Shown here: one piece after another, positions 1 to 32,000 of the stretch
How the letters are laid out: the number at the start of each line of letters is the position of its first letter
Numbering within the stretch: position 1 is the first letter of the stretch
The notes under the pieces: generated by a model
The model's database searches: none
The model's input: the letters and a program-made list of their open reading frames with translations, nothing else
What the model was told of the DNA's origin: nothing
From: an uncultured archaeon
GTDB lineage: Archaea > Iainarchaeota > Iainarchaeia > Iainarchaeales > Iainarchaeaceae
Assembly (NCBI GenBank): GCA_964577555.1
Contig: CAZNZM010000004.1
Coordinates: 55,300 to 87,299 of the forward strand
Direction of reading: 5' to 3'
Length of the DNA stretch: 32,000 nt
Translations under genes and position numbers: made by a program

Positions 1-1
1 C

Positions 2-181
2 TCAGCATACATGTGGAACAGCAAAGACAAAACATGCTGGATATCAAGCGGAACATACCCAAACTGCACAGCAACAAAAGTATCAGAAGTAACAGCAGCA
101 AATAAATGTTGCGAAGATAACATTCTTAGCTTGTGCTCAGAAACAGAAACAAGAAGTGAATATAGACACACCAAAATATAA
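2..181 (+). CDS. C-terminal fragment of a pilin-like protein (5' end outside window); tandem paralog of the next gene
   Basis: Frame 2 is open from the window edge to TAA at 179-181. Its translation ...YMWNSKDKTCWISSGTYPNCTATKVSEV... aligns with ...YIWEVQTKKCWKCVGTYPNCTVDSITAT... of ORF 226-567 (shared CW-x3-GTYPNCT). Confidence 0.5.
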   Translation, partial: SAYMWNSKDKTCWISSGTYPNCTATKVSEVTAANKCCEDNILSLCSETETRSEYRHTKI

Positions 182-225
182 ATAATTAAAACCCCAAAAA
201 AACAAAAAAAAGGCGAACAAAAAAA

Positions 226-567
226 ATGAACACAAAAGCACAAGGAGCACTAGAATACCTACTACTAATCGGAGGAGCAGTAGTAGTAGCAGCAATAGCA
301 GTAATAATACTGCTAAATATAAGTGAAACAAGCTCAAAAAGCACTGAAATCACCCAAAAAGCAAGCATTTGCACAAGGTTTTCAGCATTAGACGGCTTAA
401 ACAACTGCCAAGTAAAAAACCAAGCAGGATTAAACACTAATTATATTTGGGAAGTACAAACAAAAAAATGCTGGAAATGCGTAGGAACATATCCGAACTG
501 CACAGTAGATTCCATAACAGCCACAGAGTTTCCTGATTGCGGCGCAGGAAACGCAAAAAAAATATAA
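226..567 (+). CDS. Archaeal type IV pilin-like protein with class III signal peptide
   Basis: The N-terminus MNTKAQGALEYLLLIGGAVVVAAIAVIILL has a short basic leader, then KA/Q with Glu at +5 and a hydrophobic helix. The C-terminal region is Cys-containing. A prepilin peptidase gene lies 600 bp downstream. Confidence 0.75.
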   Translation: MNTKAQGALEYLLLIGGAVVVAAIAVIILLNISETSSKSTEITQKASICTRFSALDGLNNCQVKNQAGLNTNYIWEVQTKKCWKCVGTYPNCTVDSITATEFPDCGAGNAKKI

Positions 568-598
568 ATTAAGAAAAACAATTATACTAACGATTATT

Positions 599-769
599 AT
601 GGACACAAAAGCGCAAGTTTCATTGGAATATTTGCTAACAATAATGTTCGCCCTAATTTTGGTAATAGCTGTTACGATAATAGCAATGAACATTTCAGAC
701 GTGGCAGACAAAGCACAACTCAAAGTAATTGAAAACAAACAAAACACAATAGCAACTTTAATGGGATAA
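599..769 (+). CDS. Small (56 aa) class III signal-peptide / pilin-like protein, below the ORF-track size cutoff
   Basis: Hand translation from ATG 599 gives MDTKAQVSLEYLLTIMFALILVIAVTIIAMNISDVADKAQLKVIENKQNTIATLMG, with TAA at 767-769. It has the same TKAQ-x3-E-YLL leader as ORF 226-567. A TATA-like aatataaatt sits about 33 nt upstream. Confidence 0.6.
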   Translation: MDTKAQVSLEYLLTIMFALILVIAVTIIAMNISDVADKAQLKVIENKQNTIATLMG

Positions 770-1185
770 AACCTGCAAAAAAACTAAAATTACAAAATGA
801 AAAATTTCCAAAAAATGACAAAAAATTGGCTTTGGCAAAACAAAAGACAAAAAAATAACTGAATTAAAAAAAAAACAAATTCAAAATAAAAAAACGCCTG
901 ACAAAAAAATAATCCAGCAAAGCAAATAAAAAACGCCTAAAAAATTTTGTTTTGAAAAACAAGGCAAAAAAACTTGGCTAAGCAAAAAAAATGAAAATTG
1001 TCCCGCCAAAAAAAACAAAAAAGCTTGACATAACAAAATCAAAGACAAAAAAACTTCTAAAAATAGGTCAAAAAAAAGGCAAAATTAATTTTTTTTAGAA
1101 AGCAAATTAATAGTTGGCAACCAAAATAATAAAACAAAAATCATGACAAGACAATTGACAAAAATAAAAAATAATTTTTCAAAAT
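770..1185 (+). repeat. Poly-A-dominated intergenic island with anchor-motif copies and short internal repeats
   Basis: TTGGC-TTTGGC is at 826-836 (preceded by aaaaaatgacaaaaaa), TTGGCT at 974-979 and TTGGCA at 1114-1119. aaaaacgcct occurs twice (about 889 and 928), aaagacaaaaaaa twice (about 843 and 1041), and tcccgccaaaaaaaa is at 1002-1016. A rare T8 run is at about 1089-1096. Confidence 0.6.
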
Positions 1186-2352
1186 TTGATTTTAGCAATT
1201 AATAAAATAACATTACAATTTTTTTATCTAATGCTTGAAATAGTATTTTTTATAATAACATTACTTGGCCTTGCCATTGCATCTTACACTGACATAAAAC
1301 AAAGATTGGTTACAAACAACCTTGTTTATGCAATGGCTTTTTCCGGAATTTGCCTGAAACTCTTTGAAGCGATTTTAACCGAAAATTTCGAAACTTTCTT
1401 TTTTTCTGTTTTGGCTGGAGTTATTGGCTTTGGCTTGGCTTATGTATTGTGGAAGCTAGGAGTATGGGCAGGCGGAGATGTAAAACTCGTTACAGCAATA
1501 GCCGTTCTAAATCCGATGAATTACAGGGTAATTGGCAACACAATTGAAATAAACAACCAGTTATTTTCAACTTACAACATTCCCGTATTTTCAGCCACGC
1601 TGATAATTTATTCAGCCCTCCTGGCTATGCCGATAGGAATTTTAATGGTATTATCGGCTTCTCTTAAGGACAAAAAAGCACTTGAAAAAGTAAAAGAAAA
1701 AATAAGCAACAAATTTTGGAATTTAATACAAATAGCGATTATTATGTCTGTAGCAAAGCACTTGTTTCAAATTTATAAAATTTGGGAAGTTTGGACAATA
1801 ATTGTTTTATTGATTTTTTTATTCACGCCTAAAAATTTCAAAAATTACATTACAATCATTTCAACAATACTTGCACTTTTGCTCTTTGGCGAAAAATTTC
1901 TAATAGATGCGATTATTTACTCAATTCCAATAATGCTTCTTTACACCATGATTTCATTGTATAACGAAAGCAAAAACAAGGCTTTCAAGGAAGAAATACA
2001 TGTTTCAAAAATTTATGAAGGAGCAATACCTGACAATTATATTGTCATAAAAGACAAAAAACTGGAAGTTGTTGAAAAACTGAACATAAAAAGAGTTATT
2101 AATCACTTAATGAATAATAGAATTGCTGAGGCTATTGAAGAAATAAACCCAAAGGAAAAAGTTTTTGCAAGCCCGCTGCAAGCAGGCGGCCTTAGCGAAG
2201 AACAAGTCAAGGAGCTAAAACAAAAGGCTGAAAAAGGAATGGCGCCAAAAACAATTGTTGTAAAAAAAACAATGGCTTTCGTACCAACTATAATGATTGC
2301 ATACATAATTCTTCAAATCACAGGAGATATGCTATGGACAATAATATTTTAA
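1186..2352 (+). CDS. A24-family prepilin/preflagellin peptidase (FlaK/PibD/EppA-like) with a large soluble insertion
   Basis: The protein is polytopic. The first catalytic Asp context is IASYTDIKQR and the GxGD-type second site is WAGGDVKLVTAIAVLNP. A charged segment of about 120 aa precedes the last TM helix (KKTMAFVPTIMIAYIIL). The track start at 1186 is TTG; ATG at 1231 (MLEIVFF) is an alternative. Confidence 0.8.
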   Translation: MILAINKITLQFFYLMLEIVFFIITLLGLAIASYTDIKQRLVTNNLVYAMAFSGICLKLFEAILTENFETFFFSVLAGVIGFGLAYVLWKLGVWAGGDVKLVTAIAVLNPMNYRVIGNTIEINNQLFSTYNIPVFSATLIIYSALLAMPIGILMVLSASLKDKKALEKVKEKISNKFWNLIQIAIIMSVAKHLFQIYKIWEVWTIIVLLIFLFTPKNFKNYITIISTILALLLFGEKFLIDAIIYSIPIMLLYTMISLYNESKNKAFKEEIHVSKIYEGAIPDNYIVIKDKKLEVVEKLNIKRVINHLMNNRIAEAIEEINPKEKVFASPLQAGGLSEEQVKELKQKAEKGMAPKTIVVKKTMAFVPTIMIAYIILQITGDMLWTIIF

Positions 2353-2873
2353 AGAAAACAAAAGGCCAAGCCACAATGGAATTTCTTTTAACCCTCGTAA
2401 TAGGATTAATTTACATAGTAATTATTGTCCAACCAAACGCCGAAATTGCAAGCAAATCAATGGAAGACACTGCAAACATGGCAAAACTCAGGATTTCGGC
2501 TGACAAAATAATCCAAACACTAAAACACGTTTCAATTTCAGGAGAAGGGACAAAAGAAACAATCCAAATAGTCATTCCAAAAGATGCAAACATTACTTGT
2601 GGAACGTTTTATCCTGGACAAACCACTTCAAACCCGCAAGAACCCAATTCAATAAGATTTACTTACAAAACCAAATCAACTGATGCAACAGGGCCGTGTG
2701 AAATAGACTTTGATTATCCAAACGAAGGCAAATTATGCACAAAATTAATACAAGCAGGATTCACGTTTAAATGCGAAACACCAATAATAAGCATTCCGGG
2801 AATATACAAAGCAACAATACAAAAAACAAACGAAACGCCACCAGTCAAACTAAATTTCGAGCTGATAGAATGA
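2334..2873 (+). CDS. Pilin-like protein, class III signal peptide (KG/Q type)
   Basis: The leader is MDNNILKKTKGQATMEFLLTLVIGLIYIVIIV, with Q at +1 and E at +5 after the KG site. AGGAG lies 7 nt upstream of the ATG. The gene overlaps the peptidase 3' end by 19 nt. Confidence 0.7.
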   Translation: MDNNILKKTKGQATMEFLLTLVIGLIYIVIIVQPNAEIASKSMEDTANMAKLRISADKIIQTLKHVSISGEGTKETIQIVIPKDANITCGTFYPGQTTSNPQEPNSIRFTYKTKSTDATGPCEIDFDYPNEGKLCTKLIQAGFTFKCETPIISIPGIYKATIQKTNETPPVKLNFELIE

Positions 2874-3286
2874 ACAAAATAAAAGGACAAGCATCAGTGG
2901 AAATCGTGATAGGCTTCTCAATAGTCACAATGATTACAATACTGATTCTTTTCAAATGGCTTTCCGGAACAGAAGAAATAAACCAGACTGTCGGAGCAAG
3001 ATTAGCCACAATAAAATTAAACGACCTAAACTTTGATTCAAACAAATTCATGTTAAAAGGCTTTGAAAAAGAAATAATAAAATGCACAACACCAAGCGGT
3101 ACAGAAAAAATAAAAATAATGGCAACAATTTATCCAAACCCGAACGGAACAAATTTTGAAAATGAAATAGCAAACGAAATAAAAAACAAAATAAACCTAA
3201 TCACGGGAAAACCCCAAAACGAAATAGACATATACCTTAACGATCCAATAAAAGCACACCAAGACAAAGAAGCAGGATGCATATAA
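2870..3286 (+). CDS. Pilin-like protein, class III signal peptide
   Basis: The internal Met of ORF 2771-3286 gives MNKIKGQASVEIVIGFSIVTMITILILF (KG/Q, E at +5). ATG 2870 overlaps the upstream TGA (ATGA coupling). Confidence 0.65.
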   Translation: MNKIKGQASVEIVIGFSIVTMITILILFKWLSGTEEINQTVGARLATIKLNDLNFDSNKFMLKGFEKEIIKCTTPSGTEKIKIMATIYPNPNGTNFENEIANEIKNKINLITGKPQNEIDIYLNDPIKAHQDKEAGCI

Positions 3287-3290
3287 TTTG

Positions 3291-3320
3291 TTCGTCAATC
3301 AACGAATTTTAATGTTTTTC
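3291..3320 (+). terminator. Candidate terminator: short hairpin followed by oligo-T runs
   Basis: TTCGT (3291-3295) and ACGAA (3302-3306) form an inverted repeat with a 6-nt loop. It is followed by tttt and ttttt runs, which are rare on this T-poor strand, and lies just after the stop at 3286. Confidence 0.3.
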
Positions 3321-3336
3321 TGTATAAAATAAAAAC

Positions 3337-3693
3337 ATGCAAATAACACCAAACAAACTAACAACAACAGGGCTAATAATTGGAACAATCGGATTAATCG
3401 CACTAATACTTCTTATCCCTGAACCAACCCATCTAAAACCATACGAAATCACAAAAGAAAAAGAAAACCAAATAACCACAACAACAGGCACAATAACCAA
3501 CCTCACAATAAAAAACGGAAACGCGTTTTTCACAATAACAAGCCAAGGAAGCACAAAAGCATTCTTTTACAAACCAAACAAAGAACAAATACAACTGCTC
3601 AAAGAAGGAAAAAAAATCCAAGCAACCGGCAAAATAGCAATTTACAAAGGACAACCAGAAATAATAATCCAAAGAGTGATAGAAATTGATTGA
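3337..3693 (+). CDS. Membrane-anchored OB-fold (tRNA_anti-like) domain protein
   Basis: An N-terminal TM helix (GLIIGTIGLIALILLI) is followed by a pattern typical of small OB-fold domains: TGTITNLTIKNGNAFFTITSQGSTKAFFYK...GKKIQATGKIAIYKGQPEIIIQRVIEI. Confidence 0.45.
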   Translation: MQITPNKLTTTGLIIGTIGLIALILLIPEPTHLKPYEITKEKENQITTTTGTITNLTIKNGNAFFTITSQGSTKAFFYKPNKEQIQLLKEGKKIQATGKIAIYKGQPEIIIQRVIEID

Positions 3694-4849
3694 AGAAATT
3701 CTAATGCTAATAACAGGAATCATTGCAGGAACAATAACAGGCTTAATACCGGGATTGCACTCAAACACAATTGCACTTATAACAGCAACACTCCCATACG
3801 GAAATCCAATAAGCAAAATAATTTTCATCACAGCAATGGGAATAACACACTCAATAATAGAAACAATACCAACAATAATGCTCGGCGCCTCAAACGAAAA
3901 CACCATTCAATTGCTGCCAGGACACAAAATGCTGATGAAAGGACAAGGAAACGAAGCAATAATAACCAGCATAGCCGGAGCTCTTTTCACAATAATTTTC
4001 ACAGCACTTTTAACGCCAATAGTATTCACATTTGCAAAAGAATTCAATTGGATTCTGCCAATAACCATACCAGCAATAATATTTGCAATAGCAACTTTCA
4101 TGATAATAAAAGAAAAAAACAAAATAACAGCAACAATAATTTTCATAACAACCGCATTATATGGCTTTTTTCTTCTTGAATCCGGAATAAATGAAATAAT
4201 CTTCGCGTTAATAATAGGTTTTTACGCAATGCCTGGATTAATAGAAACAATAATAACAAAAACCGAAATACCAAAACAAAGAAAAAAAACAAAATTAAAA
4301 CTCAACCCATACTTTTCATTTTTAACAGCAATAATATCATCAATAACATCAATGCTCCCCGCACTTGGACCAACACACGCCGCCTTTATAGCAAACAGCC
4401 TCAAAGGAAAACTAACAACAAAAGAATACTTGATGTTAAGCGGCGGAATAAGCACAGGAAACCTCTTTTACAGCATATTAATGCTATATGCACTTGGAAA
4501 AACAAGGTCAGGAGTTTCAATTGCAATAGAAAAAATAATGCAACCAAACTTGGAACAAATAATACTTATTCTAGTTGCAGCATTATCAGCAGCAGGATTC
4601 GCCTGCGCAATAGCAACAAAACTCGGATTAAAAATATTCGAATTAATAAAAAAAATAAATTACAAAAAAATAACAATAACAGTACTCTTTTTATGCGCAA
4701 CAATAGTCGCAATATTTTCAGGAATTTTAGGATTAATAGCTTGCATTTCTGCAACAGCAATAGGCTTGGCAACCATCAAAGCCAAAATTTCAAGGGCACA
4801 CTGCATGGGTTTCCTGTTAGCACCATCAACCGCCTTCTACCTAAAATAA
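3686..4849 (+). CDS. Polytopic membrane protein, TctA/DUF112-like (COG1784-type)
   Basis: The protein has about 10 hydrophobic segments. The N-terminal GIIAGTITGLIPGLHSNT resembles the GxxxGxxPG(L/I) start of the TctA family, recalled from memory. It overlaps the upstream gene by 8 nt. Confidence 0.4.
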   Translation: MIEEILMLITGIIAGTITGLIPGLHSNTIALITATLPYGNPISKIIFITAMGITHSIIETIPTIMLGASNENTIQLLPGHKMLMKGQGNEAIITSIAGALFTIIFTALLTPIVFTFAKEFNWILPITIPAIIFAIATFMIIKEKNKITATIIFITTALYGFFLLESGINEIIFALIIGFYAMPGLIETIITKTEIPKQRKKTKLKLNPYFSFLTAIISSITSMLPALGPTHAAFIANSLKGKLTTKEYLMLSGGISTGNLFYSILMLYALGKTRSGVSIAIEKIMQPNLEQIILILVAALSAAGFACAIATKLGLKIFELIKKINYKKITITVLFLCATIVAIFSGILGLIACISATAIGLATIKAKISRAHCMGFLLAPSTAFYLK

Positions 4850-4904
4850 TCCAAACAGCAAAATAAACCGTTTTTTAAACATTAAAACACCAAAATAATA
4901 AACA

Positions 4905-5267
4905 ATGTACTATATCAAACGCACAACAGCAGAATCAATCATAATGGCTGCAAAAAACGTCTATCCAAAAGAATTTTTCTCAATGCTTGGCGGAAAAAAC
5001 AAAACAATAGACGAATTAGTAATAGTGCCAGCAATATTCGGAAACGACTCAGTAATATACGAACCTGAATATGTTCCAATAATGGACAGAATAATAGGCA
5101 CTGTTCACTCACACCCGACAAAAAACAACGAACCTTCAAACGAAGACATACAATCTTTTAGAAAAACCGGAAAAATACACATAATCATTTCATACCCTTA
5201 CAATTTAAATACGATGAAAGCCTTCGATAATAACGGAAAACAAGTAAAATTAGAAGTGATAGAATGA
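4905..5267 (+). CDS. JAB1/MPN/Mov34 (JAMM) metalloprotease domain protein
   Basis: The JAMM motif H-x-H-x7-S-x2-D is present as GTVHSHPTKNNEPSNEDI. An upstream Glu (YPKEFFSMLGG) is also consistent with the family. Confidence 0.75.
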   Translation: MYYIKRTTAESIIMAAKNVYPKEFFSMLGGKNKTIDELVIVPAIFGNDSVIYEPEYVPIMDRIIGTVHSHPTKNNEPSNEDIQSFRKTGKIHIIISYPYNLNTMKAFDNNGKQVKLEVIE

Positions 5268-5959
5268 AAGAACCAAAAAAACTAGTGTTGCTAAGACATG
5301 GAAAAACTGAATTCAACATTGAAAAAAAATTTTGCGGATGGACAGACATAGAACTTGGAAAAACAGGAGAAAAAGAAGCCAAAGAAGCCGGAAAATTGCT
5401 TGCAGAAAACAACTACACATTTGATGTGTTTTACACATCTTTTCTCAAAAGAGCAATACAAACAACATGGATAATACAACAACAAACCGACTTGATGTGG
5501 ACACCACTAATAACCACTTGGAGGCTAAACGAAAGACATTACGGAGCATTACAAGGAATAAAACACGAAGAAATGGAAAAAAAATACGGAAAAGAACAAG
5601 TATTCCTATGGAGAAGAAGCTACAAAACAAAGCCACCACAACTGGAAAAAACAGACCCAAGAAACCCTGCAAACGAAACCAAATACAAAAACCTCAAACC
5701 AACACAAATACCCTTAGGAGAAAGCCTTGAAGACACAGTCAAAAGAGTCATACCTTACTGGAAAAAAGAAATAGCCCCAAACATAAAAAAAGGCAAAAAA
5801 ATACTTATATCTGCACATGGAAACAGCATAAGAGCCCTTGTGAAATACATTGAAAACATACCTGACGACGAAATACCAAAAGTAGAAATACCAACAGCAA
5901 AACCAATAATATACGAATTAGACAACAACCTCAAACTAATAAAAAAATACGACTTATAA
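5264..5959 (+). CDS. gpmA: 2,3-bisphosphoglycerate-dependent phosphoglycerate mutase
   Basis: Matching motifs are LVLLRHGKTEFNIEKKFCGWTDIEL (the RHG catalytic His motif), RLNERHYGALQG, VFLWRRSYKTKPP and ISAHGNSIRAL. There is an ATGA overlap with the JAMM gene. Confidence 0.9.
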   Translation: MKEPKKLVLLRHGKTEFNIEKKFCGWTDIELGKTGEKEAKEAGKLLAENNYTFDVFYTSFLKRAIQTTWIIQQQTDLMWTPLITTWRLNERHYGALQGIKHEEMEKKYGKEQVFLWRRSYKTKPPQLEKTDPRNPANETKYKNLKPTQIPLGESLEDTVKRVIPYWKKEIAPNIKKGKKILISAHGNSIRALVKYIENIPDDEIPKVEIPTAKPIIYELDNNLKLIKKYDL

Positions 5960-6263
5960 AAAAAACAAATAAACCAAAAAAAAAGAAAAAAAAGCCACAA
6001 TTCAAAAAAAATAGTTGACACGCAAAAAAAGAAACGAGTTGGAAAAATAAAGACAAAAAAAATAGTTGAATTAAAAAAAAAAGCTAACCAAAACAAACAA
6101 CCAAACAAAAAAACCTTAAAAAAAATTAACACACAAAAATTTAATTAAAAAAAAACGAATACAAAAGAAAAAAATAATAAGCAAAGCACATTTGCAAAAC
6201 CGGTTATTTTAACAAAGCAGAACCAAACGCTAATTTTATTATAACAAAACACATATAGGTTTT
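5960..6263 (+). repeat. Poly-A-dominated intergenic island with internal short repeats
   Basis: caaaaaaaatagttga occurs twice (about 6003 and 6053), and there is a weak copy of the anchor motif (aagctaaccaaaacaaacaac). No ORF is supported. Confidence 0.5.
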
Positions 6264-6272
6264 TTGACTAAA

Positions 6273-6701
6273 ATGAAAAAAAACAAAGGACAAATGAGCA
6301 TTGACATGTTATTGGCAATAATAATAGCACTACTACTAATAAGCACCATTGACATTTACACAAAAATACTGCAACAAGACACAAAACAAATTACGGAAAA
6401 AAACACAGCAAGGTCAATACTTCTAAAAGTCTACAATGCAACAGCAAACGCAAAAGCGTATGGACAAACAATAGACCTAAACGTTTTACAAGGAAACATG
6501 ACGGAAAAAAAAACAAACTGCGAAATAAGATTAGACAAAACAGATCCAAACAAACATTACATAAAAATAAAATACGAAAAAGAAGACGCAAATTACAGCG
6601 GCATTGACCTTGAAAATATTGAAATAGAATTCCCAAAAGGAACGAACAAAACCAACACAAACATACCTTGCAACAAACAAATCACAATAAAAACAAGCTA
6701 A
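6273..6701 (+). CDS. Pilin-like protein, class III signal peptide
   Basis: The leader is MKKNKGQMSIDMLLAIIIALLLISTI (KG/Q, Asp at +5). The track ORF begins at TTG 6264; ATG 6273 is preferred. Confidence 0.65.
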   Translation: MKKNKGQMSIDMLLAIIIALLLISTIDIYTKILQQDTKQITEKNTARSILLKVYNATANAKAYGQTIDLNVLQGNMTEKKTNCEIRLDKTDPNKHYIKIKYEKEDANYSGIDLENIEIEFPKGTNKTNTNIPCNKQITIKTS

Positions 6702-6716
6702 AAGGAACGGATAAAA

Positions 6717-7247
6717 ATGCAAAAAAAACAAAAAGCACAAATATTTTCATTAGACTTTATAATAGCCGCAGGACTTGTTGTACTCGCAATAGGCATGACA
6801 ATAAACTACTACGACATTGCATCAATTACAGGCAAAGAAGCAAGAATAAAAAACGAAATGACACTAATAGCAACAAACGCGGCAACAATACTTTTGGAAG
6901 CAAATCCTTGCAATCTGGAAAATGAATTCAAGGAACAAGGATACAAAATGGCCGGATGTTCAATAATAAATAACCAACCAGATAATGCAAACACAAAAGC
7001 AAAACTATTAATACCTGAAACATTCAATTGCTCAATAAAAAAAAACGGAACAACCAACCTTAACATAACAGGATGCAATTCAGACCCGCCGACAAGCGAA
7101 ATAGACATAGTTGCAATTGACAGAAATTTCACAACAATAAATAACTTTGAAATAAAAAAAAATGAATACGAAGAATGCATTGAAAATGGTTGCAGCGGAA
7201 TTTATTCAGACGAAGGAAACTGGATAACGGTGAGTATATGGAAATAA
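6717..7247 (+). CDS. Pilin-like protein, class III signal peptide
   Basis: The leader is MQKKQKAQIFSLDFIIAAGLVVLAIGMTI (KA/Q followed by a hydrophobic helix). It is the second gene of a tightly packed four-gene set. Confidence 0.6.
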   Translation: MQKKQKAQIFSLDFIIAAGLVVLAIGMTINYYDIASITGKEARIKNEMTLIATNAATILLEANPCNLENEFKEQGYKMAGCSIINNQPDNANTKAKLLIPETFNCSIKKNGTTNLNITGCNSDPPTSEIDIVAIDRNFTTINNFEIKKNEYEECIENGCSGIYSDEGNWITVSIWK

Positions 7248-7519
7248 AAGGAATGATATTCTCCCCAGACGCCATGCTTGGAATAGCAATAATAATACTC
7301 TTATTTTCCTCAATAACACTAACCACTTGGACGGAACCAAAAAAAGCATCGCAAAAAAACCTAACATACCAAAAAGCCACTGACGAAGCAATATGGCGAT
7401 TCTACACCAAAAGTACTGACAACACCATTCCAAACAACGAAGACTTAATCTGCGCCACCATAATAGAATTCTCAGATGCAACTGATGACATAACAACAAA
7501 GGTGAAAGTATGCAAATAG
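7238..7519 (+). CDS. Small pilin-like protein, class III signal peptide
   Basis: The internal Met of ORF 7190-7519 gives MEIKGMIFSPDAMLGIAIIILLFSSITL. GGTGAG lies 4 nt upstream. It overlaps the upstream gene by 10 nt. Confidence 0.5.
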   Translation: MEIKGMIFSPDAMLGIAIIILLFSSITLTTWTEPKKASQKNLTYQKATDEAIWRFYTKSTDNTIPNNEDLICATIIEFSDATDDITTKVKVCK

Positions 7520-8052
7520 GAAAAAAAGGAACTTTTGCATTAGCAATCACATTAATAGGAATAATAGCAATAATATTTGCAATAAACATACAAATACAAA
7601 ACAACTATACAAACAACGTTTTTTTAGAAACACAAGCGGCAAGAGAATTATCAATAAAACTGGAACAAACAACAAGAGTACTGGACAAAGCATTAACAGA
7701 TGCCATAAATGAAAACTTTGTAGGAAACGACTGCACTTTGCCGCCAGGACAAATAAACAACAATGAAGGAATAAAAGGCAAACTAAACAAAGTATTAGAT
7801 AAAATTTATGAAAAAACAGAAATCAAATGCTCAAAAATAGAAAATTTAAACGATGAAGATATGGCAAATGATGTATTACAAATCACAATAAGCAATTTAA
7901 ATTGCACAATAAAATTTGAAGGAATAGAAGTTTCCCAAGCAACAACTAAAAAATTCAAAAAGAAATTTTATAAAAATCCCCAAAACAACCAATGCATAAT
8001 AGAAGACTCAGTATCAAACTGCCAAGAAATACCAAATTTCAATTGCCCTTAA
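7510..8052 (+). CDS. Pilin-like protein, class III signal peptide
   Basis: The leader is MQIGKKGTFALAITLIGIIAIIFAINI (KKG/T plus a hydrophobic helix). AGGTGA lies 4-5 nt upstream. It overlaps the upstream gene by 10 nt. Confidence 0.5.
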   Translation: MQIGKKGTFALAITLIGIIAIIFAINIQIQNNYTNNVFLETQAARELSIKLEQTTRVLDKALTDAINENFVGNDCTLPPGQINNNEGIKGKLNKVLDKIYEKTEIKCSKIENLNDEDMANDVLQITISNLNCTIKFEGIEVSQATTKKFKKKFYKNPQNNQCIIEDSVSNCQEIPNFNCP

Positions 8053-9466
8053 TTCTAAAACTTGAAACTATTTTTTGCACGCCAGAACCATACTGCATTG
8101 CCTTTTTAGGTTTATTACAAATCTCTTTAGGCAAACCAAGAGACAAAGCAAGGCGCCTAACAGGATGCTTCCTAACCTTGTCATGAAAAGACAAAATTTT
8201 TTCATTTACTGGAAAAGCCATTGCCTCACGAAAAAAAGCAGGAAACATAAAAGGAACCCTCAACTCCAAAGATTGAGAAGCAATAATGACATCATCCCTG
8301 TAAAAATTTCGGGACCACATCCTTGAAACAGAAAACCACAATTCATCCTCAACAGCACCAAAACCACCTTGCTTCAAAACATTAGCATAATTATTATAAC
8401 CACAAAAAATTTCATCACTGCCTTGACCGGAAAAAACAACTTTAAAACCAGATTTTGAAATAGCTTGGGCACAAGCAAGCCCAGGCACAGCCAAACCCAA
8501 TTGCATTTCATCAAAAAAAGAAAGAATCTTCATGCTACGAAAAGCCAAATCAACCACATCACTCTCTGAAAGAATCACTTTTTCAAGATTAAGCCCCAAA
8601 ATTTTTGCAGACCTTTCAGCATTTTTAACATCAAAACTATTCTTCAAACCAGCAACAAAAAGAGTTGTTTCAGGAACCCTCTTAGAAACTTCCATTGCAA
8701 TCAAAGAAGAATCAACACCACCACTAAAAAGAACAGCAGCCTTCTTCAACCCAGCGCATTGCAAATCCATTGCACGACAAAAACCCTGCTTCAAAGCCCA
8801 AAAAGAATAATTTTTTGGAACCAAAGAACGAAAATCATCCAGAGTAAAAACCGACTTATCAACAATCCCATTTTCCGAAATTTCAATAAAATGACCAGGC
8901 AAAAGAGGCCTAGGAAATTGAATACCAATCTTCATCAGAGCAGAAGGCTCAGAAGCAAAAGCAAAAACCGAATCATTCTCGCCAAACCACAAAGGCTTGA
9001 GGCCGAGAAAATCGCGAAAAGCATAAAGCTTGCCATTATAAAGCATGCCAACAGCATACTCGCCTTCAGCCTTTAAAAAAAAATCCTTTAACGAATCTTC
9101 AATACTTTTATTTTCAAGAGAATGAAAAATAAACTTTGCAACAACCTCAGAATCAGAAACAACCTTGCCTGGAAAAGGATCTATTTCTTTATAATTATAA
9201 ATCTGCCCGTTATGAGCAATAAAAACATCACCACACGAAAGAGGCTGAACACCATAACCAGTAGTGGAAAGCAAACAATGCCCTAAAACAACACTACTTT
9301 TAGGCAAAGGAAACAAACCCTTAAACGAATTGGACTTTTTTTCAAAAACAGGCGACTTTAAGCCAAAAGCTTGGGGCCCCCTGTGAGAAAGGCTGGATAA
9401 AAGAACAAAAGCCTCATGAGAAACATCCGCGCCGCGCTTAGAAAAAACACCAACAACTGAACACAT
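8039..9466 (-). CDS. Asparagine synthase (glutamine-hydrolysing)-like amidotransferase
   Basis: The start MCSVVGVF carries the Cys2 Ntn nucleophile. Other motifs are HRGPQAFG, LGHCLLSTTG, AHNGQIYNYKEI and the PP-loop AVLFSGGVDSSLIA. The track ORF extends 14 codons further upstream, to 9508. Confidence 0.8.
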   Translation of the reverse strand: MCSVVGVFSKRGADVSHEAFVLLSSLSHRGPQAFGLKSPVFEKKSNSFKGLFPLPKSSVVLGHCLLSTTGYGVQPLSCGDVFIAHNGQIYNYKEIDPFPGKVVSDSEVVAKFIFHSLENKSIEDSLKDFFLKAEGEYAVGMLYNGKLYAFRDFLGLKPLWFGENDSVFAFASEPSALMKIGIQFPRPLLPGHFIEISENGIVDKSVFTLDDFRSLVPKNYSFWALKQGFCRAMDLQCAGLKKAAVLFSGGVDSSLIAMEVSKRVPETTLFVAGLKNSFDVKNAERSAKILGLNLEKVILSESDVVDLAFRSMKILSFFDEMQLGLAVPGLACAQAISKSGFKVVFSGQGSDEIFCGYNNYANVLKQGGFGAVEDELWFSVSRMWSRNFYRDDVIIASQSLELRVPFMFPAFFREAMAFPVNEKILSFHDKVRKHPVRRLALSLGLPKEICNKPKKAMQYGSGVQKIVSSFRIKGN

Positions 9467-9715
9467 ATAAAAAACAACCAAAGAAAAATTTAAATCACAT
9501 GACAACAAAAAAAATTATATAAAAAAAATGGCTCACAAAAACAAACAAAACCTAATTAAAAAAAACAAAAACTTGGCTAGCAAAAAAATAATTAGTTAAA
9601 TTCAAAACAAAAAAAACTACAAAAAAAATTCTTTAAAAATAGTTTCTTTTATCTTAAGCCAGAAAACTAAAAAAAACAAAATATTATTAATCAGAACTTA
9701 TTTTACTATATAACT
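9467..9715 (+). repeat. Poly-A-dominated intergenic island with two anchor-motif copies
   Basis: TGGCTCAC is at 9529-9536 and TTGGCTAGC at 9573-9581. Each is followed by an A-run, and there is an aaaaaataatt module. Confidence 0.6.
9678..9690 (+). promoter_or_regulatory. TATA-like box upstream of the DUF4139 gene
   Basis: aaatattattaa is centred about 31 nt upstream of ATG 9716, which fits a leaderless or short-leader archaeal transcript. Confidence 0.3.
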
Positions 9716-11254
9716 ATGAAAATAGAAAATTTAAACAAATACATTCTAATCGCAACAGTTCTTTGCATAGGCATAATATCAATTTTTGCAATAAACATTA
9801 TAAACCAAAAAGAAGAAACAATTCTTGTAAACAAACCAAATTATAATATCAAAGAAGTATCATACAAAGTTACAGTAGGAAAACCTGAACAAGCACTAAT
9901 GCAAGAAACCAAAGAAAACACGGAAAAATTATCAAACGAACTCACAATATACAACCAAGACCTTGCACTGGTCAAAGACATTAGAAAAATAAATTTGAAA
10001 AAAGGGATTAACCTTATTGAATTCAAAGACACACCAGCAAAAATAGATCCAACAAGCGTACTTTTCAAAGATTTAACATACCCTGACACCGAAATTATAG
10101 AACAAAAATACGAATATGACCTAATAGATTCTTCAAAACTGCTTGAAAAATACATAGACAAACAAATCACAGTACAAGTCAACGAAGGACAAACAACAAA
10201 AGAATACACGGGAAAACTACTTGCAGGAAGCAAATTTGGAGCAATAGTACTTGAAACAAAAGACGGAATAATAACCTTAAACACATACTCAAAAATAACA
10301 TACCCAGAACTACCAGAAGGCCTAATCACAAAACCAACACTAATATGGAAAGCATATGCACAAAACGAAGGAGAAAGAAACACGGAAACAATCTACCTTA
10401 CAAGCGGACTTAATTGGAGAGCAGACTACATAGCAATAGTTAACAATGAAGACACAAAATTGGACTTCGCAGGTTGGGCAACAATAAACAACACGTCAGG
10501 TACAAGCTACCAAGACACTACACTTAAACTGGTTGCAGGCGAAATAAACAAAGTAAAAGAAACATATCCAACAATAAGAGAAAATATTTATGCAACAGCA
10601 ACCCAAAAAAGCGATTCACAATTTTTAAACGAAAAACTCTTTGAATACTATTTATACACTTTGGATAAAAAAACAGACATAGGCAATAATGAAACAAAAC
10701 AAATATCACTGCTCAACTCAAATAATGTCACCGTAAAAAAAGAATTTGTATACGACTCTTCAAGTTATTATTACAACTATTATTACAATAAAAACAATAA
10801 CAAAAAACAAGTCGAAGTAAAACTCAACATGAAAAACACAAAAACACAAGGACTTGGAATGCCAATGCCAAAAGGCATAGTCAGAGTTTATAAAAAAGAT
10901 TCAACAGGAAAACTCCAATTCATAGGAGAAGACCAAATAGACCACACCAAAACAGAAGACGAAATAGAACTTACAATAGGAAAAGCATTTGACGTATCAG
11001 GACAAAAAATACAAGAAAATATAGAAGAAACAAAAAATACGAGAAGTGAAAGCTACAAAATAACACTTGAAAACCAAAAAGACCAAGAAATAACAGTCAA
11101 AGTAAAAGAACACGCATACCCGTTTAATTGGACAATAATAAAAACTTCAATGCCGTTTGAAAAGAAAAGCTCAACAGAATTCAATTACTACGTAAAAGTC
11201 CCAGCAAAAGGAACGGCAGAAATCACATACACAATAGAATACAGAAACTACTGA
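9716..11254 (+). CDS. DUF4139-domain protein (N-terminal membrane anchor)
   Basis: After a TM helix, the pattern LTIYNQDLALVKD...YLTSGLNWRADYIAIV...LDFAGWATINNTSGTSYQDTTLKLVAGEINKV matches the conserved DUF4139 core, recalled from memory. Confidence 0.65.
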   Translation: MKIENLNKYILIATVLCIGIISIFAINIINQKEETILVNKPNYNIKEVSYKVTVGKPEQALMQETKENTEKLSNELTIYNQDLALVKDIRKINLKKGINLIEFKDTPAKIDPTSVLFKDLTYPDTEIIEQKYEYDLIDSSKLLEKYIDKQITVQVNEGQTTKEYTGKLLAGSKFGAIVLETKDGIITLNTYSKITYPELPEGLITKPTLIWKAYAQNEGERNTETIYLTSGLNWRADYIAIVNNEDTKLDFAGWATINNTSGTSYQDTTLKLVAGEINKVKETYPTIRENIYATATQKSDSQFLNEKLFEYYLYTLDKKTDIGNNETKQISLLNSNNVTVKKEFVYDSSSYYYNYYYNKNNNKKQVEVKLNMKNTKTQGLGMPMPKGIVRVYKKDSTGKLQFIGEDQIDHTKTEDEIELTIGKAFDVSGQKIQENIEETKNTRSESYKITLENQKDQEITVKVKEHAYPFNWTIIKTSMPFEKKSSTEFNYYVKVPAKGTAEITYTIEYRNY

Positions 11255-11305
11255 CAAACCAAAAAAGCAAAAAAGTGTTCTATACAAAAAATGCAAAATA
11301 AAACA

Positions 11306-13084
11306 TCAATCAACCAAATAATAATACTCCCCTTTGCTTTTCTGCTCCTGATCAAGCTGGGAACCAAATTTATTAACACGCGGCCTACCTGTTTCCGGAT
11401 CACGCCTAAAAGTTATCTGCATATGCTTAAGAAAATGATTCATGCCATCATGCATAGACATTGGAGCACTAGCAACACCATGTACAGAAGGCAAACCCTC
11501 AAACACCACCAACCTGTCAGAAACATAATCCTGAAAAAGAATATCATGATCAACAACCACAACAATCTTCTTTTTCAAATCAGCAACAGAACGAACAGCA
11601 CGAGCAATATTAAGCCTATCTTCAACATCAACAAAAGCAGTCGGCTCATCAAGCAAAATCATATCACAATTATTTCTGCTAAGAGCAACACCAACAGCAA
11701 CTTTTTGTAATTCACCACCACTCAAATCTGACATCAAATTATTTTGCAAATCATTTATGCCTAAACGCCTATCAACCTCATTCATAAAAACATGCATATC
11801 CAAATTCTGCGAAGAAATAAAATCGCCAACAGAAAGACCTTCAGGAGCAACAAGATACTGAGGCTTATAAGAAACACCGAGCTTTAACTCCACCGAACCT
11901 ATATCAGGTTTTTCAACACCCGCAAGCATTTTAACAAAAGTGGTTTTCCCAATACCATTAGGACCAAGAACACCAAGAACTTCAGCCTCGCGCAACTCTC
12001 CTGGCTTTACCTCAAGCTTAAAACCGCTAAAAGATTTCTTCATTTCCATGTATTCAACAATAATTTTCTTTTTCTTATAATCTGAAGAGGGCCTGACTTC
12101 AAACTTAAGCTCTTCACTCCTAAACCTGACATTCTCATCCTTTATATAACCAACAAGAAATTCATTTATGCCATTCCTAACAGTTTTAGGGTTTGAAACA
12201 ATCCCATAAACGGACTTTTTCCCATACAATACATGAACATAATCGCTCAAATAATCCAAAACGGCAAGGTCATGCTCAATAACCATCACCGGCTTGCCCA
12301 AAGAAGCAAGAGAACGCAAAGCCCTTGCAACAAAAAGACGTTCACGTACATCAAGATAAGAAGTCGGCTCGTCAAATGCATAAAAATCAGCATCCTTTAA
12401 AATAGCTGCTGCAATAGCAACCCTTTGAAGCTCGCCACCACTAAGATTAGAAACATCCCTATCAAGAATATTTGAAATATTCAAATCAGCAGCAACCTCG
12501 CCCAACTTCTTTCTCTCGTCAGCCTTTTCCAAAAGAGAAACAACAGAGCCTTTGAAAACATTAGGAATATTAGTAATATTTTGAGGCTTATAAGAAACCT
12601 TCAAAGACTTAGAAGCCAAAAAACTAAAATGAGCCAACATTTCACTGCCGCGAAAATACTTCAAAACCCTGTCAAAATCCGGCTCTGATTCAAAATCACC
12701 CAAATTAGGAACCAAAAAACCAGAAAGAATCTTCAAAATAGAAGATTTGCCAATCCCATTCCTGCCAACAAGCCCGACAACCTCGCCCTTTCTTATGACA
12801 GGCAACCTATAAACCCTAAAAGAATTCTTTCCAAACCTATGAATAGGCGGCTCTTTAAGCTCCTGAACAAGATTCTCAATATAAATACAAGAAACAGGAC
12901 ATTTTTGCACACAAATATTACAACCTATGCAAAGCTCCTCAGAAATAACAGGCAAATTAGAAACACCATCAAGAATTATGCACTCCTTCCCAGCCCTATT
13001 AACAGGACAAACATCACCACAAATAAAACTACACCCATTACCATTAATGCACTTTTCAGATTCCAAAACAGCCACACGAACCAT
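11306..13084 (-). CDS. abcE1: ABCE1 / RNase L inhibitor homolog (ribosome recycling ATPase)
   Basis: The N-terminal Fe-S domain has CINGNGCSFICGDVCPVNR and CIGCNICVQKCP. There are two ABC modules (GLVGRNGIGKSSILKIL, LSGGELQRVAIA, FDEPTSYLD; GVLGPNGIGKTTFVKML, LSGGELQKVAV, LLDEPTAFVD). The start is taken at MVRVAVLE. Confidence 0.92.
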   Translation of the reverse strand: MVRVAVLESEKCINGNGCSFICGDVCPVNRAGKECIILDGVSNLPVISEELCIGCNICVQKCPVSCIYIENLVQELKEPPIHRFGKNSFRVYRLPVIRKGEVVGLVGRNGIGKSSILKILSGFLVPNLGDFESEPDFDRVLKYFRGSEMLAHFSFLASKSLKVSYKPQNITNIPNVFKGSVVSLLEKADERKKLGEVAADLNISNILDRDVSNLSGGELQRVAIAAAILKDADFYAFDEPTSYLDVRERLFVARALRSLASLGKPVMVIEHDLAVLDYLSDYVHVLYGKKSVYGIVSNPKTVRNGINEFLVGYIKDENVRFRSEELKFEVRPSSDYKKKKIIVEYMEMKKSFSGFKLEVKPGELREAEVLGVLGPNGIGKTTFVKMLAGVEKPDIGSVELKLGVSYKPQYLVAPEGLSVGDFISSQNLDMHVFMNEVDRRLGINDLQNNLMSDLSGGELQKVAVGVALSRNNCDMILLDEPTAFVDVEDRLNIARAVRSVADLKKKIVVVVDHDILFQDYVSDRLVVFEGLPSVHGVASAPMSMHDGMNHFLKHMQITFRRDPETGRPRVNKFGSQLDQEQKSKGEYYYLVD

Positions 13085-13140
13085 GCAATAACCAACGAAA
13101 AAAGATTTTAAAAAACTGAACACTTGACAAATAAACAAAA

Positions 13141-13157
13141 AAATTTATAATTTAAAA
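13141..13157 (+). promoter_or_regulatory. TATA-like box in the ABCE1/Pelota divergent spacer
   Basis: aaatttataatttaaaa is centred about 33 nt upstream of ATG 13180. A second A/T box (gattttaaaaaac, 13103-13115) lies about 25 nt upstream of the ABCE1 start on the other strand. Confidence 0.4.
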
Positions 13158-13179
13158 CCTTTCAACAAAACCAATAATC

Positions 13180-14217
13180 ATGAAAATACTCAAAATAGAC
13201 AAAAAAGAAAACTACATACAAATAATTCCTGAATCATTCGACGACTTGTGGCACATAGAAAAAATAATAGAAAAAGGAGACAAAGTCAGCGGAGAAACAG
13301 AAAGAAAAATAAAACCAAAAAACGAAGGAGAAAAAACATTCAAACAAAAAATATTCGTAGAAATAGAAACAGAAAAAACCCAATTCCACGAAACAACAGG
13401 AGAACTAAGAATACTTGGCAAAGTAATTTCCGCAAAACCAGAAGAATCAGTACCACACGGCATGGCACACACAATAGAAGCCAAAACAGGCACAAAAATA
13501 TCAATAAAAAAGAACAAACTCAAAGAATACCAAATACAAAGACTAGAAAAAGCAAAAGAAACAACAACAAAGCAAAAACCAATAATAATACTCTTAGACG
13601 ACGAAGAAGCGGAAATAGCAACATTTAAAGACACAGGAATAGAAACAAAAGCAAAAATAAAAAACATAGAAAAACAAGGAAAAATGTTCAAAACAGAAGA
13701 CAAAACAAAATACTTTGAAGAAATATCAGAAAAAATCAATACAACAAAACCAAACTCAATAATAATAGCAGGACAATCCTTCCAAATACAAAAATTAGAA
13801 AAATACTTAAAAGAAAAAAACTACAAAGGACAAATATTCACAGAACCACTCAATTCGACAGGACACTCAGGATTCAACGAACTAATAAAAAACGGAAAAA
13901 TGGACAAACTACTTGAAGGAATACAATCCACAGAAGAAATAAAAGCACTGGAAAGACTAATGAAAGCAATAAGCAAAGAAATGGCCGCAATAGGACAAAA
14001 AGAAACACTAAACGCACTTGAAAAAGGAGCGGCAAGCGAACTAATGATATCGGAAAAATTCACAATAGAAAAAAGAGAAGAAGCAAACCAACTTCTGGAA
14101 ATGGCGGAACAAACCAAAACAAAAATACAATTCTTTTCGCCAAAAAGCCAAGCAGGAAAAACTATTGAAGGATTTGGCGGAACAGCAGCAATACTAAGAT
14201 ACAAAGAAAAATACTAA
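13180..14217 (+). CDS. pelA: Pelota / Dom34 (mRNA surveillance, ribosome rescue)
   Basis: The N-terminus MKILKIDKKENYIQIIPESFDDLWHIEKIIEKGDKVSGETERKI matches the Pelota signature. The 345-aa length and the eRF1-like C-terminal region (GFGGTAAILRY) also fit. Confidence 0.9.
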   Translation: MKILKIDKKENYIQIIPESFDDLWHIEKIIEKGDKVSGETERKIKPKNEGEKTFKQKIFVEIETEKTQFHETTGELRILGKVISAKPEESVPHGMAHTIEAKTGTKISIKKNKLKEYQIQRLEKAKETTTKQKPIIILLDDEEAEIATFKDTGIETKAKIKNIEKQGKMFKTEDKTKYFEEISEKINTTKPNSIIIAGQSFQIQKLEKYLKEKNYKGQIFTEPLNSTGHSGFNELIKNGKMDKLLEGIQSTEEIKALERLMKAISKEMAAIGQKETLNALEKGAASELMISEKFTIEKREEANQLLEMAEQTKTKIQFFSPKSQAGKTIEGFGGTAAILRYKEKY

Positions 14218-14218
14218 A

Positions 14219-14584
14219 TCACCTAATCCTGAATTCAAACCACTCCACCTTCTTATGCTCAACCAAATCCTTAATCAACTTCTGCTTTGAAGAAAGCTGG
14301 CCAGAACCGGATTTAAACTCTACAAAAATAATTTTATCATCCTCAAAAACAATCCCGTCAACAGGATTGCCCAAAAACCTGAAATTTTCAGGATTAAAAG
14401 GAAAATCCTTTACAAAAGGAATAAAATTCTCAGACATCTTCCCATACTTCACAGACTGAGAAAACTTAGAAAACTCCAAATCACGCAAAGCAGATTCAAG
14501 AACAAAAACCCTTTTCAAAAGAAAAAAAACCAAAACAACAAGCACAACCAAAGCCAAAAAAAGAACAACCAAAACCAAATCCAT
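14219..14584 (-). CDS. Membrane-anchored endonuclease related to archaeal Holliday junction resolvase (COG4741-like)
   Basis: An N-terminal TM helix is followed by FRFLGNPVDGIVFEDDKIIFVEFKSGSGQLSSKQKLIKDLVEHKKVEW. This matches the family pattern D-x-I-V-F...I-x-F-V-E-x-K-(T/S)-G...L-S-x-x-Q, recalled from memory. Confidence 0.6.
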   Translation of the reverse strand: MDLVLVVLFLALVVLVVLVFFLLKRVFVLESALRDLEFSKFSQSVKYGKMSENFIPFVKDFPFNPENFRFLGNPVDGIVFEDDKIIFVEFKSGSGQLSSKQKLIKDLVEHKKVEWFEFRIR

Positions 14585-14647
14585 AAAATAAAAAACAAAA
14601 AAAACAAATTAAAACAATATGTCAAACAACCAAAAACAAAATAATAA

Positions 14648-14995
14648 TCAATAATACTTTATTCCATTGGCTGTAAGAGTAACAATCTTAAAATTGGAAC
14701 CCTTCTCCCTCAAAGCAGCCAAAACAGCCATATGCTCCTTTCCTGAACCAGAAGCCAAAGAAACAGCAATTTCACCCTCAGGCAATCTGGCTTTAATCTC
14801 ATCCTTAAGAGCCTCAAAACCAATCAAATTATTCAACAAAATCCATTCACACTCTTTAACAGGCTTGAAATTATTTTTACCCCACTCATTAGAAATAAGC
14901 AAAATCTTGTCATACTGGCCCTCATTTATCAACCTTGAAACATGACCCCAAGTACCCTTGCCAACACCCAACACGCCTAAAAAAGACATAGACAT
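14648..14995 (-). CDS. Hypothetical small alpha/beta protein (Gly-rich N-terminal loop)
   Basis: The ORF is intact and upstream of, and co-oriented with, the COG4741-like gene. It contains FLGVLGVGKGTWGH and SLASGSGKEHMAVLAALREKG. I recognise no family. The start is ambiguous (15025, 14995 or 14989). Confidence 0.4.
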   Translation of the reverse strand: MSMSFLGVLGVGKGTWGHVSRLINEGQYDKILLISNEWGKNNFKPVKECEWILLNNLIGFEALKDEIKARLPEGEIAVSLASGSGKEHMAVLAALREKGSNFKIVTLTANGIKYY

Positions 14996-15060
14996 AAATA
15001 TCAAAAAATATACATTACAAATCATTTAAAAACAGAAACGAAAAAAAGACAAAACAATAT

Positions 15061-15074
15061 TTTATTTTAAAAAA
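15061..15074 (+). promoter_or_regulatory. TATA-like box upstream of elp3
   Basis: tttattttaaaaaa is centred about 29 nt upstream of ATG 15096. Confidence 0.35.
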
Positions 15075-15095
15075 TACTCGCCCAAAAACTAATTA

Positions 15096-16781
15096 ATGAC
15101 TAAAAACTTTTACCAAGAAATTGCAGAAGAAATAGAAAAAAGAAAAACAACCACAAAAACAGAACTTGAAAAACTAAAACTTGTGCTTGGAAAAAAATAC
15201 CACATAAAAGAATTGCCATCAGACCCAGACATACTTGCAAAAATACCCAACCCATCAAAAAAAATCAAAAAAATACTGTCAATAAAACCACTCAGAACAC
15301 TGTCAGGCGTGGCGCCAATCGCAATAATGACAAAACCGGCAAAATGCCCACACGGAACATGTATTTACTGTCCAGGCGGAATAGGAAGCCGCTTTGGAGA
15401 CGTACCACAATCATACACAGGACATGAACCTGCAACAATGAGGGCAATAAACAACTTATACGACCCATACCTGCAAACAATTGACAGAATATTCCAATAC
15501 TATGCAACAGGACACAACCCAGAAAAAATAGAATTAATCATAATGGGCGGCACTTTCCCAAGCACGCCAAAAAATTACCAAGAAGAATTTATAACAGGAG
15601 CATTCCAAGCAGCAAACACATTTTCAAAATTTTTTTTCAAAAACCAAAAACTAAACAAAAAAAAATTCTCAAAATACCTCCAACTCCAACCAAACACAAA
15701 AAAACAAAAAATTGCAGAATTAAGAAAAAACACAACATTAGAAAAAGAACACAAAACAAACGAAAACGCAAAACTAAGAATAGTGACAATGTGCATAGAA
15801 ACAAAACCTGATTGGTGCAAAGAAAAACACATAAACAAAATGCTTGAACTTGGAACAACACGAGTAGAACTCGGCGTACAAACAATATACGACGAAATAC
15901 TCAAATTTACCAACAGGGGACACACAATAAAAGACACAAAAGAAGCAACCCGACTACTTAAAGATTCAGCTCTAAAAGCAACATACCACATAATGCCTGG
16001 ACAACCACTAAGCACAAAAGAAAAAGACATTGAAATGTTCAAAGAACTCTACCAAAACCCTGATTTCAGGCCAGACGGGCTCAAAATATACCCTTGCATG
16101 ATAATGCCCGGAACAGCCCTTATGAAAATCTACCAAAAAGGCAAATTCAAACCACTAAACACAGAAGAAGCCGCTGAAATAATCGCAGAAGGAAAAAAAT
16201 TCATTCCAGAATACACAAGAATACACCGAGTACAAAGAGACATACCAACAAAATTTTCAATAGCCGGAATAGACAAAAACAATTTACGACAAATCATAAA
16301 AGAAAAATGCGAAGAAAAAGGAATAACCTGCAAATGCATAAGATGCAGAGAAGCAGGAATAAATGAAAACACGGGAATAAAACCAGAATACTCAAACGTC
16401 CAATTAATTGAAAGAAAATACAATGCAAGCAAAGGAAAAGAAATTTTCATATCATTTGAAGACACATCAAACAACATAATACTTGGATTTTGCAGACTTA
16501 GAAAACCATACAAACCATTTAGACAAGAATTTACAGAAAATACTGCATGCATAAGAGAACTGCACGTATTCGGCAGAGCCTTAGAAATAGGAAAAAAAAA
16601 CACAACAGGACAACAACACAAAGGATTTGGAAAAATGCTAATGCAAAGAGCTGAAGAAATAGCAAAACAAGAATTCGGGTGTGACAAAATGCTTGTAATA
16701 AGCGGCATAGGAGCAAGAGAATACTACAAAAAAAAATTAGGATACGAACAAGAAGGTGTCTACATGTCAAAAAAAATATGA
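15096..16781 (+). CDS. elp3: Elp3-type radical SAM / GNAT tRNA uridine(34) modification enzyme
   Basis: The Elp3 radical-SAM region reads SGVAPIAIMTKPAKCPHGTCIYCPGGIGSRFGDVPQSYTGHEPATMRA. The C-terminal acetyltransferase part contains IRELHVFG...QHKGFGKMLMQRAEEIA. Confidence 0.92.
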   Translation: MTKNFYQEIAEEIEKRKTTTKTELEKLKLVLGKKYHIKELPSDPDILAKIPNPSKKIKKILSIKPLRTLSGVAPIAIMTKPAKCPHGTCIYCPGGIGSRFGDVPQSYTGHEPATMRAINNLYDPYLQTIDRIFQYYATGHNPEKIELIIMGGTFPSTPKNYQEEFITGAFQAANTFSKFFFKNQKLNKKKFSKYLQLQPNTKKQKIAELRKNTTLEKEHKTNENAKLRIVTMCIETKPDWCKEKHINKMLELGTTRVELGVQTIYDEILKFTNRGHTIKDTKEATRLLKDSALKATYHIMPGQPLSTKEKDIEMFKELYQNPDFRPDGLKIYPCMIMPGTALMKIYQKGKFKPLNTEEAAEIIAEGKKFIPEYTRIHRVQRDIPTKFSIAGIDKNNLRQIIKEKCEEKGITCKCIRCREAGINENTGIKPEYSNVQLIERKYNASKGKEIFISFEDTSNNIILGFCRLRKPYKPFRQEFTENTACIRELHVFGRALEIGKKNTTGQQHKGFGKMLMQRAEEIAKQEFGCDKMLVISGIGAREYYKKKLGYEQEGVYMSKKI

Positions 16782-16990
16782 AACAAAAAAGCAAATCGCG
16801 GCACGCAAAAAAAAACGACTCGCCAAAACAAAAAAAACAAGCCACAAAAAAAATAAGAAAACAAAATTGGCTCGCAAAACAAATCCAAAAATAAAAAAAC
16901 AAAAAAAATCAAAAAAAAATGGCTCGCAAAAAAAAACAAATTAAAAAAAATAATTCATATTCAGCCAAACAAAAAAAGCTAAAAACAAAT
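16782..16990 (+). repeat. Poly-A-dominated intergenic island with anchor-motif copies (between convergent genes)
   Basis: TTGGCTCGC is at 16867-16875 and TGGCTCGC at 16920-16927. Degenerate variants gcggcacgcaaaaaaaaac and cgactcgccaaaac lie near 16798-16840. Confidence 0.6.
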
Positions 16991-17794
16991 TCACTTCATA
17001 AAAACTGAAAGCAAAGAATCAAACAATTGGAAAGGAGCCAAACCAAAAGTAAAAAATGGAAATCCGGAAAGAGGAGCAGAAAACTTGCCTCTCAAAGTAG
17101 GAGCAACTTCAATTTCAGAAGAAAAAGACTGAACAACAACACCGCTTGAAACCACCGAGCCAGACAAATAAAAAACACGCTTACCATAAGCTTGAGGCGC
17201 CACAAAAATACTTGCAGAACCAGAACTCCTTGCCTTTACAACAATCTTCTTTGCGGAAAACCAATTAGAAGGAAGATTGGCTTCAACTAAAACAGAATCA
17301 TTCGCAATAGAAGAATTAACAACTTGAACACTATATTCAACAAGCTCGCCCAACTTATATTGCTTGCCTGACGAAACCCTTGCAAACGAAACTGAAACAA
17401 GATTTTGTTTTACACCAACCTTAACATTAACAACCTCATAATCAGGCTTAACCGAACTTGAAAGCTTTACAGGAATCACATAAACATCCTCTGCCGCATT
17501 AACAGGCACTTTCAAAGTGACAGAAACCGAAGTATCAGTGGCTTGAGATGAAACAAACTCCCAATTTTGAGGCAAAACAGCCCTATCAACAGAAGCTGAA
17601 TCCCATTCAAAATCAAAACCAGAATTGTCGGAAAAAACCAAATCAAAAGTTTGCCCAGGCGAAACAAAACCAACCAATACGGAATCACCAGACTTCAAAG
17701 AAACATTTTCAGGAAACAGCAAAGTTACCTCTGCAACACAAAAAGCGGAAAACCAAAACAACAAAAAAACAACAAAAAACACATTTTTTAGCAT
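16991..17794 (-). CDS. Secreted or surface hypothetical protein (signal peptide plus C-terminal hydrophobic tail)
   Basis: The start is taken at MLKNVFFVVFLLFWFSAFCVAEV, which is signal-peptide-like. The body is beta-rich (VSVTLKVPVNAAEDVYVIPVKL). The C-terminus is SGFPFFTFGLAPFQLFDSLLSVFMK. Confidence 0.5.
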   Translation of the reverse strand: MLKNVFFVVFLLFWFSAFCVAEVTLLFPENVSLKSGDSVLVGFVSPGQTFDLVFSDNSGFDFEWDSASVDRAVLPQNWEFVSSQATDTSVSVTLKVPVNAAEDVYVIPVKLSSSVKPDYEVVNVKVGVKQNLVSVSFARVSSGKQYKLGELVEYSVQVVNSSIANDSVLVEANLPSNWFSAKKIVVKARSSGSASIFVAPQAYGKRVFYLSGSVVSSGVVVQSFSSEIEVAPTLRGKFSAPLSGFPFFTFGLAPFQLFDSLLSVFMK

Positions 17795-17877
17795 AATAAC
17801 CAATTTATTAATAAAACAGAAAAATAATAAAACAATTGCTTTAAAAAAAATGACGAAACACGGCAAAGAGGCATTAA

Positions 17878-18468
17878 ATGAACGAATGGAAAAAAAGGTT
17901 CAAAATGATAAAAGAAAGACACAAAAAAACATTTGAAACAGCGCTAAAACAAGGCAAAATGGACGAACAAATGATACAACTCTGCCAATACATTTCAAAA
18001 ACAAAAAACTACTACACATCAAGTTGCTGCAGCGGAAGAATAATACTGCTAGAAAAAAAAGGAAAAAGAAAAATAGACACATTCTTTCACAGAAAATGGC
18101 ACAGAAAAATAAACATTACAGAACTATTGGAAGGGATAAAAGAAAACAAGGAAGGAGAACTATGGCTAAGACTAGACCCATTCATACTACACATAGGTTG
18201 CCCAACAATAAAAGAAGCAAAAAAAATACTTGCCGCAATGAAAAAATCAGGAGTAAAAAGAGGAGGCATCACAGTAGCAGAAAAAGGAAAATACCTAATA
18301 GAATTGCAAGGAACAAACAATTTTGCATGCATAGTGAAAAAAAACGGAAAACAACTAATCCCAAAAAAATACTTCGAATACATTCTCGAAAAACTCAACA
18401 CGATGATTACAGAAAACTATCAAAGACTTGAAAAACTTGAAACAGAATTCAAAAAAACACTGGAGTGA
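17878..18468 (+). CDS. taw3: tRNA wybutosine-pathway methyltransferase Taw3/TYW3 family
   Basis: The TYW3 signature YYTSSCCSGRIILL is present (the family motif is TSSCSGRI), and the size is about 190 aa. Confidence 0.7.
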   Translation: MNEWKKRFKMIKERHKKTFETALKQGKMDEQMIQLCQYISKTKNYYTSSCCSGRIILLEKKGKRKIDTFFHRKWHRKINITELLEGIKENKEGELWLRLDPFILHIGCPTIKEAKKILAAMKKSGVKRGGITVAEKGKYLIELQGTNNFACIVKKNGKQLIPKKYFEYILEKLNTMITENYQRLEKLETEFKKTLE

Positions 18469-18475
18469 AAAAAAC

Positions 18476-19006
18476 TTGAGAATATTTATAGCAATCAAAA
18501 TACCAGAAGAAATAAAAACAAAAATAGAAAAAAATTTCAGCAAAAAATTAGACAAAGAAAAATTCAAAATAGTAAAAAAAGAAAACCTGCACATAACACT
18601 ATTATTTTTAGGAGAAAAAAACAAAGAAGAAACAAATACAATAATTCAAAAAATACAAACAATTGATCATTCCGAATTTGAAATAAAATTATCACAAACA
18701 GAAAGCTTTGGAAAAAATACTATTTGGATAAAAATAAAAAAAGGAGAAAAAGAACTCAAAGAAATATACAAAAAAATTTCAGAAGTTTTAGGAATAAAAA
18801 CAGAAAAATTTTCACCTCACGTTACAATAGCAAGAAACAAAAAAGCAACATACGAAGAAGTAAAAAAAATTATTCAAGAACTAAACAAACAAAAATTTGA
18901 AGAAAAATTCGCGGCCCAAGAAATTCACCTAATGGAATCAAAATTAAATCAAACGGGGCCAGAATACGCGGATTTATCATCAAAAACCCTTTCCAAAAGA
19001 GCTTGA
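18476..19006 (+). CDS. thpR: RNA 2',3'-cyclic phosphodiesterase (LigT/ThpR, 2H phosphoesterase)
   Basis: There are two H-x-T-x motifs, NLHITLLFLG and SPHVTIAR. The family-typical N-terminus RIFIAIKIP appears if TTG 18476 is the start; the track ORF begins at 18428 and would overlap taw3. The C-terminus LMESKLNQTGPEYADL is typical. Confidence 0.8.
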   Translation: MRIFIAIKIPEEIKTKIEKNFSKKLDKEKFKIVKKENLHITLLFLGEKNKEETNTIIQKIQTIDHSEFEIKLSQTESFGKNTIWIKIKKGEKELKEIYKKISEVLGIKTEKFSPHVTIARNKKATYEEVKKIIQELNKQKFEEKFAAQEIHLMESKLNQTGPEYADLSSKTLSKRA

Positions 19007-20523
19007 GAATCATAATAATACTGCTGAATCACCAATTGAACATCAGACTGTGATCTAATACCTGAACGAATCATCCACTCAATTATCTTCTTTCTAATTA
19101 AAATCTCGTTTTCAACTTCCTTCTTGCTTTTCAAAGTACGATTCGCAATCCTTTCAATTATTGAACTTGGCACACTGGTTCTTTTTATTGAATCAGTAGC
19201 CTTATCCCATTCAAAAATATTTGCAAGTAAAGGTTTTTGATCCATGGAAGTAACTTCAGAAACGGAATAAACCCTCCTGTGAACACCCACATTCTTAATA
19301 TAAATTTTGTATTGAACTAAAACCAAATTAAGAAGAGGCAAAAGAGATTCTGGCACATTCATTGGAGGAGACTTCAACCTAAGCATCAATTCCTTCGCAG
19401 AATTACTGTGAAGCGTACCAAGACAACCCCTATGCCCAGTATCCATTGCAATAAAAAGAGTCTCAGCCTCAGGACCGCGAACCTCGCCAAGAATCAACCT
19501 GTCAGGCCTCATCCTCAAAGCATTTTTCAAAAGATCATCCATTGTGACGCCTTCCTGACCTTTAATAGCAGGCCTAGTCTCCATTTGAACCCAATTATCC
19601 CTTTTGCCAAGCTGAATCTCAAGAGTATCCTCAATAGAAATTATCCTTTCCTGATACCTTATAAAATTCGCAAGAGCATTCATAGTAGTAGTCTTCCCAG
19701 AACCAGAACCGCCAGTAACAATTATATTCATTGGATCTGAATTCCAACCTTCAACCGCCAACCAAAGAAAACCAGCAACCTCTGAGGAAAAAGTGCCATT
19801 AATAACAAGATCAACTATGCTAAGAGGAGAAGAAGTAAATTTTCTTATAGTCAAACTAGGGCCTTTAGGAGTAACAAAATAATAAGTCGCATTAGCCCTA
19901 TTACCGTCAGGCAAACGAGCGTCCAAAAGAGGACTATCAGCATCAAAATTCTTGCCAACACTTCTAGCTATTTTTTGCAACAAAAAATCCAAATCCCGCC
20001 TATTCGGAAAAACAATATTAGTTTTACAATGCCCATACTTCCTATGAAAAACAAAAATATTCTTGTCATAACCATTAACCATTATCTCTTCCAAAGCCTC
20101 GTCAAGCACAAGAGGTTCAAGAACACCATAACCCAAACATTCCGAAAGACAAAGATCAGCAATAACAGAACGATTCCTTACAAAACGCAAATGTTTAGCC
20201 ATAATATCAACAAAAGTTGATTTCAAAGAAGCAAACTCCTCCTTTGGAAGCAAACCATCCCTTAATTGATTAAACGAAACAGGTTCAAGCACTTTATCCC
20301 TAAACTCATAAATAAAATCCTTGGTATAAGGCGCACCATCATAAGGCATGGCATTTTCAATACTTATTTTTCCCAACAACAAATCCGAAACAAGCGATTT
20401 AATCTTCTTCTCATCCTCAGAAAGCAAAGGATCGGAAACTTCGTAAAAATAAAAAGGAAAACCATCATATATTTTTACATTGGAATAAGACTCCAAAAGC
20501 TTTCCTTTTGTTTCCTCAAACAT
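18949..20523 (-). CDS. Type II/IV secretion family ATPase (archaeal FlaI/PilB-like pilus assembly ATPase)
   Basis: Walker A is VTGGSGSGKTTTMNAL, the Walker B/Asp box is RPDRLILGEVRGPEAETL and the His box is TGHRGCLGTLHSNSA. The start is taken at MFEETKGK; the 85 upstream codons of the track ORF are antisense to the cca 5' end. Confidence 0.88.
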   Translation of the reverse strand: MFEETKGKLLESYSNVKIYDGFPFYFYEVSDPLLSEDEKKIKSLVSDLLLGKISIENAMPYDGAPYTKDFIYEFRDKVLEPVSFNQLRDGLLPKEEFASLKSTFVDIMAKHLRFVRNRSVIADLCLSECLGYGVLEPLVLDEALEEIMVNGYDKNIFVFHRKYGHCKTNIVFPNRRDLDFLLQKIARSVGKNFDADSPLLDARLPDGNRANATYYFVTPKGPSLTIRKFTSSPLSIVDLVINGTFSSEVAGFLWLAVEGWNSDPMNIIVTGGSGSGKTTTMNALANFIRYQERIISIEDTLEIQLGKRDNWVQMETRPAIKGQEGVTMDDLLKNALRMRPDRLILGEVRGPEAETLFIAMDTGHRGCLGTLHSNSAKELMLRLKSPPMNVPESLLPLLNLVLVQYKIYIKNVGVHRRVYSVSEVTSMDQKPLLANIFEWDKATDSIKRTSVPSSIIERIANRTLKSKKEVENEILIRKKIIEWMIRSGIRSQSDVQLVIQQYYYDSQALLERVFDDKSAYSGPV

Positions 20524-20572
20524 AAAACCACCAAAAAATGTATTTATAATAATGAATTCATAATATATAAAG

Positions 20573-21973
20573 ATGAAGATTAACACAAACCAAGAAAAAA
20601 TACTAAAAAAAGTACTAAAAAAAATAACGCCCAAAAAAAAACACGAAAAAAAACAATTAGAATTTGCAAAAAAACTAATAGAAAAAATAAAAACAACAAA
20701 AGGACCGCATTTGGATGCAGAACTCGTTGGCTCGGTGGCAAGAGGAACACACTTGTCAGGCGACAACGACCTTGACATATTCGTATTCTACCCCCCTGAA
20801 ATTCCAAGAGAAAAATTCGAAAACCACGGAATTGCTCTAGGAAAACAAATATTCAAAGGACACAAATGGGAATTAGCATATTCAGAACACCCATATGTAA
20901 GAGGAACAATATCCGGACACAAAGTTGAAATAATCCCGACATATAAAATTAGAGACACGTCACTAATGAAAAGCGCAGTTGACAGAAGCCCATTCCACAA
21001 CAATTATTTAAAAGAAAAACTCACGCCACAACTATGCAACGAAATAAGGTTACTCAAACAATTCATGAAAGGAATAAAATGCTACGGGGCTGACCTAAGC
21101 ATGAACAGCTTCCCAGGATACGTTGCAGAACTGCTAATAATAAAATACGGCAGTTTTATTGATACGTTAAAAGCAGCATCAAATTGGAAAAAAAACCAAG
21201 TAATAGACATAGAAAATTCATATATGGAAGAAGAAGCCATAAAAAAATTCGGCAACCACCACTTCATAATAATAGATCCAGTTGATATTAATAGAAACGT
21301 CGCAGCGGCACTATCAGAACAACAATATGCAAGATTCATAAGCGCAAGCAGAAAATTCCTTGAAAAACCATCACACAAATTCTTTTTCCAAAACAAACAC
21401 AAACCATTAAGCAAAAAAAAACTACAGAAATACTTAGACAAAACAGAAATAGTCGCAATAAAATTCAAATACCCAAAAAAAGTAATAGAAGACCAAATGT
21501 GGGGACAACTTAAAAAACTGGCAAAAAAAATAACAACAATGGCAAAAGAACAAGAATTCAACATAAAAAGACAAGGAGAATGGCTAAAAAAAGACGACAT
21601 AATGATAATAGTACTAGAACTAGAATCAAAAAAACTGCAAAAAGCAAGAATACAAACAGGGCCAGAAGTATTTGACGCAGAAAACTCAAAAGCTTTCCTA
21701 GAAGCACACAAAAAACCATTTTCAGGACCAAGAATAGAAAACACAAGATGGATAGTTGAAACAGAAAGAAAATACACAAATATAGAAGATTACATAACCA
21801 AACTACTCAAAAAATTTAAAAAAGAAGAAAAAGAAGACCTGCGCAAAGCAATAAAACAAGGAACAAAAATCTTGAACGAAAAAGAAATAAAAAAACTGTA
21901 CGAGACCAACAATGAATTCAGCAAATTTTTTACAACATTTCTAAAGGGAAAAGAAGAATTTTTAGAATACTAA
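20573..21973 (+). CDS. cca: Archaeal class I CCA-adding enzyme (tRNA nucleotidyltransferase)
   Basis: Motifs are LVGSVARGTHLSGDNDLDIFVFYP, SEHPYVRG, EIIPTYK and VDRSPFHNNYL. The length is 466 aa. Confidence 0.9.
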   Translation: MKINTNQEKILKKVLKKITPKKKHEKKQLEFAKKLIEKIKTTKGPHLDAELVGSVARGTHLSGDNDLDIFVFYPPEIPREKFENHGIALGKQIFKGHKWELAYSEHPYVRGTISGHKVEIIPTYKIRDTSLMKSAVDRSPFHNNYLKEKLTPQLCNEIRLLKQFMKGIKCYGADLSMNSFPGYVAELLIIKYGSFIDTLKAASNWKKNQVIDIENSYMEEEAIKKFGNHHFIIIDPVDINRNVAAALSEQQYARFISASRKFLEKPSHKFFFQNKHKPLSKKKLQKYLDKTEIVAIKFKYPKKVIEDQMWGQLKKLAKKITTMAKEQEFNIKRQGEWLKKDDIMIIVLELESKKLQKARIQTGPEVFDAENSKAFLEAHKKPFSGPRIENTRWIVETERKYTNIEDYITKLLKKFKKEEKEDLRKAIKQGTKILNEKEIKKLYETNNEFSKFFTTFLKGKEEFLEY

Positions 21974-22259
21974 AAAATAAAAAAAACAAATAAAAAAATT
22001 GGCTCACAAAAAAAACAAAATTCAATTAAAAAAAAAATAAAAAAAACAACTTGACAAAAAAAATAATTAGCAAAAAAAAGAATTCAAAAAAAAAGAAAAA
22101 TGACAAAAAAACTTGGCTCACAAAAAACAAACAACAAAAAAAATAATTAAATTTTTTAAAAAATAAAAAAAACTATCACAAAAAATCAAAAACTAACAAA
22201 ACAAACAATTAAAAACAACAACCTTAAAAAGAAATCAAATATAAAAATAAATCAAGGGG
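21974..22259 (+). repeat. Poly-A-dominated intergenic island with two exact anchor-motif copies
   Basis: TTGGCTCAC is at 21999-22007 and 22113-22121. The second copy is preceded by aaaatgacaaaaaaac and followed by aaaaaacaaacaacaaaaaaaataatt. Confidence 0.65.
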
Positions 22260-22271
22260 GTGCAAAGACAA

Positions 22272-22835
22272 ATGGAAATACTAACCTTAATCACAATAAT
22301 AATAATCGCAATAATCGCCATTGCCGCAATTTGGCTTGTACTGACATACAACAGCCTCATCTACCTAAAAAACCAAGCGGAAAACTCGTGGAGCCAAATA
22401 GACGTACAACTCAAAAGAAGATACGACCTAGTACCAAATCTGATAGAAACAGTCAAAGCATATGCAAAACACGAAAAAGAAACATTCACACAAGTAATAG
22501 AAGCAAGAAATAAAATAACTGCTGCAAAAACTACAAAAGAGAGAGCCGAAGCCGAAAACATTCTAACAGGCGCATTAAAATCAATATTTGCACTGGCAGA
22601 AGATTATCCAAAACTCCAAGCAAACCAAAACTTTCTAATGCTCCAAGAAGAATTATCAGGAATAGAATCAAAAATTGCATTTGCAAGACAATTTTACAAC
22701 GATACGATAATGAGCTACAACAATGCAATACAACAATTCCCCACAACACTAATAGCTGAAATGCTCGGGTTCAAAAAAAGAGAATACTTTGAAATAGAAA
22801 CAGAAGCAAAAGCACCAATAAAAATAAAATTCTAA
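22272..22835 (+). CDS. lemA: LemA family protein
   Basis: The LemA core YNSLIYLKNQAENSWSQIDVQLKRRYDLVPNLIETVKAYAKHEKETF follows one TM helix. AGGGGGTG lies about 10 nt upstream of ATG 22272; the track starts at GTG 22260. Confidence 0.9.
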   Translation: MEILTLITIIIIAIIAIAAIWLVLTYNSLIYLKNQAENSWSQIDVQLKRRYDLVPNLIETVKAYAKHEKETFTQVIEARNKITAAKTTKERAEAENILTGALKSIFALAEDYPKLQANQNFLMLQEELSGIESKIAFARQFYNDTIMSYNNAIQQFPTTLIAEMLGFKKREYFEIETEAKAPIKIKF

Positions 22836-22864
22836 AAAATAAAAAAACTACCAAAGTGGTCAAA

Positions 22865-23758
22865 ATGTGGAACAAAATAGCGGAGAACAAAAGAAACACA
22901 TGGCTACTAATAATAGGATTCTCCGCATTCATCTTTTTACTAGCATGGATATTCGGAGAAATATATGGCTCAGGACTATTCGGCATAATCATAGGAGCAA
23001 TATTCCTCAGCATTTATACAATAATAAACTATTTCTATGGCGCTAACATAATACTAATGATAAGCAACGCAAAAGAAGTAAAAAAAGAAGAATACCCTTA
23101 TCTATTCAATATAATAGAAGGGCTTTCAATTGCAGCAGGAATACCAAAACCAAAAGCATACATTATTGAAGACACAGCACTCAACGCATTCGCAACAGGC
23201 AGAGACCCAAAACACGGAATAGTAGTAGTTACAACAGGAATACTAAAAAAACTCAACAGACAAGAATTGGAAGGGGTCATTGCACACGAAATAAGCCACA
23301 TAAAAAACTACGACATAAGACTAATGCTATTCGTGTCAGTATTTGTAGGCATAACAGCATTACTCAGCGACTTGCTACTCAGATCAGTAATTTGGGGAAA
23401 AGAAAGAAGAGAAATTGGAAAAGCGGAAATCATATTAATTATAGTCGCAATACTTTTGGCAATAATATCACCAATAATAGCAACAATAATCAAGCTTGCA
23501 ATTTCAAGAGAACGCGAATTTTTGGCAGACGCTTCAGGAGCATTGCTAACAAGAAACCCAGAAGGCTTAGCATCAGCACTTGAAAAAATAAGCCAAGACA
23601 AAGAAGTGCTTGAAGCAGCAAACAGCGCAACAGCACACCTCTACATAGACAACCCATTAAAAAACAGAAAAAGCGCAATAGGCTTCCTTGACAAAATGTT
23701 CCTCACACACCCGCCAATAGAAGAAAGAATAGCAAGACTAAGAAACATAACACAATAA
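22865..23758 (+). CDS. htpX: M48 family zinc metalloprotease HtpX homolog
   Basis: The HExxH motif is VIAHEISHIKNYD. Other matches are NAFATGRDPKHGIVVVTTG, REREFLADASGALLT and LTHPPIEERI, with four TM segments. ATG 22865 is preferred over GTG 22856. Confidence 0.9.
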   Translation: MWNKIAENKRNTWLLIIGFSAFIFLLAWIFGEIYGSGLFGIIIGAIFLSIYTIINYFYGANIILMISNAKEVKKEEYPYLFNIIEGLSIAAGIPKPKAYIIEDTALNAFATGRDPKHGIVVVTTGILKKLNRQELEGVIAHEISHIKNYDIRLMLFVSVFVGITALLSDLLLRSVIWGKERREIGKAEIILIIVAILLAIISPIIATIIKLAISREREFLADASGALLTRNPEGLASALEKISQDKEVLEAANSATAHLYIDNPLKNRKSAIGFLDKMFLTHPPIEERIARLRNITQ

Positions 23759-23973
23759 AAAAAAGAATTTAAAATCCAAAAAAATATTTCATTAAAAAAA
23801 AGACAAACAAACAATTTGAAATTTCAAAAAAACTTGGCAAAAAAAACACCCGCCAAAAAAAATACAAAAAAAGAATTTAATTAAAAAAAATAATTCGAAT
23901 TGGCTTGCAAAACAAACAACAAAAAAACATGCCTCAAAAAAAAGATGAAAAAAAACAAATTAAAACTAAAAAG
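23759..23973 (+). repeat. Poly-A-dominated intergenic island flanking tRNA-Arg (3' side of the tRNA)
   Basis: TTGGCA is at 23834-23839 and TTGGCTTGC at 23900-23908, followed by aaaacaaacaacaaaaaaa. A cacccgccaaaaaaaa sub-motif is also seen at 1002-1016. Confidence 0.6.
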
Positions 23974-24048
23974 CGGACCCGAGGGGATTCGAACCCCCGA
24001 CCTTACGCTCCGAAGGCGTCTGCTCTATCCTGGCTGAGCTACGGGCCC
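23974..24048 (-). tRNA. tRNA-Arg (anticodon TCG), no encoded CCA
   Basis: The reverse complement GGGCCCGTAGCTCAGCCAGGATAGAGCAGACGCCTTCGGAGCGTAAGGTCGGGGGTTCGAATCCCCTCGGGTCCG folds as a cloverleaf. The acceptor is GGGCCCG/CGGGTCC, the D stem GCTC/GAGC, the anticodon loop CTTCGGA and the T arm GGGGG-TTCGAAT-CCCCT. Confidence 0.85.
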
Positions 24049-24207
24049 AAAAAAATCAAAACAAACAAAAATAAAAGTAAAAACACTTTAAAAAACGAAA
24101 AAACAAAGAAAAACATGAAACTTGGCTCAAAAAAAGACAAAAAAAGCCAGTTATCAACCTTTTTAAAACTTGCCAAACAATGAATAGTAAAAAAAAGGTG
24201 TCAATTA
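24049..24207 (+). repeat. Poly-A-dominated island on the 5' side of tRNA-Arg
   Basis: TTGGCTCAA is at 24122-24130, followed by an A-run. The Lys-rich ORF 23905-24183 spans this island and is antisense to the tRNA. Confidence 0.5.
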
Positions 24208-24360
24208 ATGAAAACATGCATTACAACAAACAAAATATTGACAGACGACTTTATAGAATTCAAATGCCCTGAATGCGGCACTAAAATAGCAAGAAGCATT
24301 TTGGCAAGAAAAAAAAGCTTAGAATATACTTGCAAAGAATGCGGATTCAAAGGACCATAG
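24208..24360 (+). CDS. Small Zn-ribbon protein (COG2888/DUF1610-like, translation-associated)
   Basis: Hand translation gives MKTCITTNKILTDDFIEFKCPECGTKIARSILARKKSLEYTCKECGFKGP, with TAG at 24358-24360. AGGTG lies 8 nt upstream. It sits immediately upstream of EF-1beta, the recalled conserved neighbourhood. Confidence 0.6.
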   Translation: MKTCITTNKILTDDFIEFKCPECGTKIARSILARKKSLEYTCKECGFKGP

Positions 24361-24371
24361 AAGGACTCGCC

Positions 24372-24635
24372 ATGCCAAGCAAAACAATGCTAATCATAAG
24401 AGTAAAACCAGAAGAAATGGAAAAAATAGACAAAATAATAGAATCAATAAAAAAAATAAAAACTGGAGAAGTAAGAGAAGTCAGAAAAGAGCCAATAGGA
24501 TTCGGAATAGAACTTATAAAAGCAGGAATACTAGTGCCATCAGAAGACGAAACAATGCCAGAAAAAGTCATAAAAGAAATAACAAAAATCAAAGGCGTTG
24601 AAGAAGCAGAAGTAGAAGGAATGACCCTTTTATAA
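24372..24635 (+). CDS. ef1b: Translation elongation factor aEF-1 beta
   Basis: The internal Met of ORF 24330-24635 gives an 87-aa protein. It contains IIRVKPEEMEKIDKI...EVRKEPIGFGIELIKAGILVPSEDE...ITKIKGVEEAEVEGMTLL, which matches the archaeal EF-1beta pattern (EEPIAFGL...I.GV...EV). Confidence 0.8.
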   Translation: MPSKTMLIIRVKPEEMEKIDKIIESIKKIKTGEVREVRKEPIGFGIELIKAGILVPSEDETMPEKVIKEITKIKGVEEAEVEGMTLL

Positions 24636-24655
24636 ATCACAAAAAAAACAGACAC

Positions 24656-24667
24656 TTAAAATTATAA
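24656..24667 (+). promoter_or_regulatory. TATA-like box upstream of rad50
   Basis: ttaaaattataa is centred about 29 nt upstream of ATG 24691. Confidence 0.35.
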
Positions 24668-24690
24668 CACCTTATTCAAAGCAATAATTT

Positions 24691-26748
24691 ATGATTAAAA
24701 TACTGGAACTTGAAAACTGGAAAACACACAAAAAAACCCGCCTAGAATTCGAAAAAGGAACAAACGTAATAGTAGGAAAAATGGGAAGCGGGAAATCATC
24801 AATACTTGACGCAATCTCCTTTGCACTATATGGCACATTTCCGTCATTAGTAGCAAAAAAAATAACACTTGAAGAAACAATGATGGCAAAACCCACAAAA
24901 CAAGACATAACAAAAGTAAAACTAATATTCGACTACAACGGCAAAGAATACGAAGTAGAAAGAATAATAAAAAGAAACGGAACCAACGAAGGCTCTCTCA
25001 GAGAATCGGGAAAACTTATTGCGGGGCCAAAAACAAGCGACATAACAAAAAAAATTTCCGAAATAATAGAATCAAACTACGACCTGTTCAGCAGAGCAAT
25101 ATACTCCGAACAAAACCAAATAGACTTCTTCCTAAAAATGACGCCAGCACAAAGAAAAGAAAAACTCGACGAATTACTGGGCTTGGACAAATACGAAAAA
25201 GTAAGATCAAACGCATCCACACTAGCCACCAGAATAAAAAAAATCGCAGAAGACAAGAAAAAAATACTTGAAGACCAAAAAAAGAAAAACAACCCAAACC
25301 AAATAACAGAATATGAAAAACGAATAAATGAAAAAAAAACAGAACTTGAAAGAATAGAAAAATCAATACAACAAACAGAAACAACACTAAAACAAAAGGA
25401 AACAACACTAAAAAAACTTGAAGAAACTGAAAGATTATTTAAGACACTCAAAGAAACAGAAATAAGAGAAAAATCCAAGTTGGAATCAATAATAGAACAA
25501 ATAGAAGCAGGAAAGAAAAAAACAGAAAAAATAAACCCGGAAACAATAAACAAAAAAATCACAGAACTGCAAAACCAACTAACAACAGAAGAAGAAAACA
25601 AAAAAAAATTAGAAAACGAAAAAAAAGAACAAGAAAAAAAAATAACAAACTCAAAAGAAAAAAAAGCAGCTGCAAACAGCATGCTCAACCTAAACACTAA
25701 AAATTCAACAAACATTGCAAGCCTAAAAGCAAATTGCCCAATATGCAGAAAACCACTGACAGAACACGACAAAGAAAAACTTTCAAAAGAAATGAAGGAA
25801 GAACAGGAAAACCTGATAAAACAAATAAAAGAAATAGAAAAAGAAATAGCAAATACTTCAACAAAAATAAACGAAATAGAAAAAAAAATAGCAAACACTG
25901 AACAAAACAAAGAAACACTGCAAAAAGAGATAATTGAAAACAAAAGACTATTAGAAATAGCAAACGAAATAACAACAAAAGAAAAACAAAAAACAATCAT
26001 AGAAGAAAACCTAAAGAAAAACTCGCAAACCATTGCAGAATTAAATTTTGACGAAAAACAACTCAAAGAAGCAAGAAACGAATATTACGCATTGAGAGAA
26101 AAAATGACAAAAGAAAGAACAACAGCCATTTCAACAAAAGACATTATAAAAGAACTTGAAGAAACATACAAAAGAATAAAAGACACACAAAAACAAATGA
26201 TTGAACTTGAAAATCAGATAAAAGAATACGAAACAGCAGCAGAAAAAATGACAATATTCACAAGCGCAACAATGGCAACACAAGCAGAGTTAAGAAATCT
26301 AATGGTGGAAAACATCAACATGGCAATGGAAGAACTCTGGCCGAAAATCTATCCTTACGGCGATTTCTCGCAAATAAAAATAATAGTCAAAGAAGGAAGC
26401 TACGAAATAATGGCGAAACAAAAAAACAATGAATGGACAAGAATAGAAGGAATACTATCAGGCGGAGAAAGAAGCGCAGCAGCAATAACAATAAGAATAG
26501 CGCTTTCCCTGGTGCTTACCCAAAACCTTGGCTGGATAATGCTGGACGAACCAACACACAACCTTGATGCAAACTCAGTAAACAGGCTTGCAGAAACCCT
26601 TGGAACATACCTCCCACAAATCATTGAACAAATTTTCATAATAACACACGACAAAGAAATGGAAAACGCTGCATCTGGAAAATTATACATTTTTGAAAGA
26701 GAAAAAGAAGAAGACGCTCCAACAAAAATAAACAACATAGAAAAATAA
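24691..26748 (+). CDS. rad50: Rad50 DNA double-strand break repair ATPase (short coiled-coil form)
   Basis: Walker A is VGKMGSGKSSILDAISFALYG. A long K/E-rich coiled coil carries the CxxC zinc hook ANCPICRKPL. The signature is LSGGERSAAAITIRIALS, Walker B is IMLDEPTHNLD and the H-loop is FIITHD. Confidence 0.9.
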   Translation: MIKILELENWKTHKKTRLEFEKGTNVIVGKMGSGKSSILDAISFALYGTFPSLVAKKITLEETMMAKPTKQDITKVKLIFDYNGKEYEVERIIKRNGTNEGSLRESGKLIAGPKTSDITKKISEIIESNYDLFSRAIYSEQNQIDFFLKMTPAQRKEKLDELLGLDKYEKVRSNASTLATRIKKIAEDKKKILEDQKKKNNPNQITEYEKRINEKKTELERIEKSIQQTETTLKQKETTLKKLEETERLFKTLKETEIREKSKLESIIEQIEAGKKKTEKINPETINKKITELQNQLTTEEENKKKLENEKKEQEKKITNSKEKKAAANSMLNLNTKNSTNIASLKANCPICRKPLTEHDKEKLSKEMKEEQENLIKQIKEIEKEIANTSTKINEIEKKIANTEQNKETLQKEIIENKRLLEIANEITTKEKQKTIIEENLKKNSQTIAELNFDEKQLKEARNEYYALREKMTKERTTAISTKDIIKELEETYKRIKDTQKQMIELENQIKEYETAAEKMTIFTSATMATQAELRNLMVENINMAMEELWPKIYPYGDFSQIKIIVKEGSYEIMAKQKNNEWTRIEGILSGGERSAAAITIRIALSLVLTQNLGWIMLDEPTHNLDANSVNRLAETLGTYLPQIIEQIFIITHDKEMENAASGKLYIFEREKEEDAPTKINNIEK

Positions 26749-27216
26749 AATGAATAAAACGGCTCACCAAAAAAACGCCAAACAAAACAAAAGACTGCTC
26801 AAAATAAAAAAAATACAAAAAAATAGCCAAACACAAAAAAACTATAAAATCAAAAAAACGGCTCACAAAACAAACAACAAAAAAAGTAAATTCCAAATAA
26901 AAAAACAAACCACTCTACAAAAAAATGACAAAAAAAACGGCTCACTAAAAAAATTAAAAAAAACGTTCAAAAAAAAATCATGAAAAAAAATTGCCTAAAA
27001 AAAAACGGCTCGGAAAAAAACAAAATTTCAAACAAAAAAATACCGAACAAAAAAATAATTCAAAAAAAATGACAAAAAGTGGCTAAAACAAAAAAAACAA
27101 AATTAATTTTAAAAAAATAATTAAAAAAAAATTCTAAAAAAAACAAATCACAAAAAAAACACGCTTAAAAAAATACTTGGATCGCAAAAACAAAAAAAAT
27201 AAAAACAACAAAAAAA
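26749..27216 (+). repeat. Roughly 470 bp degenerate tandem array of A-run plus anchor-motif units between convergent genes
   Basis: CGGCTCAC is at 26760, 26859 and 26938; CGGCTCGG at 27006; GTGGCTA at 27079; TTGGATCGC at 27177. Spacing is about 70-100 bp. aaaatgacaaaaa modules lie at about 26924 and 27066, and aaaaataatt modules are also present. Confidence 0.7.
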
Positions 27217-27405
27217 TTACTTAGACTCCGCCTTTTTTCTGGTAAGAAAACCAGCAATAAGATTTCTGACAGTCTTACTCATGTCCATTCCCAAAGAATC
27301 AATAAAACGCTTATTAGCCTCGAAATCAGTTGTTATCTTATCAGGATAAGTTGCAAGCAAAATATTTGCCTTGCTTTTAATATTCTTAGGAACAGCTTTA
27401 CCCAT
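27217..27405 (-). CDS. rps17e: Ribosomal protein eS17 (S17e)
   Basis: MGKAVPKNIKSKANILLATYPDKITTDFEANKRFIDSLGMDMSKTVRNLIAGFLTRKK matches the archaeal S17e pattern (DFE-NK...SK-RN-IAGY-TR). ATG 27405 overlaps the rpoK stop (TGATG). Confidence 0.85.
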   Translation of the reverse strand: MGKAVPKNIKSKANILLATYPDKITTDFEANKRFIDSLGMDMSKTVRNLIAGFLTRKKAESK

Positions 27406-27611
27406 CAATTCACCTCGACCTTCTCAACCCTTCCATCAGGATACTCCCTTACAACAGCCAAAGGAATAACCTTTTTCTCAAATTCAGCCTTTGCAATATC
27501 AAAAGGAGTTTCATTTTTATGAATTTTCACAAGAGGAGGAGCTCCAAGAGATATTTGAAGAGCCCTGGCACTAATCAAACGCGTAACTTCAAACCTTGTC
27601 AACCTTGCCAT
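27405..27611 (-). CDS. rpoK: DNA-directed RNA polymerase subunit K (Rpo6/RpoK)
   Basis: The start is taken at MARLTRFEVTRLISARALQISLGAPPLV, the conserved LTRFE...RALQIS.GAP motif. IPLAVVREYPDG also matches. Confidence 0.85.
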   Translation of the reverse strand: MARLTRFEVTRLISARALQISLGAPPLVKIHKNETPFDIAKAEFEKKVIPLAVVREYPDGRVEKVEVN

Positions 27612-27798
27612 AAAAACACCTTCTTCAAAATAAGCAAACTCGCATAATCTTGTATCTTGTATAATCACGCACACAAAACATTAAAAAAGATGATTATAAA
27701 AGCACAAAACAGCAAAAAAAACCATTTAAACTAAAAAAAACCAAAAAAAATTAAAAAAAAATAGCCATGCAAATTCAAAAAAAAACACAAATCAGCTA

Positions 27799-29283
27799 TC
27801 AAACCCAGCCACGAACCTCCAAAAGCCCCTTTTCAAGGCGATAAATCTCGGAAAGCTTTTTCAAAACAGAAAGCACAGCACCCTTTCCAACCAATATTTT
27901 TGAATCACTAGCAGAACCAGAACGACAACCAGAACAAACAACCGAACGCTCAACCTCCTTTAAAACAGATGAAGAAAAAGCGTCAACCGAAAAAGCAACA
28001 GATTCCATAAAAAAACCACTCTCACGAGAAGACAACAAAAAAGGCAAAGAACCAAGAATATCAAGACACGCATGCAAACAAGACTTGGCTAACAAAAAAC
28101 CAGAACTCAATTCCAACGCTTGCGAATAAAAAACACCATTAGAAGCAATCGTTGAAACACTAAGACAATCAATAAAATAATTAGCATTCAAAACACAACC
28201 CCTCAACTTTTCAATTTCAACCGACAAAACACTCCGAGACTTAAAACAACTCCAATTCATGGAAGAAACCCCAATTATAAAGCCAGCACCCTGCTCCTGA
28301 ACAGAAATTGCGTCAGGCAAAAGCAAATCACAAACATTGTTCCTAAAAAAAGGGCCACAAGGAAAAAAATCAAAAGAATATTCAAGCTTTCTTTCCAACC
28401 TAGAAGCCTTAAAATCATGCGACTCGTGAAAACCTAAAGCCCAAGACTTTGAAATTGAATTAAAAAAGAAACCATCTTTAAGAAACCTTACCTTCACAAG
28501 AGAAGAAGGCAAAACATTTTGAGCATCAACCGAATCTGGCTTGCAACAAAAACAATTAACCTTGTCAAGACCCAAATTCACATTAGGAAGAGAAATAATC
28601 GCCGACACCAAACGAGAAAAATTAATCTCAGCAGAACCAAAAACCTTTGAAAATCTCTTTTTAAACGAAACAAATTTGGCTTCAAAAGAAAAACCAGAAG
28701 CAAAAAAAACATTTTCAAGAAAAATCACGGCGCGAGACCTGCCGACAGAAAAACGGGAAAACAAAGGAAATTTAAGTAAATTAGAATAAACCACAAGCTC
28801 AAAAAAGTGACGAAGATTCTTATCCTTTGAATCGCCAAAAAGCAATAATAAATCAGAAGCCAATCCAACAAAGTCATTATTCATGACAAAAAGAGGAAAA
28901 CAAACAACTTCATCATCAAAAACAAACAAATCAAAATAACTCCAACCCATTGAAACAAGAAACTGACGTTCAGGTTCTATTATACCAACCTTAAAACAAA
29001 AAAAAGATTCAAGACAATTAGCGGCTGATTTCAAATCCTCAAAAGAATCAAACTTAAGACAAGCATTTGAACCGGAAAAATAAACATTCCTAGGAGAAAC
29101 ACAAGCACACCGCAAAACCTCAATAAAATCCTCTTCAGAAAGCCCATTCAACGGAAAAAACAACCTTGGAAAATACTCAAAAACACGTTCAACCTTGCCG
29201 CTTCTGGACAAAAAAACAACCTTTATCGAAGACCTACCATCATAAATAACATCATACAAAAAATAACAATTGTTTGGGAGCAT
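27799..29283 (-). CDS. Large Cys/Phe-rich hypothetical protein; weak ordered resemblance to the N-terminal/exonuclease/motif A part of family B DNA polymerases
   Basis: This is an intact 494-aa ORF from ATG 29283; the track start 29349 is TTG. Ordered segments are FLYDVIYDG..IKVVFL..GKVERVFEYFPRLFFPL, IIEPERQFLVSMGW, FVFDDE, GFSFEAKF, EYSFD and LDILGSLPF. No KxxxNSxYG or DTDS motif is present. See findings. Confidence 0.45.
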   Translation of the reverse strand: MLPNNCYFLYDVIYDGRSSIKVVFLSRSGKVERVFEYFPRLFFPLNGLSEEDFIEVLRCACVSPRNVYFSGSNACLKFDSFEDLKSAANCLESFFCFKVGIIEPERQFLVSMGWSYFDLFVFDDEVVCFPLFVMNNDFVGLASDLLLLFGDSKDKNLRHFFELVVYSNLLKFPLFSRFSVGRSRAVIFLENVFFASGFSFEAKFVSFKKRFSKVFGSAEINFSRLVSAIISLPNVNLGLDKVNCFCCKPDSVDAQNVLPSSLVKVRFLKDGFFFNSISKSWALGFHESHDFKASRLERKLEYSFDFFPCGPFFRNNVCDLLLPDAISVQEQGAGFIIGVSSMNWSCFKSRSVLSVEIEKLRGCVLNANYFIDCLSVSTIASNGVFYSQALELSSGFLLAKSCLHACLDILGSLPFLLSSRESGFFMESVAFSVDAFSSSVLKEVERSVVCSGCRSGSASDSKILVGKGAVLSVLKKLSEIYRLEKGLLEVRGWV

Positions 29284-29345
29284 GAAAAAGCAACAAAACC
29301 CAAAATTTAAATGCTTTCCAAGGAGTTGAATGCCGGTGCAAAAAT

Positions 29346-29981
29346 TCAAATTTGTTTTTTAAGAGGCCATTTCAAATTTTTATAATGAACCTTTTTACTT
29401 TGCAAAACATTCAATAAAACAGGCACCACAGAAACACCAATTATCAACAATATTACAACAGTCAAAAACTCTGAAGAATCAGGAAATAAAACGCCAAAAA
29501 TAAAACCGGCAGAAATCATTACAGAAGCCCAAAAAAAACCGCCAACAACATTATAAACCAAAAAAACATGATAATCCATTCGCCCAATACCTGCAACAAT
29601 AGGAGCAAAAGTCCTGACAACAGGAACAAACCTAGCCAAAACAATAGCAATCTTGCCATGTTTAGCATAAAAATCCTCAGCCTCCCTAATATGCACAGGA
29701 TCCCTAAAAAAATCACCACTTTTAGTAAAAAACCTGCGCCCAAACTTGTTGCCACTCCAATAACCTACCTGATCACCAAGAACAGCGGAAATAGTAACAC
29801 CCAACAACAAAAACCAATAATCAAAAAAACCCTGCCTTGCAAGAAGCCCAGCAGTAAACAAAAGAGAATCCCCGGGCAAAAAGAAACCAAAAAAAAGCCC
29901 GCTTTCCGCAAAAACTATTAAAAAAATCCCAACATAACTAAAATTCAACAGCAAAGATTCAAGAGAACCAAACAAAACCAT
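29346..29981 (-). CDS. dedA: DedA / VTT-domain membrane protein
   Basis: The DedA signature is YVGIFLIVFAESGLFFGFFLPGDSLLFTAGLLA...GDQVGYWSGNKFGRRFF...HGKIAIVLARFVPVVRTFAPIVAG. ATG 29981 is preferred over TTG 30044. Confidence 0.85.
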   Translation of the reverse strand: MVLFGSLESLLLNFSYVGIFLIVFAESGLFFGFFLPGDSLLFTAGLLARQGFFDYWFLLLGVTISAVLGDQVGYWSGNKFGRRFFTKSGDFFRDPVHIREAEDFYAKHGKIAIVLARFVPVVRTFAPIVAGIGRMDYHVFLVYNVVGGFFWASVMISAGFIFGVLFPDSSEFLTVVILLIIGVSVVPVLLNVLQSKKVHYKNLKWPLKKQI

Positions 29982-30066
29982 TAGAATAAAAAACAATGAT
30001 TTATTTAAAAAAACAATCAGAACAAAAAAAACAATTCTAACCAACTAATTTTGAAAAAAAAATATA

Positions 30067-30648
30067 TCAAAGCAACTTAAAAACATAATACATGTCTAGA
30101 GATTTAATAGGAAACTCTTCAAATTTTCCCATATTAGATTGAATTTTTTTAATTAACCGCTCTTCAACAGAATTTGATTCAGGAGTTCTTGAAACAACAC
30201 ATAAATCTTTTTGAATTCTATTAACTATTGAAAAATTAGACCCATCTTTACTTGGAACTTGAAACACCAAAAATTTTCTAAAAAAAACGTCAAAAACAAC
30301 AAAAAACTTGGTTGAATTTGATTTTACTGATAAACAAACCGTTGGAATTTCATAATTAAAGCCTCCAACTCTAATTTTCAACCTTTCAACATCAAAAATT
30401 TTTTTAAAAACACTAAACATTTTCAATTCATTAAAATAAGACAGCCTGCGATTAAGCAATCTAGTAATTCGAACAGCATCCAACTTTACAACATTATCTG
30501 GTTTTGTCAAATCATAAAACGACTTGTTTTGAACCGATAAGTTCTCAATTAACTCTTTAAAAGCAGCTTCCGCAACGGCTAATTTTGAAGACAAACCCTT
30601 TATCCTTCTTTTTCTTCGACGACTTCTTCTAAAACCGCCAAAAATCAT
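30067..30648 (-). CDS. Hypothetical protein with Arg-rich N-terminus
   Basis: This is an intact 193-aa ORF beginning MIFGGFRRSRRRKRRIKG. A TATA-like box lies about 26 nt upstream. I recognise no family. The composition is ordinary, unlike the minus-strand genes to its left. Confidence 0.5.
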   Translation of the reverse strand: MIFGGFRRSRRRKRRIKGLSSKLAVAEAAFKELIENLSVQNKSFYDLTKPDNVVKLDAVRITRLLNRRLSYFNELKMFSVFKKIFDVERLKIRVGGFNYEIPTVCLSVKSNSTKFFVVFDVFFRKFLVFQVPSKDGSNFSIVNRIQKDLCVVSRTPESNSVEERLIKKIQSNMGKFEEFPIKSLDMYYVFKLL

Positions 30649-30667
30649 CCTTCGATTAAATGATTAC

Positions 30668-30681
30668 AAATTTTTATAATG
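30668..30681 (-). promoter_or_regulatory. TATA-like box for the 30067-30648 gene
   Basis: The + strand reads aaatttttataatg (minus strand cattataaaaattt). It is centred about 26 nt upstream of the start at 30648. Confidence 0.35.
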
Positions 30682-30707
30682 ATTTCCAATGGCAATCAAC
30701 CTTAATT

Positions 30708-30719
30708 AGTATTTTAAAG
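30708..30719 (+). promoter_or_regulatory. TATA-like box for the NurA-like gene
   Basis: agtattttaaag is centred about 28 nt upstream of ATG 30742. Confidence 0.35.
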
Positions 30720-30741
30720 ATGGTTTGCCAACTTGTATTTT

Positions 30742-31833
30742 ATGGAAATTTCTTTTGTAATTGAAAAAACGGTTTCCGCAATACATTCACAAGAAGCAAG
30801 AAAAAAATACGTTGCCGAAAAACTGACACACATAAAGAATAACAAACTCGGCTTTGAATGCGAAGGAATTCCTGAAAATTTTATTTCTTTCCAAGTTGAA
30901 AAATGGGTCCCCGAAGGAAGCATTGCGGGAGTCGATTCTGGATTTATATCAAAAAAACTTGCTTCAATTGACTTGGTTCTTTTGCGAGCAATAGGAGTAG
31001 TATTCAATTTCAAAAACGGGGTTGTTTCTTCAACCAACTATTACCCTGATTATTTTCACTTTCCAGAACCATACTTGGCAGGAGACTCACTTGAATTCGA
31101 CGAAGTAGAACAAAGCACCAGCCTATTGAGATTAAGAGAAGAAATCAGAACAGCAAAATCCATAATTAAAACATACAAACCCAATTACCTTTTCATTGAC
31201 GGTTCAATAGTGCCACAATACCAAGACAAGCCAAGAAAAGAATCAGCACTTTCAGGCAGATACTCGGACATAATTTCCGAATTTGAAACTTTTTATGCTT
31301 GCGCAGAAGAAAATAATTGCACAATTATTGCGACTGTTGAAGATTCGCGAGGGTCAAGATTCAGACAAATTTTACAGGAAGAACTCCTACCCAAATCAAA
31401 ATTAGCCAAGCCTGAAGAACTTAACGGCTTGTTTGATTCGGCCATTTTGGATTATCTGCTTTCTGTCGGCGAACGCAGCTGCGCATTCACCTATACAAAA
31501 AATATTGCACAACACCCGGTGCTCCAAGATTTTAATTCAAAATGGGCAAAAGCAATTTATGGCATGTACTTAAAACCAAGCCTTTATGACAGACCTTTAC
31601 GCGTAGAATTCATATGCCATGGCGGGCTAAAAGAAAAAGCTGACGAAATAGCTTCAGTTGCAATGGCTCTAAGTTCACTGCATCGCGAATACGCATACCC
31701 TTCAGTATTGATTGATGCAGACATGCATGCAAAACTGAATCCTGTTGAAATAGACATAGTGGTCAACAGAATAATGGACAAACTAGGAAATTCAGTCAAA
31801 TTAAAAATGAGAAGAGACAACAGGCCATTTTAA
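30742..31833 (+). CDS. nurA: NurA-domain 5'-3' nuclease (DSB end resection)
   Basis: The NurA-like motifs are SIAGVDSGF near the N-terminus and NYLFIDGSIVPQ (DGS motif), then IIATVEDSRGS. The size is about 360 aa. ATG 30742 is preferred over the track's TTG 30733. Confidence 0.6.
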   Translation: MEISFVIEKTVSAIHSQEARKKYVAEKLTHIKNNKLGFECEGIPENFISFQVEKWVPEGSIAGVDSGFISKKLASIDLVLLRAIGVVFNFKNGVVSSTNYYPDYFHFPEPYLAGDSLEFDEVEQSTSLLRLREEIRTAKSIIKTYKPNYLFIDGSIVPQYQDKPRKESALSGRYSDIISEFETFYACAEENNCTIIATVEDSRGSRFRQILQEELLPKSKLAKPEELNGLFDSAILDYLLSVGERSCAFTYTKNIAQHPVLQDFNSKWAKAIYGMYLKPSLYDRPLRVEFICHGGLKEKADEIASVAMALSSLHREYAYPSVLIDADMHAKLNPVEIDIVVNRIMDKLGNSVKLKMRRDNRPF

Positions 31834-31850
31834 TTACATGGTGAAAAAAA

Positions 31851-31964
31851 ATGATTTGCCCAAAATGCGGTTCAAAAAAATTAAAAAAAACATTTGAAAA
31901 AGGAGTGCAATATAAATGCGAAGATTGCGGTTATGAAGGAAACGTTTTTGAAGATTTATTTTAA
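31851..31964 (+). CDS. Small Zn-ribbon protein (37 aa), below the ORF-track cutoff
   Basis: Hand translation gives MICPKCGSKKLKKTFEKGVQYKCEDCGYEGNVFEDLF, with two CxxC pairs. GGTGA lies 6 nt upstream. It sits between the NurA-like gene and the next gene start. Confidence 0.5.
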   Translation: MICPKCGSKKLKKTFEKGVQYKCEDCGYEGNVFEDLF

Positions 31965-31991
31965 AAAAACGATTGTAAAGGTGTTAAAACA

Positions 31992-32000
31992 ATGAACGAT
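31992..32000 (+). CDS. Probable 5' end of a further gene (truncated by the window edge)
   Basis: ATG 31992 is preceded by AGGTG at 31978-31982. Only 3 codons are visible, so no function can be assigned. Confidence 0.25.

What the first reader, a model, noticed from the sequence alone, without database searches (positions are those of the whole stretch)
1..30050. Orientation-independent strand asymmetry strong enough to split the proteome into two amino-acid dialects
Across about 30 kb the + strand is A-rich, T-poor and has C above G, whichever strand the genes are on. I hand-counted single 60-nt lines. Line 13561-13620 (a + strand gene) gives A32 C12 G9 T7. Line 8401-8460 (a minus-strand gene) gives A27 T14 C13 G6. 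Line 12001-12060 (a minus-strand gene) gives A19 T20 C15 G6. As a result, + strand proteins are K/N/E/I/T/Q-rich (Pelota, Rad50, CCA, Elp3). Minus-strand proteins, including soluble conserved enzymes (ABCE1, the AsnB-like enzyme, the FlaI-like ATPase, ORF 27799-29283), are F/L/V/S/G/C-rich. Conserved motifs remain readable in both sets. Strand-driven amino-acid usage is established for replication-skewed bacteria such as Borrelia, where the leading strand is G+T-rich. Here the G+T-rich strand is the minus strand, yet about 25 of 35 genes in the skewed block lie on the A+C-rich strand. That is the opposite of the usual gene co-orientation, and I do not know of it as a described feature of archaeal genomes.
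Basis: partly seen in the sequence, partly recalled or inferred. Interest (0 to 1): 0.7.

Follow-up and report, generated by a model that had tools for sequence, protein, structure and literature searches.

The report
Extreme strand asymmetry in DPANN archaeon
One DNA strand of this archaeal chromosome segment is about two-thirds adenine at freely evolving sites whichever way the genes point, an asymmetry as strong as in animal mitochondria, so the same protein family is written in different amino acids depending on which strand encodes it.

Summary
In 1-30050 the + strand is A 46.8 / T 20.0 / C 19.7 / G 13.5 %. At fourfold sites the + strand is 64-69 % A for genes on either strand, and intergenic DNA is 58 % A. 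Two-fold sites show A:G about 93:7 and C:T about 70:30 on the + strand. That is the signature of deamination of the minus strand, as in vertebrate mtDNA. Plus and minus proteins differ sharply: V x3, F x2, S x2 against T x0.33 and I x0.47. Cys and Gly do not differ.

Orthologues that sit on the opposite strand in relatives switch dialect, so the strand is the cause. The block does not end at 30050. The polarity holds to about 53 kb, and a further 7 kb leftward in a sister lineage. Positions 30-32 kb and 1.2-2.35 kb are low-skew islands, probably recent imports.

The organism belongs to Candidatus Iainarchaeum (DPANN). Milder skew of the same polarity runs through the genus.

Best explanation: replication-linked, strand-specific mutation pressure. 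Which strand is leading is unresolved. I found no published description, and recent work says archaea lack such skews.

The parts
1..32000 (.). Chromosome segment whose + strand is A- and C-rich and whose minus strand is T- and G-rich, independent of gene orientation. The same polarity continues beyond the window to about 53 kb.
8039..9466 (-). AsnB-like amidotransferase in the 'T dialect'. Fourfold sites are about 78 % skewed to T on the coding strand. FLVCWGSY .52.
11306..13084 (-). ABCE1 (RLI), encoded on the T-rich strand here and in every relative examined. V 11.3 % and T 1.3 %, against 7.4-8.5 % and 2.4-2.6 % in the weakly skewed low-GC relatives L010, L011 and L020.
14219..14584 (-). 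Endonuc_Holl-family gene, T dialect.
14648..14989 (-). 113-aa conserved hypothetical gene, T dialect.
16991..17794 (-). 267-aa secreted or surface protein, the most extreme T dialect (FLVCWGSY .61).
18949..20586 (-). FlaI/T2SSE-type ATPase, T dialect.
27217..27674 (-). Ribosomal protein S17e and RNA polymerase subunit Rpo6/K. Synonymous sites are T-skewed, but protein composition is largely held by constraint.
27799..29283 (-). 494-aa hypothetical protein, T dialect (FLVCWGSY .60; fourfold sites A .71 on the + strand).
29346..29981 (-). DedA/VTT membrane protein, T dialect.
3686..5959 (+). TctA-like membrane protein, JAB/MPN protein and GpmA, all in the 'A dialect'. The orthologues lie on the T-rich strand in relative L015 (JAB and GpmA also in L018) and there carry the T dialect.
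9716..11254 (+). DUF4139 protein, A dialect. Its orthologues are on the T-rich strand in L015 and L018.
13180..14217 (+). Pelota, A dialect (V 1.2 %, I 11.9 %, K 16.8 %). It stays on the A-rich strand in all relatives.
15096..16781 (+). Elp3, A dialect. Its orthologues are on the T-rich strand in L015 and L018.
20573..26748 (+). CCA-adding enzyme, LemA, HtpX, aS21, EF-1beta and Rad50, all A dialect. Fourfold AT skew is +0.68 to +0.79.
1186..2352 (+). Low-skew island 1: prepilin/preflagellin peptidase (Peptidase_A24). Fourfold AT skew is only +0.13 and the amino-acid usage is that of unskewed relatives. It is also unskewed in the sister lineage.
30067..31833 (.). Low-skew island 2: orf193 (minus strand) and NurA (+ strand). 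Fourfold AT skew is +0.32 and +0.26, and fourfold sites are richer in G+C. The closest NurA (79 % aa identity) lies on the T-rich strand of a 48 % GC relative.
23973..24048 (-). tRNA-Arg(TCG), the only structural RNA gene in the window.

Best explanation
The window is ordinary chromosome of an uncultured DPANN archaeon related to Candidatus Iainarchaeum. It carries ribosomal proteins, a tRNA, an RNA polymerase subunit and translation factors.

Its two DNA strands experience very different mutation pressure, and the difference is tied to the strand itself, not to transcription. The minus strand behaves as if it is the one damaged while single-stranded. C goes to T and A goes to G by hydrolytic deamination. 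Every base tends to be replaced by T, as if adenine were inserted opposite damaged or non-instructive template bases. The + strand therefore accumulates A, and C at pyrimidine sites.

The most likely source is replication: one parental strand, the lagging-strand template, is exposed. The segment would then lie within one replichore, and the pressure has been stable long enough to saturate silent sites. It spills into first and second codon positions, so genes on the A-rich strand encode I/T/K/N/Q/E-rich proteins and genes on the T-rich strand encode V/F/S/L/R-rich proteins. Codon use splits the same way: NNC/NNA against NNT/NNG. Genes that change strand, or arrive from elsewhere, are gradually rewritten.

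Shown: strand-level, orientation-independent asymmetry; its effect on proteins; its conservation and polarity across relatives; an asymmetric substitution pattern between sister lineages.

Inferred: the chemical cause, the link to replication, and that the minus strand has leading-strand sequence so that forks would move right to left through the window. I hold that last step at only about even odds.
For: 1. Silent-site composition is the same on the + strand for genes of both orientations and for intergenic DNA.
2. Two-fold sites give A:G about 93:7 at purine sites but C:T about 70:30 at pyrimidine sites of the + strand, in a 33 % GC genome. Strand-specific transitions G>A and T>C on + can explain this; these are C>T and A>G on minus.
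3. I compared the window with a sister lineage at 88.6 % nt identity over 1325 shared fourfold sites. On the + strand, A/G differences number 100 against 44 C/T, and A/C differences 89 against 25 G/T. Complementary classes would be equal under strand symmetry.
4. Natural experiment. GpmA, TctA, JAB, DUF4139, Elp3 and the prepilin peptidase are on the A-rich strand here. They are on the T-rich strand in relative L015, and all but TctA also in L018. An AsnB-like homologue (44 % identity, possibly a paralogue) shows the reverse. Composition follows the strand in each case, and weakly skewed relatives fall in between.
5. Polarity relative to ABCE1 and DnaG is the same in all Iainarchaeum relatives, with a graded strength. 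The strand component of fourfold AT skew runs from about 0.05-0.4 in most relatives (near zero in three) to about 0.7 in the window, its sister, L015 and L018.
6. Polarity is uniform over about 53 kb of this contig, plus 7 kb further left in the sister.
7. L015 and L018 keep the full skew although most local genes there lie on the T-rich strand. That excludes a transcription-domain cause.
8. The same sequence was assembled independently from four samples. The skew is also present in a 2013 single-cell genome of Ca. Iainarchaeum andersonii.
Against: - No origin, orc1/cdc6 gene, terminus or sign switch was seen in about 60 kb, so the link to replication is by exclusion and analogy only.
- If the T/G-rich strand has leading-strand sequence, as the bacterial rule and the deamination model imply, then 57 of 70 genes to 53 kb would be transcribed head-on to replication. 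These include S19e, L31e, L18a, eIF6, SRP54 and FtsY. No prokaryote is known to do this, so either the assignment or the co-orientation rule fails here.
- The strand component of GC skew at fourfold sites is weak and not consistent among relatives.
- Rates derived from the sister comparison assume stationarity and reversibility, so they are not independent of composition.
- Transversions outnumber transitions (ts/tv 0.75). Simple deamination does not explain that; it needs an additional A-insertion or oxidative component.
Confidence: 0.7

Rival explanations
1. Same strand-specific mutation pressure, but the A-rich strand is the leading strand. Genes are then co-oriented with replication as usual. 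The asymmetry would come from the enzymes, not from single-strand damage: for example different polymerases or primer-derived DNA on the two strands, one of which over-inserts dAMP. The sign of the neutral AT skew would then be the reverse of the bacterial rule.
For: 81 % of genes to 53 kb, and most ribosomal-protein and translation genes seen, lie on the A-rich strand. The same bias holds in weakly skewed relatives of both the ABCE1 and DnaG neighbourhoods. Strong gene-strand bias marks the leading strand in all prokaryotes studied (established knowledge). GC skew at fourfold sites is weak and inconsistent, so 'G>C means leading' cannot be applied here.
Against: The transition pattern at two-fold sites (C>T and A>G on the minus strand) is the textbook signature of single-strand deamination, which marks leading-strand sequence in bacteria. 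At neutral sites T>A on the leading strand holds even in Firmicutes (Charneski et al. 2011, PMC3174206, title and abstract). L015 and L018 have most local genes on the T-rich strand.
Confidence: 0.35
2. The chromosome is replicated asymmetrically, either unidirectionally or by a strand-displacement mode that leaves one parental strand single-stranded for long periods as in vertebrate mitochondria. The whole genome would then have one A/C-rich and one G/T-rich strand.
For: The magnitude and the base pattern (A+C-rich against G+T-rich; deamination signature at two-fold sites) match mtDNA rather than any bacterial replichore. No polarity switch was seen in about 60 kb. Whole-chromosome one-strand G/C disparity has been reported in small-genome CPR bacteria and attributed to unidirectional replication (PMC7143001).
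Against: 60 kb is too short to tell. A related Diapherotrites genome (Ca. Forterrea) shows a normal two-armed cumulative GC skew with an origin at cdc6 (PMC5905446). No unusual replication genes were seen: DnaG, an OB/SSB-like protein, Hjc and NurA-HerA-Rad50 are ordinary.
Confidence: 0.15
3. Transcription-associated asymmetry. Because most genes are on the + strand, pervasive read-through transcription would impose one polarity on the whole region, including embedded antisense genes.
For: Gene orientation is strongly biased to the + strand.
Against: Known transcription-associated mutation enriches T and G on the coding strand, the opposite of what is seen (established knowledge). L015 and L018 have the same or stronger skew with most local genes on the T-rich strand. 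The difference between + and minus genes at fourfold sites is small: about 0.04 in AT skew.
Confidence: 0.03
4. Selection rather than mutation: purine loading of mRNAs, or selection on protein composition.
For: Coding strands of AT-rich genomes are usually A-rich.
Against: Minus-strand genes have T-rich, A-poor coding strands. Intergenic DNA and fourfold sites carry the strongest skew. Orthologues change composition when they change strand.
Confidence: 0.02
5. Artefact: chimeric assembly, strand-biased sequencing chemistry, or mis-called shadow ORFs.
For: None found.
Against: Near-identical sequence (>=99.9 %) comes from three JGI metagenomes and one SRA run assembled independently, including across the 30-kb junction. 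The skew is shared by relatives from other studies and by a single-cell genome. Genes on both strands have Pfam hits and 50-70 % identical orthologues.
Confidence: 0.01

Closest known systems
Vertebrate mitochondrial DNA heavy/light strand asymmetry, including ND6 encoded on the opposite strand
   Same: One strand is A+C-rich and the other G+T-rich, independent of gene orientation. There is a deamination signature (C>T and A>G on one strand) at two-fold sites. Silent-site skews reach about 0.7. Most genes have the A+C-rich strand as sense strand. Amino-acid composition depends on the strand; the effect on mitochondrial proteins is documented in PMC2779903 (listed).
   Different: This is a cellular archaeal chromosome, with at least 53 kb of uniform polarity on a contig of 119,670 bp. 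The main axis is A against T, with many transversions (ts/tv 0.75), rather than G against C. The replication mode is unknown.
Leading/lagging-strand codon and amino-acid usage in Borrelia burgdorferi and other strongly skewed bacteria such as Lawsonia (PMC2671203)
   Same: Strand-specific mutation bias is the main axis of codon and amino-acid variation. Val and Phe are favoured on the G+T-rich strand.
   Different: The size is many-fold larger. Typical bacterial GC skew is about 2.5 % (SkewDB). Here overall AT skew is 40 % and fourfold AT skew is 67-75 %. In bacteria most genes lie on the G+T-rich strand; here most lie on the A+C-rich strand. The domain is Archaea.
Whole-chromosome G/C disparity in CPR bacteria of order UBA1400 (Ca. 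Chazhemtobacterium Ch65, Collierbacteria, Beckwithbacteria; PMC7143001)
   Same: A small-genome, uncultured, probably symbiotic lineage. One strand is compositionally different over long distances regardless of gene strand, and the cause is unexplained.
   Different: There C is 29.8 % against G 15.0 %, with no A/T disparity. Here the disparity is mainly A/T. That case is bacterial; this one is archaeal. There a closed genome shows no switch; here only about 60 kb is seen.
Firmicute purine asymmetry (A>T on the leading strand)
   Same: A>T on the strand that carries most genes.
   Different: In Firmicutes the A excess comes from gene orientation and selection and vanishes when strand bias is removed (PMC3174206; SkewDB). 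Here it is strongest at fourfold and intergenic sites and is present in antisense genes.
Bacterial-type cumulative GC skew in Ca. Forterrea (Diapherotrites) and some Euryarchaeota
   Same: The same phylum-level group, with evidence that a single origin can leave a strand signature in DPANN archaea.
   Different: That is an ordinary, weak GC skew. No amino-acid effect or AT skew was reported.

Membership tests
Replication-associated strand compositional asymmetry (leading/lagging type) | The skew persists at neutral sites (fourfold, intergenic) in genes of both orientations. | tested here: met
   the + strand is 64-69 % A at fourfold sites of both gene sets and 58 % A in intergenic DNA
Replication-associated strand compositional asymmetry (leading/lagging type) | Polarity switches at the replication origin and terminus. 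| not testable with these tools
   No switch and no orc1/cdc6 in about 60 kb. The rest of the 119,670-bp contig and of the genome could not be fetched.
Replication-associated strand compositional asymmetry (leading/lagging type) | Genes that change strand take on the composition of the new strand. | tested here: met
   six families, plus an AsnB-like homologue showing the reverse, compared with L015 and L018.: the NurA island is at an intermediate stage.
Replication-associated strand compositional asymmetry (leading/lagging type) | The G+T-rich strand is the leading strand and carries most genes. | tested here: inconclusive
   81 % of genes are on the A+C-rich strand. Which strand is leading is unknown.
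Transcription-associated strand asymmetry | The sign of the skew follows the transcribed strand of each gene. | tested here: not met
   the coding-strand fourfold AT skew is +0.67 in + genes and -0.75 in minus genes, which is the same + strand polarity
Mitochondrial-type asymmetry from strand-displacement replication | Deamination signature on one strand (C>T and A>G) at transition-only sites. | tested here: met
Mitochondrial-type asymmetry from strand-displacement replication | The skew forms a gradient proportional to the time each site spends single-stranded, and one polarity covers the whole genome. | not testable with these tools
   Only about 60 kb is available. Per-gene values are flat within noise.
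Horizontally acquired compositional island | The composition is atypical relative to the rest of the genome and is confined to a mobile or foreign segment. | tested here: not met
   The skewed state is the norm over at least 53 kb of core genes. The exceptions are the unskewed genes 1186-2352 and 30067-31833.

The most novel reading that the evidence does not exclude
A clade of Iainarchaeota replicates, or fails to repair, its chromosome so asymmetrically that one strand is kept in a mitochondrion-like, long-lived single-stranded or damage-prone state. Possible causes are unidirectional or strand-displacement replication, or loss of the archaeal uracil/hypoxanthine read-ahead and base-excision safeguards. 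The result would be the strongest violation of Chargaff's second rule known in a cellular chromosome, and a proteome written in two codon and amino-acid dialects. Most genes, including ribosomal-protein genes, might then be oriented head-on to replication.
Probability: 0.25. Interest if true: 0.85.

Novelty: new variant of a known kind. Interest (0 to 1): 0.72.

Why it matters
Strand compositional asymmetry is the main computational handle on prokaryotic replication. Current surveys conclude that archaeal chromosomes obey the second parity rule and lack strand-specific mutational skews (PMC12999951). This lineage is a clear counter-example, with an effect more than ten times the usual bacterial one.

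- It offers a natural experiment on how far mutation pressure alone can rewrite conserved proteins. The same enzyme family exists in an A dialect, a T dialect and an unskewed form within one genus.
- It warns of a practical hazard for phylogeny, binning, gene calling and homology searches in DPANN genomes, through compositional attraction and shadow ORFs.
- It makes replication direction, origin position and repair capacity of an uncultured archaeon directly testable from metagenomic data.
- If most genes prove to be head-on to replication, or replication proves to be unidirectional, a general rule of genome organisation would have an exception.

Tried and rejected
- I looked for the source contig and tried to walk it. 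The window matches JGI contigs of about 64 kb and an NCBI contig of 119,670 bp. Using homologues as stepping stones I reached about 53 kb, and 7 kb left of the window in a sister lineage.
- The one metagenome scan, with DnaG as query, did not return the contig itself. It returned three higher-GC relatives with moderate A>T on the DnaG coding strand, which I did not analyse by gene orientation.
- I searched all fetched loci for an Orc1/Cdc6-like Walker-A protein and found none.
- The strains from the four samples are >=99.9 % identical, so no within-population SNP spectrum could be derived. I used the sister lineage instead.
- I considered and rejected a transcription-driven cause, purine loading or selection, a chimera at 30 kb, a sequencing artefact, and mis-called ORFs (see rivals).
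- I considered whether the low-skew genes mark an origin or the end of the block. This is rejected because the skew resumes with the same sign on both sides.
- An ABCE1 tree groups the window with L015 and L018. All three proteins share the T dialect, so compositional attraction cannot be excluded and I do not rely on the tree.
- Literature searches for a prior description found none.

Full report

Yes. The three hand-counted lines are exact. Over 1-30050 the + strand holds A 14060, T 6016, C 5912 and G 4062, giving AT skew +0.40 and GC skew -0.19. All 1-kb bins have positive AT skew and negative GC skew.

I defined 22 + genes and 10 minus genes in the block from ORFs. The JGI gene calls and their Pfam hits on near-identical contigs confirm them.

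- Fourfold sites of + genes are A .640, C .146, G .087, T .126.
- Fourfold sites of minus genes, read on their own coding strand, are T .693, G .109, C .099, A .099.
- The + strand is therefore 64-69 % A at neutral sites whichever way the gene points. Intergenic DNA is A .583, T .178.

**2. Two codon dialects and the mutational signature**

At two-fold sites + genes use NNC (73 %) and NNA (95 %). Minus genes use NNT (92 %) and NNG (67 %).

Put on the + strand, purine sites are about 93 % A, but pyrimidine sites are about 70 % C, in a 33 % GC genome. Only strand-asymmetric transitions give this: G>A and T>C on the + strand, which are C>T and A>G on the minus strand. That is the classical signature of hydrolytic deamination of one strand, as on the vertebrate mitochondrial heavy strand.

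Fourfold sites also need transversions toward A on the + strand, because purines make up about 75 %.

A sister lineage (JGI 3300010938, 88.6 % nt identity) gave 1325 shared fourfold sites, of which 336 differ.

| Difference class on the + strand | Count |
|---|---|
| A/G | 100 |
| C/T | 44 |
| A/C | 89 |
| G/T | 25 |
| A/T | 50 |
| C/G | 28 |

- Complementary classes (A/G with C/T, A/C with G/T) would be equal under strand symmetry. They are not.
- Transversions are unusually common (ts/tv 0.75).
- Read with the composition, and assuming stationarity, every change that creates A on the + strand is 2-7 times faster than its complement. Such changes create T on the minus strand.
- This fits adenine being inserted opposite damaged minus-strand bases: uracil, 8-oxoG and abasic sites. 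The chemistry is inference.

**3. Amino-acid dialects**

| Measure | + proteins | minus proteins | Mann-Whitney p |
|---|---|---|---|
| F+L+V+C+W+G+S+Y | .297 | .486 | 1.4e-4 |
| K+N+T+Q+E+I+P+H+D | .596 | .391 | 1.8e-5 |

- Minus proteins have more V (x3.1), F (x2.2), S (x1.9), R (x1.8), D (x1.5) and L (x1.3).
- They have less T (x0.33), I (x0.47) and Q (x0.52), and also less K, N and E.
- Cys and Gly do not differ.
- The first principal component of amino-acid usage carries 45 % of the variance and separates the strands, with S17e the only minus protein on the other side.

**4. Control for protein family: a natural experiment**

ABCE1-guided retrieval from GTDB genomes gave 12 further Iainarchaeum-like loci at 64-71 % ABCE1 identity. 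Two of them share the extreme skew: L015 (JAWANB010000002.1, GC 33 %) and L018 (JBBISX010000012.1, GC 38 %). Their fourfold sites are 57-77 % T on the ABCE1 coding strand for genes of both orientations.

Local rearrangements have put Elp3, GpmA, JAB, DUF4139 and the prepilin peptidase on the T-rich strand in both relatives, and TctA in L015. The AsnB-like homologue in L015 (44 % identity, possibly a paralogue) is on the A-rich strand. All of this is the opposite of the window. ABCE1 stays on the T-rich strand, and Pelota and HtpX stay on the A-rich strand.

Composition follows the strand, with weakly skewed relatives of the same GC content in between. Each cell gives F+L+V+C+W+G+S+Y / K+N+T+Q+E+I+P+H+D.

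| Protein | On A-rich strand | Weakly skewed relative (L010) | On T-rich strand |
|---|---|---|---|
| GpmA | .29/.61 (window) | .38/.52 | .45/.43 (L015) |
| TctA | .36/.50 (window) | .49/.40 | .65/.27 (L015) |
| AsnB | .30/.59 (L015) | .43/.45 | .52/.36 (window) |

Pelota has 0.3-1.9 % Val in the three skewed genomes, against 5.5-8 % elsewhere. The strand, not the protein family, sets the dialect.

**5. Extent and the '30050 boundary'**

The window is near-identical (>=99.9 %) to JGI contigs of about 64 kb from two samples, to shorter contigs from a third JGI sample and from SRA run SRR12686701, and to proteins on an NCBI contig of 119,670 bp.

- Beyond 30 kb the skew dips to between +0.05 and +0.26 for about 3 kb. 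It then returns to about +0.5 and stays there to at least about 53 kb.
- In the sister lineage the same polarity continues about 7 kb to the left of window position 1.
- Gene orientation by the JGI calls is 26 on + and 10 on minus in 1-30050, and 57 against 13 to 53 kb. The + genes include S19e, L31e, L18a, eIF6, FtsY and SRP54.

**6. Low-skew islands**

Three genes are outliers.

| Gene | Position | Fourfold AT skew |
|---|---|---|
| Prepilin peptidase | 1186-2352 | +0.13 |
| orf193 | 30067-30648 | +0.32 |
| NurA | 30742-31833 | +0.26 |

- NurA (and the sister's peptidase) is richer in G+C at fourfold sites, and all three have near-unskewed amino-acid usage.
- The peptidase is equally unskewed in the sister (fourfold A .28, T .34). 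That state therefore predates the split of the two lineages.
- The closest NurA outside the population (79 % aa identity) sits in a 48 % GC relative, on the T-rich strand. The neighbouring antisense gene there shows the same polarity.
- The simplest reading is recent import or allele replacement from GC-richer relatives, followed by rewriting that is still in progress. This is inferred, not shown.

**7. Phylogenetic spread**

The strand component of fourfold AT skew has the same sign relative to ABCE1 in most Iainarchaeum relatives and is near zero in three of them (L009, L016, L019). It grades from about 0.05-0.4 to about 0.7.

Around DnaG, the single-cell genome of Ca. Iainarchaeum andersonii (AQRS01000040, GC 48 %) has fourfold A .28 and T .12 in + genes, and A .26 and T .10 in minus genes, with no GC skew.

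The A/T asymmetry is therefore old and conserved in polarity. It becomes compositionally overwhelming in low-GC members. The GC-skew component is inconsistent among relatives.

**8. Mechanism and what remains open**

- Transcription cannot be the cause. The sign is wrong, and L015 and L018 keep the skew with most local genes on the T-rich strand.
- Selection cannot be the cause. The skew is strongest at silent and intergenic sites.
- Artefact is excluded by independent assemblies and by the relatives.
- A chromosome-level, replication-linked asymmetry is the remaining known kind. No origin, orc1/cdc6 or polarity switch was found.

By the deamination model, and by the bacterial and euryarchaeal rule, the minus strand (T/G-rich) has leading-strand sequence. 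About 80 % of genes would then be head-on to replication. By the gene-orientation rule the A-rich strand is leading, and the neutral skew has the reverse sign. Either outcome is unusual. A unidirectional or strand-displacement mode is a third possibility.

**9. Comparison with the literature**

- SkewDB gives about 2.5 % as the typical bacterial GC skew. It shows that Firmicute TA skew vanishes without gene-strand bias.
- A 2026 survey concludes that archaeal chromosomes obey the second parity rule and have little strand-specific mutational skew.
- Ca. Forterrea, in the same phylum, has an ordinary cumulative GC skew with an origin at cdc6.
- The nearest analogue in a cell is the G/C disparity of some CPR bacteria, which has no A/T component.
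- Eight searches found no description of this A/T asymmetry, or of its proteome effect, in Iainarchaeota or any other archaeon. The library lacks most subscription journals, so absence is not proof.

**10. Verdict**

This is a new, extreme variant of a known phenomenon, in a domain where it was thought to be nearly absent.

Noticed in passing
window + strand at 9530, 16869, 16921, 22001, 22115, 26761, 26860, 26939; also L031 at 2476, 6251, 6454, 6489, 19519 and L030 at 236, 6688, 6794: The motif GGCTC[AG]C, usually embedded in A-runs (AAAAAAA-N-GGCTCRC-AAAA-C-AAAC), occurs 16 times on the A-rich strand and never on the other. In the window there are 8 copies against 1.8 expected, all intergenic. 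They mostly lie just downstream of + genes (Elp3, CCA, Rad50) and fall in different reading frames of the small ORFs called there. The motif is specific to this lineage and its sister. It could be a terminator substitute, a binding site or a polar chromosome motif.
   Followed up: partly
window 1-32000, + strand: There are only 68 runs of T>=5 against 558 runs of A>=5 on the + strand. Few + genes are followed by an oligo-T tract, which is the usual archaeal terminator signal. Termination of the majority strand's genes may therefore rely on something else.
   Followed up: partly
window 1186-2352; L034 7530-8651: The prepilin/preflagellin peptidase is compositionally foreign in both this lineage and its sister: unskewed, with GC-richer fourfold sites in the sister copy. 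Yet it sits in the ancestral syntenic position. This looks like an orthologous replacement from a less skewed relative.
   Followed up: partly
window 30067-31833; L035 1-2016: The orf193-NurA island has an intermediate skew. The closest NurA (79 % aa identity) is in a 48 % GC relative whose NurA coding strand is the T-rich one. The block has changed strand context, or was imported, and is only partly rewritten.
   Followed up: partly
L015 1-21761 and L018 1-11297 compared with window 1-21000: Gene order around ABCE1 is conserved between the window and the weakly skewed relatives. In the two other strongly skewed genomes it is broken by many small inversions, which put most local genes on the T-rich strand.
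   Followed up: partly
L033 11930-13619: In the sister lineage Elp3 is called as two overlapping ORFs (361 and 219 aa). This suggests a frameshift, a sequencing error or a pseudogene.
   Followed up: no
L031 2629-3333 (about 34.1-34.8 kb in window-like coordinates): The AlaX-like editing protein appears as two adjacent ORFs: tRNA-synt_2c fragment of 87 aa and tRNA_SAD of 140 aa. In Ca. Iainarchaeum andersonii it is a single 235-aa gene (L028 1265-1972).
   Followed up: no
window 24691-26748 and 30742-33530: Rad50 is separated from NurA-HerA by about 4 kb of unrelated genes on the other strand. No Mre11 was seen in the 53 kb examined, unlike the usual archaeal herA-mre11-rad50-nurA cluster.
   Followed up: no

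What the first reader, a model, noticed from the sequence alone, without database searches (positions are those of the whole stretch)
770..27216. Strand-polarised dispersed motif TTGGCTCAC-(A)n confined to poly-A intergenic islands (at least 18 copies)
Eight intergenic islands are dominated by A-runs punctuated by a recurring GC anchor. The islands are 770-1185, 5960-6263, 9467-9715, 16782-16990, 21974-22259, 23759-23973, 24049-24207 and 26749-27216. Exact or near-exact (T/C)GGCTCAC copies are at 9529, 21999, 22113, 26760, 26859 and 26938. Variants GGCTCGC, GGCTCGG, GGCTCAA, GGCTTGC, GGCTAGC, GGCTAAGC and GGATCGC are at 16867, 16920, 27006, 24122, 23900, 9573, 974 and 27177. Looser copies are at 826, 1114, 23834 and 27079. 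Many copies share a longer module: aaaatgacaaaaa upstream (811, 22098, 26924, 27066), then aaaacaaacaacaaaaaaa, then (a)ataatt downstream. Every copy I saw is on the + strand, whether the flanking genes are tandem, convergent or divergent. I noticed no reverse-complement copy (GTGAGCC). This is not a CRISPR array, not an obvious promoter or terminator layout, and has no terminal inverted repeats like a MITE. Strand-polarised dispersed motifs are reminiscent of architecture-imparting sequences such as KOPS or Chi, of protein-binding arrays, or of a family of small A-rich transcripts. The function is unknown.
Basis: seen in the sequence. Interest (0 to 1): 0.75.

Follow-up and report, generated by a model that had tools for sequence, protein, structure and literature searches.

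The report
Strand-locked repeats in A-rich spacers
The GGCTCAC-type motif is real and sits almost only on one strand of the long A-rich gaps between genes of a small DPANN archaeon, but it looks like the core of a fast-changing, lineage-specific repeat whose single orientation follows from an extreme, mitochondria-like difference in base composition between the two DNA strands.

Summary
GGCTCAC occurs 6 times, all on the + strand and all in A-rich intergenic islands (0.96 expected). The degenerate core GGCT[CTG][AG][CG] occurs 10 times on + and 0 on - in 2.5 kb of islands (0.18 expected), against 13 and 12 elsewhere.

The window is a DPANN (Diapherotrites-like) archaeal chromosome piece. Its + strand is A- and C-rich whichever way a gene points. 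Third codon positions read A 0.6, C 0.22, G 0.06, T 0.12 on the + strand for genes on both strands, and codon usage is mirror-imaged between the strands. The islands have the same composition, so their poly-A polarity reflects this DNA-strand asymmetry.

The motif is the core of longer modules copied between islands. A sister lineage (third codon positions about 82% identical) has bigger islands built partly by a 450-720-nt inter-island duplication. Its anchors are only partly conserved. Relatives at about 59% identity lack both islands and motif, even one with clear skew.

I found no hairpin, no inverted ends, no fixed TATA spacing and no Rfam match.

Best reading (about 0.5): proliferating and decaying direct-repeat DNA, with orientation locked by the strand asymmetry. 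A strand-specific replication or binding signal is not excluded.

The parts
768..1231 (+). Island 1 (between + strand genes): A-rich spacer with degenerate anchors at 826 (TTGGCTTTGGC), 974 (TTGGCTAAGC) and 1113 (GTTGGCAACC), and a TGAC-A6 word at 816
5960..6263 (+). Island 2 (between + strand genes): A-rich spacer. It has no intact GGCT anchor. It shares a 34-62-nt module with island 1 (843-875 matches 6049-6082 at 91%)
   Evidence: (D11)
9467..9715 (+). Island 3 (between divergent genes): anchors at 9528-9536 (ATGGCTCAC) and 9573-9581 (TTGGCTAGC). The sister-lineage orthologue is 536 bp with 5 anchors
16782..16990 (+). Island 4 (between convergent genes): anchors at 16867-16875 and 16919-16927 (T/TGGCTCGC), degenerate CGACTCGCC at 16822, and a CAAGCCAC word at 16838. 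One of the only two sites that vary within the population is here (16807, A or C)
21974..22272 (+). Island 5 (between + strand genes): anchors at 21999-22007 and 22113-22121 (TTGGCTCAC), CTTGAC-A8 at 22052, and degenerate CTATCAC at 22173. The block 22189-22271 next to the gene (lemA promoter and 5' UTR) is conserved in the sister lineage
23759..23972 (+). Island 6 (+ strand gene converging on the tRNA): anchor at 23900-23908 (TTGGCTTGC) and a truncated anchor CTTGGC at 23829-23834, which is the full CTTGGCTTGCC in the sister lineage
23973..24048 (-). tRNA-Arg (TCG). It separates islands 6 and 7. The gene and its upstream promoter region (24049-24100) are conserved
24049..24208 (+). Island 7 (between divergent genes): anchor at 24122-24130 (TTGGCTCAA). 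The island aligns end to end with the sister lineage (80% over 176 nt), yet this anchor reads CTCG--TCTAA there
26749..27216 (+). Island 8 (between convergent genes, 468 bp). Anchors: 26759-26767, 26858-26866 and 26937-26945 (ACGGCTCAC), 27005-27013 (CGGCTCGG), 27079-27087 (GTGGCTAAA) and 27177-27185 (TTGGATCGC). The second site that varies within the population is here (a 3-nt indel at 26982). A gene caller places a 77-aa lysine-rich ORF at 26750-26983, which is probably spurious
27675..27798 (+). A-rich spacer between two - strand genes, with no anchor. The RpoK promoter block at 27675-27700 is 100% conserved in the sister lineage
22097..22151 (+). Best-preserved full module: AAAATGACAAAAAAA-CTTGGCTCAC-AAAAAACAAACAACAAAAAAAA-TAATTAAA. 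The stretch 22105-22127 is 100% identical to L005 6138-6160
1..32000 (.). Background feature that sets the polarity. The + strand is A 46%, C 20%, T 21%, G 14%. Third codon positions are A-rich and G-poor on the + strand for genes on both strands. GC skew is negative and AT skew positive in every 1-kb window, so the cumulative GC skew falls steadily across the window

Best explanation
The motif is the best-preserved core of a lineage-specific, non-coding family of direct repeats. Its consensus is A5-N-W-Y-GGCT-B-R-C-M-AAAA. Copies often carry TGAC-A7-8 upstream and A4CAAACAAC-A7 or A8-GAC-A8 downstream. These repeats make up the unusually long intergenic spacers of this DPANN archaeon.

Shown:
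(1) This stretch of chromosome has an extreme compositional asymmetry between the DNA strands that does not depend on transcription direction. The islands have the composition of third codon positions, so they sit near the mutational equilibrium, apart from the anchors.
(2) Modules of 20-200 nt, and one 450-720-nt colinear stretch, have been copied between islands 5-17 kb apart, always in direct orientation. Islands differ 1.4- to 3.6-fold in length between sister lineages.
(3) Individual anchors are truncated, decayed or substituted between sister lineages.
(4) More distant relatives lack both islands and anchors.

Inferred: islands grow by local slippage or unequal exchange, and by ectopic copying between A-rich tracts (gene conversion or template switching). 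They erode under the strand-specific pressure towards A into A7-8 runs, which appear to be capped at about 9. An A-rich tract can only pair with another A-rich tract in direct orientation, and the asymmetry has one sign across the whole region. Any GC-rich word carried in a founder unit is therefore spread and kept in one orientation. On this reading the polarity is a by-product, not a signal.
For: Strand asymmetry. Third codon positions expressed on the + strand are A about 0.6, C 0.22, G 0.06 and T 0.12 for both + and - strand genes. The same holds in L005, L076 and the contig extension. Codon usage is mirror-imaged: four-fold codon families use NNA at 47-73% in + genes and NNT at 54-77% in - genes. 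Island composition is A 0.62, C 0.15, G 0.076 and T 0.157.

Enrichment and polarity.

Copying between islands. L005 5221-5319 matches 10996-11092 (100 nt aligned, 94% identity). L005 5515-5548 matches 11125-11158 (34 nt, 100%). L005 5754-5944 matches 11249-11441 (196 nt aligned, 86%). All three pairs are colinear, and the first two are more alike than the neutral divergence between the two lineages (third codon positions 82% identical). All island-to-island BLAST hits are plus/plus. A roughly 95-nt module is shared by L076 island 3 and L005 island 5.

Island sizes, window against sister lineage: 249 and 536; about 300 and 1086; 468 and 675.

Anchor turnover. 24122 is decayed in L005 inside a fully alignable island. 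23829 is truncated in the window. 26858 reads CAC where L005 reads TGC.

Distribution among relatives. L071, L072 and L009 (about 59-60% identity in the CCA-adding enzyme) have no islands or anchors at the same gene junctions, although L072 shows clear strand skew.

Other points. Both differences among independent assemblies of this population lie in islands. A-run lengths peak at 7-8 (83 and 92 observed, 20 and 12 expected) and none reaches 11. TRF finds 15-18-nt and 52-62-nt periods. No structure, inverted ends or fixed promoter geometry was found.
Against: DPANN genomes are compact, and several convergent gene pairs in this window overlap or are 1-51 nt apart. Spacers of 200-1100 bp with no function would therefore be surprising.

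The GG of the anchors appears to be kept at roughly 55-60% of putatively orthologous sites. About 27% would be expected from the neutral retention of G at third codon positions (90 of 172). However, aligners preferentially pair rare GGCT words in low-complexity sequence, so this estimate is biased.

One anchor module (22105-22127) is 100% identical between the lineages.

The origin of the founder GC-rich word is unexplained.

Only about 57 kb from two lineages could be examined. No genome-wide count was possible.
Confidence: 0.5

Rival explanations
1. The anchors are strand-specific, replication-linked cis elements. They could be preferred priming or initiation sites for the discontinuously made (or delayed) strand, or polar binding sites for a fork-associated protein. 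The chromosome would then be replicated very asymmetrically or in one direction. The same process would produce both the extreme skew and the single orientation.
For: Orientation follows the DNA strand, not the flanking genes: tandem, convergent and divergent junctions all carry + strand copies. The asymmetry has the A+C-rich against G+T-rich form expected from long single-stranded exposure of one strand. A chromosome-wide disparity attributed to unidirectional replication has been proposed for a CPR bacterium (PMC7143001). GG retention at orthologous anchors may exceed neutral expectation.
Against: L072 has clear skew independent of gene orientation but no anchors or islands, so the skew does not need them. 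Copies are clustered, up to 6 in 468 bp, rather than spaced. Individual copies decay. No hairpin of the mitochondrial OriL type is supported (3 observed, 2.05 expected, P=0.33). The family is confined to one genus-level lineage.
Confidence: 0.13
2. The anchors are transcription-related elements. They could be an initiator or initially transcribed sequence of promoter-like units, for example BRE/TATA-22 nt-GTGAGCC on the - strand as at 22121-22157. They could be binding sites for a regulator. They could be 3'-end signals for + strand mRNAs, which lack oligo-U terminators on the A-rich strand.
For: In the module at 22113-22157 the - strand reads AAAAAA-TTTAATTA-22 nt-GTGAGCC, with G at the predicted +1 (read from the sequence). 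T is mildly enriched at +20 to +30 and at -23 to -29 relative to GGCT (0.22-0.28 against a 0.15 background). An anchor often lies 3-40 nt after the stop codon of + strand genes. The full form TTGGC-NN-GCCAA is a palindrome typical of sites bound by dimeric proteins (L005 5971 and 7821).
Against: No TATA-like box lies at a fixed distance on either side across 36 anchors. Orientation ignores the direction of flanking genes. Any - strand transcript would meet a T7-8 terminator within about 10 nt. Promoter blocks next to genes are conserved between lineages while the anchors are not. Several convergent gene pairs have no spacer at all, so no termination buffer is needed. There is no Rfam match or predicted structure.
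Confidence: 0.15
3. The modules are non-autonomous mobile elements that insert strand-specifically at the replication fork. IS200/IS605-type or RAYT-mobilised elements behave this way, and it would give a single orientation relative to replication.
For: The copies are dispersed in many islands and have recently spread between islands. Their orientation is tied to the DNA strand.
Against: There are no subterminal hairpins, no terminal inverted repeats, no defined ends, no uniform length and no target-site duplications. The duplicated stretches are colinear segments of variable length (20-720 nt), as expected from recombination or template switching rather than from a discrete element. The gene calls and their Pfam annotations for about 57 kb show no transposase.
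Confidence: 0.08
4. The motif is a chance by-product of base composition or an assembly artefact.
For: The 9-mer with up to 2 mismatches is at chance level over the whole window. Low-complexity A-rich DNA produces many weak repeat hits.
Against: The exact 7-mer occurs 6 times against 0.96 expected. The degenerate core in islands occurs 10 times against 0.18 expected, and GGCT is 59-fold over mononucleotide expectation. The sequence is identical in independent assemblies from several samples.
Confidence: 0.02

Closest known systems
Chromosome-wide strand composition disparity in CPR bacteria (Ca. Chazhemtobacterium aquaticus Ch65, Collierbacteria, Beckwithbacteria; Kadnikov et al. 2020, PMC7143001)
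   Same: One DNA strand is strongly enriched in particular bases regardless of how genes are distributed between the strands. The cumulative skew is monotonic. The organism is ultra-small with a reduced genome.
   Different: Ch65 shows only a G/C disparity (C 29.8%, G 15.0%) and no A/T disparity. Here A/T dominates: overall AT skew is +0.38 and GC skew -0.18, rising to about +0.65 and -0.5 at third codon positions. The organism is an archaeon. Only about 42 kb of this genome could be seen, so 'chromosome-wide' is not shown. The text searched in that paper mentions no poly-A islands or oriented repeat family.
Vertebrate mitochondrial heavy/light strand asymmetry (from my own knowledge)
   Same: One strand is A+C-rich and the other G+T-rich. 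Codon usage is mirror-imaged and amino-acid usage shifted according to the coding strand (here Thr 7.7% against 2.1%, Val 3.3% against 10.2%). The magnitudes are comparable.
   Different: This is a cellular chromosome carrying housekeeping genes on both strands. No OriL-like stem-loop is supported. The replication mode is unknown.
Dispersed intergenic repeats of prokaryotes (REP/BIME, MITEs, ERIC and similar)
   Same: Short, multi-copy, confined to intergenic regions, lineage-specific, variable in copy number between close relatives.
   Different: There is no palindrome or hairpin, no terminal inverted repeats and no defined ends. Copies are almost all in one orientation. They are embedded in low-complexity A-runs and grade continuously into decayed forms.
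Architecture-imparting sequences (KOPS/FtsK-orienting sequences, Chi)
   Same: A short asymmetric oligomer with strong strand bias that does not depend on gene orientation.
   Different: Architecture-imparting sequences are spread along the whole replichore, including coding DNA. This motif is at background level and unbiased outside the islands (13 against 12). It is clustered, decaying and restricted to one lineage. The cognate motor proteins (FtsK, RecBCD) are bacterial.
Degenerate minisatellites and poly(dA:dT)-rich intergenic DNA of AT-rich eukaryotes (from my own knowledge)
   Same: Low-complexity A-tract spacers with short periodic units (15-18 nt and 52-62 nt by TRF), fast length change, and growth by slippage or unequal exchange.
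   Different: Found in a compact archaeal genome. All tracts are on one strand because of the strand asymmetry. A-runs are sharply capped at about 9.

Membership tests
Architecture-imparting sequences (KOPS/Chi type) | Strong strand bias of an asymmetric oligomer, independent of gene orientation | tested here: met
   10 on + and 0 on - in the window islands. 33 against 4 pooled.
Architecture-imparting sequences (KOPS/Chi type) | Over-represented and skewed along the whole replichore, coding DNA included | tested here: not met
   Outside the islands 13 on + and 12 on - in 29.5 kb, which is background density.
Architecture-imparting sequences (KOPS/Chi type) | Orientation switches at the origin and terminus, and a cognate translocase or nuclease is present | not testable with these tools
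   Only about 42 kb of the genome was reachable and it contains no skew switch. The public collections scanned do not contain the lineage.
MITE | Terminal inverted repeats, and copies of defined and similar length | tested here: not met
   No inverted repeats flank the modules. Shared stretches vary from 17 to 196 nt aligned.
MITE | Target-site duplications | tested here: inconclusive
   None was seen, but the ends lie in A-runs where duplications cannot be recognised.
REP/BIME or IS200/IS605-derived palindromic elements | Imperfect palindrome forming a stable hairpin | tested here: not met
   3 of 43 anchors have a perfect 6-nt reverse complement within 60 nt, against a null of 2.05 (P=0.33). 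Fold z-scores are -0.1 to +1.2, except island 4 at -1.7 and -2.2. The left arm varies while CAAGCC stays constant, so there is no compensatory change.
REP/BIME or IS200/IS605-derived palindromic elements | A cognate Y1 transposase or RAYT gene in the genome | not testable with these tools
   None appears in the gene calls and Pfam annotations for about 57 kb. The whole genome was not available.
CRISPR array | Constant-length direct repeats separated by unique spacers of similar length | tested here: not met
   Anchor spacing is 45-114 nt and irregular. The 'spacers' are A-rich and themselves repeated.
Archaeal promoter (BRE/TATA plus initiator) | TATA box centred about 26 nt upstream of the start site | tested here: not met
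   In the base profile of 36 aligned anchors, T frequency never exceeds 0.28 at -23 to -29 or at +20 to +30, against a 0.15 background. Single modules fit, such as 22113-22157, but the family does not.
Structured non-coding RNA family | Match to a known covariance model, or a fold more stable than shuffled sequence | tested here: not met
   Rfam at gathering threshold and at E<=1 finds only tRNA-Arg. Folds are not better than shuffles.
Degenerate tandem or minisatellite repeat | Head-to-tail units with recognisable periodicity | tested here: inconclusive
   TRF reports periods of 15-18, 52 and 62 nt with 62-88% matches in the islands. Autocorrelation of non-A positions is weak.
Chromosome-wide strand composition disparity (as in CPR Ch65) | Base skew of one sign that does not depend on the coding strand | tested here: met
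   Third-position composition on the + strand is the same for + and - strand genes in the window, its extension, L005 and L076. Codon usage is mirrored.
Chromosome-wide strand composition disparity (as in CPR Ch65) | Monotonic cumulative skew over the whole closed chromosome | not testable with these tools
   GC skew is negative in every 1-kb window of the 32 kb, so the cumulative GC skew falls steadily. The base composition stays A-rich with C above G for a further 9.8 kb, apart from one 1-kb window at parity. No closed genome is available.

The most novel reading that the evidence does not exclude
The anchors and their flanking A7-8 tracts are cis-acting, strand-specific replication elements. 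They could be priming or loading sites on the strand that stays single-stranded longest. The archaeal chromosome would then be copied in a strongly asymmetric, mitochondria-like or unidirectional way. One mechanism would explain the mitochondria-grade strand asymmetry, the mirrored codon usage and the one-strand motif.
Probability: 0.07. Interest if true: 0.9.

Novelty: new variant of a known kind. Interest (0 to 1): 0.55.

Why it matters
The motif family looks like ordinary repeat DNA. Its setting does not. Here a cellular, archaeal chromosome segment has two strands that differ in composition as much as the strands of mitochondrial DNA. Codon usage is mirror-imaged and amino-acid usage is shifted according to which strand a gene lies on. 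Intergenic DNA has run to A7-8 tracts on one strand only.

If this holds for the whole genome, the organism is a natural experiment in three things:
- how replication-linked mutation bias shapes proteomes;
- how such bias locks the orientation of repeats;
- how spacers can expand in an otherwise compact DPANN genome.

It would also give a practical handle on replication direction in uncultured DPANN archaea, where origins are poorly known.

For annotation, the islands attract spurious lysine-rich ORF calls, and skew-aware gene models are needed.

Tried and rejected
Hairpin or OriL-like stem (GGCTTG...CAAGCC). It was tempting in single cases (L069 17125, L005 7925). It is not enriched (3 observed, 2.05 expected, P=0.33) and shows no compensatory changes.

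Promoter reading on the - strand. It fits exactly at 22113-22157, but the aligned profile of 36 anchors shows no TATA at a fixed distance.

Termination buffer for + strand genes. Rejected because several convergent gene pairs overlap or are 1-51 nt apart.

Protein coding. The 77-aa lysine-rich ORF at 26750-26983 carries the motif in different reading frames. Indels that break the frame separate it from the sister lineage. It has no relatives in the protein collection.

Relics of tRNA genes. The anchor resembles the D-arm of the tRNA only weakly, and no T-arm remnants lie at the right spacing (read from the sequence).

Public-collection searches.
- The search for related loci with Rad50 in genome contigs found nothing.
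- The pattern GGCTYRCAAAACAAACAAC gave 24 hits in genome contigs, each locus with one match, in unrelated bacteria, and 35 in metagenome contigs. All are in unskewed sequence, so they are background.
- The source lineage is not in those collections, so no genome-wide count could be made.

Walking along the 64-kb source contig stopped at window coordinate about 41.8 kb, because only proteins encoded in the window may be looked up.

Full report
WHAT THE WINDOW IS. Pfam hits identify an archaeal chromosome segment with real genes on both strands. These include ABCE1, Pelota/eRF1, Elp3, the CCA-adding enzyme, Rad50, NurA, RpoK, TYW3, an archaeal prepilin peptidase and a PilB/FlaI-type ATPase. There is one tRNA-Arg on the - strand at 23973-24048. 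Homologues of the CCA-adding enzyme and of a DUF4139 protein are labelled Candidatus Diapherotrites, a DPANN group. The same sequence was assembled independently in several JGI and Logan samples, with only two differences.

CHECK OF THE OBSERVATION. GGCTCAC occurs six times. All copies are on the + strand and all are in the A-rich islands, against 0.96 expected. AAAATGACAAAAA occurs 4 times against 0.20 expected, and AAAACAAACAACAAAAAAA 3 times against 0.18. Over the whole window the 9-mer with up to two mismatches is at chance level (51 found, 57.8 expected). Inside the 2.5 kb of islands the degenerate core GGCT[CTG][AG][CG] occurs 10 times on + and never on -, against 0.18 in dinucleotide shuffles. 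Outside the islands it occurs 13 times on + and 12 on -. In about 5 kb of islands from the window and its sister lineage, GGCT is 59-fold over mononucleotide expectation (40 found, 0.68 expected). Thirty-six aligned anchors give the consensus A5-[A/C]-[T/A]-[T/C]-GGCT-[C/T/G]-[G/A]-C-[A/C]-AAAA.

THE KEY CONTEXT: A DNA-STRAND ASYMMETRY. The + strand is A 46%, C 20%, T 21% and G 14%. AT skew is positive and GC skew negative in every 1-kb window. Third codon positions, expressed as + strand bases, are about A 0.6, C 0.22, G 0.06 and T 0.12 for genes on the + strand and also for genes on the - strand. The same holds in the 9.8-kb contig extension and in the sister lineage. Codon usage is mirror-imaged. 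For Gly, Ala, Thr and Pro, + strand genes use NNA at 65-73% (Val 47%) and - strand genes use NNT at 54-75% (Val 77%). Lys AAA is 96% in + genes and 42% in - genes. Phe TTT is 50% and 95%. Amino-acid usage shifts too: Thr 7.7% against 2.1%, Val 3.3% against 10.2%. The asymmetry therefore belongs to the DNA strand, not to transcription. The islands (A 0.62, C 0.15, G 0.076, T 0.157) have essentially the composition of third codon positions. They look like sequence at the mutational equilibrium, and that alone explains why every island is poly-A on the same strand. A precedent exists in CPR bacteria, but for G/C only (PMC7143001).

WHAT THE MOTIF BELONGS TO. The anchor is the core of longer modules that recur in different islands, always in direct orientation. 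Within the window:
- 9508-9565 matches 21979-22035 (86%);
- 22104-22146 matches 26851-26889 (88%);
- 23908-23927 matches 26866-26885 (100%);
- 16828-16854 matches a spacer 17 kb further on (27 nt, 100%).
Common arrangements are TGAC-A7-8-(CTT)GGCTCRC, anchor-A4CAAACAAC-A7, anchor-A8-GAC-A8, and anchor-spacer-C(C)AAGCC-A8-GAC-A8-TTTAATTTTT. CTTGAC-A8 and TGAC-A7 equal CTTGGCTCAC and TGGCTCAC minus GCTC, so they may be deletion derivatives. That last point is my inference from the sequence. The intact anchors are accompanied by a graded series of decayed forms, such as CGACTCGCC, CAGCTCGCC, TTGTCTCAC, CTATCAC and TTGGATCGC. A-run lengths in the islands peak sharply at 7-8 (83 and 92 observed, 20 and 12 expected) and stop at 9-10. 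The same ceiling holds outside the islands.

COMPARATIVE EVIDENCE. A sister lineage (L005 and L076) has a CCA-adding enzyme 91% identical and third codon positions about 82% identical. It is syntenic, has the same strand asymmetry and has the same kind of islands. In three of the four fully compared junctions the islands are larger: 536 against 249 bp, 1086 against about 300, and 675 against 468. The tRNA-flanking pair is about equal (472 against 450). Blocks next to genes are conserved. These are the lemA promoter and 5' UTR, the promoter of the aS21-like gene, the upstream region of the tRNA and the RpoK promoter. The rest aligns poorly, with large indels.

Anchors are only partly conserved. 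The one at 22113 is identical. The one at 24122 lies in an island that aligns end to end, yet it is decayed in the sister. The one at 23829 is truncated in the window. The one at 26858 reads CAC where the sister reads TGC.

In the sister lineage a 720-nt stretch of the CCA-LemA island is colinear with 445 nt of the Rad50-S17e island. The shared blocks are 100 nt at 94%, 34 nt at 100% and 196 nt at 86% (alignment lengths). The first two are more alike than the neutral divergence between the lineages, so copying between islands continued after the split.

Three relatives at about 59-60% identity keep the gene order but have short spacers and no anchors. For example, the Rad50-S17e gap is 4 bp in L071. 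One of them, L072, has a clear skew independent of gene orientation without any anchors. Pattern scans of GTDB species genomes and of the metagenome collection returned only background hits in unskewed, unrelated sequence.

TESTS OF FUNCTIONAL READINGS.
- Structure: no Rfam family other than tRNA, even at E<=1. Module folds are no better than shuffles, except weakly in island 4.
- Hairpin: the GGCTTG/CAAGCC idea is not enriched (P=0.33) and lacks covariation.
- Promoter: one module reads as a textbook BRE-TATA-22 nt-initiator on the - strand, but the aligned family shows no TATA at a fixed distance. Any such transcript would also meet a T7-8 run at once.
- Orientation ignores the flanking genes, which argues against a role tied to local transcription.
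- Mobile element: no inverted ends, no defined length, and no transposase in the gene calls and Pfam annotations for about 57 kb.
- Coding: the ORFs called in the islands are lysine-rich, not conserved in frame and absent from the protein collection.

MOST LIKELY EXPLANATION (about 0.5). The motif is the least-eroded core of a lineage-specific family of direct repeats that builds these spacers. Islands grow by slippage or unequal exchange and by ectopic copying between A-rich tracts. They erode towards A7-8 runs under the strand-specific mutation pressure. A-rich tracts can only pair in direct orientation, and the asymmetry has one sign across the region. Embedded GC-rich words are therefore spread and kept in one orientation.

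The asymmetry, the copying, the turnover and the narrow lineage distribution are shown. The copying mechanism and the absence of function are inferred.

The main caveats are these. Long functionless spacers are odd in a compact DPANN genome. The GG of anchors may be kept more often than neutral G sites, although alignment bias makes this uncertain. Only about 57 kb from two lineages could be examined.

RIVALS. They are a replication-linked strand-specific signal (0.13), a transcription- or binding-related element (0.15), strand-specific mobile elements (0.08) and chance or artefact (0.02).

VERDICT. The motif itself is probably an ordinary repeat. The extreme strand asymmetry, independent of transcription, in an archaeal chromosome is the surprising part. 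In the searches I made of the held paper library I found no report of it for archaea.

Noticed in passing
window 1-32000 (also L069 11093-21092, L005, L076): There is an extreme asymmetry between the two DNA strands that does not depend on gene orientation. Third-position AT skew is about +0.65 and GC skew about -0.5 on the + strand for genes on both strands. Codon usage is mirror-imaged and amino-acid usage differs between + and - strand genes (Thr 7.7% against 2.1%, Val 3.3% against 10.2%, Phe 4.0% against 8.3%).
   Followed up: yes
window 1231-2352 (+), 27405-27674 (-), 30067-30648 (-), 30742-31833 (+): Four genes show much weaker third-position AT skew (0.14-0.31) than their neighbours (0.5-0.9). 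They may have been acquired or relocated recently. Three are the prepilin peptidase, RpoK and NurA; the fourth (30067-30648) has no Pfam match.
   Followed up: no
window islands and whole window; L005, L069: A-run lengths pile up at 7-8 and stop at 9-10, with none of 11 or more, both in the islands and in the rest of the window. This suggests a hard ceiling on homopolymer length. The window's own variant at 16807 makes an A9 run where the other assemblies have C followed by A8.
   Followed up: partly
L005 5221-5944 and L005 10996-11441: In the sister lineage, two islands 5.7 kb apart share a colinear segmental duplication in direct orientation. The shared blocks are 86-100% identical.
   Followed up: yes
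window 26750-26983 and 16756-16944 (gene calls in L001, L069, L073); L005 5972-6103, 10979-11194: Gene callers place lysine-rich ORFs of 36-77 aa inside the islands. They are not conserved in frame and have no relatives, so they are probably spurious.
   Followed up: partly
window 7510-8052/8039-9466; 13180-14217/14219-14584; 18437-19006/18949-20586: Several convergent gene pairs overlap or are 1 nt apart, while other junctions carry 200-470-bp islands. Spacer expansion is therefore very uneven along the same stretch.
   Followed up: no
L072 3092-3122 and 3187-3218: A relative at about 59% identity has two copies of a roughly 29-nt direct repeat (GATTTAAAACCCTTATTAAAAGTTCTATC) about 95 nt apart, in the gap between ABCE1 and Pelota. 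I did not examine it further.
   Followed up: no
L071 17000-20401: The HerA (DUF87) homologue of a relative without skew carries an intein with a LAGLIDADG endonuclease domain.
   Followed up: no
window 1-770: Three tandem paralogues of a pilin-like protein with a class III signal peptide lie at the start of the window. Two independent 64-kb assemblies end at window positions about 172-187, which is probably a break caused by these repeats.
   Followed up: no
protein P0121 (window 9716-11254): The protein collection records this exact protein on a contig of 119,670 bp, and NCBI is among its listed sources. That contig was not among the places returned. It would nearly double the sequence available for this genome.
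   Followed up: no

Follow-up and report, generated by a model that had tools for sequence, protein, structure and literature searches.

A probably inactive family B DNA polymerase paralogue with a candidate GINS B-domain-like palm insertion in Iainarchaeota

The DNA studied here, referred to as the window, is a stretch of 32,000 nucleotides from an uncultured archaeon of the phylum Iainarchaeota, and it contains an open reading frame (ORF) for 494 amino acids whose product has escaped annotation. Neither Pfam nor NCBIfam holds a model that covers this protein or its 87 aligned relatives, and every member of the family is called "hypothetical protein" in its source. An earlier note, based on the letters of the window alone, had pointed to short segments that resemble landmarks of archaeal family B DNA polymerases (PolB), and had offered three explanations: the N-terminal half of a split PolB, an exonuclease-only or inactivated PolB derivative, or an unrelated protein with a coincidental resemblance. 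Here, we ask which of these explanations fits the locus, and what the protein might do in the cell.

Coding status and distribution of the family

The earlier note had placed the ORF at positions 27799 to 29283, and an ORF of 494 amino acids on the minus strand was confirmed there:

27799..29283, minus strand: whole coding sequence, 494 amino acids plus stop, of the probable dead PolB paralogue

The source genome measures 0.98 Mb, is distributed over 15 contigs and is 95.5% complete. The note had described the gene as masked by skewed composition, which is correct, as T occupies a fraction of 0.61 of the third codon positions and serine, leucine, phenylalanine and valine together make up 48% of the residues. 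This bias is common to the minus-strand genes of the window, which have T at ~0.55-0.6 of their third codon positions, and it mirrors the plus-strand genes, in which A takes up ~0.6 of these positions throughout the window. The A-poor strand also carries spurious long ORFs, for example one of 329 amino acids antisense to rad50. Since the strand bias generates stop-free antisense frames, the length of an ORF is in itself not proof of a gene. That the 494-amino acid ORF is nevertheless real and coding follows from 171 homologous cluster representatives and from intact frames in 182 genomes. A spurious ORF on the A-poor strand and a non-coding RNA were both rejected on the basis of this conservation, and the only Rfam match in the window was a tRNA located elsewhere. 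The ATG at 29283, encoding the start methionine, is common to all homologues, and an in-frame TTG at 29349 is an alternative upstream start that would add 22 residues.

Six close to mid-distance homologues share between 85% and 27% identity with the protein. A profile search against 1.84 billion representatives returned 171 proteins, 128 of them at E values up to 1e-30, and most of these are 480-530 amino acids long and align from end to end. Within the phylum Iainarchaeota ("Diapherotrites", DPANN), the gene was found as an open frame in 182 of the 201 sampled genomes, including 56 of the 58 genomes of high quality. The family is thus near-universal in the order to which the window belongs. 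It is absent from one family of the order, f22 (0/7 genomes), where HerA, PolD and PolB are all kept, and a co-loss analysis of f22 provided no lead for this reason.

Relationship to family B polymerases

Searches with the single sequence gave no match in Pfam, in NCBIfam or in the PDB using phmmer, and a profile built from six sequences found nothing useful. The Pfam profiles that the note had proposed for a check, DNA_pol_B (PF00136) and DNA_pol_B_exo1 (PF03104), did not match the protein or any of the 87 relatives at E values up to 0.1. A profile of 87 sequences gave one marginal match in the PDB, the Pyrobaculum PolB 5mdn (E 0.025), and in this alignment motif A is matched by a D-F-S motif of the family, and the region of motifs B and C by the C-terminal quarter. 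The ESM Atlas model of the protein was poor (pLDDT 0.32) and its matches were uninformative except for a cluster of PolBs with a TM score of 0.37. An AlphaFold2 model made from the 87-sequence alignment reached a pLDDT of 93.0 and a pTM of 0.92. When this model was compared with the PDB by means of Foldseek, a check that had also been suggested, family B polymerases were found exclusively (prob 1.00, best E 2.6e-7). Residues 8-494 of the model cover chain residues 1-583; the match extends through the palm and stops short of the thumb.

Sequence evidence for the relationship, independent of the structural model, came from profile comparisons. The family profile recognised the canonical PolB of its own genome with an E value of 2.7e-9, and hhalign aligned the family with this single sequence at E 8e-8. 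Against 28 canonical PolBs from the same order, hhalign gave a probability of 98.9% and an E value of 4e-17 over 385 columns, placing family residues 1-491 on PolB residues 8-609; for placing the family among PolB groups, ~150-250 alignable columns at ~17% identity are available. The N-terminal domain, the palm and the fingers of the PolB fold are present in their canonical order, and the parts of the protein outside the palm insertion are as follows:

28948..29283, minus strand: PolB N-terminal domain, residues 1-112, including the conserved EPERQFL helix (103-109); from hhalign onto PolB 8-135 and column conservation
28639..28947, minus strand: remnant of the C-terminal hairpin of the exonuclease domain with bridging helices, residues 113-215; from the hhalign gap and secondary structure
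28594..28635, minus strand: motif A equivalent, residues 217-230 (strand 219-227)
28030..28230, minus strand: fingers, residues 352-418, two long helices
27802..28029, minus strand: C-terminal palm segment, residues 419-494

The ExoI/ExoII core, ~145 PolB residues (~136-280), corresponds to a gap in the hhalign alignment and has no counterpart in the family, and the family columns show no conserved D-x-E or Y-x3-D and no conserved Tyr/Asp of ExoIII. At position 221, where motif A carries its catalytic aspartate, the protein of the window has an asparagine; of the 87 relatives, 60 have an aspartate and 14 an asparagine. The steric-gate tyrosine of motif A is replaced by tryptophan, leucine or valine. 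No lysine, asparagine, tyrosine or glycine is conserved in the family columns at the motif B position (406-420), and the hairpin position of motif C (~454-466) contains neither Asp-Thr-Asp nor conserved acidic residues. The chain stops at the position that corresponds to PolB residue 609 of 802, or to Tgo residue 583 of 773, where the thumb would begin. With no exonuclease core, no thumb and two of the three polymerase motifs erased, the protein is best explained as a dead PolB paralogue. We consider this explanation as a whole, a catalytically dead and non-split PolB paralogue, to be probable, and the protein is presumably unable to polymerise or to proofread.

Of the landmarks that had been proposed by eye, the first two, in residues 8-44 and in the EPERQFL helix, indeed align with the PolB N-terminal domain. 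The others are displaced: FVFDDE, taken for ExoI, aligns after ExoII; GFSFEAKF, taken for ExoII, sits just ahead of motif A; EYSFD, taken for ExoIII, falls within the lineage-specific insertion; and LDILGSLPF, taken for motif A, lies at the position of motif B, the true motif A equivalent being the strand of residues 219-227. It had also been assumed that the protein ends before motifs B and C, but the chain passes through the degenerate positions of both and stops before the thumb. With regard to the three explanations, fold and profile-profile comparison bear out the inactivated PolB derivative and exclude a coincidental resemblance, and an exonuclease-only derivative is the reverse of what was found, as the exonuclease core is the part that has been deleted.

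There remains the explanation of a split or truncated gene, in which the protein would be an N-terminal PolB half, as in Nanoarchaeum, and either a separate C-terminal half or trans-splicing inteins would complete it. PolB genes that are split have been described in archaea (PMC4104785), and the chain does end before the thumb. An inventory of the PolB and PolD genes, also proposed in the note, showed however that the only DNA_pol_B match in the genome is a complete PolB of 802 amino acids on contig 5, with both exo1 and polymerase domains; the genome also encodes both PolD subunits, DP1 and DP2. The sole other exo1 match is a complete stand-alone exonuclease of 189 amino acids on contig 14, belonging to the PF10108 family. 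An orphan C-terminal PolB half was not found in the genome at its 95.5% completeness, and Pfam detected no intein family in the protein or in the 87 relatives. Moreover, the positions of motifs B and C are present in the protein itself, though degenerate, the length of ~500 amino acids is conserved in ~180 genomes, and a full PolB accompanies the family in the sampled high-quality genomes of the order (41/41 with a full PolB). The split-gene proposal is therefore unsupported, and we regard it as exceedingly improbable.

The genome also encodes MCM, a GINS protein directly after priS, three DHH proteins and, on another contig, an Mre11-like Metallophos phosphoesterase of 411 amino acids. The idea that the protein replaces a missing GINS or Mre11 was rejected, in view of this GINS gene and the Mre11-like protein.

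The palm insertion and its cysteine tetrad

Between motif A and the fingers, the family carries a segment that canonical PolBs do not have, flanked by four cysteines:

28255..28506, minus strand: lineage-specific palm insertion of 84 residues (260-343), consisting of a beta-hairpin, a helical hairpin and a B-domain-like module; hhalign finds no counterpart in canonical PolB
28261..28386, minus strand: candidate GINS B-domain-like module, residues 300-341, three-stranded sheet plus helix, with a GPF...G....LP..A motif
28543..28554, minus strand: Cys244, Cys246 and Cys247, the N-terminal three of a 3+1 tetrad, aligned with the C-x-H-x2-C of canonical PolB
28246..28248, minus strand: Cys346, the fourth residue of the tetrad, in a conserved W-x-C motif that is common to canonical PolB

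The insertion occupies the loop at the palm-finger hinge. Modelled alone, with the same homologues as in the alignment, it reached a pLDDT of 96.4. Foldseek returned nothing significant for this model; its best rows were GINS subunits, headed by 5ghr_B, the C-terminal domain of Gins51 (prob 0.87), and among the matches listed GINS proteins filled 22 rows in succession, the identity to human Psf1 reaching 25%. Pfam searches pointed in the same direction, with PSF2_N matching 4 of the 87 members at a best E value of 0.005, below the cut-off, and Gins51_C matching one. Using hhalign, the full family profile aligned with 30 GINS proteins of the order at a probability of 43% (E 2.4e-4), and the insertion alone at 82-86% (E 5e-6 to 1e-5, one comparison). 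The family-GINS alignment pairs a common G-P-F..G....L-P..A..L motif. The GINS B-domain fold is defined by an antiparallel beta-sheet of three strands alongside an alpha-helix, and the C-terminal domain of PriS has it as well (PMC2861644). The core of the insertion shows this arrangement in the model, and we read residues 300-341 as a putative B-domain-like module.

The order along the chain is a conserved N-L-G-x-E-T turn, Cys244, Cys246 and Cys247, the insertion, and then Trp344-x-Cys346, aligned with W-F-C in canonical PolBs. Every one of these four cysteines occurs in 86 of the 87 relatives. The canonical PolBs of the order show C-x-[H/C]-x2-C, followed after 13 residues by a cysteine at the same place, and these four ligand positions are kept in 27, 27 (21 His and 6 Cys), 27 and 27 of 28 sequences. 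The presence of the four-ligand site in canonical PolBs indicates that the site is older than the insertion. The tetrad is predicted to bind a metal, either Zn or an Fe-S cluster, and would in this way staple the insertion at the finger hinge.

A comparable arrangement has been described for the eukaryotic Pol epsilon, in which the CysX Fe-S "staple" C665/C668/C677 ... C763 accompanies a P-domain insertion of ~84 residues (PMC6582351), and both the P-domain and CysX have been described as unique to this polymerase (PMC7544198, PMC6582351). Both proteins have a palm insertion of ~84 residues that lies after motif A and before the fingers, close to the finger hinge, with three cysteines at its N-terminal end and one at its C-terminal end. 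Because of the cysteine spacing, the P-domain served as a working idea for the identity of the insertion, and was rejected, as no Pol epsilon chain was among the matches listed for the insertion model, either by Foldseek or in further structure searches; the resemblance of the insertion is to a GINS B-domain instead. What is kept of the likeness to the CysX/P-domain is a parallel of position and topology.

Gene neighbourhood, possible roles and comparison with known systems

Regions of 17.5 kb that surround the gene were taken from 20 genomes, representing many families of the order, and gene order was compared after clustering of the ORFs. In the usual arrangement nurA comes first, then herA (with inteins in some copies), a variable gene, the family gene and rpoK; rad50, EF-1beta and the gene for the CCA-adding enzyme run convergently to this block. 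The arrangement nurA-herA-(variable)-family-rpoK, convergent with rad50, was present in 17-19 of 21 loci, and rpoK follows the family gene on the same strand at a distance of 0-125 bp in 19 of them. The gene between herA and the family gene encodes a VTT protein, a Na/Ca exchanger, a PIN protein or an unknown protein, and was for this reason rejected as a candidate Mre11. In most relatives nurA and herA lie upstream of the family gene on the same strand. In the window the order is VTT, the family gene, rpoK and rps17e, with herA outside the window, and the neighbouring genes are:

30733..31833, plus strand: nurA, inverted here
27405..27674, minus strand: rpoK (Rpb6), immediate downstream neighbour, identified by Pfam, in 19/21 loci
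27217..27408, minus strand: ribosomal protein S17e, the next downstream gene in the window
24691..26748, plus strand: rad50, convergent with the family-rpoK pair, conserved synteny

As GINS B-domains serve in docking, the most economical model of the protein is a non-catalytic subunit that would dock through its B-like module. It may thus be a structural adaptor in replication or repair, whose B-like module would bind a partner that normally binds GINS B-domains, such as a GAN/RecJ-type DHH protein or the N-terminus of PolD DP1, while its PolB-derived core might contact DNA or another polymerase. In Thermococcus, the C-terminal domain of Gins51 binds both GAN and the N-terminus of DP1 (PMC9023282). 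The inactive PolB module of the eukaryotic Pol epsilon would be a loose analogue of such an adaptor. We tentatively put forward this reading, a non-catalytic replisome or repair subunit docking through the B-like module, as possible.

The gene order invites another reading, in which the protein would be an accessory factor not of the replisome but of the HerA-NurA/Rad50-Mre11 machinery for double-strand-break resection, holding DNA ends or recruiting a repair polymerase. The association of the family gene with nurA, herA and rad50 extends over loci from many families, but it may simply have been inherited within one order, and the variable gene between herA and the family gene argues against a single tight operon. 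Furthermore, the window has nurA in inverted orientation and no herA near the family gene, and the f22 genomes keep HerA without having the family gene. We therefore find a role in resection rather unlikely. The motif A aspartate of the 60 relatives could, together with other acidic residues, serve a residual enzyme, either a minimal nucleotidyl transferase or a nucleotide binder, and there are PolBs without the motif C aspartate that are active, and the archaeal PolB2 has been re-evaluated as active (PMC7544198). However, the motif A aspartate is an asparagine in the window's own protein, motif C lacks a conserved acidic pair, motif B lacks lysine, asparagine and tyrosine, and no thumb is present to grip a primer-template, so that residual activity seems very unlikely. 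A more far-reaching form of the adaptor reading is that a Pol-epsilon-like solution arose independently in the Iainarchaeota: a dead PolB standing alone, with a GINS B-type palm insertion, stapled by a CysX-like site at the place where canonical PolBs carry a four-ligand site (Cys3His or Cys4), and tethered either to a CMG-type helicase (via GAN/RecJ) or to PolD DP1. We regard this as an unlikely, speculative extension. If it were true, a CysX-type site in the palm of a PolB would not be a eukaryotic invention.

Inactivated polymerase paralogues, such as the archaeal PolB2 and the C-terminal half of Pol epsilon, recur in replication machines and are poorly understood. The present family would be an extreme and tidy case, consisting of the N-terminal domain, palm and fingers alone, and it is near-universal in a DPANN order whose genomes measure ~1 Mb, a size at which a gene that has been kept probably matters. 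It thereby offers a testable handle on the recruitment of dead polymerases as scaffolds and bears on the question of a repeated origin of metal-stapled palm insertions. A literature search for inactivated PolBs in DPANN, for PolB in Diapherotrites and for GINS B-domain insertions yielded only the PolB2 group and the C-terminal module of Pol epsilon, neither of which has the architecture of this family, and a PolB core combined with a GINS B-type docking domain was not found described in the literature searched.

Compared with the archaeal PolB3 type of Thermococcus and Pyrococcus, to which the 802-amino acid PolB of the genome belongs, the family has the same fold and order of N-terminal domain, palm and fingers. 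Both also carry an EPERQFL-type helix, a motif A strand, an N-x-S/G-P/F-E-T turn, a W-F-C ahead of the fingers and, following motif B, an S-R-W-Y-type helix. The family differs by the lack of the exonuclease core, the thumb and motifs B and C, by the added insertion of 84 residues, and by the absence of any Pfam DNA_pol_B or exo1 match. The inactivated PolB2 (Rogozin 2008; Makarova 2014, PMC4104785) has been described as a full-length protein with exonuclease and polymerase domains that is patchy in archaea and is linked to arCOG07300 and an inactivated RadA. Like the family, it is a PolB paralogue with replaced catalytic residues that exists beside an active PolB and is presumed to act in regulation or repair, whereas the family lacks two domains, occurs in a single lineage and has rpoK and herA-nurA as its linked genes.

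The likeness to the GINS B-domains (the C-terminal domain of Gins51, Psf1 and Psf2) and to the C-terminal domain of PriS consists of the fold and the G-P-F...G....L-P..A motif. Unlike a GINS B-domain, the candidate module of the family comes without the GINS A-domain, is embedded in a polymerase palm and follows an additional beta-hairpin and helical hairpin. Finally, the C-terminal half of Pol2 of the eukaryotic Pol epsilon (DUF1744) resembles the family in that both would keep a dead PolB fold for structure; two family members gave weak matches to DUF1744 (E 0.018), which are not significant. Pol2-C forms one chain with an active polymerase and is connected to the CMG via Dpb2 and the B-domain of Psf1, whereas the module of the family stands alone and would bring its own B-like domain.

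Strand asymmetry and repair genes of the window

The window shows an extreme strand asymmetry over its entire length (1-32000), which is independent of gene orientation. At third codon positions, A reaches ~0.6 in plus-strand genes and T ~0.55-0.6 in minus-strand genes, the AT skew is +0.1 to +0.65 across the whole window, and the cumulative GC skew falls monotonically. The encoded proteins differ in amino-acid composition by strand, Lys/Glu/Ile-rich versus Ser/Leu/Phe/Val-rich, and long spurious antisense ORFs are present, such as the 329-aa frame at 25077-26066 (-) opposite rad50.

The genes for double-strand-break repair are dispersed in the source genome (G000), and those in the window are listed here together with two small ORFs:

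24691-26748, plus strand, rad50, with no mre11 adjacent
26750-26983, plus strand, 77-aa ORF that starts at the rad50 stop codon
30067-30648, minus strand, 193-aa ORF with only a weak T4 y05I-like match (E 0.003)
30733-31833, plus strand, nurA, in reverse orientation compared with the nurA-herA arrangement seen in relatives

A family match was looked for with the 77-aa ORF, and none was found. Contig 2 of G000 carries an Mre11-like Metallophos ORF of 411 aa (locus L044), and also priS, whose 431-aa product has a Cys-rich Zn motif, overlapping the genome's single GINS gene (183 aa) by 4 nt (L019:95-1938, plus strand), an arrangement that is common to many archaea.

Inteins and a stand-alone exonuclease

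In several relatives, herA contains an intein with Intein_splicing and LAGLIDADG domains, giving ORFs of 773-1695 aa. Some relatives (G033, G039 and G125) have PolB ORFs of 1253-1311 aa in which the match falls into two separate parts, a division that is probably likewise due to inteins. G000 itself encodes a stand-alone PolB-type exonuclease of 189 aa with an intact ExoI motif, D-I-E-T, and its gene adjoins that of TBP.

L035:3346-6726, plus strand, intein-containing herA; also in loci L027, L029 and L033
L003:1390-1959 (G000 contig 14), minus strand, stand-alone 3'-5' exonuclease (PF10108 and PF03104)

PolB genes of the order

A few genomes of the order encode a second, divergent full-length PolB (ORFs of 752-760 aa), which is 31-35% identical to the main PolB. 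This second enzyme may belong to the bacterial-type PolB group reported in some DPANN lineages (PMC7544198).

G025:C15:171798-172934 and G007:C10:120801-121928, second, divergent PolB
L047 (G000 contig 5), residues 458-477, Cys/His tetrad of the canonical PolB, between motif A and the fingers

The tetrad, C-x-[H/C]-x2-C followed after 13 residues by C, is conserved in 27-28 of 28 canonical PolB sequences of the order and may form a metal site. It occupies the same position as CysX of Pol epsilon and as the Thermococcus disulfide.
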